DNA from: Patescibacteria group bacterium | GTDB lineage: Bacteria; Patescibacteriota; JABMPQ01; JAQVVF01 | NCBI GenBank assembly: GCA_041662665.1 | Contig: JBAZSC010000004.1 | Span: forward strand, 76,464 to 136,403 | Direction of reading: 5' to 3' | DNA length: 59,940 bases | In this document: piece by piece, positions 1-59,940 of the stretch | Position numbering within the stretch: position 1 is the stretch's first letter | How the letters are laid out: each line of letters starts with the position of its first letter | Notes under the pieces: model-generated | Databases searched by the model: none | What the model saw: only the letters and a program-made list of their open reading frames with translations | Told to the model about the DNA's origin: nothing | Position numbers and translations under genes: made by a program

Positions 1-8
1 CCAAAAAC

Positions 9-36
9 TTGACAAAATTACAACTTTTTATATAAT
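9..36 (+). promoter_or_regulatory. sigma70-like promoter (TTGACA-16 nt-TATAAT) for the 106..474 cassette
   Basis: TTGACA at 9-14 and TATAAT at 31-36; followed by a 5' UTR hairpin (67-91, CCCGCCAT/ATGGCGGG) and GGAGG at 94-98. Confidence 0.5.
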
Positions 37-105
37 TATCAGCACCCTAAAAATTTTACTGACAAACCCGCCATGCCAAAAAAATGGCGGGCTGGAGGAT
101 GAAAA

Positions 106-474
106 ATGGAAAAAAGGGTCAATCTCATTCTATTTTCCTGTGCATTATTACTCATTTATTCTATTGCCAATTCGCTACCGAGCAAACCACTCGAACAACT
201 AATCAATTCAATCGCCACTCTCCAAAAATCGGTTGACGCTCTAAAGCCAGCAAAGCCAAAAGAAACAAAACTCCCAGAACAACCTATTTCAAATCCAACC
301 ACCATTCCCAATCTTTGCCAAACAAAATGCCAGACTAAATTGAAAATAGTAGCTAAGGCAAGAGACGATTTTGCTCAAAAATGTGATGAGTTATATTCAG
401 ATGAATGCAAAGTGCAAGGCGTATCTCTTAGTCTTGCCATTTCAGCTTACCTCTTCTGCCTAAATCCGAATTGA
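106..474 (+). CDS. small secreted Cys-containing protein, orphan
   Basis: N-terminal signal-like hydrophobic segment (LILFSCALLLIYSIANS); GGAGG 7 nt upstream of ATG; own promoter and terminator. Confidence 0.6.
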   Translation: MEKRVNLILFSCALLLIYSIANSLPSKPLEQLINSIATLQKSVDALKPAKPKETKLPEQPISNPTTIPNLCQTKCQTKLKIVAKARDDFAQKCDELYSDECKVQGVSLSLAISAYLFCLNPN

Positions 475-493
475 CATTTTTCGTACTTTCACC

Positions 494-519
494 AAACCTT
501 GATATCAAGGTTTTTTTAT
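494..519 (+). terminator. rho-independent terminator
   Basis: AAACCTTG-ATAT-CAAGGTTT stem followed by a T-run. Confidence 0.7.
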
Positions 520-594
520 TGCTTAAAATTTAATATATTTTTATTTTATTACTTCATTAAAAATGCTATACTATAACTATAATTTATAATCAAT

Positions 595-2208
595 ATGACA
601 AAAACAAAATATCTTGTTCTAATTATTTTGGCATTATTTATCTTGCCAAACATTTCGTTTGCTAAAACCAAATACCACACTTTTACCAGAAAACAAATCA
701 AAATAAAATATGATGCCAAACTTTGGGCTAAAAAAAATCACAAAGTTTATTTAAATTTAAAATTAAAATCAAAACCAAATACAGTCAAAATAAAAATCAA
801 AAAAACTTCTTTAAGCCAAAAAGGCCGAAAAAATTTAAAAGGACTAAAAGTAAACAAGTTTGCCAAACAATACAAAAACAAAGTTGCAAAACAATTCTCT
901 ACTTTGAATCCTCTATTTCAGTCCGCCCAAACTTACAAAATAAAACACAAAAATTATAAAATAATTAAATTAAATTTTAATTTAAAAACCGGCGGATTGT
1001 TTGCTTATTATATCACTAATAAAAAAGTCTATTTGCAATACATCATCATTTGCCGTCAGCCAGATATTACAATTTATAATCAAGATTTAAGAAAGATAAC
1101 GCAATCTTTAAGAATTTTGCCAGATAACACTGCTCCAACTTTTGCTGGAACGATGAATGCAGTGTCAACCAGTACCTCTTCAATTACTTTGTCTTGGGAT
1201 GAAGCAACTGACACTGTGTCATATCCAGAAAATATTAAATATCTGATTTATCAAGCTAATCAATTAGAAGAACAAGATTATGCCACGCCAAATTACACAA
1301 CCGAAAAAGGCGCAACATCATATCAAATCAATAATCTACAAGAATCAACTTCTTATTATTTTGTTGTTCGAGCCGAAGATGAAGCCGGAAATTTGGAATC
1401 CAATCAAACCCAAGCGATTGCCACAACAAAAGCAACTTCAAATGACAATCCAACTGCTGGTAGTCTGCAAAATGTTACTTATCAATCTAATGGCTCAACA
1501 GTTGTTGGAAGGATGTATCGACCTAACGGCGCTGGTCCTTTTCCAGCAATTGTTTTTAACCATGGCGGAATTACTCCAGTAGATCCTTCTGTTAATGACG
1601 CTAGAATCAATGCTTTACGTCAAGGCGATACTTATGCTGTTTTAGCCACAGCCTATCGAGGAGACACTCTCTCTGGAGGGAATCTAAGTCTTAGCCTAGG
1701 TGACGTTAATGACACCTTGGCAGCAATTGAATATCTAAAAAGTAAAAGCTATATTGACTCAAACAGAATTGCAATGTACGGGGAAAGCAGAGGTGGCAAT
1801 GTTACTCTATCCGCTGCTGAAAGAACAACCGAAATGAAAGCTGTTGTTACATGGTACCCATACACCAATATCACAACATTCTGTGATTATCTTAATGAAA
1901 ATGTCTATCCAGGCGCTTGTCTTCTTTATGCTGATTTTTATGGCTTAGCAGATTCTGACCATAATGTTCGTATTGCTTCACCAATCAATTTTGTATCTCG
2001 CTTAACTTCGCCATTGCAAAATAGTCATGGTACAGCTGACACTACAGTACCCTATTCCCAAAGCGTTGAACTAAATACTGCCATGACTGGCAAATCAAAT
2101 TACACTTTTTATGAATATGTTGGTGCTGATCATGGTGGTAGTGCTGTTTGGGCAACAGATGGAACTGCAATGCAGAGGCTTCATGAATTTATTGCCAGCT
2201 ATTTATAA
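595..2208 (+). CDS. secreted FN3-domain / alpha-beta serine hydrolase (S9 / dienelactone-hydrolase-like)
   Basis: Signal/anchor ILALFILPNISFA; FN3-like segment (SSITLSWDEATD...YYFVVRAED); GESRGG nucleophile elbow, GTADTTVP and DHG motifs. Confidence 0.75.
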   Translation: MTKTKYLVLIILALFILPNISFAKTKYHTFTRKQIKIKYDAKLWAKKNHKVYLNLKLKSKPNTVKIKIKKTSLSQKGRKNLKGLKVNKFAKQYKNKVAKQFSTLNPLFQSAQTYKIKHKNYKIIKLNFNLKTGGLFAYYITNKKVYLQYIIICRQPDITIYNQDLRKITQSLRILPDNTAPTFAGTMNAVSTSTSSITLSWDEATDTVSYPENIKYLIYQANQLEEQDYATPNYTTEKGATSYQINNLQESTSYYFVVRAEDEAGNLESNQTQAIATTKATSNDNPTAGSLQNVTYQSNGSTVVGRMYRPNGAGPFPAIVFNHGGITPVDPSVNDARINALRQGDTYAVLATAYRGDTLSGGNLSLSLGDVNDTLAAIEYLKSKSYIDSNRIAMYGESRGGNVTLSAAERTTEMKAVVTWYPYTNITTFCDYLNENVYPGACLLYADFYGLADSDHNVRIASPINFVSRLTSPLQNSHGTADTTVPYSQSVELNTAMTGKSNYTFYEYVGADHGGSAVWATDGTAMQRLHEFIASYL

Positions 2209-2255
2209 TTGACAATTATCAATATTTTGCTAGACTAAAATTGTAAAATTATTTT

Positions 2256-2474
2256 ATGCCAAAAGTAAACTTAAAAAATATTGTTTGGAAAGAAGATAAA
2301 TATTATGTTGCCCAATGCTTGAATGTTGATGTCTCAAGCTTTGGAGAAACAAAAAAAGAAGCTATCAAAAATTTAGACGAAGCTTTAGAATTATATTTTG
2401 AAGACATAAAAATTCCAGAAGTAACCAAGATTGAAAAACCTGAAGTTGTTAATCTTTCTTTGAGTTATGCCTAA
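2256..2474 (+). CDS. hicB: HicB-family antitoxin (UPF0150-like)
   Basis: 72 aa; KYYVAQCLNVDVSSFGETKKEAIKNLDEALELYFED pattern typical of HicB N-terminal domain; followed by a hicA-like reading frame. Confidence 0.7.
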   Translation: MPKVNLKNIVWKEDKYYVAQCLNVDVSSFGETKKEAIKNLDEALELYFEDIKIPEVTKIEKPEVVNLSLSYA

Positions 2475-2675
2475 ATTATATTCATCAAAAAAATTATTAA
2501 AGTCCTGAAAAAACAGGGCTTTATTTTTGTGTCACAAAAAAGAAGTCACACCAAATATCGCAAAACAAATCACAAAACTCTGACTGTTATAGTTCCAGCA
2601 AATAGAAAAGAAATTCCTTCCGGAACTTTTAAATCAATTTTACGCCAAGCCAATTTATCAGCAAAAGAATTTTAA
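2467..2675 (+). CDS. hicA: HicA-family toxin; start unresolved (ATG at 2467 is out of frame with the HicA body by -1 across an A7 run)
   Basis: Frame 2475-2675 translates to IIFIKKIIKVLKKQGFIFVSQKRSHTKYRKTNHKTLTVIVPANRKEIPSGTFKSILRQANLSAKEF (HicA/YcfA signature). The only ATG (2467, overlapping the hicB stop as ATGCCTAA) is in the +1 frame upstream of TCAAAAAAATT. Confidence 0.55.
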
Positions 2676-2679
2676 ATAA

Positions 2680-3243
2680 ATGAACAAAAAAATTATTCAA
2701 GAAGTAAAAAATTTTGTTGAAACAGAATGCAAAAAACCTACCAGCAAATATGGCTATGAACCTTATCCATTCCATTTTGTGCCAGTTGTAAATTATGCCC
2801 AAAAATTAGCAAAAGAACTTGGAGGAGATCTTGAAATAGTTACAATTGCTAGCTATCTTCATGACATTGGCTCAATAATTTATGGTCGAGAAAATCACCA
2901 TCTTACAGGAGCCAAAATTGCTGAAAAAAAATTGCAAGAATTAAATTATCCAAAAGAAAAAATAGAAAAAGTTAAAAATTGCATCTTGCATCATCGAGGA
3001 TCAAAAAATTATCAACGATTAAGCATAGAAGAACAAATTGTTGTTGAAGCTGACTGCTTAAGCGCCTTTGACAACTTGTCAGGAATTTTAAAAGCTGCCT
3101 TTATTTGTGAGAATCTAGATCAAGGACAAGCAAAAATTTCAGCCAGAACAAAATTAGAAAATAAATGGAAACAATTAAAATTTAAAAATTCTAAAATAAT
3201 CATCAAACCAAAATTTGAAGCAGCAATGCTACTCTTAAAATAA
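2680..3243 (+). CDS. HD-domain metal-dependent phosphohydrolase
   Basis: LHDIGS HD motif, second His cluster CILHHRG. Confidence 0.8.
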   Translation: MNKKIIQEVKNFVETECKKPTSKYGYEPYPFHFVPVVNYAQKLAKELGGDLEIVTIASYLHDIGSIIYGRENHHLTGAKIAEKKLQELNYPKEKIEKVKNCILHHRGSKNYQRLSIEEQIVVEADCLSAFDNLSGILKAAFICENLDQGQAKISARTKLENKWKQLKFKNSKIIIKPKFEAAMLLLK

Positions 3244-3244
3244 A

Positions 3245-3922
3245 ATGTCCAAACTATTCAAAATCATTTTAATAATACTTTCCATCTTAATTGCCGCAGT
3301 CTTAACAAGCTTGGCAATTTATTTTGTCTTTTTTAATAACAAAAATGAAATTTCAAATCAAACTTTTCAACAAAATCTTAATATTATAAATCCTGACACA
3401 AATACAAATTCAGAACCGCAATCTCAATTCACATATCCAATCCAAAATTTCAAAACTAATCAAACCAAAAAAACTTTTGACCAATTTATAACAGCCGAAA
3501 ATTCACCAATTCAACCAGAAAGATTTTCTGGCTATCATGCAGGAGCTGATATCGAAATCAATCCTGATCAAATTGATCAAGACGTTCCAATCTATGCTAT
3601 TGAAGATGCTCAAGTTGTTTATCTTGGCTATGTTTCTGGTTATGGCGGTGTAATTATCTTGCAAGGAAACGTCAATAATCAACCAGTCACCTTTTTGTAT
3701 GGACATATTAAATTATCTTCTGTAAACTTATCTGTTGGCGATCAAGTTAGCAATGGCCAGCAAATTGGAATTTTAGGTGATCAATATTCAACTGAAACAG
3801 ATAGAGAAAGAAAACATCTCCATTTCGCAATTCACAAAGGATCAAACATTGAATTACGAGGATACGTTAACAATGAAGCAGAACTTCAAAATTGGTATAA
3901 TCCAAACGATATCATTAAATAG
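3245..3922 (+). CDS. membrane-anchored M23 (LytM-type) peptidase
   Basis: N-terminal TM; HAGAD (HxxxD) and HLHFAIH (HxH) metal-binding motifs. Confidence 0.85.
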   Translation: MSKLFKIILIILSILIAAVLTSLAIYFVFFNNKNEISNQTFQQNLNIINPDTNTNSEPQSQFTYPIQNFKTNQTKKTFDQFITAENSPIQPERFSGYHAGADIEINPDQIDQDVPIYAIEDAQVVYLGYVSGYGGVIILQGNVNNQPVTFLYGHIKLSSVNLSVGDQVSNGQQIGILGDQYSTETDRERKHLHFAIHKGSNIELRGYVNNEAELQNWYNPNDIIK

Positions 3923-3963
3923 TTCTGCATTTTCTGCGTTAACTTCTGCGTTTTTTCTGCGAT
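3923..3963. repeat. intergenic word repeat, TTCTGCG(T/A)T family (4 copies)
   Basis: ttctgcattttctgcgttaacttctgcgttttttctgcgatt; the same word recurs at ~25258, ~28900, ~32250. Confidence 0.8.
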
Positions 3964-3994
3964 TAAATTATTTAACAATTTAACAATAGAACAA

Positions 3995-5149
3995 TTGAGC
4001 AATACAACAATTATTGTCCACTACTCTGAAATCGGTCTTAAAGGCAGAAATAGGAATATCTTTGAAAACAAACTAATTAAAAACATAAAAGCCCACATTA
4101 ATCAATTGGGCTCTTTTAAACTTGTCCATTTGCACGATCGTATTTTGATTGAAATCTCTCAACTCTCACCTCTCATATCCCAAGCTCTTCAAAAAACATT
4201 CGGCATCGCCAATTTCGCAATTGCCAAAACAACAAAATTAGATCTAAACGAAATAAAAGAGCAAGTTTTAAACCTCGCCAAAACAAAAGAATTTACCACT
4301 TTTGCTATTCAAGCCAGTCGTTCCAACAAAAAGTTTCCGCTCACTTCTCAACAAATTAACGAACAAGTCGGTGGAGTAATTTTAGATAATTTAAAAAATA
4401 AAAAAGTAAAATTAAAAAATCCTAATTTAACTATTTATGTTGATATTTTAAAAGACCAAGCTCTAATTTATTCTGAAAAAATCAAAACTTTCGGTGGCTT
4501 ACCAACTGGCACAGCAGGCAATGTTATCTCTTTAATTTCCGGGGGCATTGATTCGCCCGTTGCTTCTTTTCAAATCATGAAACGAGGCTGTCAAATTATT
4601 TTTTGTCATTTCCATTCTTACCCGCAGACTTCAATTGAATCACAAGACCAAGTCAAAAAATTAGTTAGTATTTTAGATCAATATCAGCAAAATTCTAAAT
4701 TATACTTAATTCCAATCCTGGACATTCAAAAACAAATTGTTGCCAAATGCTCTGCCAAACTTCGCGTTGTTTTATACCGCAGAATGATGATGCGAATCGC
4801 CACTAAAATCGCAGAATTAGAAAATGCCAAAGCTTTAATTACCGGCGATTCAATCGGTCAAGTCGCTTCCCAAACTTTAGAAAATATTCAAGCAATTTCC
4901 AATGCTACAGACTTGCCAATTTTTCGCCCACTAGCTGGATTAGACAAAGAAGAAATAATAACTTATGCAAAAAAAATAGAAACTTACGAAACTTCAATCC
5001 AACCTTTTGGCGATTGCTGTTCTCTCTTTATTCCAGATAGTCCAGAAACAAAAGCAAAATTAGATGAAGTTTTAAAAAATGAACGAGAATTAGAAATTGA
5101 TAAATTAATTAATGATTCGTTTCAACAATTAGTTATTAAGCAATTTTAA
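3995..5149 (+). CDS. thiI: tRNA 4-thiouridine synthase ThiI (THUMP + PP-loop, no rhodanese domain)
   Basis: YSEIGLKGRNR N-terminus, PP-loop SGGIDSPVA; TTG start. Confidence 0.85.
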   Translation: MSNTTIIVHYSEIGLKGRNRNIFENKLIKNIKAHINQLGSFKLVHLHDRILIEISQLSPLISQALQKTFGIANFAIAKTTKLDLNEIKEQVLNLAKTKEFTTFAIQASRSNKKFPLTSQQINEQVGGVILDNLKNKKVKLKNPNLTIYVDILKDQALIYSEKIKTFGGLPTGTAGNVISLISGGIDSPVASFQIMKRGCQIIFCHFHSYPQTSIESQDQVKKLVSILDQYQQNSKLYLIPILDIQKQIVAKCSAKLRVVLYRRMMMRIATKIAELENAKALITGDSIGQVASQTLENIQAISNATDLPIFRPLAGLDKEEIITYAKKIETYETSIQPFGDCCSLFIPDSPETKAKLDEVLKNERELEIDKLINDSFQQLVIKQF

Positions 5150-5151
5150 AT

Positions 5152-5175
5152 AAAAAAAAGACATTTTATTGTCTT
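5152..5175. terminator. bidirectional hairpin terminator (thiI / 5180..5572)
   Basis: AAGACA-TTTTAT-TGTCTT flanked by an A-run on the + strand. Confidence 0.6.
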
Positions 5176-5179
5176 AATA

Positions 5180-5572
5180 TCAAAGAACTTTGAAAGTAAT
5201 CTTTATGCCTCCAACATGCATAATGTCATACTCAATCAAGATTAGTCCTTCACAAACTTGTTTCATGTCCGCTATAGTAGGACAAAAGAAATCCAGACGA
5301 CGTTCCTGAGCTATGACTTCAATTGCTCCTTGTTCCAAAAGATTTCTAAAAACCATCTCCACATGTTCTATTCCAAGAAAAATCGCAGATTTGCTTAGCA
5401 ATATAACTGCTTTTTTCAAAGCTTCATCACGCCTTGCTTTTTCCCAATCAATCCTTTCTTGCCATTTCCTTTGCTCTTCTTCCAATAGCTTGACTACTGA
5501 AGTAGCTCGCTGAAAAAAACATAACTGATTTCCCAAATCCAATGACATTTTTCTTTTTTCATCCTCTGTCAT
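5180..5572 (-). CDS. orphan protein, SD-led cassette
   Basis: AGGAGGGAGG immediately upstream of ATG; E/R/W/C-rich composition unlike neighbours; terminator downstream. Confidence 0.6.
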   Translation of the reverse strand: MTEDEKRKMSLDLGNQLCFFQRATSVVKLLEEEQRKWQERIDWEKARRDEALKKAVILLSKSAIFLGIEHVEMVFRNLLEQGAIEVIAQERRLDFFCPTIADMKQVCEGLILIEYDIMHVGGIKITFKVL

Positions 5573-5641
5573 TTCCTCCCTCCTTTGAAGGTAAAAAGAA
5601 CTTAATACAATAATATATCAGTAAAAATCATAACGCGCAAT

Positions 5642-5667
5642 AAAAAAAGAAGACATCAAAGTCTTCT
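5642..5667 (-). terminator. rho-independent terminator of 5666..6154
   Basis: AGAAGAC-N6-GTCTTCT followed by a T-run on the minus strand; overlaps the stop codon. Confidence 0.6.
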
Positions 5668-6154
5668 ACAAGTGCAAAAAGGTACCTTTTTCAAAACATG
5701 GCTTAAAAATCAATTCAATCGTTACAACATCATCACGCATATCTATCTCTGTAACAAAAATATCAATAATATCTTGCCAACCAAATCTCAAAGATTCTAG
5801 TTCAGAATAAAATTCTGCTCGCTTGCTTTTTGGCACAAACAATCTGATTTCTTGCTGTTCGCCACAAATCACTTTCTGAAAAACATTGTAAAAATCAATC
5901 CTCGCAAAACTTTCCAATTTTTCACCACGCAACCAATAAAACGGAAACAAGAATTCAACTTCTGGAAGAATCTGCTTTCCAAATCGATCTTTGTAATCAT
6001 GAACTCGATTTCTGAACAACTTCAAATAATGCAAGATTGAAACATGAAATTGTTGAAACCTTTCAACGACATGGCTATCAGCAGAACACAAAATCGTTTC
6101 TGCCAAATCCAACATGATTGCCATTACCATTTTTCTTTTCAATTTATCTACCAT
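5666..6154 (-). CDS. orphan protein, SD-led cassette (start moved to the internal ATG after GGAGGGAGAGGAG)
   Basis: ORF-track start 6193 lies in the leader; the SD precedes M14 (MVDKLKRK...). Confidence 0.6.
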   Translation of the reverse strand: MVDKLKRKMVMAIMLDLAETILCSADSHVVERFQQFHVSILHYLKLFRNRVHDYKDRFGKQILPEVEFLFPFYWLRGEKLESFARIDFYNVFQKVICGEQQEIRLFVPKSKRAEFYSELESLRFGWQDIIDIFVTEIDMRDDVVTIELIFKPCFEKGTFLHL

Positions 6155-6198
6155 CTCCTCTCCCTCCTTTTTCGGCAGGCATAAAAAGAGCATCTAAC

Positions 6199-6227
6199 AA
6201 TATACCAAGATATTAAAATATTATCAA
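6199..6227 (-). promoter_or_regulatory. sigma70-like promoter (TTGATA-17-TATATT)
   Basis: Read on the minus strand upstream of 5666..6154. Confidence 0.4.
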
Positions 6228-6321
6228 GTCAAATTGAATTTTTCTTTGTTCCTGATATAATTAAATTAATTATTCGCTGTAGCGACAGGGCACTGCCCTG
6301 TCGTTACGTCAACCAAATTTT

Positions 6322-7500
6322 ATGTCTGATAACAAAATCAACGAAATTTTAACTCGCGGAATTGAAGATATTATTGAAAAAGATCATCTTCAAAAAAATT
6401 TAGAATCAAAAAAATTAAGAATTAAATTTGGCATTGATCCAACTGGCCCAAAAATCCATTTAGGTCGAGCCATTCCTCTTTGGAAACTTCGCGACCTTCA
6501 AAATCTAGGTCACACTATTGTTTTAATCATCGGTGATTTTACTGCCCAAATTGGCGATCCTTCTGACAAGTTGTCAAAACGACCTTTTCTTACAGAAGAT
6601 GAAATCAAAAAGAATCTTGAAAATTATAAAGAACAATTAGGCAAAATTTTGAATATTGAAAAAGTTGAATATCGCTATAATTCGGAATGGCTAAAAAATT
6701 TAACTTTCAAAGAAATCAGCCAATTAGCTGAAATTTTTTCCATCCAACAAATGCTAGCCAGAAGAAATTTCAAAGAAAGATTTGAGAACAAAGAAGAAAT
6801 TTCTTTGCGTGAATGCCTCTATCCAATCATGCAAGGCTACGATTCAGTTCAAATAAAATCGGATTTAGAAGTTGGCGGTTTTGATCAATTATTTAATTTA
6901 AAAGCAGGCAGATTAATCCAAAAACATTTTAATCAACCAGAACAAGATATTTTAACTTGTAAAATGTTATTAGGCTTAGATGGGCGAAAAATGTCGACAT
7001 CTTGGGGTAATATTATTACAATCGTAGACGAACCAAATGACATGTTTGGCAAAATCATGTCCATGCATGACGAATTAATTCCAGACTACTTCTTACTTTG
7101 TACCAGATTAAATTTAGAAGAAGTAAATAAAATTAAAACAGAATTAGAACAAGGTACAAATCCAAGAGATTTAAAAATTAAATTAGCTAAGGAAATCGTT
7201 ACTTTGTATCATAGCAAAGAGTTAGCAGATAAAGCCGAGGCAGAATTCAAACAAGTTTTCCAACAAAAAGGCAAACCAACCGACATTCCAGAAATAGAAA
7301 TTAAAGACAAAAAATTAAAATTAATCGACCTAATTTCACAGACAAAAACGATTCCATCAAAATCAGAAATCCGCCGTTTAATCGAACAAAAAGCTGTCAA
7401 AATCAACGATCAAGTTAACAATAATTGGCAAGCCGAAATTGAAATAAAATCTGGCGACATTATTCAAATCGGCAGAAGAAAATTCGTAAAAATAAAATAA
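6322..7500 (+). CDS. tyrS: tyrosine--tRNA ligase
   Basis: HIGH-type motif (KIHLGR), KMSTS, GGFDQLFN, C-terminal S4-like domain. Confidence 0.9.
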   Translation: MSDNKINEILTRGIEDIIEKDHLQKNLESKKLRIKFGIDPTGPKIHLGRAIPLWKLRDLQNLGHTIVLIIGDFTAQIGDPSDKLSKRPFLTEDEIKKNLENYKEQLGKILNIEKVEYRYNSEWLKNLTFKEISQLAEIFSIQQMLARRNFKERFENKEEISLRECLYPIMQGYDSVQIKSDLEVGGFDQLFNLKAGRLIQKHFNQPEQDILTCKMLLGLDGRKMSTSWGNIITIVDEPNDMFGKIMSMHDELIPDYFLLCTRLNLEEVNKIKTELEQGTNPRDLKIKLAKEIVTLYHSKELADKAEAEFKQVFQQKGKPTDIPEIEIKDKKLKLIDLISQTKTIPSKSEIRRLIEQKAVKINDQVNNNWQAEIEIKSGDIIQIGRRKFVKIK

Positions 7501-7566
7501 AAGATTAAAACACAAATCCCAAATCCCAAATTCCAAACAAATTACAAATCACAAAATACAAAAAAA

Positions 7567-7589
7567 CCTGCGAACGAACGCAGGTTTTT
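7567..7589. terminator. hairpin terminator after tyrS
   Basis: CCTGCG-AACGAA-CGCAGG then TTTTT; A-run on the other side. Confidence 0.7.
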
Positions 7590-7611
7590 ACTTTATAAAC
7601 TTTATAACTTT

Positions 7612-7767
7612 TTACTCGTCTTTTTCTTTTGGTCTTTTTCTCACAAAATGTCCTTGATATCGACATTTCTGGCATAACATTTTTTCTTTGGTCTCAATCC
7701 AACCATGCTCGCCTTCATATTCATAATCCTGCCCACAATTTGGGCAATACACTTTTATTTTGTCCAT
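7612..7767 (-). CDS. 51-aa zinc-ribbon protein (below ORF-track cutoff)
   Basis: MDKIKVYCPNCGQDYEYEGEHGWIETKEKMLCQKCRYQGHFVRKRPKEKDE: two CxxC pairs, ATG start, TAA stop. Confidence 0.55.
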   Translation of the reverse strand: MDKIKVYCPNCGQDYEYEGEHGWIETKEKMLCQKCRYQGHFVRKRPKEKDE

Positions 7768-7775
7768 ATATTTAT

Positions 7776-7814
7776 ATTAGCAAATAATTAGCAAAAATTA
7801 GCAAAGGATTAGCG
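7776..7814. repeat. intergenic word repeat ATTAGCAAA x4
   Basis: attagcaaataattagcaaaaattagcaaaggattagcga. Confidence 0.75.
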
Positions 7815-8657
7815 ACTTATTAATAATCCTGCTCCAATCATTCCAGCATCATCGCCTAACATTGCCTTTTCAACTTTAAATTCAACATCTTTATAAAAAA
7901 TATATTTTCCCATTTCTTTTTTTGCCGATTCAATCAAAATGTCAGACCTTGCTAATCCTCCACCAATAATTATAATTTCGGGACACAAAATATTTATTAA
8001 ATCTGCAATTCCAATTCCTAAATATTTACCTGCTGTTTCATAACATTTTTTTGCTATATCATCTCTTTCAATTTTATTTTCAATTTCTACTGCGTCAATA
8101 TTTTGACCGTAGCATTTTTCAATTGCAGATCCAGAAGCTAAATTCTCAAAACTTTTTTCACCTAACATCATATGTCCAGCTTCTGCTCCAAATCCTTGAC
8201 CCTTATATAATTTAGAATCAACAATAATTCCTGATCCAATTCCAGTCCCAATTGTCAATCCTAAAATATTTTTAAATCCTTTGCCTGCTCCAAATTTTGC
8301 TTCAGCTAAAACAAAACAATTCGCATCATTTTCTATAGCAATTTTTGTTACTTTAAATCCATTTAATTTCTTTAACAATAAATCACTAAAATCAATTCCA
8401 TCTAATTTCGGCATATTCGGAGATTTGATAATTTTTCCTTTCTCAGAATCAATTTGTCCAGCAATTCCTATTCCAATTAATAATTCCTCATTATTTTCTG
8501 CTAAGGCTTTAACAATTTCAACAACATTATCCAAAACTTTATCAATACCCAAATTAGCTTCTGTTAATTTTTTAACTTTTTTGACAATTTTAGAACCATC
8601 AAAAATTCCACCAATCATTTTCGTTGCGCCAATATCAATGCCAATTATTTTATTCAT
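7809..8657 (-). CDS. ROK-family sugar kinase (glucokinase-like)
   Basis: IGIDIGATK N-terminus, glycine-rich ROK core GLTIGTGIGSGII. Confidence 0.85.
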   Translation of the reverse strand: MNKIIGIDIGATKMIGGIFDGSKIVKKVKKLTEANLGIDKVLDNVVEIVKALAENNEELLIGIGIAGQIDSEKGKIIKSPNMPKLDGIDFSDLLLKKLNGFKVTKIAIENDANCFVLAEAKFGAGKGFKNILGLTIGTGIGSGIIVDSKLYKGQGFGAEAGHMMLGEKSFENLASGSAIEKCYGQNIDAVEIENKIERDDIAKKCYETAGKYLGIGIADLINILCPEIIIIGGGLARSDILIESAKKEMGKYIFYKDVEFKVEKAMLGDDAGMIGAGLLISR

Positions 8658-8701
8658 AGAAATTCTTAAAAATATTTATATTTACTTAAAATATAAAATA
8701 A

Positions 8702-10573
8702 CTATATTTTATACCGAATGTCAGACATTAATTCATAATATTTCCTAATAATTCTTCTTGCTCCAACAGCAGACCACAATTGAACTTTGCTCATTCTTCC
8801 GCCCACATTAGATTGCTCTGTCCAAAATCTCGCCTTGCCTTGATCATCACAATAATGCAATTCTGGAATCATTTTTAATTTATCAAAAGCTTTGATCATA
8901 TTCTCGCAAGTCACCAATAATGTTTTTTTAATTAATTTTTGCAAATCTTTATCCCATTCTTCAACAATAGATTTTTTTAAATGTTTTGATAATCCCAAAA
9001 CAATATAAGCTGTTTGTTTTGTCCAAATAACCAAGCCATGATAATCCATTGTCGTAAATCCAGCTTTATCACTTTGGCCAACCAATACCGGACCTGCATC
9101 TGTATAAAAATATTTTTTGTCTAATAATCTTTTGCAAAAACTTTCAATCTCATTCTTGCTTCCATCACAATATGTATATAAATAGGATTCATCGATATGA
9201 TTAACTTTATACTGTTTGTATTTTATTTTTTTGCCTTTCTTTTCACCTTCTACGTCATACAATGCCAAAGCATATGCCAATAGGCCATCTTCGTTCTTAA
9301 ATTTATAATAACCTTTTACTTTATTCCATTTTTTTATTAAGTCATCGATATCCGGTATTGTCATTCCAAGTTTTTCTTGATAATCTTTCAGCACTCTTAA
9401 TGCTTCAGGATAAAAAACTACATTTACATCAAATGGCGCGATCTTTGGCGATATTTTTTTGTACGACCATTCTGAATCTCGCCAATCTCCCATTTCGTAA
9501 TATTTTTTATCTTTTGTTTGCAATTCTTTCGGTAATTTTTTAAATAAAATTAAATTATTTTCTCGTGCTTGTTTTAAAATATAGTTAGCAGTTAATTTTA
9601 TTTTTTCTTTATTTTCTTTATTTATCAAAAAATCATTTGACAGCATTTTTAAACCGAAAATATAATGAGGTTCAATATCAATCATTCTTCTATTAAAAAT
9701 ATCTTTTCCAGCTAATTGATGTTCATATTTATATTCTCCGACAACATCTTCATGCCAGCCTTCTCCATCTTTATCAATATTTTTTAAAGAAACTTCATAC
9801 ATATAATCTCGCACTTTTGGCAAAAGATCATGTACTCCTAAATCTGAAGTTTCCATCCAATCTCGTGGAAAAATTGTCCCATAATAATCACCAGATGTTT
9901 TACCCCATGTTATCAAATGCCTTACTTCAACCTCAGTCATTTTCCAAAAATATTCTACTGTTTTTTTGTATTTTCCAAATGTGTCAAAATTGAATTCTAT
10001 TGGTTCAAAAAAACTTTTAATTTTGCTTCTATTGATATCATTGGTTGAAGAAATAATTCGAAAATTGATTTCTCCTTTTTTAGTCATATCAGAAATTTGA
10101 TGCCCTTTGTACGGACTATCAATGCTTTCAATCACAACATCATTTGAAGTAAATTCAAATAATGTTTGATACCAATATTTTTCACCATAAAATCTTTTAT
10201 AAACTAGCAAATCACTAAAACCTACCTTTCGATGTTTCACAACTTGCGGTACTAATTTATCAAAAAAATTTTGCCTAATTTCCAAAAAACTGACAAACGG
10301 TTTTGCTGCATATTCTTTAGTAATCAAACTTCGCATTGTTCTAATATCATCCATTGCTGGATAATACAAATTAACTCTTTCTGACAAAAAAGTTCCATCA
10401 ATTTTTACTTTTCCATTAGTTGATTCAACTTTATTAATTTTTATTTTATGTCTCGGAATATCTATTAGCCCAAGATAAAGATGATTGTTCGGTCCGATTA
10501 TTCTAAATTGGCCAAGTTCATCAAAATCAATATAATATCCTCCCTCTATCCACAAATCTTTGTCTAGTTTCAT
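8702..10573 (-). CDS. putative (alpha/alpha)6-barrel glycoside hydrolase-like protein
   Basis: FPRDW and QLWSAVGA motifs resemble amylo-alpha-1,6-glucosidase / GH15-GH63-type barrels; assignment weak. Confidence 0.45.
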   Translation of the reverse strand: MKLDKDLWIEGGYYIDFDELGQFRIIGPNNHLYLGLIDIPRHKIKINKVESTNGKVKIDGTFLSERVNLYYPAMDDIRTMRSLITKEYAAKPFVSFLEIRQNFFDKLVPQVVKHRKVGFSDLLVYKRFYGEKYWYQTLFEFTSNDVVIESIDSPYKGHQISDMTKKGEINFRIISSTNDINRSKIKSFFEPIEFNFDTFGKYKKTVEYFWKMTEVEVRHLITWGKTSGDYYGTIFPRDWMETSDLGVHDLLPKVRDYMYEVSLKNIDKDGEGWHEDVVGEYKYEHQLAGKDIFNRRMIDIEPHYIFGLKMLSNDFLINKENKEKIKLTANYILKQARENNLILFKKLPKELQTKDKKYYEMGDWRDSEWSYKKISPKIAPFDVNVVFYPEALRVLKDYQEKLGMTIPDIDDLIKKWNKVKGYYKFKNEDGLLAYALALYDVEGEKKGKKIKYKQYKVNHIDESYLYTYCDGSKNEIESFCKRLLDKKYFYTDAGPVLVGQSDKAGFTTMDYHGLVIWTKQTAYIVLGLSKHLKKSIVEEWDKDLQKLIKKTLLVTCENMIKAFDKLKMIPELHYCDDQGKARFWTEQSNVGGRMSKVQLWSAVGARRIIRKYYELMSDIRYKI

Positions 10574-10589
10574 ATTAAAAAATAATAAA

Positions 10590-11642
10590 TTAGATAAATT
10601 TAAACCATTTTTTCCAATTTTGTTTATCTATTAACTTTTGATAAACTTCTTCATAACCATCAACCATTTTTTCAATCGTAAAATGTTGCATAACTCTTTT
10701 CCTACAATTCTCACGATCAATTGATTTGATTTTTTTGATCGCTGCTGCCGCTTCTCTAATATTTTTTACTAAATAACCAGTTTTGCCATCTTCAATTATT
10801 TCTTTTGTTGCACCATTGTCATAGGCAATTACTGGCGTGCCACAAGACATTGCCTCAATCATTACTAAACCAAATGGTTCTCTCCATTGCACTGGAAAAA
10901 TCAAAGCTTCAGCACCTTGTAATAATTTGATTTTTTCTTTTTGTTGAACAGGACCAACATATTTTATTTGTTTATTATCAATAAAAGGTTTAATTTCTTT
11001 TTGATAATAAAGATCTTTTTTACTATCCAATTTTGCCGCAATAATTAATTTTTTACCTGCTAATTTTGCAATTTTGATCGCTTCAGCAGTACCCTTTTCT
11101 TTGCAGATTCTGCCCAAAAATAAAATATAATCTTTTGGCTTAAAATTAAAACTATATTTTTCAGTATCTAAACCATGATAAACAGTCGATACATAATTTA
11201 ATTCTGGCAAAGGCTTTCTTTGACTATTTGAAATTGAAGTAAAAAAACATTTTTTATAATCTCGATAAAATTTCTTTGCCATTACATCTTCCAAATTTAT
11301 ATGGAAAGTTGTTACAATCGGAGTTTTTACTAAATTCACCAAAGGCAAAATATGCCAAGATAAGTGGCTATGAATTACATCATACTTTTTTGCATCTTCT
11401 AATAATTTGCTTGTCAACCATTGTACATACATCAAATAAACTTCTTTATCAATATTCTTCAGAGGTTTATAACAAACTGATTCAATATTAGCTAATGTTT
11501 TTGAATCTCCAGAAGCATACAATGTTACTTTATGTTTTCTTCTAACTAATTCCTCGCAAATTAAACCGACTACCATTTCAATTCCTCCATAATCAATCGG
11601 CGGCACTCTTTCCACAATTGGTGAAATTAATGCTATTCTCAT
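10590..11642 (-). CDS. GT4-family glycosyltransferase
   Basis: N-terminal PPIDYGGIEMVV...; EX7E region EPFGLVMIEAMSCGTPVIA. Confidence 0.85.
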   Translation of the reverse strand: MRIALISPIVERVPPIDYGGIEMVVGLICEELVRRKHKVTLYASGDSKTLANIESVCYKPLKNIDKEVYLMYVQWLTSKLLEDAKKYDVIHSHLSWHILPLVNLVKTPIVTTFHINLEDVMAKKFYRDYKKCFFTSISNSQRKPLPELNYVSTVYHGLDTEKYSFNFKPKDYILFLGRICKEKGTAEAIKIAKLAGKKLIIAAKLDSKKDLYYQKEIKPFIDNKQIKYVGPVQQKEKIKLLQGAEALIFPVQWREPFGLVMIEAMSCGTPVIAYDNGATKEIIEDGKTGYLVKNIREAAAAIKKIKSIDRENCRKRVMQHFTIEKMVDGYEEVYQKLIDKQNWKKWFKFI

Positions 11643-11652
11643 ATTTAAATTT

Positions 11653-12681
11653 TTATTTTTTACTAACTAATTGTTCGTAAATTTTTAAATAATTATCTGC
11701 CATTTTCTCAACAGTAAATTTTTCTTGAACAATTTTTCGACAATCAGATCTTCTAATTTTATCAATCATTTTTACTGATTTTTCCATTTCCGTAATATCA
11801 TTAACTATAAAACCAGTTTTACCATTTTCAACAATTTCTGGGATTGCTCCTTTATTAAATGTAATGACTGGCGTTCCGCATGCCATTGCTTCAATTAAAA
11901 CCAAGCCAAAAGCTTCGTTCCAACTTATTGGAAAAATAAAAGCTTTAGCTTTTTTCATAATCTTGTTTCGCATCTGTGGTGTAATCTCGCCTAAAAATTT
12001 TATTTGGTCATCATCAATAAAAGGTTCTATTTTTTCTTTATAAAAATTTTCAAATTCTGGTCTTCTATCACCAGCAATTAACAACTTTTCGCCTGTTTTT
12101 TTTGCAACCTCTATTGCTTTGTCAGCACCTTTTTCTGGAGAAATCGTTCCCACAAAAAACAAATATTCGCCGGAATTCTCACTAAATTCAAATTTGCTCA
12201 AATCAATACCATGATAAACAGTATCCAAATAATTTAATTCTGGCCATAAATTTCTTTGAGCATCACTAATTGAAACAAAATTTTCTTTGCTATAAGTTTC
12301 CGCTAATTTTTCTAATTCTCTTTTACTGCTATGCAAAGTTGTCAGAGTCGGAGTTTTTACTAATCTCGCAAATGGCAACATTGTAAAACCAACATGATTA
12401 TGAATTACATCAAATTGATTAGCCATTTCATAACATTTTCCACCATTAATCAAATCCATATAAAAATAATTCCAATCAAATTTTCCAAGCATCTCATACA
12501 ATGATTTATCAATTATCGAAAATAATTTTGCTTTTGTTTTTGACGTCCCACAAGCAAATAATGTTACTTCATGGCCTCTTTTTACCAATTCTTCAGTCAA
12601 TAGACTAACTACAACTTCTGTTCCTCCATATTTTATTGGAGGTACTCTTTTCCACAATGGCGCTAAAATTGCTATTTTCAT
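11653..12681 (-). CDS. GT4-family glycosyltransferase (paralog of 10590..11642)
   Basis: PPIKYGGTEVVV; EAFGLVLIEAMACGTPVIT. Confidence 0.85.
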   Translation of the reverse strand: MKIAILAPLWKRVPPIKYGGTEVVVSLLTEELVKRGHEVTLFACGTSKTKAKLFSIIDKSLYEMLGKFDWNYFYMDLINGGKCYEMANQFDVIHNHVGFTMLPFARLVKTPTLTTLHSSKRELEKLAETYSKENFVSISDAQRNLWPELNYLDTVYHGIDLSKFEFSENSGEYLFFVGTISPEKGADKAIEVAKKTGEKLLIAGDRRPEFENFYKEKIEPFIDDDQIKFLGEITPQMRNKIMKKAKAFIFPISWNEAFGLVLIEAMACGTPVITFNKGAIPEIVENGKTGFIVNDITEMEKSVKMIDKIRRSDCRKIVQEKFTVEKMADNYLKIYEQLVSKK

Positions 12682-14474
12682 AATTTATGTTCCTTGCCTT
12701 GTTCTAAAACATTTAAAACAAAATTGTATGATGTTGTTGAAAAAATTAACGCATAAATAATTAATAAAACAGCAATTAACCATGATTCGAAGCCTCCAAT
12801 CACAACGACAATACTAATCGCGAAAAATAGACAGATTAAAGTGATTGCTAACTCTTTGAAGGCATATTTCCAATTATCTCTTATTTTTGGCCGATGCGTA
12901 AATTTTGATGTACGTTTAAAAACAAATTGCTTAGTAATAAAACCATCCAGCGTCGCATACGCCATTGCTAATGTCAAAGAATAAAATGACACTAAAGCCC
13001 AAAACATTGTTGAAAATTTTTGTTTTATTAAATTTTTCAATATATATAAAAACCCAAAAGTTCTTCTAAAAATATATGATCCTATTGTAAACATTATAAC
13101 AAACAAAATTGGCCAAGAAAATGCCATTCCAAAATTATAAAGTATTACTAAAATCAGCAAAATTATTGTTACTGGCAACAAAAGATTCATCCAAATACTA
13201 ATCGCTGCAAAATAATTTACTTTCTGCCAAAAATTTAAACCAGATTTTACACCAGGTAAAAATTTTTTCCAATGTTGCTTTAAGACTTGAACATTGCCGA
13301 ACGTCCATCTCTCTCTTTGTTTTTTATAACTTTTGAATTCATCAGGTATAAATCCTTTTCCAAAAGCTTTATCAATATAAACAGTTTTATATCCTTTTGA
13401 ATGAACTCGAAAACCAACTTCTATATCTTCAGTTATAGTTTTCTCACTCCATTCTCCAATAGTTTCCAAAATATTTTTTCTAAACAATCCCATTGTCCCC
13501 ATAAAAGATGCTGCATTATCCATATTATTAGAAATCATATTTACCGCAAAAAAATATCGGTATACCCAAAAACAAGAGACAAAATACTTGCTCCATTCCC
13601 AACCGCGAAAACTTTGCGGAGTCTGGACAATTGCAATTTTTTCATCTTCAAAATAACCAACAGTTTCTTTCAAAAATTCAGGAACAACTAAATAATCCGC
13701 ATCTATTACACAAATAATTTCAGAATCAGATGCAGTATGTTTCAAAGCTAAATTCAAAGCTCCGGCTTTAAAACCAGATAATTCACCAACATGAAAAAAC
13801 TTAAATTTTTCTGACTTTTCCTTACAATATTTTTCTACTGGTCGCCATAATGCCTCTTCTTCTGTCCCATTATCAACAACAATCACTTCAAAATTCGGAT
13901 AATTTAATCTCTCAAGTCCTGCTAAAGTTTCAATTACCATTTCAGGTGGTTCTTTTTTTGTTGGAATATGTATCGAAACTTTTGGATATCTTTTTAACGG
14001 CTTATCCCATGGCTTGCTGATTCTAATATTTCTGATTCTGAACAATGAATTCATCTGCGTAAAAACTTCCGCCAAACATAATAATGCTTCAGCAACAAAT
14101 AATATTAATAAGATTATTAATATTATTCCTTCAACTAAAGAAAAACTTGTGATTAAAAAAATAACAGCGTACAGAAATAATGAAACAAATGAATAAATCA
14201 ATGAGCTATACAACAAATTAGCCAACGAACTCCAAACTGAAAAAATTTTTGCCACCAACAAATTCACAACTAAAAATGCCAATCCAAAAATAATCAAAGT
14301 CACAAAATCATCCACATAAAAATTAGTTAAAAACATTGCAACCAAACTGACAAAAAAAGACAAAAATATCGAGCAAAAAAGTGATCCAAATTTATACCTT
14401 TTTCCAAAAATAATTACACAAAAAAGCGACAACAAAAACAGCATAAACGAAAAAAACAGATTTAAAATTATCAT
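12678..14474 (-). CDS. processive GT2 polysaccharide synthase (cellulose/chitin/PNAG-synthase-like), polytopic
   Basis: VIDADY, QTPQSF, TEDIE and QRERW (QxxRW) motifs; N- and C-terminal TM bundles. Confidence 0.8.
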   Translation of the reverse strand: MIILNLFFSFMLFLLSLFCVIIFGKRYKFGSLFCSIFLSFFVSLVAMFLTNFYVDDFVTLIIFGLAFLVVNLLVAKIFSVWSSLANLLYSSLIYSFVSLFLYAVIFLITSFSLVEGIILIILLILFVAEALLCLAEVFTQMNSLFRIRNIRISKPWDKPLKRYPKVSIHIPTKKEPPEMVIETLAGLERLNYPNFEVIVVDNGTEEEALWRPVEKYCKEKSEKFKFFHVGELSGFKAGALNLALKHTASDSEIICVIDADYLVVPEFLKETVGYFEDEKIAIVQTPQSFRGWEWSKYFVSCFWVYRYFFAVNMISNNMDNAASFMGTMGLFRKNILETIGEWSEKTITEDIEVGFRVHSKGYKTVYIDKAFGKGFIPDEFKSYKKQRERWTFGNVQVLKQHWKKFLPGVKSGLNFWQKVNYFAAISIWMNLLLPVTIILLILVILYNFGMAFSWPILFVIMFTIGSYIFRRTFGFLYILKNLIKQKFSTMFWALVSFYSLTLAMAYATLDGFITKQFVFKRTSKFTHRPKIRDNWKYAFKELAITLICLFFAISIVVVIGGFESWLIAVLLIIYALIFSTTSYNFVLNVLEQGKEHKL

Positions 14475-14483
14475 AAATAATAC

Positions 14484-15479
14484 TTATATAAATTTTTTCT
14501 CTGCCATATCTAAATCAAACTTGTGCGCTCTTAATGCTTCTTTTGTCGTCACATAAGATTTTATCGGTTCAAACCAATCATTATATTTCCAAATTATTAT
14601 TTCTCTAACTGACAATTGAATTAAAATTAAAGCAAACATTTTTTCAAATCTCTCTTTATCCTCAATATTTTGTACAAATTCATTATACATTTTGTTGCGC
14701 CATTCTGGATATTTCCAAGCCTGTACCCATAAAAAAGCCAAGTCAGATGCATTGTTGTCAAGATGTACGTCTTCCCAATCAGCTGTATGTATTAATTCAG
14801 ATTTTTTTTCAACAATTTGATTTGAAAGCGAAAAATCTCCATGCGCCAAAACTTTGCATTCTTCATCAAAAAAATTTTTTTTATCTTTAACAATTTTTAA
14901 AAGCTTTTTATACCTATTTTCTCCGATCATTTCAAAAGCTTTTTTTTCATAACTTAAAAATTCTTTTTCATACCAATTTCCATCCCTTTTTTCAAGAATC
15001 GGCAAATTATTACTTTTTAACATTACCTCTGTATTTTTTTGAATACCTGATAAATTGCCAAGAATTCCTTTTATAAACTCGTCTCTTCGTTCCGAATAAT
15101 CTTTATCAAAATCAAAAATTGAACCAATCGGCTTTCCATCAACAAAATAAAATAATGCCCATCTTATTTTTCCATCGATTCCCTCTTTTCTGTAAAGTTG
15201 GACATTCAAATTATTTTTATTTTTTAATTCAACCACTGTCTTGTTCAACCAAATTTCTCTAGCAAAAGCTTCATTTGTCTCTTGTTCATCAACAATGTTT
15301 GCTTTAAAAAAATATTTCTTATTATCTTTGTCTAAACAAATCGCATAATAATATCGTTTTAAATCTTTTATTCTTTTTTCCATCGTATGCTTCACTGATT
15401 CAACTGGCTGCAAATTCAAATCCTGCAAAATTTTCCTTAATTTATTCTCTGCTTCTGGAATAAAATTTCGAGTTTGCAT
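14484..15479 (-). CDS. APH/choline-kinase-family phosphotransferase
   Basis: HGDFSLSNQIV catalytic loop and DWEDV motif. Confidence 0.7.
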   Translation of the reverse strand: MQTRNFIPEAENKLRKILQDLNLQPVESVKHTMEKRIKDLKRYYYAICLDKDNKKYFFKANIVDEQETNEAFAREIWLNKTVVELKNKNNLNVQLYRKEGIDGKIRWALFYFVDGKPIGSIFDFDKDYSERRDEFIKGILGNLSGIQKNTEVMLKSNNLPILEKRDGNWYEKEFLSYEKKAFEMIGENRYKKLLKIVKDKKNFFDEECKVLAHGDFSLSNQIVEKKSELIHTADWEDVHLDNNASDLAFLWVQAWKYPEWRNKMYNEFVQNIEDKERFEKMFALILIQLSVREIIIWKYNDWFEPIKSYVTTKEALRAHKFDLDMAEKKFI

Positions 15480-15488
15480 AAATATTTT

Positions 15489-16394
15489 TTATAAATTCTC
15501 TAAAATTAATTCCACTATCAAATCAGAAACATTTTTGTGAGCTTCTTTAAAAGCTTCCGGATAAAATCCAGGAAAATTATTTTCATCAACTATTTTATAA
15601 CCATCAGCTGTCTTAATAAAATCAAAACCAACAATTGATTTGTCTAAAATTTCTGCTGCCTTTTCGGCATAATCTTTAACAGGCGACGGATCAACATAAT
15701 ACGCTCCTCCACCTGCTCCTTTAACATCATACACTTTCCAATCAGCAAATTTTTCTTCTTTTTTCCTATATCCATAGACAATTTTTCCGTTGATTAATGT
15801 TGTACTTATCCAAGCTTTTTTGTCATTTTCATAAAACTTTTCTACAAAAATTTTATTCTGACCATAAGATTTTAACATGCCAGCTATATCTCTTAAAGTT
15901 TCAAAATCTTTAACTTTTATAATTCCTCTGCCAAAACTTCCAAATCTCGGTTTAACTAAAATCTCTTTCCAGTCATTCAGAATCTTTTTCATAGTTTCAA
16001 GATCATCATAAGGAATCAAAGCAAAATCAGCAATTGGCAAACCTTTTTCTTTCAAAGTCACATGCGTCTTAAATTTATCATTAATCAATTCTAATGATTC
16101 AGGATTTTTAATAACCTTTATTACTTTTGATAAAGCTTTGTATTCATTTATATTTCTGCCAGGCGCATACCAAAAGAATAAATCACATTTGCTCAAATTA
16201 ACATTATCGCACCAAAAATCAGTGTTCAGTACTTTTAAATTATTAAAATTAACATTACCTAAAAATTCAATTTCAGAATTCTGTTTCAATTTTTCTTCAA
16301 TTTTCAGAACCTCTTCTTTGCTCAAGAAACCAGTTTGTTTTTTAGTTGAATTATCAATACTTAACAAAAAAATCGCCACTTTTTTCTTACTCAT
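15489..16394 (-). CDS. RimK-like ATP-grasp ligase
   Basis: LVKPRFGSFGRGI, VEKFYE, DENNFPGF segments typical of the ATP-grasp fold. Confidence 0.65.
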   Translation of the reverse strand: MSKKKVAIFLLSIDNSTKKQTGFLSKEEVLKIEEKLKQNSEIEFLGNVNFNNLKVLNTDFWCDNVNLSKCDLFFWYAPGRNINEYKALSKVIKVIKNPESLELINDKFKTHVTLKEKGLPIADFALIPYDDLETMKKILNDWKEILVKPRFGSFGRGIIKVKDFETLRDIAGMLKSYGQNKIFVEKFYENDKKAWISTTLINGKIVYGYRKKEEKFADWKVYDVKGAGGGAYYVDPSPVKDYAEKAAEILDKSIVGFDFIKTADGYKIVDENNFPGFYPEAFKEAHKNVSDLIVELILENL

Positions 16395-16453
16395 AAATAT
16401 ATTTAAAAATATTTTTACTAAACAGCTAATCCTGTGCCCTAAAAACCTAAGCC

Positions 16454-17899
16454 CTAAGCACTAACAAGTCCCAATTCTTCATAAACAGCTTTTACGACGT
16501 TCTTCATCCAGCCATTTAATTCCTTGCCATCATGTTCAGAAATTTCTTCGTTTGCAATAATTTTTAAAATTTTTCCATTTTTTGCATACACTAAATTTTT
16601 TGTTGGCACGCCATCAGTTAAAATAAATTCACCTGCATTTTTGATATCAATCAACTCAACGCCTAATCTTAAAAATTCTATTTTTTCATTATTCAATTTA
16701 TAAACTCCGCCTTTTAATTCTTTTCCACATTTGACATCTTTTCCTAATGGATTAAAAATTAGTAGATGCCCGCCATTTCTTTTTTTATCTTTTTTAAAAA
16801 CTTGCTCATTCTTAATTTTGTATGGAATATTTAAAAATTCTAAAATATGAAATGAAACAATAGGCACTTCTCCTTTATCAAGTTGTACAAAAACAGAAGC
16901 TGGAAAAGTTCCTAATAATCTGACATTAATTTCTAATGGCAAAAGTTGGTTATTTTTTTTATCCCAAATCAAATCTAAGCCAAAAATTCCTTTTAATCCT
17001 GCTTCTTTTAATTTCTCGCCGATTTTTGTAACGAGTTCAACACCTTGTTTATTTATTTCATCAGGAATATTTACTGATTGCGACCAATCATGTCCGCAAA
17101 AAACACCTACTGCATTTGTCTTATTTTTCGTCGCTTCTTTGATATCAATTAATTGATATTGGCAATATGATGTCAAAATTCCATTATCTTTTGTAATACA
17201 GCCAGTAATGCTCAAAACTGGTCCTTCCACAAATCTGCTTGCCACAATTTTCATTGCATTATTTCTTTTTTTATTAATCAGATCAAATCTGGCAAAAATT
17301 TTATCCATCACTTCGGCTCGCTCATTTTTATTAAAAAAGAAGGTTCCTCTTCCTCCTCCTTCATCAACAAATTGGATTACAATTTTTTCCCATTCATCAA
17401 ATAAATTGTCCAAATTCTTTTCTAAATCAGCTAGATCAAAAATTTTAATGTCTCGATTTATTTTTAATTCTTCTAAAATTTTATAAAACTCTAATTTACT
17501 GCTAAATCTTTCAAACAATTCAGGACTGTTAGAAAGCATCGTCCAATTATTTTTTTGACAAATTTCTTTTGATTTTTTGGATGGCTTATAAAAATATAAG
17601 GCTGTCTTTCTATTTTTTGCCGAACTATTAATGTGTTCAATAACTTTTTTATCGCTCAAAACTACATCTGGTCTTTTCTCTGGAATTTTATTTGATGATT
17701 CAAAATCAGCCACAAAAACTTTTGTCCTTATTTTCACAGAATCTATTTCTCCAGATAAGTTACCGCATATCACTTCAAAATCTGAAACTAAAGGCCAAAT
17801 TTCCGACCTAGTTGATGGATACCCGCCAACACCAAAAATAGCGACATTATTTTCTGTCAAAATATTTTTAATATCTTCTTTTGAACTAACTATCTTCAT
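16454..17899 (-). CDS. ATP-grasp-fold ligase (divergent)
   Basis: VDEGGGRGTFFF, RFVEGPVLSITG, GLDLIWDKKNNQLLPLEINVR segments. Confidence 0.5.
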   Translation of the reverse strand: MKIVSSKEDIKNILTENNVAIFGVGGYPSTRSEIWPLVSDFEVICGNLSGEIDSVKIRTKVFVADFESSNKIPEKRPDVVLSDKKVIEHINSSAKNRKTALYFYKPSKKSKEICQKNNWTMLSNSPELFERFSSKLEFYKILEELKINRDIKIFDLADLEKNLDNLFDEWEKIVIQFVDEGGGRGTFFFNKNERAEVMDKIFARFDLINKKRNNAMKIVASRFVEGPVLSITGCITKDNGILTSYCQYQLIDIKEATKNKTNAVGVFCGHDWSQSVNIPDEINKQGVELVTKIGEKLKEAGLKGIFGLDLIWDKKNNQLLPLEINVRLLGTFPASVFVQLDKGEVPIVSFHILEFLNIPYKIKNEQVFKKDKKRNGGHLLIFNPLGKDVKCGKELKGGVYKLNNEKIEFLRLGVELIDIKNAGEFILTDGVPTKNLVYAKNGKILKIIANEEISEHDGKELNGWMKNVVKAVYEELGLVSA

Positions 17900-17919
17900 A
17901 ACAAAAAAGTTTTAAAAAT

Positions 17920-19194
17920 CTATTTTTCTGCTTTCAAAGCATTTACAATTTTTATTAAATTCATTCCATGTGATGCTTTAACTAAAATCACATCTTTTTC
18001 TTCTACCATATCCTTAATTCTACCAATCGATTGATCAACATCATTAAAATGCAATGTTTTATTAATATCGAAACCATTGTTAACTGCTTCTTCAGCAATC
18101 TTTGTTGCATCATCACCAATCGTAATTAAAAAATCTACAGTATCGCTACTTATTGTTTTGCCAATTTCGCGATGGCATTGATCTGAAAATTTATGCAACT
18201 CTAATATATTTCCTAAGATAGCAATCTTTCGCCTCTCTTTTGGAAAGACTGCCAATGATTTTAATGCTGCGGTCATTGAACGAACATTGGCATTAAACGT
18301 ATTATTTATAATTATCGAATTTTTTATGCCTGTCACAATATTTCCTCTACCTTCTACTGGCTCAATCTTACTAACAGCATCAATTATTTCATCACGATTC
18401 ATATTATAGATTCTGCCAACTAAAATTGCTGGCAAAATTGCATAGACATGAGCTCTATCAAAAATTTTCGGAACTTTAAAATTTATTGGCTCGTTGTCTT
18501 CTTCTTTAAACACAAAACTTAATCCGTTCTCATTAATTATGACATCAGAAACTCTTGCATTTGCAGATTTATCAAATCCATAAAAAATTATTTTAGCAAC
18601 TGTACATTTTGCCATGTCTTTTACATACGGATCATCAACATTTAACAATGCATTGTGAGAATTTAAACAACCACATTCAACTAAGGCTCTTTTTTTAGAT
18701 GCAATTTCAGAGAGACCACCAAGATTTTCTGCATGCACAATTTCAACAGCAGTTACAACCCGAATATCAGGTTGTAATTTTTCTGTAATAAAACGCAAAT
18801 TATTTCCAGCATAATTGCACCTTAATTCCAAAACTAAATGGGACCAAAATCGCACCCGCTTATTTAACAAAATCCAAAACGCTTTAAAAAAAACATAAAA
18901 TAACCCTAAAAATTGTTTGCGCAATTCACGCACTGGGCTATAACCAAAAATCGACAAAAAAGTAGGAACTCCAGTTGTCAAATCTTTACTAATATATACA
19001 TTCGGATATTTTGTTTTTAAAACCGAATAAATAAAATTAGTTGTTGTTGTTTTTCCAAGACTGCCTGTTACGCCAACAATCTTTGTTTTTCTTTTATCAA
19101 CTACTAATCTAGTTAAAAAAGCCAACGGCTCAAAAACAAAAGTTTGGCGAATTCTATACTTTAAACCTCTAAAAAATTTTATTATTTTTTCCAT
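17920..19194 (-). CDS. Mur-ligase-family protein (MurF/CapB-like)
   Basis: P-loop VGVTGSLGKTTTTN; Mur middle and C-terminal domain-like layout. Confidence 0.75.
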   Translation of the reverse strand: MEKIIKFFRGLKYRIRQTFVFEPLAFLTRLVVDKRKTKIVGVTGSLGKTTTTNFIYSVLKTKYPNVYISKDLTTGVPTFLSIFGYSPVRELRKQFLGLFYVFFKAFWILLNKRVRFWSHLVLELRCNYAGNNLRFITEKLQPDIRVVTAVEIVHAENLGGLSEIASKKRALVECGCLNSHNALLNVDDPYVKDMAKCTVAKIIFYGFDKSANARVSDVIINENGLSFVFKEEDNEPINFKVPKIFDRAHVYAILPAILVGRIYNMNRDEIIDAVSKIEPVEGRGNIVTGIKNSIIINNTFNANVRSMTAALKSLAVFPKERRKIAILGNILELHKFSDQCHREIGKTISSDTVDFLITIGDDATKIAEEAVNNGFDINKTLHFNDVDQSIGRIKDMVEEKDVILVKASHGMNLIKIVNALKAEK

Positions 19195-19195
19195 C

Positions 19196-20236
19196 TTATT
19201 TCTTTTTTAAAGCCAGTATTCTTTGATAAACTTTTATATACTCATCAGCCATATGAGAGCTGCTAAAATATTTTTCAGCATAATTACGACATTCTTGGCG
19301 ATCAAATATCTCATCAACTTCTTTTACTGCCTTAACTAAATCATCCATCTCATTTGATAGATAAGCAACCTTTGGACTTCCACCCAAAAGCTCTGGCATT
19401 TGTCCTATTTTTGTCCCAATAATTGGCGTTCCGCATATCAAAGCTTCCGAAAGCACTAACCCAAAAGGTTCAGGCTCTTGAATCGTAAAAAGAAGTGCTT
19501 TTGCTTTTCTGTAATAATCATATATTTTTTTATGCGAAACTTCTTTTTTATAAATAATATTTTTACCATCAATAAATGGCTTTATTTCTTTTTCAAAATA
19601 ATCCTTATAAGCATGATTTATTCTACCAAAAATCAGCAGCTTAATTTTCGCTTTTAAAGCAATTTTGATCGCCTTATCTACTCCTTTTTGCGGAGTCAAT
19701 CTTGCAACTGTCATAAAATACTCTCCCTTCTTAACAGAATATTCAACTTTTTTAACTGGCACTCCATTCCCAATTATTGCATAAGAATCAAGTTTTTTAT
19801 CATGAAAATCAGTCAAAGAAACAGTAAAAATTTTTGCTTCATTAATTAATTCAAATTCATCTTTATCTATTCCGCTATGCAATGTTAAAACACATGGTAT
19901 TTTTGAAATTTTACCAACTGGATAGGCATGTCTCTGTGAATTCAAATGAATAATATCAAATTTATCCTGATAATTTAAAACCTTCATTTGACTATAAGTA
20001 ATATAATTTTGCCTGATTATCCTTTTCTGTTTTTTAAAATCTTTCATATTCCAAAGACTCTGCTTCAATGTCGCAATCCTTTTTACTCCAATTTTCCAAT
20101 CTTCAGGACAAAAAAGAGTGACGTCAACATCGTCTTTTTTAGCTAACTCAGAAACCAAATTTTGAACAACAACTTCTGGTCCGCCCCAATCACCAAATGC
20201 CGGCGACACAACAGCTACTTTAATTTTTCTTTTCAT
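19196..20236 (-). CDS. GT4-family glycosyltransferase
   Basis: EPFGLVLSEALICGTPIIG EX7E region. Confidence 0.8.
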   Translation of the reverse strand: MKRKIKVAVVSPAFGDWGGPEVVVQNLVSELAKKDDVDVTLFCPEDWKIGVKRIATLKQSLWNMKDFKKQKRIIRQNYITYSQMKVLNYQDKFDIIHLNSQRHAYPVGKISKIPCVLTLHSGIDKDEFELINEAKIFTVSLTDFHDKKLDSYAIIGNGVPVKKVEYSVKKGEYFMTVARLTPQKGVDKAIKIALKAKIKLLIFGRINHAYKDYFEKEIKPFIDGKNIIYKKEVSHKKIYDYYRKAKALLFTIQEPEPFGLVLSEALICGTPIIGTKIGQMPELLGGSPKVAYLSNEMDDLVKAVKEVDEIFDRQECRNYAEKYFSSSHMADEYIKVYQRILALKKK

Positions 20237-20284
20237 AAATTTAAGACTTAACCTATCTTCACTATAATTAATTTTGACGCATCA

Positions 20285-20347
20285 GCATTCGTATCCGCGT
20301 TAGCATCCATATCGTATCCGCGTCGTTTCCGCAACGTTCCGCGATAA
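20285..20347. repeat. intergenic word repeat, (T)ATCCGCGT family
   Basis: cgtatccgcgttagcatccatatcgtatccgcgtcgtttccgcaacgttccgcg; family recurs at ~21400, ~24668, ~33548. Confidence 0.75.
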
Positions 20348-20392
20348 TATTTATTTATTTCAATAGAATTGCAATCTTATCAAATCGTTTTT

Positions 20393-21361
20393 CTACATCA
20401 ACCAAGAATCCATTGCTTCAAGAACATCAGTAAAATATTTTTCTCTTGTGTCAAAATTATTTTCGTTAAAATAATCAACTCCTGGCTTCGTATTCATTTC
20501 AATTAATTTTGGCCCATTTTTTTTATCATATAAAAAATCCAAAGAATAAATCCTTTCACTAAAAAAACTAATTCTTTTATTAACTTTTTTTACAATGTTC
20601 CAAATCTCTTCTGGAATCTTTTTCTCATCAATAATATTCAAAACTGCTCCTTGGTGAAAATTGGTAAATAAAGAACCTTCTGGCGCCACTCTTGTTGCTG
20701 CATAACTAAGCTCTTCACCAACAAAAACCATTCTCAAATCAGCCACACGATCCTTAAAACCCCAAAAAGAAGCGTCAGCTTCCAAAAATTCTTGCCCTAA
20801 AACAGGAAAAGAAACTTTTTTTAGATCAATATTCTTTATCTTTTCAATTATAATTCCAAATCCTCCAGATTGATCAATCGGTTTCAAAACAATTTTCTTC
20901 TCTTGATCCATAGACTTCAAAATTCTTTCTAAATTCTGAAAATTACCAGCAAAAAAACTTTCTGGCATAAATTCAGAGAATAATAAACATTGATTTATTT
21001 TGTTATCAAAAAGAGAAGAAAAAATTGGATCATTTATAATCGGAATACTTTTTTGCATTGCTTTCATATTCTCTAGATCTTCCATTTTTTCTCTTATTTT
21101 TATCTTATTCAAAACAACATCTGGCAAAAAAGATTTTTCGTTTTTTTCCCATTTTCCATTTTTAAATTGCCAATATTTTTTAAAGCTGCCATTTTTCTTG
21201 TCAAACCATTCAATCGATGCACGAACCATTTCTACTTCCATTTTTCCAGCTTGCTCTGCCCAAGCTTCATAACCTTTTCGATTTGCTTCTTTATCAAACG
21301 GTATTTCTTTATCCCAGTCATCACCTTGATAAATTACTAATATCTTTTGTAAGTTTTTCAT
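20393..21361 (-). CDS. RimK-like ATP-grasp ligase
   Basis: LKPIDQSGGFGII, GQEFLE, LIEMNTKPG segments. Confidence 0.6.
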   Translation of the reverse strand: MKNLQKILVIYQGDDWDKEIPFDKEANRKGYEAWAEQAGKMEVEMVRASIEWFDKKNGSFKKYWQFKNGKWEKNEKSFLPDVVLNKIKIREKMEDLENMKAMQKSIPIINDPIFSSLFDNKINQCLLFSEFMPESFFAGNFQNLERILKSMDQEKKIVLKPIDQSGGFGIIIEKIKNIDLKKVSFPVLGQEFLEADASFWGFKDRVADLRMVFVGEELSYAATRVAPEGSLFTNFHQGAVLNIIDEKKIPEEIWNIVKKVNKRISFFSERIYSLDFLYDKKNGPKLIEMNTKPGVDYFNENNFDTREKYFTDVLEAMDSWLM

Positions 21362-21489
21362 TTTTTATTCTATATTATTACAACTAAATTTTTAGAGAGT
21401 ATCCGCGTTATATCCGTATTTTCCGCGTAAATTTATTATGAGTATTAAATTATTTTTCAAATATTATAAAAAATCAACGAAATTATTTA

Positions 21490-22914
21490 TCATTTTCGTT
21501 CAACATTGACTAAATAACCTTTTATATCTTGCATGCCAATTAACATTTGATATTTCATTAAACCTCTTTCAGCTAAGTTAACTGTCGAAATCTTTTTTTC
21601 ACCTGCTACAAAAAATGCTAATTTTATATATGGACGTAAGGTCAATCCATGGGCAGATCTCACAAAATTAACCTTTACAACATCAGATGAAACAATTTTT
21701 AATTCTTTTTCTGCTTTTTTCGCTGCCTTTTCGGCCTGACTGTCTGACATTTTTGAATCTAATTTATAATTTTTAATTAAATTCAATAAATCTCCATATC
21801 CTAATTTTTTCGCTAATTCAGAATCAATTGATGATGAAGCAGCTCCAGTATCAACTTTAGCCAAAATTTCAAAAGTACTTTTGCCATTCTTGCTTAATAC
21901 TTTAACTTTTTCAATTGAACCTAATACTTTTCTACCTAAAACTTCTGCTTTCTTAGTTGATACTGCGCCAAAAAGCTCTTTTGCAATTCTAACTCCATGA
22001 TCAACAGTTCTAATAGCCAATCCAGACACTCTTTCTAATCGCCTTGCTAATCCTAATAAATTTGCATTCTGAATTTCTAAACCAGGTCTTGCATTTAATT
22101 CCAAAATTTCTGGACCAAATTTTCGATCAATTGCAATGTCAACACCAATAAAACCCAAGCCAGATGCCTGTTGCGCTTCGATTGACATTTTTAGTATTTC
22201 ATCCCAAAAAGGCACCTGAAAACCATTTAATTTTTGTCCTGTATCAGGATGCGTAATTATTTCCGCTCTTTTGGGAACTTTTATAATTGAATGTGTCGTA
22301 ACACCAGTTGCGATATCAACTCCAACGCCAACCGCTCCTTGTGCTAGATTTGCTTTGCCTTTTGATAATTTCGTTGGCAATCTCAACATTGACATTACTG
22401 GAACCTTATTAAAAACAATCACTCGAACATCTGGAATTCCTTTATAAACATATTTTTTTAACAATGGATGCAAAACAATTTTTCTTTCAAAAAAAGCAAC
22501 GTCTGGAATACCAGATAATGAAAATCTACCGTCCAAAGTATCAAGAATATGCGATTTTAAATTTTCAAACGTTACTTCCTCGTTATCACTCTTAAACCAA
22601 ATCCTCTTTTCAATTGGTTTTTGCATAAATTCTTTTTTCTTCTCAGAAGAACGTAAAACCATTACTCCCTCTCCGCCAAATCCATGATCTGGTTTTACCA
22701 CAAAACTAACTGGCAATTTATTCCAATCAAAAGTATTCAAATCTCTTGAAATTTGAATCGCGCCATAAACTCGCGGAGTTTTTATTCCGGTTTTCCTTAA
22801 AACTTCTTTTGTTGCTAATTTGTCATCAACTACCCGAATATCATCTCTACGATTATAAACACGAATGTAACGTAAATTACGCTCATTCATGCCTAAAATA
22901 TCAGTTGCTTGCAT
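21490..22914 (-). CDS. alpha-L-glutamate-ligase-like ATP-grasp fused to a retropepsin-like (DTG) domain
   Basis: VVKPDHGFGGEGV, ILELNARPG ATP-grasp segments; C-terminal AKVDTGAASSSID aspartic-protease-like motif. Confidence 0.7.
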   Translation of the reverse strand: MQATDILGMNERNLRYIRVYNRRDDIRVVDDKLATKEVLRKTGIKTPRVYGAIQISRDLNTFDWNKLPVSFVVKPDHGFGGEGVMVLRSSEKKKEFMQKPIEKRIWFKSDNEEVTFENLKSHILDTLDGRFSLSGIPDVAFFERKIVLHPLLKKYVYKGIPDVRVIVFNKVPVMSMLRLPTKLSKGKANLAQGAVGVGVDIATGVTTHSIIKVPKRAEIITHPDTGQKLNGFQVPFWDEILKMSIEAQQASGLGFIGVDIAIDRKFGPEILELNARPGLEIQNANLLGLARRLERVSGLAIRTVDHGVRIAKELFGAVSTKKAEVLGRKVLGSIEKVKVLSKNGKSTFEILAKVDTGAASSSIDSELAKKLGYGDLLNLIKNYKLDSKMSDSQAEKAAKKAEKELKIVSSDVVKVNFVRSAHGLTLRPYIKLAFFVAGEKKISTVNLAERGLMKYQMLIGMQDIKGYLVNVERK

Positions 22915-22924
22915 AGATTATACT

Positions 22925-23022
22925 CTAAATCCTAGGTCCTAAACAAATCCAAAACTTAAATGGTCAATAATTTGATTTTGAACATTTACATTTTGATATT
23001 TAAATTTGTTTAGGACTAAGAA
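22925..23022. repeat. long imperfect palindrome built from CCTAAA/CAAAT words
   Basis: GTCCTAAACAAAT (22937-22949) pairs perfectly with ATTTGTTTAGGAC (23004-23016). Confidence 0.75.
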
Positions 23023-23023
23023 T

Positions 23024-24547
23024 TCAGGATTTTGATTTTTTCAACAACGATTTAAAACGAAAATACTCTGATAATCTTAATCCAGTCCATTTACCTAAGG
23101 CAATATTTATAATAATCGTCAATAAAACCAATTCAGGATAAGACAAGATCAAAGTCTTAAACCACTCCCAATTCACAATCCAATAACAAATTACTGAAAC
23201 CAAAATAGTTTCTAGAGATAATAAAATTGCTGTTGTTCCGCCTTTTTCGATCTGTACTGCAATAAATTTTTCAACCATTATTATCAATACTAAAATTGGC
23301 AAAATTGACAGAGTAATCATTCCTGTTCGATTAAAGTAGGCACCGACCATAAATAATAACAACAAAACCAAAGCAACAACGCACAGAACAATTGCCATTC
23401 TTGGCAGATAAAGCAATTTAAATCTTCTCAGTAAAAATCTTAGTGCAGATGCCACTAATAATATAATAATAAAAATAGTTAATCCGTATTTTAGGCCAGT
23501 TGCAATAAAACATAGAGTGATAATTGTCGGAGTATAAATACCAAAAGTCTTGATTCCTAATATTTGTCTTAAAAAAGCAATTAAAGTTGCAATAATTGGC
23601 AACATTAATAATAAAAATAAATTATCAATTGCCACACCCTTGTTAATCAAATAATTTATTGAATAACTTAAAAAATTAGTTACGCCTAACTTTGTAACTG
23701 CTCTTTCAGAATGTTTGCCAATTAAAGTATGCTCAGAATTATCCGACTGAACTTTTGATAATAAATCACCAGAATTATGAGAGCTAATAACCGAATTTAA
23801 ATAATTATCTTTAACTAACAAAATATATTCTGGCTTCAAAACATCATAAGTTGATTGCGCGATTCTCGCATTTGATTTTACATTTTTGCCGGCACTAACA
23901 ATTCCTTTTTGATCCATTCTAAAATCTGCCAAATTTCCTGCAGATTGAGCAAATTTTGACATTGCATTTAAGCCTAAACTTCCAGAAGTCCAAAGAATAA
24001 TAATATCAGCATTTTGAACATCTTCTTTTGCCTCAAGCAAAGCGTTAGACAAAGCTCCTTCAGTGACATAATCAGCTTCACCTTGCTTATTTAAGATCGT
24101 TACTAGTAATACCTGATTTCTAGAAGCCTCTCTTTTTAAATCTCGAAGCTGATCGGAAGTCGGAGTCTTGTCCGCAACTAATAAAATTAAATCTTTATAA
24201 ACATTAACTGTAACTTCATCCTTATCAGACTCGACACCATTATTTACAGTCAAAGTAACCTTATATTCGCCAGGCAAACTATAACTATGGATAACTTCTT
24301 TACCATCTGCAAAAGTTCCATCGCCAAAATCCCAAAAATACTCTATAAATTCGCTTTCTCTTGTATCTGTCGTTTTTGAGGCATCAAAAACTATTTTTTT
24401 ATCGACTGCAACATTTTTATCGCCACCAGCAGATGCTCTCAGTTCCAAAGACAACGAATCAAACTGAGCATTTGCCACAAAACCAAAACATAAAAAGACC
24501 ATCGTAAAAATAGCAAATACAACAGATAATATTTTATTTTTATTCAT
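23024..24547 (-). CDS. secreted PKD-domain protein with C-terminal 7-TM module
   Basis: Signal peptide after M17 (MNKNKILSVVFAIF); WDFGDGT PKD hallmark; seven hydrophobic helices in the last ~200 aa. Confidence 0.65.
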   Translation of the reverse strand: MNKNKILSVVFAIFTMVFLCFGFVANAQFDSLSLELRASAGGDKNVAVDKKIVFDASKTTDTRESEFIEYFWDFGDGTFADGKEVIHSYSLPGEYKVTLTVNNGVESDKDEVTVNVYKDLILLVADKTPTSDQLRDLKREASRNQVLLVTILNKQGEADYVTEGALSNALLEAKEDVQNADIIILWTSGSLGLNAMSKFAQSAGNLADFRMDQKGIVSAGKNVKSNARIAQSTYDVLKPEYILLVKDNYLNSVISSHNSGDLLSKVQSDNSEHTLIGKHSERAVTKLGVTNFLSYSINYLINKGVAIDNLFLLLMLPIIATLIAFLRQILGIKTFGIYTPTIITLCFIATGLKYGLTIFIIILLVASALRFLLRRFKLLYLPRMAIVLCVVALVLLLLFMVGAYFNRTGMITLSILPILVLIIMVEKFIAVQIEKGGTTAILLSLETILVSVICYWIVNWEWFKTLILSYPELVLLTIIINIALGKWTGLRLSEYFRFKSLLKKSKS

Positions 24548-24757
24548 AACTTTTTTTAATTTTTCATTTTCTCCAAAAATCAACATACCCGCCACTATCT
24601 TGTCAAGTTTTATAATAGAATTATAACAAAATAAATCAAAAAAACAAAGTAAATGTCAAGGTTTTTTAATTATCCGTTTGCCATCCGTTGAATCCGCGTA
24701 AAAGACGATAAAAACAAAAAACTTTTAAAGTTTTAAATAATTAGTTTGTACCGTTAA

Positions 24758-25228
24758 TCATTTAACACAGTTAGCATGACAAATCGCAGAAGCGCATGCA
24801 TCAGCCACATCATCAGGCCTTAAGTAATCACTTAGTCCAAGCAATCCTTTTGTCATTTCTTGAATTTGTTTCTTGTCTGCTCTTCCATAACCAGTCAATG
24901 CTTGTTTTATCTGCAATGGAGTATATTCAAAGAATGGTACTTTCGAATTTTTCGCAGCCAGCATAATTACACCTCGTGCCTGCGCAACATTAATTACTGT
25001 TTTTGCATTCTTAAAGAAAAAAAGTTCTTCGCAAATTACACAATCTGGTTTATATTTCTTAATAACTTTAATAACATCAGCATAAATCATTCCAATTCGA
25101 TTATAAACCGATTCTTCTTTTGAAGTTAAAATACAACCGCTAGCCAATAAATTAATTTTATTTTTATCTTTAATAATAACTCCAAACCCAGTTATTGCTA
25201 ATCCAGGATCAATTCCCAATATTCTCAT
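24758..25228 (-). CDS. ruvC: crossover junction endodeoxyribonuclease RuvC
   Basis: ILGIDPGLAITGFG N-terminus and overall RuvC length. Confidence 0.9.
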   Translation of the reverse strand: MRILGIDPGLAITGFGVIIKDKNKINLLASGCILTSKEESVYNRIGMIYADVIKVIKKYKPDCVICEELFFFKNAKTVINVAQARGVIMLAAKNSKVPFFEYTPLQIKQALTGYGRADKKQIQEMTKGLLGLSDYLRPDDVADACASAICHANCVK

Positions 25229-25358
25229 TATTTAATGTTATTTATACACTTTTTAACTTTTTTCTGCGATTTCTGCGTCAGATTCTGCATATTTTTGCGT
25301 TAAAGTCATATAAATAACTATTCATATGACTTTACAGCACACCAAAATTCATAAAATT

Positions 25359-26087
25359 TTAAATAAATTTGATATTAGAATAAATATTAACCACATCAGG
25401 ATGTTCTTCTAATTCTAACAATAGACTTTTAACTTGAGTTAAAATATTTTCATCAACATCGATCAAATTTTTAGGTTCAAGCCTTGATTCAATTGCCTCT
25501 ATTTTAACATTTTTCTTTTCTAAACATTCCTTAGCTTTCTTTAGATCTCCAGATTCAAAAAAGGCTTTTAAAATTTTATCGTTTTTTGTAACATCTAACG
25601 CCCCACAATCTATCAAAAATAGCGTCATTTCATCCTCTACTAAGTTATTCTTGCTCATATCCACTTCCACCACGTTTTTCTTTTCAAATAAGAAAGAAAC
25701 ATTGCCATTTTCGACTAATCTTCCATTATGATCACTCAAAATTTTCCTTAGCTCTGGAACAGTTCTATTCCTGCTATCAGTAATAACTTCAATCATCAAA
25801 GCAATACCAGCCGGACCATAGGCTTCATAAATAATTTGTTCAGCTAAATTATTTTCAAGTCCGCTCGCTCCTTTTTTTATCGCTCTTTCAATATTTTCTA
25901 ATGGCACGTTATTTTCTCTTGCTTTATCAATCGCTAAACGCAACTTAAAATTAGCTTCTGGGTCGCTTCCGCCTTCTCTTGCTGCAATTGCGATCACATT
26001 TGCCATTTTTGTAAAAATTTTTCCGCGCACAATGTCTCGAACTCCTTTTTTTCTCTTAATTGTGCTCCATTTTGAATGTCCGGACAT
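25359..26087 (-). CDS. yebC: YebC/PmpR-family transcriptional regulator
   Basis: MSGHSKWSTIKRKKG start; ORF-track N-extension runs into the intergenic repeat. Confidence 0.9.
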   Translation of the reverse strand: MSGHSKWSTIKRKKGVRDIVRGKIFTKMANVIAIAAREGGSDPEANFKLRLAIDKARENNVPLENIERAIKKGASGLENNLAEQIIYEAYGPAGIALMIEVITDSRNRTVPELRKILSDHNGRLVENGNVSFLFEKKNVVEVDMSKNNLVEDEMTLFLIDCGALDVTKNDKILKAFFESGDLKKAKECLEKKNVKIEAIESRLEPKNLIDVDENILTQVKSLLLELEEHPDVVNIYSNIKFI

Positions 26088-26100
26088 ATAACCAGTTAAA

Positions 26101-26150
26101 AATCTAAAGTCAAAAATCAAAAATATTTAAGACTTTAGATTTTAGACTTT
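26101..26150. repeat. intergenic word repeat (AGACTTTAGATTT family)
   Basis: aatctaaagtcaaaaatcaaaaatatttaagactttagattttagacttt; the 18-mer gactttagattttagact is identical to 43531-43548 inside trmD. Confidence 0.8.
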
Positions 26151-26151
26151 T

Positions 26152-27255
26152 TTATTTCTTTATTGGCATTACAATATAAAAATGACCAGCTTCTTCCTTG
26201 CCAAAAATCATTCCTGGACCAGAATCACCTAGTAACTGCATTTTTACTACATCAAAATTAATTGAATTTAAACCTTCTAGTAAATATTTTGAATTAAATA
26301 TAACTTCTGTATCATTTCCATTAAAACCGCAAGCTAATTTTGTAATATTTTTTCCGATTTTTCCAGATTCAGCGCTTAATTCAATTTCTTTTTTAGTACT
26401 ATCTGCTTTCATTTTTAATTCATTCGTATCTGTTTTAGCAAATAAACTTGTTGTTTTAATTGCTTTTATAAAATTACCTTTATGAATTTCCAAAACAGTT
26501 GTAAAGTCCTTTGGAATTATCTTTAAATAATCAGGATACTGTCCTTCAACAAGACGAGAAACCAAAATTACATCATCAGCAACAATCTTAACTTGATTTT
26601 CCATTGTGAATATTTCTACATGAGAGGCGCCTTCGTCCAATATTTTAGATAGTTCTTGCATCGTAAAAACTGGAATAACCATTGCTGTTTCCTTGCCATT
26701 ATCTTTTAGCAGATCAATTGTTACTTCAGAAAGCCTATAACTATCTGTTGCTGCTAATCTCAGTTTTCCGCCTTTTGCATTCAAATAAACTCCGGATATT
26801 TCTGGACGCATTTCATCTCTTGCTGCTGAAAAAACTACTTTATCTAAAGCATCCTTTAATAAACTAGTATTCACGCTACAAAATGATTCGCAATCAATTT
26901 TTGGTATTAATGGAAATTCATTTGCCGCAATTCCATTAATTTCGCCAGTATAGCTATCACAACTAATTTTTACGACATTATTTTCAACAGACAATAAGAT
27001 GTTATTCTTCGGCAAGCTCACAATGTAATTCTGCAACAATTGCGCTGGAATTGTAATCGAACCCTCTTTTTCAATTTTTCCACGAATTATGCATGTTGTT
27101 CCAATTTCCAAATTTGTTGCTGAAATCTTTATTATGCCTTTACGAGCTTCAATTAATACGTTAGCTAGTACTGGCAAATTTGCGTCTTTGCCTACGCTTT
27201 TGCTAACCAAAGATATGCCTCTAGCTAGATTCTCTTGTGTGCAAACAATTCTCAT
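26152..27255 (-). CDS. dnaN: DNA polymerase III beta sliding clamp
   Basis: 367 aa three-domain clamp pattern, located directly downstream of dnaA. Confidence 0.9.
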   Translation of the reverse strand: MRIVCTQENLARGISLVSKSVGKDANLPVLANVLIEARKGIIKISATNLEIGTTCIIRGKIEKEGSITIPAQLLQNYIVSLPKNNILLSVENNVVKISCDSYTGEINGIAANEFPLIPKIDCESFCSVNTSLLKDALDKVVFSAARDEMRPEISGVYLNAKGGKLRLAATDSYRLSEVTIDLLKDNGKETAMVIPVFTMQELSKILDEGASHVEIFTMENQVKIVADDVILVSRLVEGQYPDYLKIIPKDFTTVLEIHKGNFIKAIKTTSLFAKTDTNELKMKADSTKKEIELSAESGKIGKNITKLACGFNGNDTEVIFNSKYLLEGLNSINFDVVKMQLLGDSGPGMIFGKEEAGHFYIVMPIKK

Positions 27256-27480
27256 TTAGTTAGTATATAGTATATATAAATAAACAATAATACGTAATAA
27301 GGATTCAAAATTCTGTGTATAAATGGCTTTTAATTCTTATTTAAGCCACAACTCTTACTTATATCTCCTGGATAACCAGTGTCTTATACCTTAATATTAT
27401 TTTTTAAATGTTGATATCTTTATTCTACTTACATAATCCTGTTGATATCATCTACTTTATAACAACTTAATAACAGGTTA

Positions 27481-28866
27481 TTAACAACTGCTGACATACA
27501 TTTTTTGCTTTATTGCCTCGATTTCTTGTTTTAAGTTGTCATTCTTCTCTAATTCTTTCTTAACTTTTTCGTAAGCATGAATTGCTGTCGTATGATCTCG
27601 TCCACCTGTCTCATCGCCAATTGTTGGATAACTTTTATTTAACTCTCTTCTCATTAAAAACATCGCAATCTGTCTTGGCCAGGCAATATCTTTCCTTCTG
27701 TTCTTCGCCATTATATCAGAAGGATCAATATCATAGAATGAAGCAACTGCCTCAATTATTTCTTTAGAGCTTGTTGTCTGCTTGCTAGGCGCTGTAATAA
27801 TGTCTGTTAAAATTGTTTTGCAGCTTTCAAGCGTTGGAGTGCTGTTGCTAAGCTGGCTATGTGCAATAACTCGACTCAATGCGCCTTCAAGTTCTCTGAT
27901 ATTGCTTTGAACATTAGAAGCAATAAAATCTAAAACGTCTTCTGGAACATTATAAGCCTTCTCTCTGCATTTTGTTGATAAAATTGCTTTTCTTGTTTCT
28001 AAGTCAGGCGCGCTGACATCAGCTACCATTCCGCCTTCAAAACGCGAGACTAATCTTGCTTCAAGACCAGAAATTGCTTTTGGCGGTCTATCTGAAGTTA
28101 ATATTATTTGTTTATTATTCTGAAATAAACTGTTGTAGGCATGAAAAAACGCTTCTTGAGAACTAACTTTTCCAGCTAAAAATTGAATATCATCAATAAT
28201 TAAGACATCGCAATTGCGATAAAAATTTTGAAAATTGACAGTATTACTATCTTGATTTTTATTTCTAATAAAATTAATAAAATCATTAATGAATTTTTCA
28301 GAAGTTGCATAAACAATCTGAGTATCTTTATTCTCTTGCAGTATCCTATTGCCAATTGCTTGAACAAGGTGAGTTTTTCCAAGCCCAACACCGCCGTATA
28401 TGAAAAAAGGATTATAAATTTTACCAGGACTCTTGCAAATTGCTGTTGCTGCTGCCTTTGCTAATTCATTATTCGGACCGATGATGAAATTTTCAAAAAT
28501 ATATTTCGGGTTCAAGCCAGTTTGTATATCTTGGCTTGGCATTACATTTTGTTTTCTTTCGAATGATTCTGCTGGTCTTGCAACTGGTTTTAATGAATCA
28601 ACTGCCTGTGCTGTATTCTTTTTGTTTATCTCGTATGTAAGCTTAGTTACTCTTGAAGATGTAATATTCTGAAGCGCTCTAGCAATATCTTTGTGATATT
28701 TGTTTTGTAACCATTCTTTTGTAAAACCATTAGGCACGCCAATGACATATTCGCCATTAGAGATTAGTAGAACACTGGTTTCTTTAAACCAAGTCGTAAA
28801 ATTTGCCTTGCTCAAAGAGAGCTCAAGCTCTCCAAGCACTCCTTGCCAAATTTGATTATTGTCCAT
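27481..28866 (-). CDS. dnaA: chromosomal replication initiator DnaA
   Basis: Walker A GGVGLGKTHL; C-terminal DnaA signature IGDETGGRDHTTAIHA. Confidence 0.95.
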   Translation of the reverse strand: MDNNQIWQGVLGELELSLSKANFTTWFKETSVLLISNGEYVIGVPNGFTKEWLQNKYHKDIARALQNITSSRVTKLTYEINKKNTAQAVDSLKPVARPAESFERKQNVMPSQDIQTGLNPKYIFENFIIGPNNELAKAAATAICKSPGKIYNPFFIYGGVGLGKTHLVQAIGNRILQENKDTQIVYATSEKFINDFINFIRNKNQDSNTVNFQNFYRNCDVLIIDDIQFLAGKVSSQEAFFHAYNSLFQNNKQIILTSDRPPKAISGLEARLVSRFEGGMVADVSAPDLETRKAILSTKCREKAYNVPEDVLDFIASNVQSNIRELEGALSRVIAHSQLSNSTPTLESCKTILTDIITAPSKQTTSSKEIIEAVASFYDIDPSDIMAKNRRKDIAWPRQIAMFLMRRELNKSYPTIGDETGGRDHTTAIHAYEKVKKELEKNDNLKQEIEAIKQKMYVSSC

Positions 28867-29260
28867 AAAAAATAATGTTTATTTTTTATTTTTAAAAAAA
28901 ATCTGCATTTTTCTGCGTTAGCTTCTGCGTGTTTCTGCGTTAAAAAGCTATTTAACAGTTAGCTTATTAGAAAAAGATAGAAACAATCTAATTTAATTCT
29001 ATCTTGTTAATAAAGTATAGCTTCAATTAAACAAAACATTAAGGATTAATATGTTTACAACTTGTTGAGAACCTGTGGATAACTTAAGTTTATGCTATAT
29101 CTTAAATATGCTGTTGTCAAGAATTATGCTATAATAAAAACAAGGAAACAGAAAATAGAAAACAGTTTGTTTCGCAAGTTTCTGTTTTCTGTTTACTGTT
29201 TTCTTTTTTATGGACAAGAACTAAAAAATTTGCTATTCTCTATAAAATAATTTTAATTTT
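28867..29260. other. candidate oriC / dnaA upstream region
   Basis: Perfect DnaA box TGTGGATAA at 29074-29082, AT-rich tracts, TTCTGCG word repeats (28900-28942), extended -10 TGCTATAAT at 29127-29135. Confidence 0.45.
29144..29203. repeat. palindromic word repeat (AACAGAAAA family)
   Basis: ggaaacagaaaatagaaaacag ... ctgttttctgtttactgttttc; same family at 52402-52466. Confidence 0.75.
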
Positions 29261-32200
29261 ATGTTTGATTTTAGACAAAAGGGCTTAGATAAGCCAAAAG
29301 TTATAAAAACTAATTCTTCAAATATGGCAAATCCAAAGAAAAAATCAGAAAAACAACGCAAAATTGTCATTATTTTTGTTGCTATAGTTACCTTTTTCTT
29401 TTTGGTTTTTGGCGGTATCTTTGCTTTTTATGCAAAAGATCTTCCATCTCCTAGTAAAATTAACTCTAAGAATGTCTCTGAATCAACAAAAATTTATGAT
29501 CGCACTGGAGAAACATTGCTTTACGAGATCCATGGTGGCGAGAAAAGAACGCTAATTCCGCTTTCTGAAATGCCAAAAAGTATTCAGGAGGCCACAATTT
29601 CTGCAGAAGATAAAAATTTTTATCATCATTTTGGTTTTGATCCTATCGGCATTATCCGATCTGCACTCAAGAACACAAAAAGCGATGAAAGAGTCGGCGG
29701 ATCAACAATTACTCAGCAATTAGTCAAAAATACGGCTTTGTCATCAGAAAAAACCTATACTCGAAAAATAAAAGAGCTTATTTTATCAGTTGAAATTGAA
29801 GCTTTATATACAAAAAAAGACATTTTGCAAATGTATTTAAACGAAATTCCTTATGGTTCAAATGCTTATGGTATTGAATCTGCAGCAGAAACTTTTTTTG
29901 GCAAGAAAGCCAAAGATTTAACATTAGCTGAATCAGCCACACTTGCTGCAATCCCTCAAGCTCCTACTTACTATTCTCCTTATGGCGCTAATACTGATGC
30001 TCTCAAAGCTCGCCAGGAATGGATTCTTGATCGTATGGTTGATGACAAATATATTACTAAAGAAGAGGCAGAGCAAGCAAAACAGCAAAAATTTGCCTTT
30101 GTTGAAAAGCAAGAAGGAATTATTGCTCCTCACTTTGTAATGTACGTAAAAGACTTACTTGTCCAAAAATACGGCGAAAAAGAAGTCCAAAAAGGTGGTT
30201 ATAAAGTTTATACAACTTTAGATATGAATTTACAGAAAATTGCTGAAAAAGTTGTTCCTGAAGGCGTCGATAGAAACTATTCATATGGTGCTTCAAATGC
30301 TGCCCTAGCTGCTGTTGATCCAAAAACTGGAGAGATTTTGGCTATGCAAGGCTCAAAAGATTATTTTGATAAAGAAAATGGCGGTAATGTTAATGTTACA
30401 ATCAGAAATCGCCAGCCAGGTTCTTCATTCAAGCCAATTGTTTACGCTTTAGCCTTAAAAAGAGGTTATACTCCTGATACTATTCTTTACGATGTTCCAA
30501 CCGATTTTGGCAATAATTACAAGCCAAGTAATTATGATGGCAAAACTCATGGTCCAGTTACAATGCGTACAGCGCTTTCAAACTCTCTAAATATTCCAGC
30601 TGTTAAAACATTGTATTTGGCTGGTCTTGAAAATACAATTAATTTTGCTCACGATTTAGGCATAACAACACTTGGCGATCCAAGTAATTATGGTTTATCT
30701 CTAGTTTTGGGCGGTGGTGAAGTTAAATTGCTTGATGAAGTATCTGCGTTCAGTGTTTTTGCTAATGATGGAATGAAAAATGATAAAAAAGCTATTTTAA
30801 AAGTTGTCGATCGCAATGGTAAAATCACCCAAGACAATACTAAAGCAGATCCAAAACGAGTTGTTGACGATCAAATTGCTCGCCAACTTTCAAGTATGTT
30901 ATCAGATACAAACGCTCGTCAAATGGTTTTTGGTTCTGCTCCAAATTTAAGATTATCTGATCGTCCAGTTGCTGTAAAAACAGGAACAACTGAAAATTTT
31001 AAAGACGCTTGGACAGTTGGATATACTCCTTCAATTGCCGCTGGTGTTTGGGTTGGCAATAACGATGGTGCTCCAATGAATGCTGGATCTGATGGCTCTT
31101 ATGTTGCTGCACCAATCTGGCATTCTTTTATGGAACAAGCGCTTGCTAACAAGCCAGTTGAAGAATTTCCAGGCTATGATCCAATTAAAGTTGATAAACC
31201 TGTTTTAATGGGCAAATCAGGCTCTGAACAAAAAGTCAGAATCGAAAAAACAACAAAAAAATTAGCAACTAACGATTGTCCAGCTGATGATGTCGAAGAA
31301 ATTACAGTCAGAAGCGCTCATTGTATTCTTTATTATGTTGACAAAGATAATCCAAGAGGCGAAGTTCCAAAAAATCCAGCAGTAGATCCTCAATTCAGAA
31401 ATTGGGAAAGTGGAGTGTTAGCTTGGGCAGGAAAAGATAATAAAGGCATTACCCAAATTCCAACTGAGACAACTGATGTTTGCAGTCCAGCTAAGAAGCC
31501 AAAAATTAATATTACATCTCCAACTGGCGGTTTGATTAAAGAGGATACTATTACTGTAACTGCTAATGCTTCTGCTCCAAATGGTCTAAAAAGCGTTGAT
31601 TTCGCAGTTGACGGCATTTCAATTGGCTCTTCAGCATCCGAACCTTTCTCTGCTAATTTTTATACTGGCAGATTTGAAAATGGCTTTCATACAATTTCAG
31701 CTACAGTTACTGACAAAATAGGTCAAAAAGCCAGCTCTCAAGTTACAATTGAAACAAAAGTTGACCGCGCATCATCTATTTCACTTTCTTCATCAGGTTC
31801 TGGCAATTTGACTAAACAAGATTTTCCAATCAGCTTAACTGCTTCAGTTGTTTATTCAGGAACATTGCAAAAAGTCCAATTTTTGCTTAATGGCGCTGTT
31901 TACGATGAAGTTGGCTCGCCTACTGGCAATTCATTCTCAACAAGCTTAGCCTATCCTGGAACAGGTTCATATTCAGTTCAAGCAGCAGCTGTTGATGAGA
32001 CTGGACGTGCAATCTTTAGTAATCAGGTTTCATTCTCAATTGCAGAAGCAAGTGTTCCAACAAAACCAACTGTACCAGAAAAACCAGTTGCACCGCAAAA
32101 ACCAGCTCCAGACACAACGAAAAATAAAAAATCAAGCTTCTTATTCAAAGTCATTAATAATCTAGCCTATCTAAGCAACTTTGATTTCAGAATAAGCTAA
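29261..32200 (+). CDS. bifunctional class A penicillin-binding protein (GT51 transglycosylase + transpeptidase) with C-terminal Ig-like repeats and a Pro-rich tail
   Basis: EDKNFYHHFGFD, GGSTITQQ (GT51); SSFKP, SNS, KTGTT (transpeptidase). Confidence 0.9.
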   Translation: MFDFRQKGLDKPKVIKTNSSNMANPKKKSEKQRKIVIIFVAIVTFFFLVFGGIFAFYAKDLPSPSKINSKNVSESTKIYDRTGETLLYEIHGGEKRTLIPLSEMPKSIQEATISAEDKNFYHHFGFDPIGIIRSALKNTKSDERVGGSTITQQLVKNTALSSEKTYTRKIKELILSVEIEALYTKKDILQMYLNEIPYGSNAYGIESAAETFFGKKAKDLTLAESATLAAIPQAPTYYSPYGANTDALKARQEWILDRMVDDKYITKEEAEQAKQQKFAFVEKQEGIIAPHFVMYVKDLLVQKYGEKEVQKGGYKVYTTLDMNLQKIAEKVVPEGVDRNYSYGASNAALAAVDPKTGEILAMQGSKDYFDKENGGNVNVTIRNRQPGSSFKPIVYALALKRGYTPDTILYDVPTDFGNNYKPSNYDGKTHGPVTMRTALSNSLNIPAVKTLYLAGLENTINFAHDLGITTLGDPSNYGLSLVLGGGEVKLLDEVSAFSVFANDGMKNDKKAILKVVDRNGKITQDNTKADPKRVVDDQIARQLSSMLSDTNARQMVFGSAPNLRLSDRPVAVKTGTTENFKDAWTVGYTPSIAAGVWVGNNDGAPMNAGSDGSYVAAPIWHSFMEQALANKPVEEFPGYDPIKVDKPVLMGKSGSEQKVRIEKTTKKLATNDCPADDVEEITVRSAHCILYYVDKDNPRGEVPKNPAVDPQFRNWESGVLAWAGKDNKGITQIPTETTDVCSPAKKPKINITSPTGGLIKEDTITVTANASAPNGLKSVDFAVDGISIGSSASEPFSANFYTGRFENGFHTISATVTDKIGQKASSQVTIETKVDRASSISLSSSGSGNLTKQDFPISLTASVVYSGTLQKVQFLLNGAVYDEVGSPTGNSFSTSLAYPGTGSYSVQAAAVDETGRAIFSNQVSFSIAEASVPTKPTVPEKPVAPQKPAPDTTKNKKSSFLFKVINNLAYLSNFDFRIS

Positions 32201-32224
32201 TAAAAATAATTAAAGATTTTAAAA

Positions 32225-32248
32225 ACTCGCCCACAAGCGAGTTTTTTG
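32225..32248 (+). terminator. rho-independent terminator after the PBP gene
   Basis: ACTCGC-CCACAA-GCGAGT then a T-run. Confidence 0.7.
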
Positions 32249-32364
32249 TTTACGCAATTTCTGCGTTAGCTTCTGCGTTTTTTCGCGTTAGATCTTTCTA
32301 AAAAACGCACATCTAATTATTTTTGCATAACAATTTAAGACGAAAAACATTAAAATTAATCCAA

Positions 32365-32388
32365 ATAAAAAAAGCACAAATTGTGCTT
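32365..32388 (-). terminator. terminator of 32395..33510
   Basis: AAGCACAA/TTGTGCTT palindrome with a T-run on the minus strand; near-identical to 33697-33720. Confidence 0.6.
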
Positions 32389-32394
32389 AAGGTA

Positions 32395-33510
32395 CTATTT
32401 CATTCTTGAAAGAACTGCGTTCTGATGTTCCTGCACCTCTCTTTCTTTGCGTAATCTTGTTTCAACTCTTTCTCTGCCTTCAGCAATTTTACGCAAAAGT
32501 ACAAGTGCTAATTCTGGATCATCTTTGCCATATTCTGCATGCCATCTAGTTGCTAGATCTAAGTCCTCTTGGTCATAGATTAAAAATCCTTTTTCATCGC
32601 TGAAACCCACGTTTTCAAAAACCATATATCTGACATATCTTCTCATGATTTCAAGAGCATAAACGTCATCTTCTGTCAGAGTACCAATAAGAGCAAGCAG
32701 TAATCTTTCATTGTAGGTTGGAAATAATCTGCAACCTTTCAAATTGAGCGCAAGCAGAAAGCCGATCTGATCAGCAAAAAGCGCAATTGAATATGGATTT
32801 TTTTTCAAGCCAACGAATGATGTAACGCGATCCGCATAGTGAGCAAACGCGCTCTCATGTTCTGCGCGAGGTTTCGCCTCTCCTTGTAATTCTGCCCTGA
32901 CAGTTACTCTCATCTTCAAATCTGCCAATCTCTTGTAGCGTTCGTTAACTTTAGGATTCCACATGAGATGTGAAAACGGATTATATCCTGAACAATCATC
33001 CATGTTGTTAAAGCAGACCAAATCGTTCAGAGAAATCCTGTTAAACAAATTATCAGCATCTGGTCCTTCAGGCAAATAGCCCAAGAGTGCAATCATCCAG
33101 GAATTATACCGATTAGCAAGCGAAAGATGATCCGTAAATTCATCTTTGCCTTCAAGTGTCAACCGAAAGAAGCTGACAACCAAATCAACAATATATTCAA
33201 TAAACTTTTCGCAATTAGCAACCAGGTCAAGTTCAAAACCATAAATACTAGAAAATGGCGTTACTAAATTCCAATTCTTTGGTGCGTTTTTTGGAGTTGG
33301 TGCAAGTAAGGCCAATATTGCACGCGCCTTGAATCTGTCGTTATAATCACCTTTTAGAATATCTACAAAGTAGCTGATAGAATCTCGTTTTGTTAGCTCG
33401 TGCCATTGTTTCCAAATCTCTTCATCAGCTTCAACAAAAAATCGCGGCCACCGTCTCTTGATGTCAGCAACCAACATTTCAGTTTTCGTTGCGCCTCTGA
33501 AAATTCCCAT
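32395..33510 (-). CDS. orphan 371-aa protein, SD-led cassette
   Basis: GAGGAGG upstream of M14 (MGIFRGATK); W/R/E/F-rich, GC visibly above the backbone. Confidence 0.6.
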   Translation of the reverse strand: MGIFRGATKTEMLVADIKRRWPRFFVEADEEIWKQWHELTKRDSISYFVDILKGDYNDRFKARAILALLAPTPKNAPKNWNLVTPFSSIYGFELDLVANCEKFIEYIVDLVVSFFRLTLEGKDEFTDHLSLANRYNSWMIALLGYLPEGPDADNLFNRISLNDLVCFNNMDDCSGYNPFSHLMWNPKVNERYKRLADLKMRVTVRAELQGEAKPRAEHESAFAHYADRVTSFVGLKKNPYSIALFADQIGFLLALNLKGCRLFPTYNERLLLALIGTLTEDDVYALEIMRRYVRYMVFENVGFSDEKGFLIYDQEDLDLATRWHAEYGKDDPELALVLLRKIAEGRERVETRLRKEREVQEHQNAVLSRMK

Positions 33511-33668
33511 CTTTCTTCCTCCTCTTCTTGGGGTTGGCTTTAGAATCATTTTTCCGCATTAAAATCCGCTCAATCCGCGCAATTTGTTCATTTTTTTATA
33601 ACATATTTTTGTGCAAGAATGATTTTGAAACACTCAAAATGAATTTTTAATTTTAAAGAGCATCTTTG

Positions 33669-33697
33669 AATATATCTTAATTTAAATTAATGGTCAA
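33669..33697 (-). promoter_or_regulatory. sigma70-like promoter (TTGACC-17-TATATT)
   Basis: Minus-strand reading upstream of 32395..33510. Confidence 0.45.
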
Positions 33698-33729
33698 TAA
33701 AAAAAGCACAAAATGTGCTTAAAAAAGTG

Positions 33730-34005
33730 CTAAATTTTTCCTTCAAGAGCCTTTTTCAATCTTTCTGCCAGCAGAGCGAGATAAACAACAACAAAGGATC
33801 CAATTAGTCCACTCATTATAGCTGCCACTATCGCCCTAAAAGTCATATTTTCATAGACCAACGGAATCGCATTAGTTAGTGACAAGTTTTGATTCTGCAA
33901 AACACATTGTGCTCCAATTCCCATCAGTACAAATGCGCTAAAACTGAAAAGAACAAATGTCATAAATCCAAGCAAACACATTTGAACCAAGTCTCCTTTT
34001 TTCAC
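33730..34005 (-). CDS. small 2-TM membrane protein, SD-led cassette
   Basis: AAGGAGG 7 nt before a GTG start; two hydrophobic helices. Confidence 0.5.
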   Translation of the reverse strand: MKKGDLVQMCLLGFMTFVLFSFSAFVLMGIGAQCVLQNQNLSLTNAIPLVYENMTFRAIVAAIMSGLIGSFVVVYLALLAERLKKALEGKI

Positions 34006-34078
34006 TCTAGCCTCCTTTGGTTGCTAGCCGTATTTCGGTACTAGCAACTTTGTCTACAACGAACTCTTCTGACAATAA

Positions 34079-34107
34079 AAAATAGCATGAAAACAAAAAT
34101 TTGTCAA
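34079..34107 (-). promoter_or_regulatory. sigma70-like promoter (TTGACA-17-TATTTT)
   Basis: Minus-strand reading upstream of 33730..34005. Confidence 0.4.
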
Positions 34108-34284
34108 TAATTTGACAAATTAAGCAAAATTTTACAAATTTTAATATTAAACAAGAAGAATGTGAATATCTTAATATCCGAATATCGTAATATCTTCAAA
34201 AATCAAAGCATTAGGGATCGCATTAGAGAAGTAGTTATTCGAGATAGCATTAGAGAAGAGTAATTAACAAAGCAAAAATCAAAT

Positions 34285-35130
34285 TCAAAAGCTTCTTTTT
34301 TTACCAACAATTACTTCGATTGTTTTTGGCACAATTTCAAAGACTTCCGGCACTTTTTTAATCTGTTGTCCATCGCAAGCCATTATTAATTTTTCTTTGC
34401 AATAGAATTTAATCTTTTTACCGCGAAAAAATGATAAATCAGATTCTTTTTGTTTTTTATTTCCGCTAAACATAATTAAATCCAAAATTTGGTCTTTAGG
34501 ATTAACTTTTGATAATTTTATTTTATTTTTTCCTTCAAAATTGATATTTCCTAATGAATTTATGACAGACATACTCGATAATTTTGCTTTTGCAAAGATT
34601 CTTTTATCTACATCAAAAGAAATCTCTGGCAATTTATTTCTAGAAATTGCTTTGATGACAGTTGTTAATTTTTCCCAAACTGTTTTTTTTCGATCCATAA
34701 AATCTGCATCAAAAGATGTCATAAAATAGCTTCCGTCAGCTCGGCCTAAATCAATTGTCTCAACTTTTCTACTAGTTAATGCCTCACAAATTGCATTATC
34801 ATAAGGTAATCCCAAAACATCAGCTATTTTTGATTCTCGTAATGGTACCATTCCAAAAACTGGCCAATTTTTGACTTGCGGATTAGCTTTCTTTAATTTA
34901 GCAATTGTATTTATGATCTGGCTCGCAGTCTTGTCTGATCCAACAGCAACTATTGTTGTATATCTACCATCTAGTATCGCATCATGCGCCAGAATATCAG
35001 CAGTTCTAAGTGGTGTTACTGATACTTTTTCATAACGAATGCCAAGATCAGAAAACTTTAGACTAATAATGTCTAAAAGTTTAGCTTGTTTATCTTTTAT
35101 TTTGTTTGATTCGCAAATAAAATAATACAT
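34285..35130 (-). CDS. DAGK-catalytic-domain (YegS/BmrU-like) lipid kinase, degenerate glycine motif
   Basis: VAVGSDKT in place of GGDGT, FGMVPL segment; start moved to M14 because the extension lies in the repeat palindrome. Confidence 0.5.
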   Translation of the reverse strand: MYYFICESNKIKDKQAKLLDIISLKFSDLGIRYEKVSVTPLRTADILAHDAILDGRYTTIVAVGSDKTASQIINTIAKLKKANPQVKNWPVFGMVPLRESKIADVLGLPYDNAICEALTSRKVETIDLGRADGSYFMTSFDADFMDRKKTVWEKLTTVIKAISRNKLPEISFDVDKRIFAKAKLSSMSVINSLGNINFEGKNKIKLSKVNPKDQILDLIMFSGNKKQKESDLSFFRGKKIKFYCKEKLIMACDGQQIKKVPEVFEIVPKTIEVIVGKKRSF

Positions 35131-35135
35131 AGACG

Positions 35136-35250
35136 AAATTCCAAATAACAAATACCAAATTCCAAACAAATTACAAACTCCAAGCTACAAAAAACAAAAG
35201 TTTTGTAATTTGTATTTTGGGATTTGTTTGTGATTTGGTATTTGGAATTT
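35136..35250. repeat. long imperfect palindrome of CCAAAT/ACAAAT words
   Basis: aaattccaaataacaaataccaaattccaaacaaattacaaa ... ttttgtaatttgtattttgggatttgtttgtgatttggtatttggaattt. Confidence 0.8.
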
Positions 35251-35255
35251 TTAAA

Positions 35256-35657
35256 CTATTCTTGTTCTTCTTCAGAAACATTGCTTTCTTCAATTCCCAT
35301 TTGACAATGTCCAGAAAACATCGCGCCGTCGCTGATTGAAATTGATGACACAACAACATCGCCAAAAATCTTGCCAGTTCCTGTAATGCTTAATTTTCCT
35401 GATGCTTTTACATTTCCTTCGACTCTTCCGCCTACTGTCACATTTTCGCCTGAGATATTAGCCTTGATTGTTGCTGTGTCGCCGATAGTTACATCTCTTT
35501 CAGTTACAATTTGGCCAACAACATCGCCATAAACGCTGATATTTCCAGTGCTGATCAAATCGCCTTCTAATTTTACCGATGATCCGACGATTGTCTCATT
35601 ATTTTCCGCTCCTCCAACAACTTCATCTTCGATTGGTTTTACGTTCTTTTTAAACAT
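35256..35657 (-). CDS. bactofilin (polymer-forming cytoskeletal protein)
   Basis: Repetitive beta-helix pattern VKLEGDL..GNISVYGDVVG..VTIGDTATI..GRVEGNV. Confidence 0.85.
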   Translation of the reverse strand: MFKKNVKPIEDEVVGGAENNETIVGSSVKLEGDLISTGNISVYGDVVGQIVTERDVTIGDTATIKANISGENVTVGGRVEGNVKASGKLSITGTGKIFGDVVVSSISISDGAMFSGHCQMGIEESNVSEEEQE

Positions 35658-35662
35658 ACGTT

Positions 35663-35732
35663 TAGTAATTAGTTAACTAGTAATTAGTAATTAGTGTCGG
35701 CACTAGTTACTAATTTCTAGTTACTAGTTACC
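35663..35732. repeat. palindromic word repeat (TAGTAAC/TAGTTAC family)
   Basis: tagtaattagttaactagtaattagtaattagtg tcgg cactagttactaatttctagttactagttacc; family recurs at ~43771, ~44385, ~55489, ~56690, ~57600. Confidence 0.8.
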
Positions 35733-35740
35733 GATTCACG

Positions 35741-36205
35741 CTATTCTTGTGCTTTTTCAATTGCTTGTTTTTCTTCATCAGACAAATTATATTCTGATTT
35801 TCCGCCTTTAATTGGTTTGGCAAACATTCTAGTTCCAGCTCTTGAATGAAGGCTAGAAACAATAATGCCATTATTATTTGCGTCTAGAAGTGCCATCGCA
35901 AAACTTTGATCTCCACCAGTATCTCCAAAAGGATTGAATCTGACTAATCCAACTTTCGTCAAGCTATTCATCATTATTTTGTTTAGCTGATCAGAAATAT
36001 TATAAAGCTCTTTGACATCAGTATCTATTCTTTTGATTTGTTTTGCACAATCATCAAGCACATTTTCTAATCCTTTTTCTTTTGCTTCAGCCAAAACTCC
36101 TCTTTTGTCAGAAACATAAGATCTAACTAAAAAAGTTAAATAAATCACCCATCCAAGCAATGCAAAAACAATAATAAAAAAGAAAATTAGAAACAAGTTA
36201 GACAT
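35741..36205 (-). CDS. DUF4446-like membrane-anchored protein
   Basis: N-terminal TM plus VRFNPFGDTGGDQSFAMALLD motif. Confidence 0.55.
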   Translation of the reverse strand: MSNLFLIFFFIIVFALLGWVIYLTFLVRSYVSDKRGVLAEAKEKGLENVLDDCAKQIKRIDTDVKELYNISDQLNKIMMNSLTKVGLVRFNPFGDTGGDQSFAMALLDANNNGIIVSSLHSRAGTRMFAKPIKGGKSEYNLSDEEKQAIEKAQE

Positions 36206-36261
36206 TTATTTTATATAAATTAATTAGTTATGTTATTATAGCAGAATTTTTTTAAAACAAC

Positions 36262-36282
36262 AAAAAACAGACATAAAGTCTG
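36262..36282 (-). terminator. terminator of 36294..36713
   Basis: CAGAC-ATAAA-GTCTG with a T-run on the minus strand; duplicated at 36825-36847. Confidence 0.55.
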
Positions 36283-36293
36283 TGCAATTCAGT

Positions 36294-36713
36294 TTAAGGT
36301 GCAATTGGAGTCGAGTTGGCTTCTCTTCTTAAAATTAAGACTGCTTTTTCGCCAAATTCTGTTTGGGTGATTGAAACATCAAAAAGATATCTTCCACTAG
36401 GTACAAATTTCGAAGCTACTTTTATGTCAATCAGTCCATTTTGAGGTTTTTCTTTTTCGCTAACATCAAGAAGTGCCATAATTTTAATTCGACTAATCAT
36501 GGTTTCCTTCAGGCTCAATGGCGGACACATCACAAGAACCAGATTTCCATCAATTCTGTAGCTAACTTCAATCCGTTTTTCAACAGGTACGATCTGTATT
36601 TCAGTTCCGCATTGCCTAATTGAGTCTAAAAGAATCATACTCACCATTCTTACAGCTGGATTCGAAGTAAATTCTACAGGTGCATCTTTGCAATCTCTTT
36701 CTGCTTCTGTCAT
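36294..36713 (-). CDS. stand-alone GspE/PilB-type secretion-ATPase N2 domain (no Walker motifs)
   Basis: GTEIQIVPVEKRIEVSYRIDGNLVLV...ISRIKIMALLDVSEKEKPQNGLIDIKV...FDVSITQTEFGEKAVLILR matches the domain preceding Walker A in T2SS/T4P ATPases; GGAGGGAAGGG SD before M24. Confidence 0.65.
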   Translation of the reverse strand: MTEAERDCKDAPVEFTSNPAVRMVSMILLDSIRQCGTEIQIVPVEKRIEVSYRIDGNLVLVMCPPLSLKETMISRIKIMALLDVSEKEKPQNGLIDIKVASKFVPSGRYLFDVSITQTEFGEKAVLILRREANSTPIAP

Positions 36714-36792
36714 TTTCCCTTCCCTCCTCTCTTGGGATGAATTTAAGGTACAATAAACAAAACTAATCAAAACACTGATCAATTATAATATA

Positions 36793-36821
36793 ATTATATC
36801 ATTTTTTAATATCTTTTTCAA
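36793..36821 (-). promoter_or_regulatory. sigma70 promoter TTGAAA-17-TATAAT
   Basis: Minus-strand reading; duplicated at 37366-37394. Confidence 0.55.
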
Positions 36822-36851
36822 GCATAAAAAAACAGACATAAAGTCTGCGAT

Positions 36852-37277
36852 CTAAAGTGCAAATGATGTTGGGTTTACTTCTCGATTCAAAATCAATATT
36901 GCTTTCTCGCCGAATTCTGTTTGTGAAACTGTAACATCAAAATGAAATCGTCTATCAGGCTTGTCTTGAACGCTGACCAACACATTTAACACGCCAGTTT
37001 GCGGCATTTCCGTCATATCTTCGTTTAGGAGAGCAATTTCTTTGATATGAGCAATGGCATAGCCATGCAAATTGAGCTGCGGACGCATCACAAGAGTAAG
37101 ATGTCCATCAATCATGAATTCAATTTCAACTTTGTTCCTAAAAGGAGTAACGTGAATTTCTGTTGCTCCTTGTATTACAGCATCTAGCAACATATTATTT
37201 ATCATCCATTCTGCTGGATTTGATATTGCTCCAGGCGCAGACGAAATGCTTTGGCAATCTCTTTTTTCTTCTGCCAT
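36852..37277 (-). CDS. stand-alone GspE/PilB-type N2 domain, tandem paralog
   Basis: GATEIHVTPFRNKVEIEFMIDGHLTLV...IAHIKEIALLNEDMTEMPQTGVLNVLV...FDVTVSQTEFGEKAILILNR; GGAGGG SD preceded by (AG)8. Confidence 0.65.
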   Translation of the reverse strand: MAEEKRDCQSISSAPGAISNPAEWMINNMLLDAVIQGATEIHVTPFRNKVEIEFMIDGHLTLVMRPQLNLHGYAIAHIKEIALLNEDMTEMPQTGVLNVLVSVQDKPDRRFHFDVTVSQTEFGEKAILILNREVNPTSFAL

Positions 37278-37365
37278 TTTCGTTTTCCCTCCTCTCTCTC
37301 TCTCTCTGAGCCAAAATAAATTACAACAAACTAAACTAATCAAAACGTTGATTAATTCTAATATA

Positions 37366-37394
37366 ATTATATCATTTCTTAATATTTTTTTCAA
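37366..37394 (-). promoter_or_regulatory. sigma70 promoter TTGAAA-17-TATAAT
   Basis: Minus-strand reading; lies inside the over-extended ORF-track ORF 36852..37394. Confidence 0.55.
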
Positions 37395-37459
37395 GCATAA
37401 AAAAACAGCGATGCGCCGTTAATTTAGTTATTTCTAATTTAGTTATTTTGTTATTAACA

Positions 37460-37545
37460 TGGTGGACCTGAGCGGACTCGACCATGAAAATTTTTTATTC
37501 AAAAATTTTCATCCTCCTGCTTGCAAAGCAGGCGCTCTGACATGA
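37460..37545 (-). pseudogene. 5'-truncated tRNA-Ala(UGC) copy with a 29-nt palindromic insertion and encoded CCA
   Basis: Shares anticodon arm (CCTGCTTTGCAAGCAGG), the T-loop with the 3' strand of the T stem (TCGAGTCCGCT; 5' strand lost) and the acceptor 3' strand with the intact gene. ATGAAAATTTTTGAATAAAAAATTTTCAT is inserted before the T-arm. The acceptor 5' strand is missing. Confidence 0.65.
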
Positions 37546-37553
37546 TTTATTTA

Positions 37554-37626
37554 TGGACCTGAGCGGACTCGAACCGCTCACCTCCTGCTTGCAAAGCAGG
37601 CGCTCTACCAGATGAGCTACAGGCCC
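37554..37626 (-). tRNA. tRNA-Ala (anticodon UGC)
   Basis: Cloverleaf folds by hand: GGGCCTG/CAGGTCC acceptor with G3:U70, anticodon loop TTTGCAA, T-loop TTCGAGT; no encoded CCA. Confidence 0.9.
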
Positions 37627-37663
37627 AATATAATAACAAAATAACTAAATTAGAAATGAAAAA

Positions 37664-38275
37664 TTACTTTCTTTCTTCTGTCTTGCTTAACGTATCAGTC
37701 ATTTTTACGTATAAATAAACTAATAACACGCCAATTAATGCCCCACAAGTATTCATTAACAAATCATTTGGCGTATCAAAGCGATCTCCTAGTCTATTAT
37801 TGCTTAGAAAAAAACTTTCTGAATATTCTTCAATCTCGTACAAGACTCCAAGAAAACAAGCTGCAAAAAAGGCATAACTTCCAATCAAATATTTTTTAAA
37901 TTCAACTCTTCTTCTTTTTAATACAGCGCAAAGTATGAAGAATATTAATCCAGCAACTGAAGCTCCGCCTAAGAAATGAGCCATTTGATCATACCATGAA
38001 AATCTGCCATACCATTTAAAAATATCTCCAAATGCATCAATCAACACATTTCCTAATGGAAACAAGAATACAAAACTTGGAATAGTATAATTAAATTTCT
38101 TTTTACAATACCATAACACAAATTCTAAAGCAATCCAAACTACAATTGATGTCAAAGCTAATCCAAACCAGCTAAATTCAAGTTCAAAATGTAAGATGCC
38201 AAAAAGATTAGCTAGCTCAAAACAAGCAAGTGAAGCAAAAGCAATCCTTACAAACCACAGAATTATAATATTCAT
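37664..38275 (-). CDS. polytopic membrane protein (weak VanZ-like resemblance)
   Basis: Five to six hydrophobic helices; FDTPNDLLMNTCGALIGV C-terminal motif. Confidence 0.55.
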   Translation of the reverse strand: MNIIILWFVRIAFASLACFELANLFGILHFELEFSWFGLALTSIVVWIALEFVLWYCKKKFNYTIPSFVFLFPLGNVLIDAFGDIFKWYGRFSWYDQMAHFLGGASVAGLIFFILCAVLKRRRVEFKKYLIGSYAFFAACFLGVLYEIEEYSESFFLSNNRLGDRFDTPNDLLMNTCGALIGVLLVYLYVKMTDTLSKTEERK

Positions 38276-38284
38276 AATAATGAA

Positions 38285-38548
38285 TTATTGTAATCCGCCT
38301 CCAAATAAGCCTTTTAGCATATTTGGTAATGTATGTTGTAAAAAACCAGTCATGTATAATGTTGAAACAGCAGCAATTAAAACGCCCAGCAGTTGCCAGA
38401 ACAATCTTCCGCCACCAAATGTCCCAAAATATTTTTGAGCAAAGCTTGGACTTCCGACATTATTAATTAACCATTCAGATTTTAAAGTTACAAAAACTCC
38501 AATTGCAATACCTATTAATCCTAAAAATATTTGGCCGATTAAAGACAT
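38285..38548 (-). CDS. small membrane protein
   Basis: Two to three hydrophobic helices, backbone-like AT-rich codon usage. Confidence 0.5.
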   Translation of the reverse strand: MSLIGQIFLGLIGIAIGVFVTLKSEWLINNVGSPSFAQKYFGTFGGGRLFWQLLGVLIAAVSTLYMTGFLQHTLPNMLKGLFGGGLQ

Positions 38549-38551
38549 GAA

Positions 38552-38630
38552 ATAACATTTAACATTTAACTTTTAACAGTTAACTCGCTATTTATAGCGT
38601 TAATTGTTAAGTGTTAATAGTTAATTGTTT
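38552..38630. repeat. palindromic word repeat (TTAAC/GTTAA family)
   Basis: aacatttaacatttaacttttaacagttaactcgc tatttata gcgttaattgttaagtgttaatagttaattgtt. Confidence 0.75.
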
Positions 38631-38633
38631 ACC

Positions 38634-38710
38634 TGGTGGGCGCACTTAGATTCGAACTAAGGACCTCGTCATTATCAGTGACGCGCTCTAACCAACTGAG
38701 CTATGCGCCC
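38634..38710 (-). tRNA. tRNA-Ile (anticodon GAU), CCA encoded
   Basis: GGGCGCA/TGCGCCC acceptor, D-arm GCTC/GAGC, anticodon loop CTGATAA, T-arm CTTAG-TTCGAAT-CTAAG, ACCA end. Confidence 0.9.
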
Positions 38711-38858
38711 ATAAATAAATAACAAAATAACTAAATTTTAAATAACAAAATATCTTTTGCTTTCCTTACTATTTTAACATCAAAAAATATTTCTTTCAAG
38801 TCTTTATGTCCAAAAGTTTTAAAAAGTGCAATATGTGTGTGCACATTACCCAAGAATC

Positions 38859-38887
38859 TTGACAATCTGCTTGCCTTATTGTATCCT
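38859..38887 (+). promoter_or_regulatory. sigma70-like promoter (TTGACA-17-TATCCT)
   Basis: Upstream of 38938..39600. Confidence 0.45.
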
Positions 38888-38937
38888 GATTTAAACGTTC
38901 TTTCCGACAATTTCCTAGCCAGAGGAGGAGGAAAGCG

Positions 38938-39600
38938 ATGAGCAACAGAGAGCCAGAAATCACACTGCCAGTAGTCATTCAACGGGACTTTTTCACTTCT
39001 CTTTCCGACGATCAAGCTATTCAGATCTTGATTCCTATCATTGGCGAAAAAGAAGCTCGCGCTTATGTCCAGAAGTGCCGTTATTTTGCAATTGACCATT
39101 TCAACAACTACGAGGGTACAATCTTTTGGTTGGTTAAAGCTGGCTACACACTGAAACAGCATGCTTCCAAACTTGGTCCGTGCTACAAGAATTTCGATTA
39201 TTTACAGACCTGGAATTTCAACGATGAGCCAACTTTTGACAGTCTTGTTTTCTGGGTTCCCAGACTTGTTCCTGACGGCATTCGAAAAACAGCAAATGAA
39301 CAGTTGAATTATCTCGCCAGACTTAGCAAGAAGTACGATCTGCCAGCCGATCATCTTACTGATTTCGGCAGTGTCACCTTAAACAGCGGTCTCATTTTGA
39401 GCTACTTCAACCAGACAAAGGAACGAGTTCCTCCGGATCGGTTGTGGATCAGGACTTCTGCTCGCGGCTCCGATGGCAGTCGTTTCGACCTGGGCGACTT
39501 TGATGAGCGAGGCCTCTACTGCAGCGGCTACGATTTGGGTGGCGGTTTCGTTGACGATCTTGGCTGTTTCGCTCTAGGTATTGTAAAGCTCGCAGCATAA
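38938..39600 (+). CDS. orphan 220-aa protein, SD-led cassette inside the 16S/tRNA-Ile spacer
   Basis: GAGGAGGAGG 7 nt before ATG; highest GC of any CDS here by eye (3' end near 50%); hairpin terminator follows. Confidence 0.6.
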   Translation: MSNREPEITLPVVIQRDFFTSLSDDQAIQILIPIIGEKEARAYVQKCRYFAIDHFNNYEGTIFWLVKAGYTLKQHASKLGPCYKNFDYLQTWNFNDEPTFDSLVFWVPRLVPDGIRKTANEQLNYLARLSKKYDLPADHLTDFGSVTLNSGLILSYFNQTKERVPPDRLWIRTSARGSDGSRFDLGDFDERGLYCSGYDLGGGFVDDLGCFALGIVKLAA

Positions 39601-39623
39601 TTATTTAAATTTTTAGTTCTTTC

Positions 39624-39652
39624 AACTCTTGATGTATTTCAAGAGTTTTTTT
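39624..39652 (+). terminator. rho-independent terminator
   Basis: AACTCTTGA-N6-TCAAGAGTT then a T-run. Confidence 0.7.
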
Positions 39653-39657
39653 ATTTA

Positions 39658-39735
39658 GAGCTTCGGAACGTCGGAGCTTCGGAACGTCAGAACGTCAGAA
39701 CGTCCGACGATCCGATTTCCGACACTCCGAAGCTC
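39658..39735. repeat. palindromic word repeat (CTTCGGAACGTC family), GC-rich
   Basis: gagcttcggaacgtcggagcttcggaacgtcagaacgtcagaacgtccgacgatccgatttccgacactccgaagctc. Confidence 0.75.
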
Positions 39736-39925
39736 TAAAAACGAAAACCAGCGCTTTTACGCTGGTCAAAAATAATATCCAATATCTAATATCCGTAATA
39801 TTCGAAGATACTTTGATAATCAAAAAGTGATAAGAGGGTCGATTAATTCCTTACATAATGAAAATAAATTCATCTCGACAGATCAATAAAAATCCATAAG
39901 ACTTTCAGAGATCAATTCTCCCTAG

Positions 39926-41541
<1,616 letters not shown>

Positions 41542-41765
41542 TAAATATCTATAATTAATAAATTAATCATAGATCAACTAAAAAATTTAAAGTAAGCTTG
41601 TTAGCTCAAAATAAACGGAATTAACGTAAAACTCTTATCACTATTTAATTATCAAAGTGCGAGAATTATAGACTGATTCTTTTTAATTTTTGAAGTTAAA
41701 AAATATCAAGCTACAATTTTCATAGCTATTTTTACAGATTTACTTGTAAGTAATTTAGTACTTAA

Positions 41766-41794
41766 ATTTTAGTCCATAAAAATAATATTGTCAA
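41766..41794 (-). promoter_or_regulatory. consensus sigma70 promoter for the 16S gene (TTGACA-17-TAAAAT)
   Basis: -35 at 41789-41794 and -10 at 41766-41771 on the minus strand, about 225 nt upstream of the mature 5' end. Confidence 0.6.
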
Positions 41795-41961
41795 GTCAAT
41801 ATCATTTAATTGTGGATAACTTGTGTAAACAGTTAACAATTAACTTTTAACACTTAACTTTTTTATCTGTCATCCCGAACCGCAGTGAGGGATCCCGAGA
41901 AGAAGCAAACAATCACATGATTCATCCGGAGTTTATCATGGAAAATTATTTTTCGAAAATG

Positions 41962-41989
41962 TTGACAGAAAAATTAAGGAAGATATACT
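41962..41989 (+). promoter_or_regulatory. sigma70 promoter TTGACA-16-TATACT
   Basis: Upstream of 42042..42479; same architecture repeated at 42513-42541. Confidence 0.5.
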
Positions 41990-42041
41990 TAATTAAGAGT
42001 AAAAATGTTCTTTTAACAGCGGCAAAAGGAGGGAAGGAAAA

Positions 42042-42479
42042 GTGGAAAAAGACAGGATAAAGAAAATACTACCAAGAGTTACTATCATTACAGGAGTTGT
42101 ATCTATGTTGTTACTCTTGTTTGCAGCTTCTCGTCAATCAACTGCAGAATTAGTTCATCAAAAAGTTGGAAAGGTAATTACTACTATCTTTGGTCCACAA
42201 AAGGAGCCTGAAAAATTTTTTTATTCTGAATTTGAAAAAGGCAAGCTATACTTTGACGTAAAGCCGTATGTCATAGATAATGGTCAAGGCCTAGCATTCA
42301 TCTATATCGGTCAATTTCGCAAAAATGACTTTGGATTTCGTCCTGATATCTATCATCGCGAAAGGATTGAATCTTTCTTTGCCTATTGGAAAAAGCAGTA
42401 TCCAGAACATTCTTCAAAGATCAAAAGTTTTTCTCCTACTGCTCAAAATAATTTGTATTTAGTACTTTACGGTCCATGA
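42042..42479 (+). CDS. membrane-anchored orphan protein (paralog A)
   Basis: AAGGAGGGAAGG SD, GTG start, one N-terminal TM, conserved DNGQGLAFIYIG and YWKKQYPEH blocks shared with 42605..43000. Confidence 0.6.
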   Translation: MEKDRIKKILPRVTIITGVVSMLLLLFAASRQSTAELVHQKVGKVITTIFGPQKEPEKFFYSEFEKGKLYFDVKPYVIDNGQGLAFIYIGQFRKNDFGFRPDIYHRERIESFFAYWKKQYPEHSSKIKSFSPTAQNNLYLVLYGP

Positions 42480-42512
42480 CAACAGATTCTGTTGTTTTTT
42501 TATTTTTTATTA

Positions 42513-42541
42513 TTGACAGAAAGTTAATTCAAGCGTATACT
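42513..42541 (+). promoter_or_regulatory. sigma70 promoter TTGACA-17-TATACT
   Basis: Upstream of 42605..43000. Confidence 0.5.
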
Positions 42542-42604
42542 AATTAGTCAGAAAAAAGTCCGTACTCTTAAATGTTTCGCACGCCGCAGAGGGAGGAGGA
42601 GATA

Positions 42605-43000
42605 ATGACACAAGCAAAAAAACCAAAAATTGATGCGCGTATGATTATTTTAAGCAGTATTGTTAGTTCAGCTATTTTGCTTGTAATTGGATACGGAGTA
42701 TTAAAACTTGGTGTTTTTATCACGCACTGGATGGTGACAGAGAAACCAGTTCAAGGATCAACTGAAACTTCCAAAACTGATTTAAGTAACTCTATCGTTA
42801 TCGATCATGGTCAGGGAGTAGCATTCATCTATCTTGGAAACTTGCCAGGTAGCAAAGAAATTCCTTTTTACGCAGAAAAATTTGAAGAGCCATTTGCTCA
42901 GTGGAAAAAAGAATATCCAACTCATGCACAGAAAATCACTGGAATAACTACTTTAAGAAACAATAACTATTTGTACATTATTCTTTACTCAACCGACTAA
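42605..43000 (+). CDS. membrane-anchored orphan protein (paralog B)
   Basis: GGGAGGAGGAG SD before ATG 42605; DHGQGVAFIYLG and QWKKEYPTH blocks. Confidence 0.6.
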   Translation: MTQAKKPKIDARMIILSSIVSSAILLVIGYGVLKLGVFITHWMVTEKPVQGSTETSKTDLSNSIVIDHGQGVAFIYLGNLPGSKEIPFYAEKFEEPFAQWKKEYPTHAQKITGITTLRNNNYLYIILYSTD

Positions 43001-43019
43001 CAGCATCATAGCTGTTTTT

Positions 43020-43763
43020 TTATTTTTTAATTTTAACGTGTTTTTTTTTCCATTCTTCAATTTTTTCATGATCGCCAGACAATAAAACTTTAGGTACAGA
43101 AAGAGTCGTAGTTTTTAAAGTTTGTAATTTGGAATTTGTAATTTGTTTGGGATTTGGGATTTGGAATTTTTCAGGTCTAGTATATTGTGGATACTCCACA
43201 TAATCTTTATCAACAGAAAAAGTATCATCAAGAGCAGAATGTTCATGTCCCAAAACACCAGGAATCAATCTTGTCACAGCTTCAACCAAAACCATAGCAG
43301 GCAATTCTCCACCAGATAAAACATAATTACCTATTGAAATTTTTTCATCAACAAATTTATCTATGCGAGCATCAAAACCTTCATATCTTCCGCATAACAA
43401 AATAATATTATCAAGTTTAGACAATCTCATCGCCATTTTCTGATCAAGTGTCTTGCCAGCCGGAGTTAACATGATGATTTTAGATTTCGAGTTGTTATTT
43501 TTGACTTTAGATTTAGGAGAAATATTTTTGACTTTAGATTTTAGACTAGTAATCGCTCGATAAAAAGGCTCAACTTGCAAAATCATGCCCTGCCCGCCTC
43601 CGTATGGTTTATCATCAACTTTGCTGTGTTTATCTAAAGTATAATCACGTAAATTATGAATATTAATTTTAATCAAATTTTTCTTTTGTGCGCGCGACAA
43701 AATAGATTCAGAGAAATATGAATCAAATATCTTTGGAAAAATTGTTATTATATCGAATTGCAT
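43020..43763 (-). CDS. trmD: tRNA (guanine37-N1)-methyltransferase TrmD, carrying two in-frame word-repeat insertions
   Basis: GGGQGMIL, CGRYEGFDAR, SIGNYVLSGGELPA motifs; low-complexity inserts SLKSKVKNISPKSKVKNNNSKSK and QIPNPKQITNSKLQTLKTTT. Confidence 0.9.
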   Translation of the reverse strand: MQFDIITIFPKIFDSYFSESILSRAQKKNLIKINIHNLRDYTLDKHSKVDDKPYGGGQGMILQVEPFYRAITSLKSKVKNISPKSKVKNNNSKSKIIMLTPAGKTLDQKMAMRLSKLDNIILLCGRYEGFDARIDKFVDEKISIGNYVLSGGELPAMVLVEAVTRLIPGVLGHEHSALDDTFSVDKDYVEYPQYTRPEKFQIPNPKQITNSKLQTLKTTTLSVPKVLLSGDHEKIEEWKKKHVKIKK

Positions 43764-43770
43764 AGTTGTG

Positions 43771-43835
43771 TTAACTAGTAATTAGTAACTAGTAACTAGT
43801 CGTCGTTCTAGTTACTAATTACTGATTACTAGTTT
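43771..43835. repeat. palindromic word repeat (TAGTAAC family)
   Basis: ttaactagtaattagtaactagtaactagt cgtcgt tctagttactaattactgattactag. Confidence 0.75.
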
Positions 43836-43907
43836 CTCCATTCTTCACGTAAAAGCCACCAATTAATGGTGGCCTTTATTTATTTTGAATCTTATTAAGA
43901 TTTAAGA

Positions 43908-44246
43908 TTATAGTTTTAGATCTTCAACTACATCTGAACTAGCTTCTTCTGCTTTTGGAGCAGTTGCAGCTGGTTTTCTTGTTCTTTCAGAACCTTCTGG
44001 TTCATTGATCTTCAAGTTAACGCGAGCGTTGTTTTTAGCACCAACAACTTTTAATAAAGTTCTGATTGCTTTTGCTGTCTGACCTTGGCGACCAATGATT
44101 TGGCCCATGTCAGCTGCATCAACGTCTAGAGTGATTAATACACCCATTTCGTCAACTGTTCTATTTGTCTTTACTTTGTCAGGAGCATCAACTAATGATT
44201 TGACAATGTACTCTACGAATTCTTGATCGTGTGCTTTTTCTGCCAT
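43908..44246 (-). CDS. KH-domain RNA-binding protein (YlqC-like) with C-terminal extension
   Basis: GQIIGRQGQTAKAIRTLL KH GXXG motif; position between rpsP and trmD. Confidence 0.8.
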   Translation of the reverse strand: MAEKAHDQEFVEYIVKSLVDAPDKVKTNRTVDEMGVLITLDVDAADMGQIIGRQGQTAKAIRTLLKVVGAKNNARVNLKINEPEGSERTRKPAATAPKAEEASSDVVEDLKL

Positions 44247-44422
44247 AACTTTGTAAATTAATTATTTCTTTCGAAGCATTAGAATATTTTTCTAATTCAA
44301 GTCGACCAGCTCTTTCATGAAAAATAGAATCTAATACAACAATTTAATTATATCAGATTAGTAAGTTTTGTCAATATTATTTTGCGGTAATTAGTAACAA
44401 GTAACTAGTAACTGGAGTGCTA

Positions 44423-44824
44423 TTATTTCTTTTCTTCAGGTTTTGCAGGAGTTTCATTATTCTTAATTCCTGATTCTTTATTCTCATTTTTCTTTTCCTC
44501 TGCCTTTGGAGCTTCGGTTGCTGGTTTTACAGGTTCTGCACCTTTTTTTGTAGTCTGTGCTCTGTCTTTTCTATTCAATACTTCCAACTTGCCAGTAACT
44601 TTTTGTTTCTTTAACATTTCTTTAACAGTCTGGCTTACTTTTGCGCCACTCTTTAGCCAGTATTCAACTCTTTCCTTTTTTAATTCTACTTTGTCGCTTC
44701 TTGGATCAAAAGATCCTAAGATTTCGATGAATTTTCCTCTAACAGGAAAATTATGGTCAGTCAAAACCAGCCTGTATTTAGGTTGGTTCTTCTTGCCGAT
44801 TCTTGTAAGACGTATAGTTAACAT
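44423..44824 (-). CDS. rpsP: 30S ribosomal protein S16 with Lys/Glu-rich C-terminal extension
   Basis: MLTIRLTRIGKKNQPKYRLVL N-terminus. Confidence 0.9.
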   Translation of the reverse strand: MLTIRLTRIGKKNQPKYRLVLTDHNFPVRGKFIEILGSFDPRSDKVELKKERVEYWLKSGAKVSQTVKEMLKKQKVTGKLEVLNRKDRAQTTKKGAEPVKPATEAPKAEEKKNENKESGIKNNETPAKPEEKK

Positions 44825-44889
44825 AAATAAAATATACTCGATAAAAAAAAATTAGTCAAGACATTTGACTAATTTTTCCATTTTTAATA

Positions 44890-45369
44890 TTATTTTTTTT
44901 CGTCTTCTAAATCTCCACCTTCAACCCATTCATAATAAATGCACCGTCTCTCATTTATTTTTTCCCAATCAGCCATTTCTCTGTGAGAATTTTCTTCAAG
45001 TCTTTTTTTCAAGTAAGCTGCAAATGATGGTACCTTTTTTTCTTTAAAATCAACTCCGAAATCCCATAGATCAGTGCTTTTATCTTTATTGTATGCTTCT
45101 CTCCATTCATCTTGTTCTTCTCTCTCCAACTTCATCCAATCATCAATAATATCGTATTCATCTCTCTTGTCTCCCGCCATTCTTGCTCTCTCTATCAAAA
45201 CATCTTTTTGTCTTTCTTCAGCTTCCATATCTTCTCTTGCATATCTCGATTCTTGATCCTCTACTCTAAAACGTTCTTGCATTTTTTCTTCACCTTCAAC
45301 AAATGCTGTTTCCGCATCTTTACTTCCTGGTTCCGGAGTAAATCCTCCAGTTTCTGATTTGTTTGGCAT
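44890..45369 (-). CDS. highly acidic orphan protein
   Basis: E/D/R-rich 159 aa; no SD seen; hairpin TTAGTCAA-GACAT-TTGACTAA downstream. Confidence 0.45.
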   Translation of the reverse strand: MPNKSETGGFTPEPGSKDAETAFVEGEEKMQERFRVEDQESRYAREDMEAEERQKDVLIERARMAGDKRDEYDIIDDWMKLEREEQDEWREAYNKDKSTDLWDFGVDFKEKKVPSFAAYLKKRLEENSHREMADWEKINERRCIYYEWVEGGDLEDEKK

Positions 45370-45490
45370 GTTTTTAAAAGTTAATTATTTTAAAAGAATC
45401 TTTAATACATAATAGCATAAAAAAAACGGTTTAGAAATTAATGCATTAGAAATTTAATAAAAATTAGAAATTGAAAATTAGAAATTTCAT

Positions 45491-48076
45491 CTAGCAATGT
45501 CCTTCAAGCGATATGCTTAGCAATTTAGAAACTCCATCTCCAGACATCGTCACTCCATACAAAGCCTTAGCGCAACTCATTGTTTCGCGATTATGAGTCA
45601 CAACTATGAATTGTGATTTCTTCGCAACTTCTTCAATAATCTTCGCGTATCTAGAAGTATTTGCTTCATCAAGAGATGCATCAACTTCATCAAGCACAAT
45701 GAATGGAGCTGGATTATTGGAAATTATTGCTAAAATCAAAGCAATAGAAGTTAGCGCTCTTTCGCCACCAGAAAGCAAACTCAAATCTCTTGGCTTTTTT
45801 CCAGGAGGTGTTGCCTTAATATCAATATATGAATCTTGAGATAATTCAAGCTTTTTATTGCCTGTTTCATCAGTAACTTCAACTTTCGGTCGATATTTTT
45901 CTAATCTTGCATGACCACCATTAAACAAAATTTCAAAATGCTTCTGGAATTGTAAATTAATTTTTTCAAAAGCAGTATCAAATTTGGAGCTTATTGTCTT
46001 ATCTAATTCATCAATAATTTTTTCCAAAGAAATAATAGCTTTTTCCAAATCATCTTTTTGTGCTGTCAAAAATTCAAATCGATCATTAACTTCCTTATGC
46101 TCTTTCACAACCTCTGGATCAATATCGCCAATGATCATTTTTTCGCGTCTTAATTTTGCAATCAAAACATGTAACTCATCAGCATTATTTATTTTTTTTG
46201 GTTTGCTTTCAAAAATTTTGATTAATTCATTTGTCTTTTCTATGCCAAAATTTTCATGCATTTCTTCAATCAAAACATTTTTTGATGCTTGTAGTTGGGC
46301 ATTCGAAACTTCGATTTCTCTAACTTGATCTTTAATATTATTTAAAGAATTTTGCTTTGCTCTATATTCATTTTCTTGCGAAATAAATTGATCTCTAATT
46401 TCTTGTTCTTTTTTTACTTCTAATTCCAATTCATTTTGAATATTTTTAATTTCTTTATCTAGAACTAAAATTTTGTTCACTAATCCTTTTTTCTCATTTT
46501 CTAATTTTTCAAAATTAGCTAAAGTTTCTTGTTTAGACTTTGCCTTTGTTTCCTTGTTTAAATTCTCAATTTCTCTTTTGCGAGGATCAAGCTGTTGTTT
46601 TGCAGAATTTTGTTTTGTATCAAGAATTGCAATTGAAACTTTAATGCTATTTATTTGTGAAGTTAGCGAGTCTCTTTCATCAAATAATTCGCTCAAGCTT
46701 TTTTGGATTTCTGAAAGCTTTTTTTGAATACTGATGTCTTCTTTCTTAGCTGCTTTTTGAATTTTTAATAATAATTTTTCCATTTCAAAATGGACATCAA
46801 AAATCATTTGTTTTAATTTGTCTAATTCATTCAAATTTTCACAAGCATTAATTTTTTCAAATAAATTTGATTCAGACTTAAATAATTTTTCTAAATCATT
46901 CTGAACATCAGTCAAAGTTAGCGATTCAGAGATTAATCCTGATTTTAGAGTTGTTAATTTTTCTTGGCAGTCTTTGATTTTAGTTAAAATCGCAGATTGT
47001 TCCTTAATTTTATTTCTCAAATCTTTTTCTAAAGTCTGCTTTTCACTCAAAAATTCTGAAACATTTGTTTCTAATTCAGCAACTTCATTTTCTAATAATT
47101 TAATTCTATCTGTTAAATTCAAATTTGTATCTGAAGCTTTTGCCAATGAAATTTTGGCTGTAACTTCCATGATCTTTTCATTGATTTCTGACTTTTGTAA
47201 GAATAATTCATTCAATCTTTCTTGTCTTTGTCTTTTTTTGGCAAAATCTTCTTGTAAATTTCGACTATCTAATTTTTTCTGTAATTGCGCAATTAAATCG
47301 ATAGTTTCTTTTTCTTGTTTTGCTAACTTTGCAAGTTGATCGCTATTTATCTTAAAAGCATCTTTTAAAGTATTCCAGCTATGATTAAAATATTGATCGC
47401 AAACTTCATCAAATTTCTTTTCAATCTCTTCTTTTCGCTGTGCTTTGTTAGCTTGTCTTTTTAATGATCGAAGTCTAGGCTCAATTTCTTTCAACAAATC
47501 AGCAACACGAGATAAATTTGTTTTTGTTTGCAATAATTTATTAACGCTCAAATTTCTCTTGATCTGGAATTGTTTGACACCAGCTGCTTCTTCAAATAAT
47601 TCTTTTCTCTCTTTTGGTCCAGCTTTCAAAAAAGTATCAATCATGCCTTGGCCAATCACTGAATAAGTTTTTTGTCCAAAGCCAGTTTTTGCCAATAATT
47701 CCTGAATATCTAATAATCTCGCTCTATTTTTATTTATAAAATATTCGCTTTCGCCATTTCTAAATAATTTGCGAGTAATCACAACATCGGAATAATCAAT
47801 TGGCATTGCATGATCAGAATTGTCCAAATGCATTGAAACGCTTGCCATTCCTAATCTCGCTTTGTTTTTCGAACCAGCAAAAATAATATCTTCTGATTTT
47901 TTGCCTCTCAAAGTTTTCAAACTTTGTTCGCCCATTACCCATCTAATTGCTTCAGTAAAATTTGATTTGCCAGATCCATTTGGTCCAACAACAGCAGTCA
48001 CTCCAGGACTAAATTCCAAAGTTGTCTTTGGAGCGAATGATTTAAAGCCTTGTATGTCGAGTTTCTTGAGATACAT
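45491..48076 (-). CDS. smc: chromosome partition protein Smc (short, 861 aa)
   Basis: Walker A GPNGSGKSN, long coiled coil, signature LSGGE, Walker B FIVLDEVDASLD. Confidence 0.9.
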   Translation of the reverse strand: MYLKKLDIQGFKSFAPKTTLEFSPGVTAVVGPNGSGKSNFTEAIRWVMGEQSLKTLRGKKSEDIIFAGSKNKARLGMASVSMHLDNSDHAMPIDYSDVVITRKLFRNGESEYFINKNRARLLDIQELLAKTGFGQKTYSVIGQGMIDTFLKAGPKERKELFEEAAGVKQFQIKRNLSVNKLLQTKTNLSRVADLLKEIEPRLRSLKRQANKAQRKEEIEKKFDEVCDQYFNHSWNTLKDAFKINSDQLAKLAKQEKETIDLIAQLQKKLDSRNLQEDFAKKRQRQERLNELFLQKSEINEKIMEVTAKISLAKASDTNLNLTDRIKLLENEVAELETNVSEFLSEKQTLEKDLRNKIKEQSAILTKIKDCQEKLTTLKSGLISESLTLTDVQNDLEKLFKSESNLFEKINACENLNELDKLKQMIFDVHFEMEKLLLKIQKAAKKEDISIQKKLSEIQKSLSELFDERDSLTSQINSIKVSIAILDTKQNSAKQQLDPRKREIENLNKETKAKSKQETLANFEKLENEKKGLVNKILVLDKEIKNIQNELELEVKKEQEIRDQFISQENEYRAKQNSLNNIKDQVREIEVSNAQLQASKNVLIEEMHENFGIEKTNELIKIFESKPKKINNADELHVLIAKLRREKMIIGDIDPEVVKEHKEVNDRFEFLTAQKDDLEKAIISLEKIIDELDKTISSKFDTAFEKINLQFQKHFEILFNGGHARLEKYRPKVEVTDETGNKKLELSQDSYIDIKATPPGKKPRDLSLLSGGERALTSIALILAIISNNPAPFIVLDEVDASLDEANTSRYAKIIEEVAKKSQFIVVTHNRETMSCAKALYGVTMSGDGVSKLLSISLEGHC

Positions 48077-48079
48077 AAG

Positions 48080-48186
48080 TATAAATTACAAATTCCAAAT
48101 CCCAAACAAAACACAAATTACAAATTACAACAATATTTTGTGTATTGTGATTTGTAATTTGTTTGGAATTTGGTATTTGGGATTTA
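48080..48186. repeat. long imperfect palindrome of CCAAAT/ACAAAT words in the smc/rlmE divergent spacer
   Basis: ataaattacaaattccaaatcccaaacaaaacacaaattacaaattacaa ... gtgatttgtaatttgtttggaatttggtatttgggattt. Confidence 0.8.
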
Positions 48187-48242
48187 TTATTTTAGTCTAT
48201 CAAATTTTTTTATTCTTGACAAATTGAGTATTCTGATTAATA

Positions 48243-48929
48243 ATGGACTGTATGTCAAGACACTATCAATTCCAAGATTATTATTTTGAATTAGCAAAAC
48301 AAAAAGGCTACAATGCCCGATCAGTCTTTAAATTGCAAGAAATACAAGAAAAATACCGTATAATTAAGCCAAATCATTATATTTTAGATATTGGATGTTT
48401 CCCAGGCTCATTTTTACAAATTTTATCAACTTGGGTTGGAAAGAATGGCAAGGTCGTAGGCTTTGATATTAAAAAAACGAAAGATTTGGGCCTTGAGAAC
48501 GTGATTACATTTGTTGCCGATGTTAATGACCTAGAGAATGTTCGAGAGCAGTTGGACAACCTTGCGAACAAACAAAAAAACAATAAAACAAGAAAACAAG
48601 AGGTCGTTAACCAGTCTAACTTATCTAATAAGTCTAACATATCTAACCAGTTCAACGTTATCATCAGCGATATTGCGCCAAACACATCTGGTCATCCTGA
48701 GTATGATCAATATCAATCAATTTTGTTAAACGAAAAAGTTATTGAATTAGCTAAAACAAATTTGAAAGATGGCGGAAATATGATTTTGAAAATTTTTCAA
48801 GGTTCTGATTTTAACGAATTTCTAGCCAAGTTAAAAAAGTCTTTTAAGAAAGTCAAGATATTCAAGCCAAAAGCATCACGTGCCAGAAGCAGTGAAATGT
48901 ATTTGTTATGTTATGAATTTAAGAAATAA
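48243..48929 (+). CDS. rlmE: 23S rRNA 2'-O-ribose methyltransferase RlmE/FtsJ with a low-complexity insertion
   Basis: RSVFKLQEI, DIGCFPGSF SAM motif, SDIAPNTSG, K..KPKASR; insert NKQKNNKTRKQEVVNQSNLSNKSNISNQ. Confidence 0.85.
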   Translation: MDCMSRHYQFQDYYFELAKQKGYNARSVFKLQEIQEKYRIIKPNHYILDIGCFPGSFLQILSTWVGKNGKVVGFDIKKTKDLGLENVITFVADVNDLENVREQLDNLANKQKNNKTRKQEVVNQSNLSNKSNISNQFNVIISDIAPNTSGHPEYDQYQSILLNEKVIELAKTNLKDGGNMILKIFQGSDFNEFLAKLKKSFKKVKIFKPKASRARSSEMYLLCYEFKK

Positions 48930-48967
48930 ATGCACTTTAAAAATTTGCCTTCAGCGAAGGAGGAAAA

Positions 48968-49168
48968 ATGCACAAGTTAAGAGGAATATTTTGTTTTTTT
49001 CTAATGTTACTGATTATGATTAGCATTGATTGGTCTACTTTCAAATTATTTTATCACTTGTCAGATTCTTATGGGATATTTTTTTATGCGCCAATTCCCG
49101 CTATATCTCTTTTGTTGAGCATTTTTGTTGCAATATCCGTATATCTTAAAATCGGAGGAGAATTTTAG
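48968..49168 (+). CDS. small 2-TM orphan protein
   Basis: GAAGGAGG SD 5 nt upstream of ATG; two hydrophobic helices. Confidence 0.45.
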   Translation: MHKLRGIFCFFLMLLIMISIDWSTFKLFYHLSDSYGIFFYAPIPAISLLLSIFVAISVYLKIGGEF

Positions 49169-49186
49169 TCCGAAAGGAGGGACGAC

Positions 49187-49438
49187 ATGGCCTGGAGTGC
49201 GGCACAAGCAATTCGAGATTATCTGGCAGGCAAAGAATTGAGAATGATTAATTTTTGGTGCGCAGTCAATCCTTATATGCAAGGATACAAAGAAAAGAAT
49301 GAGTTGCCAGAAGTTGACGAGCAGACCTGGAAAGATCTTTTTGATGAGTGTTCATATCTCGTTGAAAGTGGTAGTATGTGCGGGACAATTCATAGAGTAT
49401 TGCCTTTGTCAAAGCAGGAGAACAAATGCAATATCTGA
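49187..49438 (+). CDS. small orphan protein
   Basis: AAAGGAGGG SD; C/W-rich 83 aa. Confidence 0.5.
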   Translation: MAWSAAQAIRDYLAGKELRMINFWCAVNPYMQGYKEKNELPEVDEQTWKDLFDECSYLVESGSMCGTIHRVLPLSKQENKCNI

Positions 49439-49785
49439 TGGCAATTAGGCAATTTGTTGATAGCATCGCCCATTTTGAAAATGAAAGTCATGAAAGGTGG
49501 TTCTACATTAGTCTTAGTGCTTTCGTGATCAGTCTAATTTTGCAAATATTTCGAAAAACTAGATTCCCTTTCGTATTCTTATCTCTAGCTTTTTCGCATT
49601 GTTTTACTTCTATTAGTGCATTTGTAATTGTTGTCTTGATGCAAATAAAGAGTGAAGCATATTCTATCAATTGCATTTGGTTTAATACTGTTATGGTAGT
49701 AATCTATATTGCGCTTTACGGTCTTGCTATCGTAATTAAGAAATTGAAACCAGAATTAAAAGTAAGTACCCTTGAAGAGCATTAA
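49426..49785 (+). CDS. orphan membrane protein (3-4 TM)
   Basis: Start overlaps the previous stop region; CAGGAG upstream; hairpin terminator GAGC-ATTA-AGCTC then T-run at ~49775-49798. Confidence 0.5.
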   Translation: MQYLMAIRQFVDSIAHFENESHERWFYISLSAFVISLILQIFRKTRFPFVFLSLAFSHCFTSISAFVIVVLMQIKSEAYSINCIWFNTVMVVIYIALYGLAIVIKKLKPELKVSTLEEH

Positions 49786-49804
49786 GCTCTTTTTTTATTT
49801 TTAC

Positions 49805-49833
49805 TTGAAATTATCTTAAGACAGGTATAAAAT
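49805..49833 (+). promoter_or_regulatory. sigma70 promoter TTGAAA-17-TAAAAT
   Basis: Upstream of 49883..50161. Confidence 0.5.
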
Positions 49834-49882
49834 AGAGCATTAGTGAATGTTCTTTTCTCAAGGGAGGAAGGAGGGAAAGAGA

Positions 49883-50161
49883 ATGCTCGGCAAGAGATTT
49901 CCAGTCTGGGTTGGAGTCTATGATAAGACAGCAAAGATCTACGAAATTTTCCGGATTGTTCGTGGTGAGAAACAAGTTGGTATCAGGATCAAGTTGGAAA
50001 TGTCGATTGATGAACAGAATAACGAAATTCTCTGTCAAGGAGAAAATATCAGTATGCACCTTCATTCATTTCATGAATTCAAACTTTCCGAAAATCTCGA
50101 AGCTCTTGTCGCTCGGCAAAAAAATGAAATCGTCAGCTGGATCAGGAGACGAATCCTTTAG
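49883..50161 (+). CDS. orphan 92-aa protein, SD-led cassette
   Basis: GGGAGGAAGGAGGGAAAG leader before ATG 49883; terminator 50170-50193. Confidence 0.55.
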   Translation: MLGKRFPVWVGVYDKTAKIYEIFRIVRGEKQVGIRIKLEMSIDEQNNEILCQGENISMHLHSFHEFKLSENLEALVARQKNEIVSWIRRRIL

Positions 50162-50169
50162 CACTATCT

Positions 50170-50193
50170 AACCTTGTTAATCAAGGTTTTTTT
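50170..50193 (+). terminator. rho-independent terminator
   Basis: AACCTTG-TTAAT-CAAGGTT then a T-run; same stem as the terminator at 494-519. Confidence 0.7.
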
Positions 50194-50262
50194 ATTGATA
50201 AATTTGACAAAAAATTTGACAAATCTATTGAAAATAATCAAAAAAAATGTTATACTTAAAAT

Positions 50263-50658
50263 ATGAGTAAAGATAATATTCGAAAAGTAATGGAATATTG
50301 GCAGGAATCAGCAGAGCAAGATTTTAAAATCGCAGAATATCTTTTAAAAGGAAAAAAGTATTCTGCAAGCTTATTCTTTTGCCATCTTATGATTGAAAAG
50401 ATTCTAAAAGCTCTTGTTGTGAAAAAGACTAAAAAGCATTCTCCATACACCCATAAATTAGTTAACCTAGCAAAAATAGTAAATCTAAAACTAACAAATG
50501 AACAGATTGATGATTTAACAACAATAACCGAATTTAATATCGCTGGCAGATACGATGAAATAAAATTTTCTTTTTATAAAAAGTGCACTAAAGAATATTC
50601 TGACAAATATTTTAAAATTTCTAAAAATCTCTATTTTGACTTTAAAAAACAATTATGA
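50263..50658 (+). CDS. HEPN-domain protein (toxin component of a HEPN/MNT pair)
   Basis: AEQDFKIAEYLL...CHLMIEKILKALV...YTHKLVNL pattern of the HEPN family. Confidence 0.7.
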   Translation: MSKDNIRKVMEYWQESAEQDFKIAEYLLKGKKYSASLFFCHLMIEKILKALVVKKTKKHSPYTHKLVNLAKIVNLKLTNEQIDDLTTITEFNIAGRYDEIKFSFYKKCTKEYSDKYFKISKNLYFDFKKQL

Positions 50659-50975
50659 CAAAAAAGGTAAAAAAAAGCATTGAACAATATATCAATATTC
50701 TAAAAAAAGATAATCTTCCAATTAACGAAGTGATTCTTTTTGGTTCACAAGCCAAAGATCAAGCCCATGAATGGAGCGATATTGATATTTGTGTAATCTC
50801 GCCAAAATTTAAAGACAGTTTTAAGGCTTTGCATTATTTGCTAAAAAAGTCATATGAAGTAGAAGACAATATTATCGAACCGCATCCATTCAATCCGAAG
50901 GACTTTAGTAATAATAATGATCCTCTTGTCTGGGAAATCAAACAAACTGGCAAAGTAATTTACAAAAAACAATAA
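50655..50975 (+). CDS. minimal nucleotidyltransferase (MNT antitoxin)
   Basis: LFGSQAKDQAHEWSDIDICVI (GS-X10-DxD) motif; 4-nt overlap with the HEPN gene. Confidence 0.8.
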   Translation: MTKKVKKSIEQYINILKKDNLPINEVILFGSQAKDQAHEWSDIDICVISPKFKDSFKALHYLLKKSYEVEDNIIEPHPFNPKDFSNNNDPLVWEIKQTGKVIYKKQ

Positions 50976-51077
50976 AATTTTAAAAGGCCATTAGTATTTA
51001 ACTTCTGGCCTTTTTTATTTAAACAAAAAACTAGCCGGTAGCTAGTTATTTTTAATTTTTCATTTTAAATTTTTAAT

Positions 51078-51572
51078 TTAAAATATGATGCTTCCGATAA
51101 ATATTACTACCATAATAATCGCAACTACAAATTTCACCAGCGTTCCAGACAGAAATCCAACAAACACACCAGTTCCAGTTTTTAGTGATTTTCTTAAATC
51201 TTGAGAATCAATTAATTCTCCAATTACAGCGCCAATTAGCGGACCGAATATAAAACCAATTACGTTACCAGTAAATAATCCAACAATACCGCCAATTGCA
51301 GAACAAATCAAAGCTGTTCTTGACGCTTTATAAACTTTAGCGCCAACATAATGGCTGACATAATCAATAACTGTCAAAAATAATGTCAAAATGATTAGTA
51401 CAGCAAAAGTCCAAATCGATGTATGCTGAAATCTATCCCAAATTGCATAAATTACCATTCCAGCAAAAATCAACGGCGCGCCAGGAAGCATTGGAACAAT
51501 TGTCCCAACTAAACCAGTTACGATTAAAGCAACGATTAAGATGATGATTAAGACGGTTAAAAAAATAGACAT
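51078..51572 (-). CDS. DUF456-like polytopic membrane protein
   Basis: GTIVPMLPGAPLIFAGM N-terminal motif, four hydrophobic helices. Confidence 0.6.
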   Translation of the reverse strand: MSIFLTVLIIILIVALIVTGLVGTIVPMLPGAPLIFAGMVIYAIWDRFQHTSIWTFAVLIILTLFLTVIDYVSHYVGAKVYKASRTALICSAIGGIVGLFTGNVIGFIFGPLIGAVIGELIDSQDLRKSLKTGTGVFVGFLSGTLVKFVVAIIMVVIFIGSIIF

Positions 51573-51579
51573 AAAAAAA

Positions 51580-51692
51580 TTTTCAATTTACAATTCTCAA
51601 TTTTCAATAAATTATCAATGAACAATTTTCAATTAGTTACGACTTTGAAAACTGAAAATTGATAATTTATTGAAAATTGGAAACTGGTCATT
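51580..51692. repeat. long palindromic word repeat (TTGAAAAT/ATTTTCAA family)
   Basis: TTTTCAATAAATTATCAAT pairs perfectly with ATTGATAATTTATTGAAAA. Confidence 0.8.
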
Positions 51693-51698
51693 GAAAAT

Positions 51699-52394
51699 TT
51701 ATTTCTTCCACTCTTCCCTCTCAATCGCATTCTTCGCAGCATTTACTTGTGCTTCTTGTTTTGAATCTCCTTCACCTTCACCAAGTAATTTTTTTTCTAA
51801 ATATACGCCAATTTTAAATTTTCTTGCATGATCTGGTCCCCATTCTTTCAAAACTTGATATGTTGGAGTAACCTTTAAAGCATCTTGGATCTCTTCTTGT
51901 AATCTTGATTTTGGATCAATATATAATTTTTCGTCTAAAATCTTTTTTAATTCAGCAATAATATGTTTTTCAATGAAATCTTTTGCTACATCCCAGCCTT
52001 GATCTAAATAAATTGCGCCAATTACAGCTTCAAATGCATTAGCCAAAATAACATCTCTAGCTTTGCCAATATCTTTTGCTTCTCCTCTAGATAAGTATAA
52101 AAAATCATCATAACCTAATTCTTTCGCGTGTTTTGAAATCATGTTTGTATTAACAAGCGCAGATCTCCAGTTTGTTAAATCTCCTTCTGGATTTGTAAAA
52201 TTATTATACAAATGCTGAGTCACAACCAATTCAAGAACTGCATCTCCCAAAAATTCTAATCTTTCATTATTATCAAGTGGAAAGCTTGTATTTTCATTTA
52301 AATAAGAACGATGAACTAATGCTTGGTTAAGCAGTTTAATATTATTGAACTTTATTCCGATATTTTTCTCTAGTTGTGTAAAATCTTTGTCCAT
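51699..52394 (-). CDS. rnc: ribonuclease III
   Basis: NERLEFLGDAVLE signature, C-terminal dsRBD. Confidence 0.9.
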   Translation of the reverse strand: MDKDFTQLEKNIGIKFNNIKLLNQALVHRSYLNENTSFPLDNNERLEFLGDAVLELVVTQHLYNNFTNPEGDLTNWRSALVNTNMISKHAKELGYDDFLYLSRGEAKDIGKARDVILANAFEAVIGAIYLDQGWDVAKDFIEKHIIAELKKILDEKLYIDPKSRLQEEIQDALKVTPTYQVLKEWGPDHARKFKIGVYLEKKLLGEGEGDSKQEAQVNAAKNAIEREEWKK

Positions 52395-52401
52395 ACGTTT
52401 T

Positions 52402-52500
52402 AGAAAACAGAAAATAGAAAATAGAAAAGAGTAGATAATTAACTGTTTTCTGTTTCCTGTTTTCTCTTTATAACTTTATAAACTTTAAAAACTTTATAAC
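52402..52500. repeat. palindromic AACAGAAAA words followed by CTTTATAA words
   Basis: agaaaacagaaaatagaaaatagaaaagag ... ctgttttctgtttcctgttttctc, then tttataactttataaactttaaaaactttataac (also seen at 7590-7610). Confidence 0.75.
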
Positions 52501-52938
52501 TCACTTCTTATTTTTATCGATTTCGGCCTCCATCTTCCTAAATATACTCCCAAGTACTCCATTCACAAACTTGCCTGACGATTTACCACCAAACATTTTA
52601 GCAAGTTCAATTGCTTCATTAATCGCAACTTTTGGCGGAATATTTTTGTCAAATAAAAGTTCAAAAACACCCATTCTTAGGACATTTCGATCAACCATTG
52701 TAATTTGATCCATTGGCCAATCAGGAGCAGCATCAGTAATGATTTTATCAATATCTTTGACATTCTTTATTACTCCATCGCACAAATCTTTAGCAAAATT
52801 TGGTTCTTCTGCACCTGGTGCAAATTCATCCAAATTTTGTTTTAGGAATTTTGATAATTCTTTATCATCTTTATCATAAAAATCCCACTCATATAGTGTT
52901 TGTAATGCTACTGTTCTAAGAAGGTGCCGGTTTGACAT
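52501..52938 (-). CDS. nusB: transcription antitermination factor NusB
   Basis: [17 protein letters not shown] start and FVNGVLG C-terminal motif. Confidence 0.85.
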
Positions 52939-52959
52939 TTTTTTTGTTTTAAATAAAAT

Positions 52960-53058
52960 ATAATACGAATGACGATACGAATAATGCGAATGATACGAAT
53001 TACGAATAATTAATTCAGCGTATATCAGCGTTAGAAATCAGCGTTTAATCAGCGCTTG
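52960..53058. repeat. word repeats ACGAAT then CAGCGTT
   Basis: atacgaatgacgatacgaataatgcgaatgatacgaattacgaat ... cagcgtatatcagcgttagaaatcagcgtttaatcagcgc. Confidence 0.75.
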
Positions 53059-53060
53059 TA

Positions 53061-53297
53061 TTATTTTTGTTGTGCTTGTTGTTGTTTTTTCTTATCTTTC
53101 TTTGCTTTCTTGGCTTTTTTTGCTTCAATATCTAAAACTTGTCTGTTATTATAATTTCCACATGCTAAACAAACAGTATGAGGTAAAATTGGCTTGCTGC
53201 ATTTTGGACATTTTGCTAATTTTGTTTGCTTTAGAGCGTGATGTGATCTTCTTTGTCTAGAAGCTGCTTTGGTGTGTTTCTTTTTTGGAACTGGCAT
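53061..53297 (-). CDS. rpmF: 50S ribosomal protein L32 with Lys-rich C-terminal tail
   Basis: MPVPKKKHTKAASRQRRSHH start, CPKC...CLAC zinc ribbon. Confidence 0.9.
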   Translation of the reverse strand: MPVPKKKHTKAASRQRRSHHALKQTKLAKCPKCSKPILPHTVCLACGNYNNRQVLDIEAKKAKKAKKDKKKQQQAQQK

Positions 53298-53433
53298 AGA
53301 CGTGAATTATAAATAACTAAATTAAAATTTCTTACTAATATCATTTTAGCTCATTTTTTCATTCTTGACAAGGGATTTTGATTTACGGTGTTTAATTTTA
53401 CAAAATTCCGCAAGATTATGCACAAGCAATTAT

Positions 53434-53465
53434 TTGACTTCTAGCAAGGGGGGGGGGGGTAGAAT
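53434..53465 (+). promoter_or_regulatory. promoter-like TTGACT / TAGAAT pair separated by a 20-nt spacer containing a G12 homopolymer
   Basis: TTGACT 53434-53439, G12 53448-53459, TAGAAT 53460-53465. Confidence 0.45.
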
Positions 53466-53495
53466 AAAGATAAATTAACAATTTAATACAAAAAT

Positions 53496-53909
53496 ATGGC
53501 AAATGAAACAGGACCAAGCGCAGAAGAAATGGGATTAAAACAAGAAGAAACAGAGATTGGCACTGAACAACGACCAACCGATGCTGCTATTGATCAAAAA
53601 GCAGATGCAATATTGGCACTTAGAGACGCCCAAGAAGAAGCAAGCGTAAGAGCTTATAATTCAAAAATGGCAAGAGAACTAGCACAAGATCCAGAACTAG
53701 CACTGCAAGAAGAAAATGAATGGACAACCATTGAAAAAACAAGATATCAACACGAAAAAGATTTTATAGATGGTTTGGCAAAAGAAGGACCAAAAGATTA
53801 TCTAAAAGGAATTCTGGAAGAACGAGGACTGGCAGGTTACACGCAAGAAGATTTCAAAAAGCTTCATGATTCAGTAACCGCTAAAGAACAGCAAGGTGGT
53901 GCAAAATAA
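53496..53909 (+). CDS. acidic orphan protein
   Basis: E/D/Q-rich 137 aa; terminator ATCCCG-CACAA-CGGGAT then T-run at ~53925-53950. Confidence 0.5.
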   Translation: MANETGPSAEEMGLKQEETEIGTEQRPTDAAIDQKADAILALRDAQEEASVRAYNSKMARELAQDPELALQEENEWTTIEKTRYQHEKDFIDGLAKEGPKDYLKGILEERGLAGYTQEDFKKLHDSVTAKEQQGGAK

Positions 53910-54000
53910 TTACATAAAAATCCCGCACAAACGGGATTTTTTAATATCATAATATCCGTAATATTCGTAATTTCCGAATTTCACAATTTCCGAATATCCG

Positions 54001-54573
54001 TCAATTCACTTCAACCTTTTTCAAAACCGCAGGCAAACGTTTAAAAGCATTCTCGAGATCGCGATAAAGACTAGGTTGATGCAAAGCTGCAGCTGGATGA
54101 TAAATCGGATAAAAATATAATTTTCCTAAATTCTTGATTTCGCGTCTAAAAACTCGTCCTTGATTTTTAGAAATTGTGCCAATTGGAATAAATCTAGCCA
54201 TTGCATGACGGCCTAATGGAATAATAATTTTAGGCTTAATAATCATTATTTGCTGTTCCAAATATGGCCAGCAAGCAGCAACTTCGTCTGGCAGAGGATC
54301 TCGATTATTTGGTGGTCTATGTTTTACTACATTTGCAATATAAACATCTTCGCGTTTTAAAGAAGCTAAAGCCAATAATTTAGACAGTAATTGTCCAGCT
54401 TGGCCAACAAAAGGTCTGCCTAATTCGTCTTCTTTCGCACCCGGACCTTCACCAATAAACATAATTTTAGCATTTTGATTGCCCTCGCCTAGTACTGGAT
54501 TCTTCGCTAGCTTATACAAATCACATTTTTGACAATTTTTAACTTGTTTAGCAATTTGTTCTAAAGTTTGCAT
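54001..54573 (-). CDS. family-4 uracil-DNA glycosylase
   Basis: CQKCDL, GEGPGAKEDELGRPFVGQAGQLL, HPAAAL motifs; start moved to M21. Confidence 0.85.
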   Translation of the reverse strand: MQTLEQIAKQVKNCQKCDLYKLAKNPVLGEGNQNAKIMFIGEGPGAKEDELGRPFVGQAGQLLSKLLALASLKREDVYIANVVKHRPPNNRDPLPDEVAACWPYLEQQIMIIKPKIIIPLGRHAMARFIPIGTISKNQGRVFRREIKNLGKLYFYPIYHPAAALHQPSLYRDLENAFKRLPAVLKKVEVN

Positions 54574-54701
54574 AAAATTTAAATTTAAACTACTAAGAGG
54601 CTCAGCCTTTTCTAAAACCAAATATTCGAACAATTAAGATTAGTTTCCTTAAAGATAGCGGTCTAATAATTTTAGTAAAAGGCTGAGCCTCTTTGACAAT
54701 T

Positions 54702-55484
54702 TTATAGTCCAATCTTCTCCACATCATTCACCAAATTCTCATGTATTTTTTCATTTGTTGCAAAAGTATCTCGTGATCGAACTGTCCATTCATCATTATT
54801 AAAATCAGTTACTTTTCCTCCTGCTTTCCGAACTAACAAAATTCCAGCAGCAACATCCCAAATCGGCGCGCCTGGCAACATAATTGCTTCAGCACGACCA
54901 GACGCAACAAAAGCTAATTCAAGAGATGCAGCACCAAAAGATTTCAAAGACTTTGCTCTTAATTTAAATTCAGAATAAATTTTGATCGTTTTTTCTTTAT
55001 GCATTGCCTTATGGCCACTACAAAATAACAACACAGAATCTTTGACTGAATCTTTGAGTGAAACAGCCAATGGTTTATCATTCAACAACGCTTTGCCATC
55101 TTTAGTTACAGTATATAATTCATGTAGATATGGTGCATAAATAACACCTAATTGAATTTCATTTGCCCTTATTAAGGCAATAGAGACAGCAAACAAAGGA
55201 TTTTGAATAATAAAATTTGTTGTGCCGTCCAATGGATCAACTGCCCAAGTATAATCAGAACCTTTATCAATTTTGTTTTCTTCTTCTGATTCAATATTAT
55301 GTTTTGGGAATTTTTCTTTTAAATAATTCACAATTATTTTGTTAGCCTTGATATCAGCTTTTGTCACAAGCTCATTGCTTCCTTTTGCATAAATATCTCG
55401 TTCGCTTAGATTTTGATAATCATTCATCAATGATTTGCCGGCCTTTTTAGCAATTTCAATTGCCGAATTTAAAAATTCTTGCAT
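54702..55484 (-). CDS. inositol monophosphatase family protein (SuhB-like)
   Basis: WAVDPLDGTTNF and WDVAAG motifs. Confidence 0.85.
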   Translation of the reverse strand: MQEFLNSAIEIAKKAGKSLMNDYQNLSERDIYAKGSNELVTKADIKANKIIVNYLKEKFPKHNIESEEENKIDKGSDYTWAVDPLDGTTNFIIQNPLFAVSIALIRANEIQLGVIYAPYLHELYTVTKDGKALLNDKPLAVSLKDSVKDSVLLFCSGHKAMHKEKTIKIYSEFKLRAKSLKSFGAASLELAFVASGRAEAIMLPGAPIWDVAAGILLVRKAGGKVTDFNNDEWTVRSRDTFATNEKIHENLVNDVEKIGL

Positions 55485-55547
55485 AAAATTAGTAATTAGT
55501 AATAAGTAACTAGTAACTAGGGCGACGTAGTCGATGCTAGTTACTAA

Positions 55548-56087
55548 TTACTTTTTACTAGTTATCTTATTGATTATTTTATTAATTTGCTTAACTAATT
55601 CTTTTCTATTGCCGCTATTATCAACCACAATTTTTTGTTCACGTATTGGTTCAAATCTAGATTTGATAATATGATATGTTTTCATTGTTACTTCGCTTTC
55701 TTTTGCTTTAAATCTCGCTTCAATTCTTTTCTCTGTAATCTCTTCATCGCATTTCACATAAATAATATACAATTTTGTCTTAAACAATTCAGCCAGTTTT
55801 TTTGCTTGATCAACATATGCTTTCTTGAAAAATGTCGCATTCAAAATAACACTTTGGCCATTCATCAATCTTTTTGCACCATTAGAAAACAAAGTATTAT
55901 AAACTGAGCTCTTAACTTCGCGAGCCCAAAAATTTTTATTCTTCAATTCATCAATAATTTTCTTAGTTGGCTTTAATTGATCTGATTCTATCATCTGCTC
56001 CTTTAATTTCGCTCTCAACATTTCGCCAACAGTACTTTTGCCAACGCCAGGAAGGCCACAAATCAAAATCAACATAACAATATTCAA
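55548..56087 (-). CDS. P-loop kinase / AAA-type ATP-binding protein
   Basis: ICGLPGVGKST Walker A near the N-terminus; TTG start at 56087 or ATG at 56075. Confidence 0.7.
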   Translation of the reverse strand: MNIVMLILICGLPGVGKSTVGEMLRAKLKEQMIESDQLKPTKKIIDELKNKNFWAREVKSSVYNTLFSNGAKRLMNGQSVILNATFFKKAYVDQAKKLAELFKTKLYIIYVKCDEEITEKRIEARFKAKESEVTMKTYHIIKSRFEPIREQKIVVDNSGNRKELVKQINKIINKITSKK

Positions 56088-56100
56088 TATTTAATATTCA

Positions 56101-56188
56101 ATATCCTAATATCTCAATATCCTAATATCTCAATATCCTAATATCTCAATATCCTAATATCTCAATATCCTAATATCTCAATATCTCG
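56101..56188. repeat. perfect tandem repeat, 16-nt unit ATATCCTAATATCTCA x5 plus a partial copy
   Basis: Units at 56101, 56117, 56133, 56149, 56165; degenerate copies at 56079-56100. Confidence 0.9.
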
Positions 56189-56232
56189 TTTAAAAATAGT
56201 AAAACTTTAATTTTAGATAAAACAATATAAAT

Positions 56233-56679
56233 CTAATCGCGCGCTAATAATTTCACAATATCCGCTCGACTTACAATTCCAACCAATTTATCATTATCAA
56301 CAACCGGAATTGGATTAATATGATTTTCTTCAATCAAAGTTGCAAGATCAGAAACAGAATCATTTGAGCCAATTGTTACAGGTTTGCTTGTCATAACTTC
56401 TCTGGCAGTCATGCCAGTAATCTTCTTTAATTCAGTTTCAACTTCACTAGGATCTTCTAAATACAAATAGCTATCTAAAATTTGAATATATTGAGGAATA
56501 TGGATTTTTGCCTTTTGCATAATTAAATCTGATTCAGTAATAATTCCAATAACTTTTCCATTATCAACAACAGGCATGCCTGTAATATCATTATCAATTA
56601 ATTTTTTGGCAACTTCATTGACTGGTGTTGTAATCTCACAAGTTACAACATTGCTTGTCATTATTTCTTTTACTTTCAT
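56233..56679 (-). CDS. CBS-domain pair protein
   Basis: Two CBS repeats (GMPVVDNGKVIGIITESD, PIPVVDNDKLVGIVSRAD). Confidence 0.85.
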   Translation of the reverse strand: MKVKEIMTSNVVTCEITTPVNEVAKKLIDNDITGMPVVDNGKVIGIITESDLIMQKAKIHIPQYIQILDSYLYLEDPSEVETELKKITGMTAREVMTSKPVTIGSNDSVSDLATLIEENHINPIPVVDNDKLVGIVSRADIVKLLARD

Positions 56680-56801
56680 GAAAATAAGTTAATTAGTAAA
56701 CTAGTTACTAGTAACTAGTTACCAGTAACAATCTTATTATATACAAAATAATCAAAAAAAACAAAAAAACCAGCTAAAAAACTGGTATATAATAAAGAAC
56801 G

Positions 56802-57227
56802 TCAAACTGAAGAGAGCTTTGCCTGCAACCATACCTCTGCTTCCGAACGATCTTTCGTAACATAGAAAAGTTCATCATCTTCAGGGATTCCTGTGAATTC
56901 ATCCCTCGAAGGCTCTTCAACGTAAAAGGAAAAGTATTGAGTTGCCTCTCCTTCTTGTCCGTTATAAACAAGCCGTACAAGCTGTTCATTTCCAAGACCC
57001 GAAAATTCGAATCTAGAACGGATCTTATCGTCGGGGTCAAGATAGTTTGGCATCATTGGAGAGACCGGAAATACCTTTCCAGATGCCACCTCTTCTCGAT
57101 GATTGCCTTTTTTGAAATATGCTATCCAGGCGAATGCCGTTGCTTCCAGCAGTCGATTTCTTGCTTCCTCTTCCTTTTTCAGTGCTTCGCTCCAATCTAC
57201 ACTCAATTGCTCGATGACAGTCATCAT
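56802..57227 (-). CDS. orphan protein, SD-led, translationally coupled to 57224..57493
   Basis: GGAAGGAGGAAGG inside the end of the upstream gene; ATGA overlap; hairpin terminator at ~56768-56790. Confidence 0.55.
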   Translation of the reverse strand: MMTVIEQLSVDWSEALKKEEEARNRLLEATAFAWIAYFKKGNHREEVASGKVFPVSPMMPNYLDPDDKIRSRFEFSGLGNEQLVRLVYNGQEGEATQYFSFYVEEPSRDEFTGIPEDDELFYVTKDRSEAEVWLQAKLSSV

Positions 57228-57493
57228 GACCTTCCTCCTTCCTGAGCTTTCTTCATTGATTCATATTCAGCCTGAAAGAACTGCGTTGCCTCGATCTTCA
57301 ACCTTTCAGCATCTTCAGGCATACAGCGCACGATCAAGAAATGTCTTTCGCCTCCAAAATCAAACGTATGTGGCCAAGAAATCTCAATGTGTTGTTCTTG
57401 AAAATGAAAAAACGTTCTTCGCAATACTTCTTGATCTCTTGCAGTCGGCCCATCAATGGACAACAGTACAAACCAGAAAGGTTCCTTACCCAT
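57224..57493 (-). CDS. orphan protein, SD-led cassette
   Basis: GAGGAGGGAGAG before M13 (MGKEPFWF); ORF-track start 57529 overlaps the -10 element. Confidence 0.55.
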   Translation of the reverse strand: MGKEPFWFVLLSIDGPTARDQEVLRRTFFHFQEQHIEISWPHTFDFGGERHFLIVRCMPEDAERLKIEATQFFQAEYESMKKAQEGGRS

Positions 57494-57527
57494 CTCTCCC
57501 TCCTCTGTGCTCTTGGGACAATACAAC

Positions 57528-57556
57528 AATCTAGCACAAAAATATTATTTTGTCAA
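57528..57556 (-). promoter_or_regulatory. sigma70 promoter TTGACA-17-TAGATT
   Basis: Minus-strand reading upstream of 57224..57493. Confidence 0.5.
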
Positions 57557-57624
57557 TGACACTGTATATCTAAACAAAAAAGCGCGATTATCTCGCGCTT
57601 TAATTACTAATTACTGATTGATAG

Positions 57625-58914
57625 TTACTTCGTCTCTTCAATACAAGTCTTGCGTAACATTTCAAATACTTTTTTATTTTGCATTAATCCTCTTGCATAA
57701 TCCTTATATTCAGGACTCTTAATTTTTTCTACCATTTTTGGATCATGTTGGTAATGAGAAGCAGTATGTTCAATCTCATGTTCTAATTCTTTTTCATCAA
57801 CTTCTATTTTTTCTTGTTTTGTTATTTCTCTCAAGATCAATCCAATCTTAACTCTCTTTTCTGCTCTTTCTCTCAAATCTTTTTTTAATTCTTCCTCAGT
57901 CTTTTTAATACTTTGTAAATATTGATCAAATTGTCCACCAGATGACATTACCATTCCTTTTAATTCTTCAAGCATCTTGTTTAATTCGCTTTCAACTAAA
58001 ACATCAGGAAGCTCAATTGTTGCTTTATCTGCAATCTTGTCCATTAATTCCATTTCAGCTGATCCTCTTGCCTTTTCTGTCGCTTCTAATTCCATATTCT
58101 TCTTTATTTCAGATTTTAATTCAGCAATGCTTGTAAATTTGCCTAAACCTTTTGCAAATTCATCATTTAATTCTGGCAAATGTCTCTCATTAACAGATTT
58201 TACTTCTACCTTAAATTCAACTTCTTTGCCAGCCAAGTTTTTTTGATGATAATCTTTTGGAAAATTTAATTTAAATTCTTTTTTATCTAATGCTTTCAAG
58301 CCAATCAATTGATCTTCAAATCCAGGAATAAATCTGCCTTCGCCAATCACAATTGGATGATCAACGCTTTGTCCTTTATCAACTGGAATATTATCCAAAA
58401 AAGTTTTGAAATCAACAACAACCATATCGCCTTTTTGTGCCGGTCTTTCAATCTTATGTGTAATTGTTCTGCTTTCTTGCAATTGTTTTAAAGCAGCATC
58501 AACTTCACTATCTTTAACTTCAACTTTTTTTTCTTTAACTTTAATAGATTTGTAATCAGGTAATTTAAATTCAGGCAATAAAGCAACTTCAGCAGTAAAA
58601 ATTAATGGATTATTAGGCGCAATTTTCTCAACATTAACTTTTGGTTGGCCAATTGCTTCTAATTTATTATCAATTATTGCTTTGGCATACATTTGTGGCA
58701 ATACAATTGCGCAAGCTTCTTGCCAAACTCTCATCTCGCCAACTTCTTGCTTCACAATATTAGCTGGAATATGGCCAGGTCTAAATCCAGGCATTTTCAT
58801 GTCTTTAGAAATATTTCTTGATGCCAATTCCAATCTACCTTCAATCTCTTTTGGCTCAACTTCAATTCTAATTTTTACGCTTGATTTTGGTAATTTTTCG
58901 ATATTTGCTTTCAT
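57625..58914 (-). CDS. tig: trigger factor
   Basis: N-terminal ribosome-binding region with GFRPGHIP, central FKBP-like domain, C-terminal arm domain. Confidence 0.9.
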   Translation of the reverse strand: MKANIEKLPKSSVKIRIEVEPKEIEGRLELASRNISKDMKMPGFRPGHIPANIVKQEVGEMRVWQEACAIVLPQMYAKAIIDNKLEAIGQPKVNVEKIAPNNPLIFTAEVALLPEFKLPDYKSIKVKEKKVEVKDSEVDAALKQLQESRTITHKIERPAQKGDMVVVDFKTFLDNIPVDKGQSVDHPIVIGEGRFIPGFEDQLIGLKALDKKEFKLNFPKDYHQKNLAGKEVEFKVEVKSVNERHLPELNDEFAKGLGKFTSIAELKSEIKKNMELEATEKARGSAEMELMDKIADKATIELPDVLVESELNKMLEELKGMVMSSGGQFDQYLQSIKKTEEELKKDLRERAEKRVKIGLILREITKQEKIEVDEKELEHEIEHTASHYQHDPKMVEKIKSPEYKDYARGLMQNKKVFEMLRKTCIEETK

Positions 58915-59043
58915 AATTTAATTTAAATAATATCTCTAATTCTATCAGAAAATCTTTCAAAGTCAAGATTTTACTTTGTCCGCCGATTTATCCACCGAAG
59001 CTAAAGCGAAGGTGGAAGCTCAGAAGAGCGAAGGCGGAAAATA

Positions 59044-59072
59044 TTGACATAAGAACAAAATCTAGTTATTAT
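59044..59072 (+). promoter_or_regulatory. sigma70 promoter TTGACA-17-TATTAT
   Basis: Upstream of 59119..59580. Confidence 0.5.
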
Positions 59073-59118
59073 ACATTATACTCTTTATTTATGCAAGCAA
59101 GAGGAGGAGGAAGAGAAA

Positions 59119-59580
59119 ATGACACCAGCCAGAACATTTGAGAACGCTTCAGATGATCTGCTTCTTCTTTGGGTTGAGCAAGGCAATAAGACTTACAGTG
59201 CTCGTATAAAGCTTGTCAAAAGAAATCTACCTGAAATCTGCCAGATTTGTTTGACTAATCAAGATGGCACTCTAGAATATGTTGTCGTAGCTTGCCAAGC
59301 GCCAAAAGATGAGGACTTGCCAGATGGAATTTACTATTATCGATGTGATGCTCATGGAAAATTCGTCAGAGAGCAAGATCTGTTCGCAACAATCTTGAGT
59401 TTGAAAGTTTTGCCAGCAAAAGTCCTTTGCAAAAGAGTTTTTGGTGAGGTCTGGAAAATTACTGATGAGAAGAACAGTTTTTCGAAATTAATCGGAAGAA
59501 CTCCAAATGATTCGCACTTGAAGAGAGACAAGACTCCACAAGAATTTCACACTCAAACTCTTGGTGGAGGAAAGCGATGA
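59119..59580 (+). CDS. orphan 153-aa protein, SD-led, coupled to an XRE regulator
   Basis: GAGGAGGAGG leader; ATGA overlap with the downstream HTH gene. Confidence 0.55.
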   Translation: MTPARTFENASDDLLLLWVEQGNKTYSARIKLVKRNLPEICQICLTNQDGTLEYVVVACQAPKDEDLPDGIYYYRCDAHGKFVREQDLFATILSLKVLPAKVLCKRVFGEVWKITDEKNSFSKLIGRTPNDSHLKRDKTPQEFHTQTLGGGKR

Positions 59581-59798
59581 ATCTTGGTGTAGCAATTAAG
59601 GCTGTAAGAACAAAAAGAAATCTTTCTCAAGCCGAATTTGCTAATTTAGTTGGCTGTTCAGAAAGTCACATCTCATTGATGGAAACAAACAGAAGAAAAC
59701 CAAGTTTTGAAATGCTAGTAAAAATATCTGAAATAACTGAAACGAAATTATCACAGCTCTTTCTCATAGCGGAAATGCTAGATACTACGAATAAATAA
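59577..59798 (+). CDS. XRE-family helix-turn-helix transcriptional regulator
   Basis: IKAVRTKRNLSQAEFANLVGCSESHISLMETNRRKPS HTH_3 pattern; terminator ATAGCC-ATCT-AGGCTAT then T-run follows. Confidence 0.8.
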   Translation: MNLGVAIKAVRTKRNLSQAEFANLVGCSESHISLMETNRRKPSFEMLVKISEITETKLSQLFLIAEMLDTTNK

Positions 59799-59859
59799 CA
59801 CAAAAAACGCACTTTATAGCCATCTAGGCTATTTTTTTTGCAATGGGTAATAACTGGAT

Positions 59860-59940
59860 TTAGCCACCAAATTTAGTAACTAAATCAATTAATAATTCTT
59901 CTTGTTTGTCTAGCGAAATCATTCTATGATTAAATTTCCA
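59860..59940 (-). CDS. C-terminal fragment of a CDS truncated by the window edge
   Basis: Open minus-strand frame ...FNHRMISLDKQEELLIDLVTKFGG ending at TAA (59860-59862 rc). Confidence 0.3.
   Translation of the reverse strand, partial: WKFNHRMISLDKQEELLIDLVTKFGG

Follow-up and report, generated by a model that had tools for sequence, protein, structure and literature searches.

Why do small genes led by strong Shine-Dalgarno (SD) sequences sit between housekeeping genes that start without any? The question is raised by a 59,940-nt segment of a Patescibacteria (CPR) chromosome (hereafter, the window), which has a GC content of 32% and whose chromosomal backbone is marked by DnaA, DnaN, the 16S rRNA (SSU rRNA at 39926-41545, Rfam), TyrRS, ThiI, Tig, and SMC. 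A preliminary description of the window had proposed that such genes form self-contained cassettes in intergenic slots, a distinct class that is either acquired or specially translated.

Shine-Dalgarno-led units in an SD-less backbone

The SD-led set comprises 18 ORFs in 14 transcription units at ten loci (Table 1). These ORFs encode 66-371 aa, carry GGAGG (AGGAG in one case) 4-11 nt 5' of the start, and account for 18 of the 65 protein genes in the window (~28%), with no ribosomal-protein gene among them. The pattern GGAGG-N3-11-ATG occurs 25 times in the window versus 5.8 +/- 2.5 times in shuffled sequences, a ~4-fold excess, and 0 of 100 shuffles reached 25. Duplex energies with the 16S rRNA tail are bimodal: those of the 18 SD-led ORFs range from -7.4 to -15.2 kcal/mol and those of the 47 backbone genes from +3.0 to -5.9 kcal/mol, without overlap. 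No SD motif was found at any of the 47 backbone starts, so that the absence of SDs described for a dozen housekeeping genes is borne out for the whole backbone. Within the SD-led set, the SDs are unusually long and strong (-12 to -15 kcal/mol), and a leader resembling CCAAGAGGAGG recurs. Backbone start regions are A/U-rich, and start-region folding is more stable in the cassettes (-7.9 versus -4.2 kcal/mol, p = 5e-4).

A stringent promoter motif (TTGA[CA]A-N16-18-TAnnnT, 35-90 nt 5' of the unit) precedes 10 of the 14 units and 3 of the 47 backbone genes; the window contains 23 such motifs, ten of which are located 35-90 nt before units. All 14 units have a hairpin and T-run at the 3' end, which are predicted terminators at the motif level. 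The cassettes thereby appear to be independent transcription units with their own promoter and terminator, although promoters, terminators, and SDs alike are putative functional sites recognized by motif. The nine loci that had been listed as firm were all confirmed, with promoter-like and terminator-like sites correctly placed. The claim of a promoter at every locus holds for most units and fails at 48948, where no stringent promoter was found for unit 11; this unit may be transcribed by read-through from an FtsJ-type methyltransferase gene. The region 44890-45369, named as a possible further cassette, lacks an SD, resembles the backbone in GC3 (0.23), and is missing from a related genome (L004); it is accessory yet lies outside the class.

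Cassette and backbone ORFs differ strongly in GC content (0.377 versus 0.320), in GC3 (0.331 versus 0.222, p = 2e-8), in the share of TTA among Leu codons (13% versus 48%), and in the use of the TAA stop (5/18 versus 30/47). Cassette proteins are enriched in C, R, F, M, and H and depleted in K, N, and I. The composition noted earlier is thus correct for GC, for C, R, and F, and for K, N, and I; of the other two residues named, W shows no significant enrichment (p = 0.09) and E shows none.

Table 1. Location and predicted sites of the 14 SD-led units, with the 16S rRNA tail.
Feature	Extent	Strand	Promoter	SD	ORF(s)	Terminator	Remarks
Unit 1	9..520	+	9-36 (TTGACA-16-TATAAT)	94-98	106-474 (122 aa)	494-513	Cys-rich, signal/TM-like N-terminus; no Pfam family
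Unit 2	5152..5640	-	5640-5612, promoter-like (TTGCGC-17-TATATT)	5575-5587	5180-5572 (130 aa)	hairpin and T-run immediately 3' of ORF	no match in Pfam, PHROG, or PADLOC
Unit 3	5648..6227	-	6227-6199	~6159-6167	5666-6154 (162 aa)	5667-5648	thiI/tyrS interval, opposite strand
Unit 4	32372..33697	-	33697-33669, promoter-like	33514-33522	32395-33510 (371 aa)	32388-32372	terminator nearly identical to that of unit 5
Unit 5	33704..34107	-	34107-34079	34011-34015	33730-34005 (91 aa)	33720-33704	two TM-like segments
Unit 6	36267..36821	-	36821-36793 (TTGAAA-17-TATAAT, with TG)	~36723-36727	36294-36713 (139 aa)	36283-36267	
Unit 7	36832..37394	-	37394-37366	~37288-37292	36852-37277 (141 aa)	36848-36832	
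Unit 8	38859..39647	+	38859-38887	38921-38931 (GAGGAGGAGG)	38938-39600 (220 aa)	39624-39647	ORF GC 46%; 16S rRNA/tRNA-Ile interval, opposite strand
16S rRNA 3' tail	39926..39941	-					canonical anti-SD, GGATCACCTCCTTTCT, read from sequence
Unit 9	41962..42496	+	41962-41989	42028-42032	42042-42479 (145 aa)	42478-42496	TM anchor at N-terminus; paralogue of unit 10 (33% identity)
Unit 10	42513..43016	+	42513-42541	42590-42599	42605-43000 (131 aa)	42999-43016	
Unit 11	48948..49792	+		GGAGG (48968, 49187), AGGAG (49426)	48968-49168 (66 aa, TM), 49187-49438 (83 aa), 49426-49785 (119 aa, TM)	49774-49792	
Unit 12	49805..50188	+	49805-49833	49863-49874	49883-50161 (92 aa)	50170-50188	
Unit 13	56769..57556	-	57556-57528	GGAGG before each ORF	57224-57493 (89 aa), 56802-57227 (141 aa)	56786-56769	tig/CBS-gene interval; ORFs overlap
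Unit 14	59044..59832	+	59044-59072	59100-59110; own GGAGG for second ORF	59119-59580 (153 aa), 59577-59798 (73 aa)	59816-59832	ORFs overlap; second is HTH_3/XRE

Products of the cassettes

Fifteen of the 18 SD-led ORFs have no Pfam family. The earlier statement that no family is recognizable stands for these and fails for ORFs 36294 and 36852 (PilB N2) and 59577 (XRE HTH), and the label "orphan" is too strong for four ORFs, among them the 371-aa ORF. ORFs 36294 and 36852 each consist of a stand-alone PilB N2 domain: PF00437 matches at positions 5-109 (E = 1e-13 and 5e-10), they align to residues 200-312 of the 588 residues of PilB (E = 3e-21), and both end after the N2 domain with terminators directly 3'. 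An identity as PilB/GspE ATPases was rejected because the C-terminal Walker A/B ATPase domain is missing; as isolated domains, they could be modulators of a type IV pilus ATPase. The 371-aa protein is all-alpha, has no structural neighbor in PDB or BFVD, and is one of a sizeable family without a name (231 representatives at E<=1e-3), whose members on other metagenome contigs (L083, L087, L088/L092, and L089) are likewise SD-led and GC-richer than their SD-less neighbors.

The gene pairs of units 13 and 14 overlap by 4 nt each, and no partner in either pair has a match among the toxin families of Pfam or PADLOC. The pairs could be toxin-antitoxin-like or regulatory; one of them, in unit 14, includes an XRE regulator. 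About one third of the SD-led products are membrane or secreted proteins. Taken together, the products are heterogeneous, fast-evolving, and lineage-specific.

Variation among relatives and origin of the cassettes

Two relatives with a protein identity of 85-91% have a backbone that is collinear with the window (72-98% aa identity), and a homologue in relatives exists for 24 of 28 backbone genes versus 4 of 15 SD-led genes (Fisher p = 2e-4). At four slots, spacers of 56-110 nt in L004 correspond to 984-2131 nt in the window, forming clean indels; for example, ~90 nt are found at the position of unit 8, and 56 nt replace units 9 and 10 combined. Unit 4 is absent from both L003 and L004, and tig adjoins the CBS gene directly, without unit 13, in two more distant relatives (L098 and L100). 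The cassettes thus show presence/absence polymorphism, and the mode of translation start is a clean marker of the flexible part of the genome. Given that cassette and backbone ORFs differ in composition, that SDs are absent from backbone starts, and that the SD-led ORFs are not conserved families at the same positions in relatives, the proposed distinct class is supported. Some variable genes (HEPN/MNT, 44890, 53496, and 20393) have no SD and a native-looking composition, so accessory status alone is insufficient to explain the SD.

Several cassettes nevertheless have counterparts elsewhere. Unit 11 has partial homologues in L095 and L096, ORF 49883 of unit 12 has homologues in L095 (89% identity) and L096 (26%), the first ORF of unit 13 has a 70% homologue in L096 with conserved promoter and SD, and the 153-aa protein of unit 14 shows weak similarity to a family of SD-led paralogues that lies upstream of tig in both L095 and L096. 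L095, L096, and L100 possess their own SD-led, Pfam-less, GC3-richer genes amid SD-less housekeeping genes, and the SD-led genes of L098 are clearly foreign, GC-rich metabolic genes (GC3 of 0.61 and 0.78). The shared SD-led orthologues are under purifying selection (dN/dS 0.11-0.33) and evolve ~3-fold faster than the backbone (dN 0.16-0.24 versus 0.06-0.075 for tig/rnc). Where these orthologues were checked (window, L095, and L096), a GGAGG-type SD persists although synonymous sites are close to saturation; only ORF 49883 departs from this, as its homologue in L095 has just a partial SD. L003 and L004 have a 16S tail identical to that of the window and thus retain the anti-SD.

The reading that we favor, and regard as modestly probable, is that the cassettes are moron-like, horizontally exchanged, self-contained expression units that depend on the SD, whereas the lineage's core genes do without it. 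On this view, one Patescibacteria clade would keep its flexible (accessory) genes as such units: transcription would start at a near-consensus sigma-70 promoter, run through a leader of 35-90 nt, an extended SD, and one to three ORFs, and end at an intrinsic terminator. Units would be gained, lost, and replaced in the intergenic slots that separate conserved operons, probably by recombination following horizontal transfer within a CPR-associated gene pool. The lineage's ribosome retains the canonical anti-SD; core genes, with leaders that are very short or else AU-rich, free of G/C, and weakly structured, would not need the SD, and the GC-richer, more structured cassette mRNAs would recruit the 30S subunit via 8-9 bp of SD/anti-SD pairing. 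Judging from these sequence features, the cassettes may well be specially translated. If their mRNAs need the pairing, selection would keep the SD even in long-resident cassette genes. Some cassette genes are old residents, with saturated dS and GC3 that is still raised, which simple amelioration after transfer does not predict. This counts against the favored reading, as do the variable genes that have no SD and the following results: no target-site duplication, boundary repeat, or integrase was found at the cassettes; searches of PADLOC, IMG/VR, INPHARED phages, and PLSDB plasmids returned no cassette relatives and no donor; and across 37 Patescibacteria loci, SD and GC3 are not generally linked (p = 0.13).

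The variation could instead reflect rapid divergence and differential loss, rather than transfer, of native, vertically inherited, fast-evolving genes that are old and lineage-specific, e.g., host-interaction factors in an arms race, whose need for high expression would account for the consensus promoter, the strong SD, and the less AT-biased codons. The positional orthologues across species (26-89% identity), the ~3-fold higher dN, and the third of products that are membrane or secreted all fit this account, as do a small SD-led gene upstream of tig that is recognizable even in L100, where tig is 60% identical, and ORF 59119, which has faint homology to the family of SD-led paralogues that occupies its slot in relatives. 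We nonetheless consider it unlikely: the clean indels with short spacers at four slots in L004 and the outgroups with tig next to CBS speak against it, the shift affects G- and C-ending codons alike as well as stop choice and so looks compositional rather than like translational selection, and the ribosomal-protein genes of the window lack the cassette-like codon bias.

Alternatively, the SD may be the very point of the system and no by-product of a foreign origin, with SD and anti-SD serving as an orthogonal channel that co-regulates lineage-specific genes as a dedicated translation regulon. Such a regulon would accommodate the conservation of an anti-SD that no core gene uses, the SDs kept in orthologues despite saturated synonymous sites, and the length and strength of the SDs with their recurring leader. 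It would also suit units 6 and 7, tandem paralogues (45% aa identity) that conserve promoter and leader (~90% identical) above coding DNA (61%). By analogy, masking or unmasking of the anti-SD on the ribosome is a possible mechanism, as with bS21, bS18, and bS6 in Bacteroidia, where SD-blind ribosomes and an SD-led autoregulated gene set a precedent (PMC9976891, PMC13000453). The window holds neither a regulator nor ribosomal-protein evidence for it, the regulon would span ~28% of genes as opposed to one gene in Flavobacterium, and regulation alone leaves both the compositional difference and the presence/absence polymorphism unexplained, which makes this account, too, rather improbable.

That the cassettes are what remains of decayed prophages, plasmids, or integrative elements, scattered in the chromosome, is very unlikely. 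The units are moron-like, an XRE-type regulator is present (ORF 59577), and the small membrane proteins and PilB-domain fragments may resemble superinfection-exclusion functions. Against this, the 60 kb contain no phage or plasmid hallmark gene, the only PHROG matches among cassette products are HTH and the PilB domain, relatives are lacking in IMG/VR, INPHARED, and PLSDB, and ten separate loci of 0.4-2 kb each are too small and dispersed. Chance ORFs or chimeric mis-assembly, to which only the shortness of some ORFs (66-92 aa) points, are effectively refuted by a 371-aa ORF in DNA of 32% GC with its family of 231 representatives, three ORFs with domain matches, the dN/dS values, a motif count far above that of shuffles, and cassette junctions that are the same in the independent assemblies L001 and L002.

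Likeness to known systems

The favored exchange of self-contained units recalls phage morons, which are extra DNA between syntenic genes with deviating GC and their own promoter and terminator (the HK97/HK022 concept; Cumby, Davidson & Maxwell 2012, PMC3594210). The cassettes likewise lie between genes that are neighbors in related genomes, deviate in GC, and have their own predicted promoter and terminator; cassettes and morons alike often encode small membrane proteins. They differ from morons in that they sit in a cellular chromosome (dnaA, 16S rRNA, tig) rather than a phage or prophage, occupy ten loci in 60 kb, and are set apart by their mode of translation initiation, which is outside the moron definition.

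Flexible genomic islands and islets similarly have variable content in fixed slots, deviant codons, faster evolution, and many hypothetical proteins; the cassettes, however, are tiny (0.4-2 kb) and single, have no integrase and no tRNA-linked att site, and bear the SD as a class marker. Integron gene cassettes, which are promoterless ORFs arrayed beside an integrase and each closed by an attC site, were rejected as a match: the units are dispersed on both strands with their own promoters, and neither integrase nor transposase was found among the scanned backbone proteins of the window, as had been noted before. By inspection, each 3' hairpin consists of a short GC stem with a T-run behind it, and we read these hairpins as terminators rather than attC. 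At the level of single products, ORFs 36294 and 36852 share the N2 domain with PilB/GspE (PF00437) and, lacking the Walker A/B domain, are not ATPases.

In translation, the closest likeness is to Bacteroidia, in which initiation is SD-independent, the anti-SD is retained but sequestered, and rpsU is SD-led (PMC7797042, PMC9976891, PMC13000453). Common to both are SD-less core genes with A/U-rich starts, a canonical anti-SD in the 16S rRNA, and a minority of genes with strong SDs. Flavobacterium has essentially one SD-led gene (rpsU), which serves autoregulation, whereas the SD-led genes of the window are all accessory or lineage-specific, and no bS21, bS18, or bS6 gene is present in the window. 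Within the same phylum, part of Parcubacteria lost the anti-SD motif (Tsurumaki et al. 2022, PMC9297842). The window's clade shares the trend to SD-independent initiation of core genes but retains the anti-SD, for which its SD-led accessory genes are a possible reason.

Two kinds of start region in one chromosome

The 16S rRNA in the window (59,940 bases, 32.5% GC) ends in GGATCACCTCCTTTCT, a tail with a canonical anti-Shine-Dalgarno (anti-SD) motif that is identical in both close relatives. Checking each GGAGG for a start codon 3 to 13 nt downstream identified 18 ORFs of 66 to 371 aa with a GGAGG-type site 4 to 11 nt ahead of the start, one of which has AGGAG only. GGAGG-N3-11-ATG occurs 25 times versus 5.8 +/- 2.5 times in dinucleotide-preserving shuffles, and none of 100 shuffles reaches 25. 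The duplex of the 16S tail with the 20 nt preceding the start has energies of -7.4 to -15.2 kcal/mol (mean -12.7) for these cassette ORFs and of +3.0 to -5.9 kcal/mol (mean 0.0) for the 47 backbone genes, and the two ranges do not overlap; because the class was selected by its SD, a p-value on these energies is circular, while the bimodality and the independent features are not. The backbone encodes DnaA, RuvC, YebC, ThiI, TyrRS, a class A PBP, bactofilin, TrmD, S16, SMC, RNase III, NusB, L32, trigger factor, and a block of glycosyltransferases and ATP-grasp enzymes, and G and C are nearly absent from its start regions (at most 4% G at positions -7 to -1). In the cassette start regions, G makes up 45 to 78% at -14 to -6, and a shared purine tract similar to CCAAGAGGAGGAAG permits 8 to 9 bp of pairing with the 16S tail; these regions also fold more stably between -30 and +30 (-7.9 vs -4.2 kcal/mol, p = 5e-4). 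Rfam recognized only the 16S rRNA and two tRNAs (tRNA-Ile and tRNA-Ala) in the window, and the leaders contain no known RNA element.

Ten loci carry the 18 ORFs, grouped into 14 transcription units; together they make up 28% of the genes and 12% of the DNA. The putative promoter TTGA[CA]A-N16-18-TAnnnT has 23 matches on both strands of the whole window, ten of which sit 35 to 90 nt upstream of the 14 units; the same motif is found within 120 nt of three of the 47 backbone genes. Downstream of each of the 14 units lies a short GC stem-loop with a T-run, a probable terminator. As judged from sequence, the units would thus use their own promoters, SD sites, and terminators.

Cassette ORFs are richer in GC than the backbone (0.377 vs 0.320), above all at third codon positions (GC3 0.331 vs 0.222; Mann-Whitney p = 2e-8). 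TTA accounts for 13% of their Leu codons (48% in the backbone), they use C-ending two-fold codons, AAG, and CAG about twice as often, and TAA is the stop codon of 5/18 cassette ORFs vs 30/47 backbone genes. De novo birth from intergenic DNA was rejected as the main source: intergenic DNA has 27% GC vs 30 to 46% (mean 38%) in the cassette ORFs, and several of these have homologues or known domains.

The preliminary description had proposed a distinct gene class, either acquired or specially translated, set among housekeeping genes without SD sites, and our results support it with corrections. Its nine firm loci all have the SD, promoter-like, and terminator-like sites ascribed to them, the housekeeping starts are indeed SD-less, and the difference in GC extends to codon usage. 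A tenth, possible locus (44890-45369) does not belong to the class, as it lacks an SD and its GC3 is 0.23, though it is missing from L004, a locus of a close relative. The amino acid bias holds for Cys, Arg, and Phe (enriched, as are Met and His) and for Lys, Asn, and Ile (depleted), yet Trp is not significant and Glu is unchanged. The label "orphan" suits the 15 of 18 ORFs that match no Pfam family and was overstated for four ORFs.

Gain, loss, and selection in the clade

The backbone is collinear with relatives at 72 to 98% protein identity. Every relative retrieved with the PBP and trigger factor was a member of the Patescibacteria (CPR), the closest being GCA_964574655.1 (loci L003 and L096) and GCA_028699085.1 (L004 and L095), both 85 to 91% identical to the window in these two proteins. 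In the regions covered, 24/28 backbone genes have a homologue in a relative vs 4/15 SD-led genes (Fisher p = 2e-4). Four slots with a cassette in the window have just a short spacer in L004, direct evidence of gain or loss: upstream of 16S (56 nt vs 1218 nt in the window), between 16S and tRNA-Ile (~90 vs 984 nt), beside tRNA-Ala (59 vs 1290 nt), and after the PBP gene (~110 vs 2131 nt). Two of these are filled in L003 by other, SD-less genes. In more distant relatives (tig 56 to 60% identical) tig directly adjoins the CBS gene, so slot occupancy is derived.

Our preferred interpretation, which we consider somewhat better than an even bet, is that these autonomous expression units hold the flexible genes that the clade exchanges horizontally. 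Against it, the search yielded no donor and no insertion mechanism: the cassette borders lie in AT-rich spacers and show no target-site duplications, no shared terminal or boundary repeats, and no integrase. Furthermore, long-resident cassette genes are still raised in GC3, and the HEPN/MNT pair and three further genes (44890-45369, 53496-53909, and 20393-21361) are variable yet SD-less and native-looking.

The HEPN and minimal nucleotidyltransferase (MNT) toxin-antitoxin pair occurs in neither close relative and has no SD and a backbone-like GC3. With 6 nt between the end of its -10 box (TATACT) and the ATG, its mRNA may be leaderless. The three further genes, also not found in the close relatives, have no SD and a backbone-like composition (two are Pfam-less, one encodes an ATP-grasp enzyme), and therefore there is a second, native-looking kind of variable gene in this genome.

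Strong-SD, Pfam-less genes with raised GC3 also occur among the SD-less housekeeping genes of L095 (eight) and L096 (at least nine), and a further related locus, L100, has two of the same kind. Shared SD-led genes (window vs L095/L096, and L095 vs L096) are 26 to 89% identical, and because their dN/dS is 0.11 to 0.33 they are real coding genes. Their dN of 0.16 to 0.24 vs 0.06 to 0.075 for tig and rnc would suit native, fast-evolving, highly expressed, lineage-specific genes, a rather unlikely explanation to be set beside the slots empty in L004. The GGAGG-type SD is kept in the orthologous pairs checked even though synonymous sites are near saturation, and in one pair the promoter is kept too; the exception is the L095 homologue of ORF 49883, which has a partial SD only. 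This retention speaks for selection on the SD and against a mere relic. It would also fit a dedicated SD-based translation regulon, which we find rather unlikely, as regulation alone would leave the compositional difference and the presence/absence pattern unexplained. Decayed prophage or plasmid remnants, which the moron-like layout might recall, are very improbable: scans of IMG/VR, INPHARED, and PLSDB for a phage or plasmid origin of the cassettes gave no match. An artefact is scarcely credible beside the shuffled controls.

Three SD-led paralogues of 133 to 174 aa lie upstream of tig in L095 (7073-8943) and L096 (7133-8881); ORF 59119-59580 is faintly related to them (28% over 53 aa), and the window ends short of that region. 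The rRNA operon is split up in the window, which contains no 23S gene: the 16S gene has its own terminator, followed by an opposite-strand cassette, tRNA-Ile, two membrane-protein genes, and tRNA-Ala; L003 and L004 share this order of tRNAs and membrane genes. The 16S match covers 1620 nt against a model of 1533 positions and thus contains insertions. Within the 16S region of L003, a 240-aa ORF with a LAGLIDADG-like motif (18901-19623, minus strand) is presumably an intron- or insertion-encoded homing endonuclease; the window's 16S lacks it. The cassette upstream of 16S has at its left edge a 37-nt GC-rich, hairpin-like element, gtcatcccgaaccgcagtgagggatcccgag. A copy with 95% identity lies at an unrelated locus, ahead of the UDG gene (L096 14956-14992), and the element may be a small dispersed repeat. 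Intergenic DNA is full of short degenerate tandem arrays with a period of 7 to 8 nt (e.g., CAATATCT x14, TTTGGAAT, ACTAGTT/TTAGTAA, GAACGTCA, and the TTTCTGCGTTAGC family). Most of them immediately precede an SD-less backbone start; several families reappear at loci far apart, and L095, L096, and L100 have similar arrays.

Coordinates of features in the window
Feature	Position	Strand	Remark
16S rRNA gene	39926-41545	minus	
Split rRNA operon	37553-41545		
16S terminator	39767-39746		
Membrane-protein genes	38285-38548; 37664-38275		between tRNA-Ile and tRNA-Ala
371-aa ORF	32395-33510	minus	
220-aa ORF	38938-39600	plus	between 16S and tRNA-Ile
Stand-alone PilB N2 ORFs	36294-36713; 36852-37277		tandem paralogues, 45% identical
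PilB N2 promoters and leaders	36727-36835; 37300-37408		
XRE-type HTH ORF	59577-59798		4-nt overlap with preceding 153-aa ORF
HEPN gene	50263-50658		pair spans 50263-50975
MNT gene	50655-50975		
Variable SD-less gene	44890-45369	minus	
Variable SD-less gene	53496-53909	plus	
Variable SD-less gene	20393-21361	minus	
gtcatcccgaaccgcagtgagggatcccgag element	~41861-41897		
Tandem arrays	56078-56187; 43120-43169; 35662-35731; 39657-39704; 3929-4012		
Tandem arrays	28911-28942; 32258-32290; 7512-7566; 35131-35194; 48071-48134		many more

Products of the cassette ORFs

PHROGs and PADLOC matched no cassette ORF beyond a PilB N2 pair and an XRE-type HTH protein; for ORFs other than the 371-aa one, the label "orphan" is based on Pfam, PHROGs, PADLOC, and tblastn against ~1.5 Mb of related loci. 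The PilB N2 ORFs align to residues 200-312 of the 588 in PilB (E = 3e-21) and lack the ATPase domain. Their promoters and 5' leaders are ~90% identical over ~85 nt, vs 61% identity of the coding DNA with synonymous sites near saturation, a contrast that suggests either a constrained leader or gene conversion. ORFs 42042 and 42605 form a second pair of paralogues, each with an N-terminal membrane anchor, and signal- or TM-like segments occur in 6 of the 18 products.

The 371-aa ORF is no orphan. A word-indexed search, single or profile, returned the query and one other protein only, and exhaustive HMMER over 1.84 billion representatives retrieved 231 relatives at E <= 1e-3 (168 at E <= 1e-10) of ~350 to 460 aa and at most 36% identity. 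Modeling with 40 family members in AlphaFold predicted a confident all-alpha structure (pLDDT 88.7), for which PDB and BFVD hold no structural neighbour (best TM ~0.26 to 0.29). The single-sequence model of the 220-aa ORF has a pLDDT of 35.

Relatives of the 371-aa protein are encoded at 13 metagenome loci. In L083, L087, L088/L092, and L089 the homologue is SD-led and richer in GC than its SD-less neighbours, with additional SD-led, GC-rich small ORFs nearby; the L086 homologue has no SD. The SD-led genes of L098, another compared locus, are obviously foreign GC-rich metabolic genes (GC3 0.61 and 0.78). Low SD use in core genes is widespread across the Patescibacteria loci examined. Across 37 Patescibacteria loci, SD and higher GC3 are not significantly associated (p = 0.13), and we therefore confine our conclusion to this clade and several other lineages.

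Implications and comparison with known systems

If the units are an exchanged gene pool, their GC-richer, more structured mRNAs may depend on SD/anti-SD pairing, and core genes may initiate on AU-rich or very short leaders; this dependence would also account for retention of the anti-SD. About half of Parcubacteria 16S genes have no anti-SD motif (PMC9297842). Our interpretation predicts that such bacteria have no SD-led accessory gene class. A bolder and improbable possibility is that SD/anti-SD pairing is a separate, perhaps switchable channel reserved for the fast-evolving exchangeable pool (~30% of genes), marking and co-regulating the flexible genome. That genome would then comprise host-interaction, exclusion, or addiction functions, and the channel would explain why some CPR lineages kept the anti-SD and others lost it.

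Should the exchanged-pool interpretation hold, SD strength alone would separate core from flexible genes in a major uncultured lineage and give annotators of CPR genomes an easy way to flag their "dark" accessory genes. It would also provide a selective reason for an anti-SD that housekeeping genes stopped using, and it raises the testable question of two initiation modes side by side in one minimal cell. Candidates for episymbiont biology are the stand-alone PilB N2 domains, the 371-aa family, and the small membrane proteins.

Our literature search returned no account of SD-led accessory genes in CPR. In Bacteroidia, SD-blind ribosomes coexist with an SD-led rpsU (PMC7797042, PMC9976891, PMC13000453). 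SD-independent core translation and moron-like accessory units are both known; the finding joins the two, a combination that at this density has no match in the literature found. Phage morons are defined as extra DNA between syntenic genes, with deviating GC and with their own promoter and terminator (PMC3594210). The units share these features, with promoters and terminators as predicted from motifs; unlike morons, they sit in a cellular chromosome without phage genes, and we therefore term them moron-like.

Follow-up and report, generated by a model that had tools for sequence, protein, structure and literature searches.

Intergenic word arrays of a Patescibacteria genome as probable gene-less copies of selfish hairpin elements

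[quoted passage not shown] Mobility of such IVSs has been proposed by earlier authors (PMC4990558). Among the long simple-sequence repeats of prokaryotes, heptamers have been described as the commonest, with slippage as the cause (Mrazek 2007, summarised in PMC4679880). Here we describe arrays of short oligonucleotide words in Patescibacteria DNA. The window, i.e. the whole stretch analysed, comprises 59,940 nt (JBAZSC010000004.1 of assembly GCA_041662665.1, positions 76,464-136,403 of the forward strand). The genome is ~1 Mb in size, almost all window genes lie on one strand, and RNase III is encoded in the window at 51699-52394. Two relatives, L001 and L002, served as comparison genomes, with genes of the window and L002 being only ~80-85% identical. 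We consider it probable that the arrays are miniature copies, lacking the gene, of selfish hairpin elements that resemble IVSs, and that slippage has reshaped them as well.

Abundance and authenticity of the word arrays

Word arrays are strongly enriched and genuine. They hold 18.0% of intergenic bases (TRF, period 6-12, at least 2.8 copies), compared with 0.6% (maximum 1.8%) in 30 dinucleotide-preserving shuffles per spacer and 1.0% of coding DNA by the identical measure. Period 7 is the commonest among intergenic TRF arrays, with 27 of them, and period 8 comes next with 8. A sequence-only reading of this DNA had named twelve word families, all of which are present where it had placed them, and had held that nearly every spacer is built from a small vocabulary, usually as palindromes. 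Arrays are indeed common, but of the 54 spacers that reach 20 nt only 28 contain one, and of the 47 that reach 60 nt only 26 (counted at a less strict TRF setting than the 18.0% cover). Some loci are palindromic, but these number ~12 of roughly 36, and the TTCTGCGTT, ATCCGCGT, AATATCC, ACGAAT, CAGCGTT, TTAGAAAT and CTTTATAA arrays are direct-only in the window. The vocabulary is small within the window, but 68 distinct heptamers occur across 80 related loci. That recurring words form imperfect hairpins was borne out, here with lengths of 30-60 bp, and twelve word palindromes fold as long hairpins at z -4.1 to -11.3. The array loci are as follows.

3923-3965, strand +: TTCTGCGTT x4 direct array; unit order as in 32250 and 28900; this word forms a full palindrome in L002
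7512-7566, strand +: single-arm array of CCAAAT/NNNNCAA heptamers, with a stop codon on one side and a conventional terminator on the other; unit order conserved
7590-7611, strand +: CTTTATAA array
20285-20343, strand +: ATCCGCGT x5 direct array, period ~11
21400-21428, strand +: ATCCGCGT x3 direct array
22915-23023, strand.: CTAAATC palindromic element, z -5.9; full-length homologues in an L001 spacer and the L002 16S rRNA insertion
24668-24700, strand +: three direct copies of ATCCG(C/T), with a TTGACA hexamer downstream
25258-25300, strand +: TTCTGCG x4 direct array
26094-26151, strand.: AAAGTCTAAAATC palindrome, z -5.2
28900-28942, strand +: TTCTGCGTT x4 direct array, divergent spacer
29130-29210, strand.: AACAGAAAA palindrome, 5' leader of the PBP1A gene, z -6.8
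32250-32292, strand +: TTCTGCGTT x3-4 array, flanked by two convergent conventional terminators
33550-33583, strand +: ATCCGC x3 array, abutting a start codon
34164-34196, strand +: AATATC(N2) x4 array
35142-35250, strand.: NNNNCAA (CCAAAT) palindrome, 50-nt arms, filling the DAGK-bactofilin gap; short-read contigs break there
35662-35731, strand.: TAGTAAC palindrome, z -5.9, that takes up the gap from bactofilin to DUF4446; three independent assemblies have the identical sequence
38553-38629, strand.: GTTAAC palindrome adjoining tRNA-Ile; orthologous copy conserved in L001
39657-39740, strand.: palindrome of the GC-rich word CTTCGGAACGTC, z -8.9; family also in the L002 genome, L015 1700-1788
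39774-39800, strand +: AATATCC array, downstream of the 16S 3' end
41828-41862, strand +: GTTAAC direct array
43121-43169, strand -: NNNNCAA array, in-frame inside the TrmD CDS; 11 residues more than L002
43772-43834, strand.: TAGTAAC palindrome lying between a conserved terminator and the TrmD start codon, z -8.0; other words there in L001 and L002
44387-44413, strand +: TAGTAAC single arm, a clean ~31-nt insertion when compared with L001 and L002; a 12/12 promoter match lies just downstream
45435-45486, strand +: TTAGAAAT array
48081-48187, strand.: NNNNCAA (CCAAAT) palindrome, divergent SMC/RlmE spacer, z -7.9; the L002 spacer has ACGAAT arms and a GxxExxY gene
48570-48647, strand +: two word arrays that add 25 residues to RlmE/FtsJ as an insertion
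51573-51704, strand.: TTTTCAA (NNNNCAA) palindrome, 60-nt arms, DUF456/RNase III gap, z -11.3; in L001 the family is in the adjacent spacer
52401-52469, strand.: AACAGAAAA palindrome, nusB-rnc junction
52466-52499, strand +: CTTTATAA x4 array
52960-53008, strand +: ACGAAT x5 array, single arm of the GxxExxY-element terminal inverted repeat
53010-53054, strand +: CAGCGTT x4 array
53945-54000, strand +: AATATCC/AATTTCCG array, with a stop codon on one side and a terminator on the other
55487-55564, strand.: TAGTAAC palindrome whose right arm gives the upstream gene's stop codon, z -6.9
56078-56187, strand +: AATATC array, near-perfect 16-nt higher-order repeat x6.9 with 96% matches; a short-read contig ends inside
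56694-56729, strand.: mixed TAGTAAC/GTTACTA array, identical in one independent assembly
57601-57624, strand +: TAATTAC array in the gap between a terminator and the trigger-factor stop codon; CAAGATA/CAAAT array there in L001 and L002

Independent short-read contigs break in the longest arrays, ending inside the CCAAAT and AATATC arrays, which could suggest that the arrays are errors of sequencing or assembly in AT-rich DNA of low complexity. However, four independent assemblies from different sources match the window base for base over the two arrays that they cross, namely the TAGTAAC-type arrays at 35658-35740 (L019, L020 and L021) and ~56690-56730 (L102). Overall identity to the window is 100% for L019, L021 and L102, and 98.9% for L020. 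A like architecture is also repeated in L001, L002 and dozens of metagenome contigs, leaving the chance of an artefact practically negligible.

Dispersed copies, insertion and slippage

Several word families are dispersed as complete repeats whose sites in related genomes are not orthologous, and the recurrence at unlinked loci described in the sequence-only reading was borne out. The array at 7514-7563 is 94% identical to the reverse complement of 48136-48185 and 90% identical to the copy inside TrmD. Copies of the CCAAAT, ACGAAT and TTCTGCGTT families keep their unit variants in the same order, the observed score being reached only by the identity permutation. The CTAAATC element can be aligned end to end, including its non-repetitive centre, at three unrelated sites, one of which is the helix-6 loop of L002 16S rRNA. 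Word families at orthologous spacers differ among the window, L001 and L002, while the adjoining conventional terminators are conserved. Clean presence or absence at very short gene junctions was also seen, with an 8-nt spacer in L030 against a 137-nt palindrome in L032, and arrays are inserted in-frame within the TrmD and RlmE coding sequences. Among 60 distinct genomes, nusB-rnc junctions are bimodal in length (0-8 or 44-208 nt, none of 9-43 nt), and the long ones are nearly all hairpins made of many different words. The sites of clean insertion (window vs L001/L002; L030/L032) show no target-site duplication, which counts against the selfish-element reading.

Neutral slippage in unconstrained AT-rich spacers, with palindromes arising by hairpin template switching and no copy-and-paste, would account for the lead of period 7, as in prokaryotic long simple-sequence repeats (Mrazek 2007, in PMC4679880), and for the 68 different heptamers of related genomes. 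It also agrees with the TAGTAAC copies, for which the unit-permutation comparison found no conserved unit order, and with the near-perfect 16-nt x7 array at 56079-56185, which points to recent slippage. Against it stand the unit order kept between unlinked copies and across genomes, the empty 9-43-nt class of junctions, a CTAAATC element inside a 16S rRNA helix, and the tight tie of arrays to two gene families described below. As an explanation on its own it is distinctly unlikely. Clean presence or absence of whole elements points to insertion, and both processes occur; the sequence-only reading was therefore apt in asking which of the two turns the spacers over. Array-rich genomes leave hardly any orthologous junction empty, which could reflect selection for the hairpin rather than saturation by insertion.

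Two gene families bracketed by word arrays

The '23S rRNA intervening-sequence protein' is an Avd-like four-helix-bundle protein (PF05635/TIGR02436). In L001 a PF05635 gene is bracketed by CAATAAC arms, while the orthologous spacer of the window (UDG-IMPase) is empty. Of 75 PF05635 homologues, which come from Patescibacteria, Omnitrophota, Thermodesulfobacteriota, Nitrospirota and Planctomycetota, 56 reached an inverted-flank score of 15 or more, compared with 5/75 in direct orientation and 0/75 in shuffled controls. Successive CAA triplets are spaced 7 nt apart in 531 cases in these flanks versus 14 in control DNA. At least four phased heptamers are present in 117 of 152 arms, and the median distance between arm end and ORF is 10 nt. 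Seven NNNNCAA chains occur in the window, six of them with a CAAACAA step, against 0.15 expected. The CCAAAT/TTGAAAAT type (NNNNCAA heptamers) matches the repeats beside most PF05635 genes in several phyla.

The second family, GxxExxY, consists of PD-(D/E)XK proteins (PF13366/TIGR04256). A GxxExxY gene of L002 is bracketed by ACGAAT arms, and the window's ACGAAT array is 98% identical to these flanking repeats at a non-orthologous site, although genes are only ~80-85% identical, which again argues against slippage alone. So does an exact ACGAAT 25-mer common to five divergent Patescibacteria MAGs, some of 43-51% GC. Inverted TAC(G/T)AAT arrays bracket all 18 of the 18 homologues examined, from several candidate phyla. 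The likeness of TAGTAAC to the TACTAAT variant of this repeat was no better than in shuffles. Several further points count against the selfish-element reading. The tie to a gene family covers only 2-3 of the 12 window word families; TAGTAAC, AACAGAAAA, AATATCC, GTTAAC, TTCTGCGTT, ATCCGCGT and the other families are placed in the class by analogy only. Many arrays are direct-only, and no gene-bearing copy was found within the 60-kb window or among 80 RNase III-linked loci. To our knowledge, neither PF05635 nor GxxExxY is a known transposase or integrase family.

Contiguous 7-8-nt units, direct and inverted, could alternatively be operators of host regulators or nucleoid proteins, on the pattern of the omega repressor, a ribbon-helix-helix protein that binds contiguous heptads, or of MetJ with its 8-bp met boxes. 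The four ATCCGCGT arrays are all upstream of genes and share a single orientation, but this bias is confounded because almost all window genes are on one strand. The ACGAAT core is exactly conserved in divergent genomes, but the GxxExxY link explains this. There are, moreover, far too many words for a genome of this size, words are replaced at orthologous spacers, and sites are not promoter-specific, being found in 3' UTRs, between terminators, and in CDS and rRNA. We regard operators as very unlikely.

RNA hairpins and the proposed element

A terminator-like role, as suggested in the sequence-only reading, is not supported. Word palindromes have no GC-rich stem with a T-tract and were missed by the terminator scan, and conventional terminators adjoin arrays at 43855, 57579, 53920 and 32226. 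Arrays occupy every spacer type, including the divergent and 5' leader positions already noted in that reading, and also the TrmD and RlmE CDS and a relative's 16S rRNA. Stem mismatches in 31 co-directional palindromes show no G-U bias to the transcribed strand (38 vs 39). The claimed difference between SD-led cassettes and SD-less backbone genes was confirmed, but backbone genes likewise use conventional terminators.

More broadly, the palindromes could be RNA hairpins that selection maintains at their sites, where they would act as terminators, as places of RNase III processing or as intercistronic stems that stabilise mRNA, with words drifting while structure is kept. Each of the 12 palindromes tested folds far better than its shuffles, palindromes take up the whole space between the stop codon of one gene and the start codon of the next co-directional one, an RNase III gene is present, and hairpins persist at orthologous junctions (window, L001, L002 and ~50/60 relatives) despite differing words. 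Against this stand the features that speak against terminators, together with arrays lying between convergent terminators and upstream of promoters, the many direct-only arrays that are unable to pair, and a one-unit arm shift that hardly alters complementarity (80 vs 79%, 93 vs 90%). Furthermore, eight related genomes have merely 0-8 nt at nusB-rnc where others have 44-208-nt hairpins, so the hairpin is dispensable at that junction. This explanation is unlikely.

The arrays look like gene-less element copies rather than terminators because at least two families match the inverted end-repeats of small selfish one-gene elements known from many phyla. Under this preferred reading, they would form the arms of tiny selfish hairpin elements that mostly lack a gene and exist as miniature or single-arm copies. 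A full element would be a long palindrome with arms of tandem 7-9-nt word arrays and one small gene in the loop, encoding an Avd-like or a GxxExxY protein; the Coxiella IVS, with its S23p ORF and inverted-repeat stem, speaks for this reading. Gene-less copies may be spread in trans by gene-bearing copies, or through template switching or gene conversion, and an oligomeric protein of the element may bind the repeated words as multi-copy sites. The arms would expand and stay symmetric through replication slippage, in which 7-nt units are favoured, together with correction templated by the hairpin. RNase III may excise elements from transcripts, as is known for rRNA intervening sequences, and simple hairpins of this kind would be tolerated in operons, rRNA helices and protein linkers.

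Abundance and form of the word arrays

The word arrays of the window are real, and they are disruptive to short-read assemblies. All of the words cited in the sequence-only reading were found at their positions, and the pattern is visible in a listing of the spacers. TRF arrays (period 6-12, at least 2.8 copies) make up 18.0% of intergenic bases in the window as against 1.0% of coding DNA, and shuffled spacers contained 0.6%, with a maximum of 1.8% (30 dinucleotide-preserving shuffles). Of the 52 arrays in the window, 27 have period 7, the commonest, and 8 have period 8, the next most frequent. The TAGTAAC-type arrays at 35658-35740 or ~56690-56730 are spanned by four independent assemblies (Logan, JGI, ENA), each of them identical to the window over the array it spans, and contigs of these assemblies end within CCAAAT and AATATC arrays.

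The initial statement that nearly every spacer is built from such words was too broad, since an array was found in 28 of 54 spacers of at least 20 nt, a count that uses a slightly more permissive setting than the 18.0% figure, and in 26 of 47 spacers of at least 60 nt. Array-bearing spacers comprised 19 of 39 co-directional, 5 of 7 convergent and 4 of 8 divergent ones. The arrays were also described as usually palindromic. This holds for about a dozen loci, and the twelve that were folded all gave long hairpins (z-scores of -4.1 to -11.3), but several families occur in the window as direct repeats only, namely the TTCTGCGTT, ATCCGCGT, AATATCC, ACGAAT, CAGCGTT, TTAGAAAT and CTTTATAA arrays.

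Genomic setting and turnover of the arrays

The window has a GC content of ~31%. Its housekeeping genes encode PBP1A, bactofilin, TrmD, KhpA, S16, SMC, RlmE, RNase III, NusB, UDG and trigger factor, and an Rfam scan of the window returned nothing besides 16S rRNA and two tRNAs (tRNA-Ile and tRNA-Ala). The nearest public relatives are two Patescibacteria MAG contigs, L001 (JAQVVF010000006) and L002 (CAZNOH010000002), which are syntenic with the window over ~29.6-59 kb at ~80-85% identity of aligned DNA and 97% identity of the 16S rRNA genes. Shine-Dalgarno (SD) motifs are absent upstream of the backbone genes, where AT-rich regions are found instead. Small variable cassette genes, in contrast, are preceded by strong GGAGG sites and have compact terminators and TTGACA-type promoters of their own.

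Genes and other features of the window apart from the arrays
39926-41545, minus strand: 16S rRNA gene
51699-52394: RNase III gene
5572, 34005, 38938, 42042, 49187, 59119: examples of SD-led cassette gene starts
37553-41545: fragmented rRNA region, with two protein genes between tRNA-Ile and tRNA-Ala
38938-39600: SD-led 220-residue gene between the 16S gene and tRNA-Ile, missing from L001
37450-37552, minus strand: partial second tRNA-Ala copy (anticodon arm to 3' end), adjoining tRNA-Ala at 37553-37627 and split by a 31-nt AT-rich palindrome
29074-29082 and 41811-41819: two perfect DnaA-box-like sequences (TGTGGATAA)
36294-37408: two neighbouring short ORFs, each matching only the N-terminal part of a T2SSE (PilB-like) ATPase
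50263-50975: HEPN/nucleotidyltransferase (MNT) gene pair inside the variable cassette block 48930-51077
53448-53459: run of 12 G in the promoter region of a 137-residue gene at 53496, unusual for a 31% GC genome

No 23S gene follows the 16S gene within the window, and the partial tRNA-Ala copy resembles a duplicated attachment site from integration at a tRNA gene. Of the two DnaA-box-like sequences, the one upstream of the 16S gene is conserved in L001; their number by itself is not significant, because at least two were obtained in 13 of 100 shuffles. The T2SSE-like ORFs, whose 60-nt 5' end stretches are 93% identical to one another, look like duplicated gene fragments. The G run could be a phase-variable tract, and the HEPN/MNT pair is typical of a toxin-antitoxin cassette.

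Arrays constitute 12-15% of intergenic bases in L001 and L002 and are mostly of period 7. At orthologous spacers the word family is usually different in these relatives and the adjoining conventional terminators are conserved, as in the TrmD-KhpA spacer. Metagenome contigs were scanned with the RNase III protein, yielding 80 loci at 58-65% amino-acid identity. Arrays are present in many, not all, of these loci, with period 7 accounting for 155 of 210 arrays and 68 distinct heptamers represented. The nusB-rnc junction, for which 60 distinct sequences were available, measures 0-8 nt in eight genomes and otherwise 44-208 nt, with one outlier of 729 nt (locus L076) and no junction of 9-43 nt. The long spacers are nearly all hairpins, made from many different words.

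Clean presence or absence was observed at this junction, where one related locus (L030) has 8 nt and another (L032) a 137-nt CCGAAAT palindrome. Similarly, the TAGTAAC array at 44385 is a clean ~31-nt insertion relative to L001 and L002. No target-site duplication was found at the clean insertion sites in either comparison. As to whether the words turn over by slippage or by insertion, both were seen, slippage being evident at 56079-56185 as a near-perfect 16-nt unit repeated 6.9 times. The close-strain pairs (97-99% identity) that were examined for unit-number polymorphism all came from array-poor genomes.

Some families behave as dispersed repeats. The CCAAAT array (7514-7563) matches the reverse complement of 48136-48185 at 94% identity and a copy within the coding sequence of TrmD at 90%, and the ACGAAT array (52962-53008) has two L002 counterparts of 98% identity at a non-orthologous site. 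When unit order was permuted for the CCAAAT, ACGAAT and TTCTGCGTT families, the observed alignment score was reached by the original order only; permutation of the TAGTAAC copies revealed no higher-order structure. The CTAAATC element of the window (22915-23023) aligns with an L001 spacer element through its non-repetitive centre, and is also homologous to a 161-nt insertion in the 16S rRNA helix-6 loop of L002.

Arrays and elements inside genes
L002, 15700-15860 (native coordinates): insertion in 16S rRNA, a gene-less CTAAATC palindrome nested in a GC-rich stem
Window, 43121-43169, minus strand: in-frame array in TrmD, adding 11 residues in the interdomain region; shared with L001, absent in L002
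Window, 48570-48647, plus strand: in-frame array in RlmE/FtsJ, adding 25 residues; absent in L001 and L002

In the palindrome loops the GC content is higher than in the arms and CGAC/GTCG is frequent, both in the window (35696-35700, 43800-43807, 51633-51644 and 55521-55536) and in L001, L002 and L015 (further sequence from the L002 genome), which makes this a trait of the window's close clade only; as a general loop motif CGAC/GTCG was discarded, being missing from the wider palindrome set. A second, GC-rich class of dispersed palindromic repeat (CCCGAACCGCAGTGAGGGATCCCG and relatives) occurs at 41868-41897 and 58950-59040, and one 30-nt stretch of this class is 100% identical to a non-orthologous L002 site (reverse complement, 12518-12547).

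Association of inverted arrays with two small gene families

Two spacers of the relatives hold a small gene between inverted arrays. In the SMC/RlmE spacer of L002, a 144-residue ORF identified as GxxExxY (TIGR04256, Pfam PDDEXK_3) lies between two inverted ACGAAT arrays. In the UDG/IMPase spacer of L001, a 125-residue ORF lies between two inverted CAATAAC arrays and encodes a four-helix-bundle protein (TIGR02436, Pfam PF05635, '23S rRNA-intervening sequence protein') whose nearest solved structure is 2rld, a five-chain entry. The orthologous UDG/IMPase spacer of the window is empty.

Both associations extend well beyond these contigs. Inverted TAC(G/T)AAT-type arrays bracket GxxExxY homologues near the start and stop codons at 18 of 18 loci, from Doudna-, Moran-, Uhr- and Saccharibacteria and one Sphingobacteriaceae, usually in the flank layout TCTTTAC(G/T)AATTAC(G/T)AAT-n4-TAC(G/T)AATATAC(G/T)AAT. 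The exact 25-mer TACGAATAATGCGAATGATACGAAT was found in five Patescibacteria MAGs, some of which have a GC content of 43-51%. For PF05635 homologues, 75 usable loci were drawn from Patescibacteria, Omnitrophota, Thermodesulfobacteriota, Nitrospirota, Planctomycetota and others, and an inverted-flank alignment score of at least 15 was reached in 56 of them, compared with 5 in the direct-orientation control and 0 in the shuffled control. Successive CAA triplets in these flanks are spaced by 7 nt 531 times versus 14 times in control DNA, with a secondary 4-nt step that derives from a CAAACAA motif. At least four phased heptamers are present in 117 of 152 arms (median 5), and the median distance between the inner end of an arm and the ORF is 10 nt.

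Seven chains of the corresponding NNNNCAA heptamer are found in the window, where 0.15 would be expected.

NNNNCAA chains in the window
7513, 35142, 35203, 43122, 48089, 48138, 51584: chain positions, with the CAAACAA step in six of the seven

The CCAAAT/ACAAAT and TTGAAAAT families are therefore of the type that flanks PF05635 genes, and the ACGAAT array of the window is a single arm of the GxxExxY repeat. Only two or three of the twelve word families are tied to a gene in this manner. The TAGTAAC, AACAGAAAA, AATATCC, GTTAAC, TTCTGCGTT and ATCCGCGT families may be placed in the same element class by analogy. TAGTAAC was considered as a variant of the GxxExxY TACTAAT repeat and is at most a lead, its alignment scores being no better than those of shuffles. 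Beyond the L001 and L002 cases, neither PF05635 nor GxxExxY genes were found in the window or the 80 RNase III-linked loci, and a scan of all fetched loci for other small genes inside inverted arrays 200-1000 nt apart returned only housekeeping genes (S16, KhpA, RpiB-like) between neighbouring palindromes of the same family.

On the best-supported interpretation, the arrays represent arms of very small selfish hairpin elements, whose full form has one small gene in the loop, and the lineage has become filled with gene-less and single-arm copies of them. Gene-less copies would be mobilised in trans or would spread by template switching. The arrays may be bound by element-encoded proteins, hairpin templating would keep the arms symmetric, and the elements would be tolerated because RNase III cleaves them.

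Hairpin function, known repeat systems and significance

A terminator-like role had seemed plausible for the arrays and was not supported by the analysis. Intrinsic (Rho-independent) terminators have a short GC-rich stem and a T-tract, whereas the palindromes are AT-rich (arm GC 0.15-0.30), are without T-tracts and were missed by the terminator scan, which found conventional hairpins beside them. Arrays do occupy varied spacer contexts, as originally described, including divergent regions and 5' leaders (29130, 33550). They lie between stop codon and terminator at 7512, 53945 and 57601; the array at 32250 is flanked by two convergent terminators, that at 44385 is directly upstream of a perfect promoter match, and others abut start codons. 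Among 31 imperfect palindromes between co-directional genes, the mismatches displayed no transcribed-strand G-U bias (38 versus 39 on the other strand), and a one-unit shift of one arm left complementarity nearly unchanged. In array-rich genomes nearly every orthologous junction is occupied, a pattern that selection for a hairpin could still produce; at nusB-rnc, a spacer of 0-8 nt suffices in some relatives. Based upon the scan, placement, mismatch, unit-shift and junction evidence, we therefore judge that a terminator or processing function does not explain the presence of the arrays, though some may have terminator or processing side effects.

[quoted passage not shown] The Coxiella IVS carries an S23p ORF, has a 28-bp stem of inverted repeats and is regarded as selfish and horizontally transferred; RNase III cuts the stem and excises the IVS from RNA, and it had been suggested by earlier authors that such elements can move and that their ORF contributes to this (PMC4990558). 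An inverted-repeat stem with a small PF05635 gene in the loop is found in L001 and most of the 75 other loci, long stems of terminal inverted repeats are formed by the twelve window palindromes, and a gene-less relative of a window element sits in a 16S rRNA helix loop of L002. Unlike the IVS, the window elements are gene-less, almost all intergenic (the others lie in coding sequences) and present in roughly half of the spacers; each arm is a tandem array of degenerate heptamers (NNNNCAA), and the layout recurs, with another word, around a second gene family (PDDEXK_3/GxxExxY).

REP/REPIN sequences and MITEs occur in many copies, turn over rapidly between relatives and have gene-bearing relatives with the same repeats (PMC3116915, PMC2817692). 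The elements described here share these traits and are likewise short, non-coding, hairpin-forming repeats dispersed in intergenic DNA as singlets and inverted doublets, and the ACGAAT and NNNNCAA arrays share inverted repeats with a gene-bearing element as MITEs do. Unlike the 20-40-bp imperfect palindromes of REPs, they have no shared GTAG/CGTC end, their arms are 25-60-nt periodic word arrays, and many unrelated word families stand side by side in one genome. No RAYT (Y1) or other transposase turned up when ~40 proteins of the window and loci were compared with Pfam and NCBIfam. The genes that the repeats do flank, PF05635 and PDDEXK_3, are not known transposases, and no target-site duplication was seen, whereas a MITE has such a duplication and a partner with a transposase.

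The third likeness is to prokaryotic heptamer repeats, of which Mazel in 1990 reportedly described a cyanobacterial form, the STRR, as long simple-sequence repeats. TAACTGA heptamer repeats occur in Beggiatoaceae, Cyanobacteria and Bacteroidetes (PMC4679880), and an excess of heptamer repeats is, according to Mrazek 2007 as cited there, general in prokaryotes and attributed to polymerase slippage. The dominance of the 7-nt unit here fits this general excess, and the window arrays belong with such repeats in being tandem 5-11-nt units, mostly of 7 nt, intergenic and beyond chance. Both also often lie just upstream of start codons, and their patchy occurrence across the phylogeny suggests that they spread horizontally by no known mechanism. 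However, the STRR/TAACTGA repeats are direct repeats of one exact word, whereas here the units are degenerate, many arrays are paired with their reverse complement as long hairpins, and two word families are tied to specific small genes.

The omega (ribbon-helix-helix) operators of plasmid pSM19035 consist of contiguous 7-bp units, direct and inverted, that are cooperatively bound by an oligomeric small protein. They provide a model for how element-encoded proteins might read an array, but the positions here are not promoter-specific, dozens of different words are used, and no ribbon-helix-helix gene was present among the proteins scanned. Integron attC sites, DNA-uptake sequences and CRISPR arrays were dropped, the word families being too numerous, spacers missing, and integrase and cas genes absent from the scanned proteins. 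The elements are best classed as IVS-type, MITE/REPIN-like hairpin elements combined with heptamer simple-sequence repeats.

A broader hypothesis, which we consider rather doubtful, would unite arrays as binding platforms and element-encoded proteins in a cross-phylum superfamily of ultra-small hairpin mobile elements. The binders would be the Avd-like pentameric four-helix-bundle protein and the PD-(D/E)XK GxxExxY protein, both small and oligomeric; movement would occur at the DNA level by an undescribed mechanism and neutralisation at the RNA level by RNase III. The superfamily would then include the 23S rRNA IVS as a special case, along with the unexplained heptamer repeats of cyanobacteria, Beggiatoaceae and Bacteroidota, and gene-less copies would have saturated the intergenic space of this Patescibacteria lineage.

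Our literature search returned no account of word or heptamer arrays in Patescibacteria and none of heptamer repeats beside PF05635 or GxxExxY genes. As far as the literature was searched, three findings are novel: arms that are tandem degenerate-heptamer arrays, a second gene family with the same layout and its own word, and gene-less copies present in roughly half the spacers of a streamlined Patescibacteria genome. The genomes of this group rank with the most streamlined known, and arrays amounting to ~18% of intergenic DNA and ~2% of the window are unexpected where little dispensable DNA is thought to be carried. In practice, arrays supply stop codons, insert into rRNA and proteins, mislead start-codon calling and break short-read assemblies. 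Two enigmatic and very widespread small gene families, PF05635 and GxxExxY/PDDEXK_3, are tied to specific tandem-word inverted repeats; this link, concrete and directly testable, gives both families a testable role, and is a candidate explanation for intergenic heptamer repeats in bacteria.

Follow-up and report, generated by a model that had tools for sequence, protein, structure and literature searches.

Described systems that resemble the array

In Pseudomonas aeruginosa, RloABC has been linked genetically to osmotic tolerance, cell shape, and antibiotic resistance, an envelope effect, and RloB is reported to be 96% proteobacterial (PMC12239564). The window considered here (the whole 59,940-nt stretch of DNA that was analysed) resembles RloABC, together with RimK/RimB, in having a PF14402 7TM protein of the "inactive-transglutaminase" type, a cytoplasmic ATPgrasp_ST/TIGR02291 ATP-grasp, and a PF05618 retropepsin-like peptidase with DTG; RloB- and RloC-like proteins are also present in another locus, L174. 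However, in the window the peptidase forms a fusion with the ATP-grasp and lacks a signal peptide, and the membrane protein carries a PKD and an extra domain in place of the transglutaminase-like domain. Furthermore, the module includes as many as three additional ATP-grasps and a putative MurF paralogue, joined in L174 by a CphA-M-like ligase. The host is a member of the Patescibacteria, and the likeness is one of gene content.

CphA1 combines an ATP-grasp (G) and a Mur-like (M) domain to build an amino-acid chain, and its Mur domain has been reported to be close to MurE and MurF (PMC11915815). A stand-alone ligase in L174, located between the RimK-family ligase and the MurF-like ligase gene, matches the M domain at 310.7 bits. 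The window, however, contains neither a fused CphA nor an M-domain-like gene, and its Mur ligase (g8) scores only 20-27 bits on CphA models. Cyanophycin loci are not known to include membrane and glycosyltransferase partners. Acidic amino-acid polymers that are associated with or linked to envelope glycans have precedents in the teichuronopeptide of Bacillus halodurans (TupA ATP-grasp) and in poly-gamma-glutamate (PgsB Mur-family ligase). Within the array, no TupA-type ATP-grasp reached significance (PF14305, 20.7 bits; cutoff 25 bits) and no PgsB/CapB-type match was found; the remaining gene sets of these systems are unlike that of the window.

Synthase systems such as BcsA-BcsZ, PgaC (PNAG), and the NdvB-type GT2-GH17 proteins share with the window a GT2 with D,D,D, TED, and QxxRW motifs and a partner with a six-hairpin glycosidase fold (g1); distant homologues of the window GT2 (g4) are frequently fused to GH17. 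Unlike these systems, the window lacks a PilZ domain and a BcsB/PgaD-type partner, g4 scores far under the CelA and PgaC cutoffs, the six-hairpin protein is predicted to be cytoplasmic and GH63/GH94-like rather than GH8, and GT4s and two kinases lie alongside the GT2. Salvage by an APH-fold anomeric kinase and a nucleotidyltransferase is known from NahK/GalT (LNB-GNB pathway), AmgK/MurU, and maltokinase. Similarly, in L090, L172, and L173 an APH-fold kinase with intact catalytic motifs lies beside GalT-like genes, a second sugar kinase, and glycosyltransferases. However, the window array has no GalT-like gene, and the similarity of its kinase (g5) to characterised members is marginal.

Layout of the array

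The nine ORFs (g1-g9) of positions 8702-20236, all on the minus strand, lie exactly where a first-pass annotation had placed them, and the distances computed from the sequence (16, 10, -4, 9, 9, 59, 20, and 1 nt from g1 to g9) agree with the gaps of at most 59 nt and the single 4-nt overlap that it described. Pfam and NCBIfam agree with its calls of three GT4s, a GT2, a RimK-like ATP-grasp, a Mur ligase, and a ROK kinase. Its broader picture, a co-oriented, tightly spaced array uniting a processive-type GT2 and GT4s with ATP-grasp and Mur-type ligases, also holds, and no named pathway matches the combination. What does not stand is a self-contained nine-gene unit. Three more ligase-system genes (g10, g11, and g12; 20393-24595) lie upstream on the same strand, with gaps of 109-156 nt from g9 through g12, and the ROK gene lies 44 nt from g1. 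In all, 13 co-oriented genes on the minus strand, from 24595 to 7809, make up a composite array bounded by ruvC and by the terminator after ROK; it juxtaposes two modules, each of which occurs alone in other Patescibacteria.

The downstream end of the array (7562-8657) consists of ROK and then an intrinsic terminator-like hairpin (7562..7589, minus strand; 11-bp stem plus a T run) directly 3' of it. This hairpin, which is also located after the convergent tyrS, is the only strong minus-strand terminator candidate, and none is present in the intergenic gaps between g12 and ROK. It is probably the 3' end of the array; the spacing and the absence of internal terminators suggest an operon.

The amide-ligase module

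Judged by sequence, this module extends from g12 to g6 and comprises a 7TM/PKD protein, an RloC-like fusion, three more ATP-grasps, and the MurF paralogue. g12 (23024..24595, minus strand; PF14402 126.7 bits, PKD 66.7 bits) is a membrane protein composed of an N-terminal TM/signal segment, a PKD domain, a domain of about 170 aa without a family, and an RloB-type 7TM module, across which the RloB model scores 94 bits. Its TM profile indicates an extracytoplasmic domain, and its true start is probably an internal ATG at about 24547. g11 (21490..22914, minus strand; PF14397 247.4 bits, PF05618 34.7 bits, TIGR02291 286.1 bits) fuses an RloC-like ATPgrasp_ST ligase to a RimB/RloA-like retropepsin domain in which the DTGA motif is present (AKVDTGAASS). 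Orthologues (41-52% identity) occur in those loci with upstream sequence that carry a Mur ligase of the g8 type, called clade B below (L002, L003, L005, L017, L094, and L174), and a partial copy (95%) in L001. g10 (20393..21361, minus strand; PF14397, PF14398, PF08443, PF02955) is a glutathione-synthetase/RimK-like ATP-grasp ligase for which L001 has an orthologue at 83% and L002 a relative at 28%.

The 481-aa g7 (16454..17899, minus strand) had been called a divergent ATP-grasp, and indeed it matches the uncharacterised PRK06524-like family over its full length (NF005096, 94 bits) while its relatives match ATP-grasp_3. The family numbers 1022 cluster representatives at E<=1e-3 and includes fusions to ATPgrasp_ST plus retropepsin, to retropepsin alone, and to RimK-like, MATCAP carboxypeptidase, and GNAT domains. 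Fusions of this kind, with RloC-like, retropepsin, RimK, and carboxypeptidase partners, place g7 in the ligase module. g6 (15489..16394, minus strand; PF08443 38.4 bits) is a RimK-like ATP-grasp amino-acid ligase that scores 71.5 bits on MptN, 68.5 on the RimK family, and 57 on LysX versus about 25 on Ddl. Its counterparts in L094 and L174 exceed the TIGR00768 cutoff (155 and 153 bits; cutoff 143.4) and score about 24-30 bits on Ddl models. With 29% identity to the L094 RimK, g6 reads as a divergent counterpart of the RimK-family ligase that adjoins the clade-B Mur ligase elsewhere.

g8 (17920..19194, minus strand) contains Mur_ligase_M/C domains and is a MurF-type Mur ligase of a diverged clade ("clade B"), scoring 214.9 bits on TIGR01143 (cutoff 288.6). 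Its P-loop lies at aa 44, and its AF2 model (pLDDT 92.8) has a long helix (2-35) in place of domain 1; the best structural matches are to MurF (TM 0.62-0.74). Domain 1 is also missing in the dcw-cluster MurFs of Patescibacteria and so does not discriminate. g8 has the central and C-terminal fold of MurF and its catalytic residues, and it always lies beside an ATP-grasp ligase, echoing the logic by which Ddl makes a dipeptide and MurF adds it. However, the partner is of the RimK family rather than Ddl, and clade B differs from MurF at TKE, DDTYNASP, and GDMLELG, motifs that are conserved from E. coli through the Patescibacteria dcw copies.

Clade B also forms a separate clade in a neighbour-joining tree (without support values), with TIGR01143 scores of 210-222 bits (window, L002, L003, and L005) and 261 bits (L093); two confirmed dcw copies score 270 (just below the cutoff) and 314 bits (which passes). 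Another clade lies directly after mraZ-rsmH-ftsI in at least 12 genome loci, one Saccharibacteria MAG included, and in further metagenome loci. A clade-B copy labelled Saccharibacteria matches a Saccharibacteria dcw copy at 148 bits only, whereas dcw copies match one another at 218-610 bits. No clade-B gene was seen in a dcw context among the loci compared; instead of Ddl, the proteins that consistently accompany clade B are RloC/RimB, the 7TM protein, and RimK-family ligases. These comparisons indicate that the housekeeping Patescibacteria MurF is the dcw type sited after ftsI and that g8 is of the other clade, and they suggest that g8 is a neofunctionalised MurF paralogue. Whether the ligases might be ordinary peptidoglycan (PG) enzymes (Ddl, MurC-F), as the first-pass annotation had asked, is largely answered in the negative by the non-dcw context and the RimK-family/CphA-like neighbours, although less fully for the MurF-like g8.

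The glycan module

The predicted glycan module runs from g5 to ROK, plus g9, and includes the GT2, the GT4s, an APH-fold kinase, a GH63/GH94-like protein, and a ROK kinase. The latter (7809..8657, minus strand; PF00480, 170.6 bits) is a glucokinase/N-acetylglucosamine-kinase-like sugar kinase, and a ROK or BadF-type kinase likewise comes after the g1 orthologue in L001, L090, L091, and L173. g1 itself (8702..10573, minus strand; 623 aa) has no match in sequence searches against Pfam, NCBIfam, and PDB. The earlier call of a GH-like (alpha/alpha)6 protein is borne out by its AF2 model (pLDDT 92.1), a beta-sandwich plus (alpha/alpha)6 barrel for which the top Foldseek matches are YgjK/glucosidase I (GH63) and GH94/GH65 phosphorylases (prob 1.0, TM about 0.5); a resemblance to glucosyl-/mannosylglycerate hydrolases is also seen. 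By sequence it belongs to a conserved, unnamed family (227 homologues found, the best 120 of the 227 being 45-67% identical), and with no TM segments in its TM profile it is predicted to be cytoplasmic.

g2 (10590..11642, minus strand; PF00534 97 bits, PF13439 50 bits) is a GT4 retaining glycosyltransferase, and g3 (11653..12681, minus strand; Pfam), which overlaps g4, is its GT4 paralogue; the best NCBIfam match of the GT4s is the Corynebacterium-type glycogen synthase family. Orthologues of g2 (37-47% identity) are present both in ligase-linked loci (L093, L174) and in ligase-free loci (L090, L091, L173). The third GT4, g9 (19196..20236, minus strand; PF00534 78 bits), is a distinct paralogue that sits within the ligase module, separated from g8 by 1 nt on the upstream side; it is kept in L001 and is 27-35% identical to g2/g3-type GT4s of other loci.

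g4 (12678..14474, minus strand; PF13632/PF13641/PF00535) is a polytopic processive-type GT2 synthase, cellulose/PNAG/beta-glucan-synthase-like, that scores 146.7 bits on TIGR03030 CelA, well under that model's cutoff. The D,D,D, TED, and QxxRW motifs attributed to it are found as DAD258, TED348, and QRERW386, with flanking TM blocks (1-141, 421-469, and 537-587). A g4-type GT2 leads the ligase-free modules of L172 and L173. g5 (14484..15479, minus strand) falls below the Pfam threshold for the APH/choline-kinase fold (PF01636, 17.2 bits; <23.2), but the earlier assignment is sustained by catalytic motifs (HGDFSLSN213, DWE234) and by relatives in other loci that match PF01636; relatives in L090, L091, L172, and L173 are 23-33% identical. 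In other loci the kinase keeps company with GalT-like genes and a sugar kinase, and in L091 it is fused to a glycogen-synthase-like GT5/GT1 protein; g5 is therefore probably a kinase that salvages precursors by phosphorylating sugars, possibly at the anomeric position, a role that fits this context better than the polymer-phosphorylating one first proposed.

The modules apart and together

In related Patescibacteria the ligase module occurs alone between ruvC and tyrS (L003/L004, L005/L006/L017/L109, and L094), with a core of 7TM protein, RloC/RimB-like fusion, RimK-type ATP-grasp, and MurF-like ligase. The glycan module occurs alone in L090, L091, L172, and L173, and the two are joined in the window and L001. 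In ligase-only and glycan-only loci alike, the neighbours are ruvC, tyrS, PBP1a, or dnaN-dnaA, as in the window. Intermediate arrangements are also seen: in L174/L093 the ligase set is followed, at 0-20 nt spacing, by five g2/g3-type GT4s (40-47% identity); in L092, by a cupin gene with a less similar GT4 behind it (25% identity to g2); and in L002, across a gap, by GalT-like, GT4, and GT2 genes. Same-type GT4s tightly trail the clade-B ligase in three or four lineages, and a functional link is plausible.

What the array may make

Since each module is found without the other and both use the same chromosomal slot (ruvC ... tyrS/PBP1a), their adjacency could be positional. Two unrelated systems would then simply sit side by side in a conserved envelope-gene slot, with separate products and a co-orientation that is biochemically meaningless. 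We consider this unlikely, though worth serious weight: in L174/L093 and L092 GT4s lie 0-24 nt from the clade-B ligase, the window and L001 each have a GT4 among their ligase genes, and gene order varies among lineages, as would not be expected if a single chance junction had simply been inherited.

PG-precursor tailoring, in which the MurF paralogue and ATP-grasps would add residues to UDP-MurNAc-peptide or lipid II, forming a cross-bridge or lengthening or modifying the stem peptide, while the GTs make a separate wall polysaccharide, is improbable. Bridge residues are known to be attached to PG precursors by ATP-grasp ligases such as the D-aspartate ligase Asl(fm); PBP1a is a conserved neighbour, and g8 is, in its model, structurally a MurF. 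Pseudomonas rlo mutants also have shape, beta-lactam, and osmotic phenotypes (PMC12239564). However, the array contains no other PG genes, poly-acid chains are the usual substrates of the RimK-family and CphA-M-like ligases that serve as partners, and the substrate-side motifs of MurF are changed in g8.

Even less credence is given to a cytoplasmic reserve or osmolyte metabolism, in which a cyanophycin/poly-Glu-like polyamide and an alpha-glucan-type carbohydrate would be made and recycled within the cell rather than in the envelope. It is consistent with the CphA-M-like ligase and RimK of L174, the GT5 glycogen-synthase-like/APH fusion and GH57 that adjoin the g1 orthologue in L091, the glycogen-synthase match of the GT4s, the glycerate-hydrolase likeness of g1, and the predicted cytoplasmic location of g1, the kinases, and all ligases; two polytopic membrane proteins, the GT2 with QRERW and the 7TM/PKD protein with its extracytoplasmic domain, argue against it. 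Very improbable is that g8 is the lineage's MurF and g6 a Ddl substitute, moved beside a polysaccharide locus: the MurF matches of g8, the non-discriminating loss of domain 1, the lack of a second Mur ligase in the 60-kb window, and PG synthesis by the organism (PBP1a) are outweighed by the sub-cutoff score, the altered motifs, the non-dcw context and partners, the low Ddl scores of g6, and the second, CphA-type Mur ligase adjoining the clade-B gene in L174.

We tentatively favour, at somewhat less than even confidence, an array that makes a sugar-plus-peptide envelope product, undescribed so far, with the two modules acting together on a glycan-plus-peptide assembled before export. The kinases would channel salvaged hexose into nucleotide-sugar pools, the GT4s would assemble a glycoside or oligosaccharide, and the GT2 would polymerise and extrude a beta-glucan-type chain that g1 may trim or recycle. 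Using ATP, the cytoplasmic ligases would build and edit a short peptide, probably rich in Glu, on an acceptor with a carboxylate, and g8, by analogy with MurF, would add a unit that one of the ATP-grasps had made; the retropepsin domain may trim this peptide and the 7TM protein anchor or export it. The first-pass annotation had instead pictured an extruded polymer that is then decorated with amino acids. With the ligases and kinase cytoplasmic, this is mechanistically unlikely and amino-acid addition must be on a precursor. The tight coupling of same-type GT4s to the ligase set in several lineages would make a GT4-made sugar precursor the most likely acceptor, and the product would not be a polymer decorated after extrusion. 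Domain searches found no MraY/WecA-type phosphoglycosyl transferase, flippase, or ABC exporter in the locus, which leaves a peptide-bearing precursor no defined route, and bulky side branches are not expected to fit through a BcsA-type channel; both points count against the favoured explanation. As read from its genes, then, the host is a small-genome Patescibacteria-type bacterium whose array unites a ligase set and a sugar-polymer synthesis and salvage set that are separate in its relatives.

Organization of the gene array

The first-pass annotation described nine closely packed minus-strand genes (8702-20236), followed by a gene for a ROK sugar kinase (7809-8657). This observation is confirmed: the ORFs fall at the same coordinates; the measured gaps are 16, 10, -4, 9, 9, 59, 20, and 1 nt, and the ROK gene lies 44 nt further on; and Pfam and NCBIfam models identify three GT4 glycosyltransferases, a GT2 glycosyltransferase, a RimK-like ATP-grasp, a Mur ligase (M and C domains), and the ROK kinase. 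The interpretation placed upon it holds in part. The nine-gene unit stands with respect to its ORFs and gaps, but not its extent, since three further minus-strand genes lie upstream, spaced by 156, 128, and 109 nt. Numbering the original genes g1 to g9 from the ROK end, these are g10 (20393-21361), an ATP-grasp protein; g11 (21490-22914), an ATPgrasp_ST ligase with a retropepsin-type "Zn_protease" domain that contains a DTGA motif; and g12 (23024-24595), a membrane protein combining a PKD domain with a 7TM_transglut module. Past g12 are ruvC, yebC, dnaN, and dnaA. Altogether, the array encodes five candidate amide ligases (g6, g7, g8, g10, and g11), all of which lack TM segments; two membrane proteins, the GT2 synthase (g4) and the 7TM/PKD protein (g12); three GT4s; two kinases; and one cytoplasmic six-hairpin enzyme (g1).

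An intrinsic terminator with an 11-bp stem (7589-7562, minus strand) follows the ROK gene. It is the sole strong terminator on this strand, and the intergenic gaps of the array contain no comparable hairpin. The same hairpin, the only strong one between ROK and the convergent tyrS gene, could terminate both. Promoter matches occur at chance level (84 sites versus 93.6 expected in this 30% GC DNA) and thus do not locate the 5' end of the array. The 30 nt upstream of most array genes (8702-24595) are extremely AT rich, with no clear Shine-Dalgarno-like GGAGG motif; the array may use atypical signals for initiating translation.

The window contains a bacterial 16S rRNA gene, and its proteins have relatives labelled Patescibacteria. 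The rRNA region (37553-41545, minus strand) is unusual. The 16S gene (39926-41545) exceeds the model length by about 90 nt, and it is followed by tRNA-Ile at about 1.2 kb and by tRNA-Ala about 1 kb further, with spacer ORFs that have no domain matches. Instead of an adjacent 23S gene, there are two short ORFs encoding T2SSE fragments, a DUF4446 gene, and a bactofilin gene.

Two modules, apart and together

Two modules make up the array, and each of them occurs separately in loci from other genomes and metagenomes (L-numbers). The ligase module is found alone in L003/L004 and in L005/L006/L017/L109, in the order ruvC, 7TM_transglut, ATPgrasp_ST/RimB, MurF-like, RimK-type ATP-grasp, (convergent tyrS), PBP1a and, further on, dnaN-dnaA, with 4-nt overlaps at several junctions; a shorter contig, L094, carries this module from 7TM_transglut through tyrS. 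The glycan module is found alone in four loci. L090 reads yebC, ruvC, three GT4s, APH, GT4, g1, GalT-like, ROK, PBP1a; L091 reads GT4, a GT5/GT1-APH fusion, GT4, GH57, g1, ROK, tyrS, PBP1a; L172 reads GT2, three GT4s, APH-like, g1, GalT-like, PGI; and L173 reads GT2, two GT4s, APH, g1, a BadF-type kinase, GalT-like. Relative to the window proteins, the GT4s share 35-47% identity, the kinase 23-33%, g1 49-58%, and the GT2 41%. The GT2 synthase is thus part of the glycan set, which in other organisms operates without any amide ligase. The two modules are found in one and the same chromosomal slot, and among the compared loci they are joined only in the window and in L001, an 86%-identical relative.

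The ATP-grasp ligases and Rlo-like proteins

The upstream genes of the ligase module resemble the Rlo system of Pseudomonas, in which RloC, RloA/RimB, and RloB correspond to the ligase and retropepsin parts of g11 and to g12. The ligase part of g11 matches PF14397 (247.4 bits) and lies just under the cutoff for TIGR02291 (286.1 versus 314.2 bits). Its C-terminal part is the retropepsin domain (PF05618, 34.7 bits, DTGA), and the protein has no TM or signal segment. g12 matches PF14402 (126.7 bits) and, over its 7TM part, the RloB model (94 bits, with only positions 296-507 aligned). Thus, the window has three components in common with RloABC/RimK-RimB, while its architecture and host range are different. 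A separate, secreted RloA with a signal peptide is absent from the window, as is the periplasmic, inactive transglutaminase domain of RloB; g12 has no transglutaminase-type Pfam match and instead contains the PKD domain and about 170 unassigned residues in that place. These ATP-grasp families were reportedly defined by Iyer et al. in 2009. Our literature search found no paper on PF14397 or PF14402, or on an association of ATP-grasp and Mur ligases in Patescibacteria. Genetic work on the rlo operon of P. aeruginosa links it to tolerance of hypo-osmotic conditions, to cell shape and biofilm formation, and to resistance against antibiotics (PMC12239564).

By sequence, g6 is a divergent member of the RimK family. 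It scores 68.5 bits on TIGR00768 (cutoff 143.4) and 38.4 bits on the Pfam RimK domain, above the 21-bit cutoff. Its RimK-family counterparts in L094 and L174 pass TIGR00768 (155.4 and 152.9 bits, respectively), and g6 is 29% identical to the former. If g6 were instead a D-Ala-D-Ala ligase, it should score on Ddl models. It reaches just 15.8-25.3 bits (cutoffs 243-310); the RimK-family alpha-L-glutamate ligases of L094 and L174 obtain approximately 24-30 bits, and neither g7 nor g10 has a Ddl match above noise.

The remaining ATP-grasp, g7 (481 aa), has a sole match, NCBIfam PRK06524 (94 bits, full length); its close relatives match ATP-grasp_3. A genome scan with g7 gave no match, and PDB sequence searches with g1, g5, and g7 gave nothing usable. 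Among database relatives, g7-family proteins are fused to RloC-like plus retropepsin domains, to retropepsin alone, to RimK-like domains, to a MATCAP carboxypeptidase, and to GNAT (P0259, P0266, P0277, P0305, P0333, and P0255). These fusion partners place g7 in the same ligase/peptidase network, and their domain content suggests that the PRK06524-like family may represent a widespread, uncharacterized system for adding and trimming peptide tails.

A probable MurF paralogue outside the dcw cluster

A simple explanation for g8 would be that it is the ordinary MurF of peptidoglycan synthesis lying next to a glycan locus, and its fold and catalytic core are indeed those of MurF. The AlphaFold model (pLDDT 92.8) best matches MurF structures (TM 0.62-0.74), the best HMM is MurF TIGR01143, and the Mur-ligase core is kept (GSLGKTT P-loop at aa 44, the Mg-binding Glu and His residues E123 and H154, and the conserved K168). 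However, the TIGR01143 score (214.9 bits) falls below the 288.6 cutoff. Other members of clade B, the diverged MurF-like clade that holds g8, score 210-222 bits (261 for that of L093), versus 270 and 314 bits for confirmed Patescibacteria copies from dcw clusters, where the gene follows mraZ-rsmH-ftsI. The motifs are also altered. In place of the MurF TKE (after the P-loop), DDTYNA(S/N)P, and GDMxELG motifs, g8 has TTN, NNTFNANV, and GNILELH. The corresponding consensus for clade B reads TTx, NNTFNANP, and GDMLELe, while dcw-type and canonical MurFs keep all three MurF motifs.

Domain 1, which in characterized MurFs binds UDP-MurNAc-peptide, is missing from g8 and is replaced by a single long helix (2-35). 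We rejected this absence as an argument that g8 is not MurF: about 100 of the 120 best matches, dcw copies included, have the P-loop at aa 20-57. Domain-1 loss is no discriminator because MurFs in Patescibacteria dcw clusters lack domain 1 too. In these the P-loop lies about 28-33 residues after the first Met (49 in L022), and the gene is found right after ftsI. The short dcw ORFs are those of L007, L008, L010-L013, L016, L018, L019, L022, L026, and L038, as well as L096-L110. Given these N-terminally short genes after mraZ-rsmH-ftsI, the housekeeping MurF of Patescibacteria is itself short.

Phylogeny and context separate the two types. In a neighbor-joining tree, the Rlo-context copies form their own clade B, apart from the dcw clade, and the dcw slot is held by this other clade in at least 12 Patescibacteria genome loci (one labelled Saccharibacteria) and in further metagenome loci. 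A Saccharibacteria-labelled clade-B copy scores 148 bits against a Saccharibacteria dcw copy, compared with 218-610 bits for dcw copies across classes. When genomes were scanned with the clade-B alignment, L017 was the one true clade-B locus among the matches; the other 79 were ordinary MurF loci lacking the cluster partners. In the window, g8 sits between a GT4 and an ATP-grasp, outside any dcw cluster. The 60-kb window contains no second Mur ligase, and a weak check, of the matches on the 98-kb and 129-kb clade-B contigs, revealed no second copy there. Thus, g8 shares the fold and logic of MurF/Ddl but departs from them in score, motifs, and context; judged from its sequence and predicted structure, it is a MurF by fold that is set apart by clade, score, motifs, and company.

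Linkage of the ligases to GT4 glycosyltransferases

In L174/L093, the order is RloB-like 7TM, RloC/RimB, RimK-family, CphA-M-like Mur ligase, clade-B MurF-like, five GT4s, and tyrS. Neighboring genes there overlap or lie 0-20 nt apart, and identity to g2/g3 is 40-47% for four of the five GT4s. In L092, a cupin gene and then a GT4 come after the clade-B ligase; in L002, GalT-like, GT4, and GT2 genes come after it across a gap. The window and L001 have a distinct GT4, g9, situated among the ligase genes at a distance of 1 nt from the Mur ligase. These arrangements indicate that three or four independent lineages have placed GT4s directly against the ligase set, which makes a connection beyond shared position plausible. 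Gene orders differ among these lineages, and three other lineages have the ligases with no glycosyltransferases in the available flanks.

A split, cyanophycin-synthetase-like pair lies directly upstream of the clade-B gene in L174 (2144-5490), and also in L092 and L093. In L174, the pair consists of a RimK-family ATP-grasp overlapping a 407-aa ligase that matches the CphA M domain only, and thus this locus contains a tandem pair of Mur-type ligases away from any dcw cluster. The stand-alone ligase scores 310.7 bits against the cyanophycin synthetase M domain. Reading the upstream ORF of L092/L093 as a full cyanophycin synthetase was rejected, since L174 reveals a stand-alone, M-domain-like ligase after a separate RimK-family gene. 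An ATP-grasp and a Mur-type ligase are likewise combined in cyanophycin synthetase. Since ligases of the Mur and cyanophycin-synthetase-like types recur beside it, an Rlo-type system of this kind is predicted to build an amino-acid chain.

The glycan module

The GT2 protein g4 contains the motifs DAD258, TED348, and QRERW386, with TM blocks flanking the catalytic domain on both sides. It scores 146.7 bits on the CelA model (cutoff 699.1) and 99.8 bits on PgaC (cutoff 422.3). There is no PilZ match in g4, and the array contains no BcsB or PgaD partner genes; the likeness to synthase-dependent beta-glucan systems lies in the combination of a GT2 with a six-hairpin partner.

That partner, g1 (623 aa), has no Pfam, NCBIfam, or PDB sequence match. 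Its AlphaFold model (pLDDT 92.1) is a beta-sandwich joined to an (alpha/alpha)6 barrel, and Foldseek retrieves YgjK, glucosidase I, and cellobiose phosphorylase (probability 1.0, TM about 0.45-0.5). The fold resembles those of GH63 glucosidases, GH94/GH65 phosphorylases, and GH63 glucosyl-/mannosylglycerate hydrolases. Within the family, many acidic positions are invariant, and structural-alignment identity to the GH enzymes is 9-11%. The g1 family is an unnamed, strongly conserved, GH63/GH94-like family without a Pfam model. It has 227 database matches, the best 120 of which are 45-67% identical over about 600 aa; members (P0121-P0240) are found across Patescibacteria and in a few archaeal MAGs labelled Thermoplasmata (P0165, P0177).

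The kinase g5 (331 aa) scores 17.2 bits on PF01636, under the 23.2 cutoff. The catalytic loop (HGDFSLSN at 213, corresponding to HxDxxxxN) and the Mg-binding DWE (at 234) are both present, and relatives in L090 and L173 match PF01636. The first-pass annotation had envisaged a phosphorylated polymer. Given the conserved partners of g5, a polymer-phosphorylating enzyme is less likely than a sugar kinase: the GalT-like genes, the second sugar kinase and, in one locus, a GT5-type fusion point to a probable role in sugar activation or salvage, on the analogy of NahK, AmgK, and Mak, which are APH-fold anomeric kinases. In L091, an 821-aa fusion (3997-6462) joins a glycogen-synthase-like GT5/GT1 to an APH-fold kinase related to g5, and it adjoins a GH57 enzyme and a g1 orthologue. 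These neighbors hint that the glycan module serves an alpha-glucan-type metabolism.

Proposed function and significance

We rate the array as an amidoligase system of the Rlo type, one that has taken in a putative MurF paralogue and is joined to a glycan module. Read literally, the earlier idea that a polysaccharide is extruded and then decorated is mechanistically unlikely, because ATP-dependent ligases and kinases are cytoplasmic and cannot act outside the cell; any addition of amino acids or phosphate would have to occur on a cytoplasmic precursor. The ligase set would most likely build and trim a short, probably Glu-rich peptide, with g8 adding a unit prepared by an ATP-grasp, on MurF/Ddl logic, and the 7TM protein anchoring or exporting the product. 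Given the recurrent, tight coupling to GT4s, the acceptor is most likely a GT4-made glycoside. Set beside peptidoglycan- or pseudomurein-type pathways, in which ligases build a stem peptide on a lipid-linked glycan, the locus has five candidate amide ligases, which may act in series. Domain searches of the 13 proteins of the locus found no MraY/WecA-type phosphoglycosyl transferase, flippase, or ABC exporter, and this missing primer enzyme, flippase, and exporter are a real weakness of a model in which a peptide is assembled on a glycoside.

In its broadest form, the proposal is that some Patescibacteria produce a second envelope polymer, of glycan-peptide type and independent of murein, in which a GT4-built precursor is peptidylated by the MurF paralogue together with RimK-, RloC-, PRK06524-, and CphA-M-type ligases and is exported or anchored via the RloB-like 7TM protein, here combined with a GT2-made glucan. 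We regard this full scheme as unlikely. If it were true, the Rlo system, which is biochemically unsolved, would gain a function as a membrane-associated synthase of a peptide polymer.

The recurrent association of a putative MurF paralogue with RimK, RloC, and GT4 proteins in Patescibacteria is unexpected, and it renders the function of Rlo-type systems more testable. In addition, g1 (a 600-aa GH63/GH94-like protein) and g7 (PRK06524-like) represent sizeable unnamed families with clear contexts. Patescibacteria are ultra-small and mostly uncultured, and their envelope, which mediates host attachment, is chemically almost undescribed. A diverged MurF paralogue in the constant company of RimK/RloC-type ligases, and in many cases of glycosyltransferases as well, would signify a new route of envelope biosynthesis in organisms so poor in biosynthetic genes.
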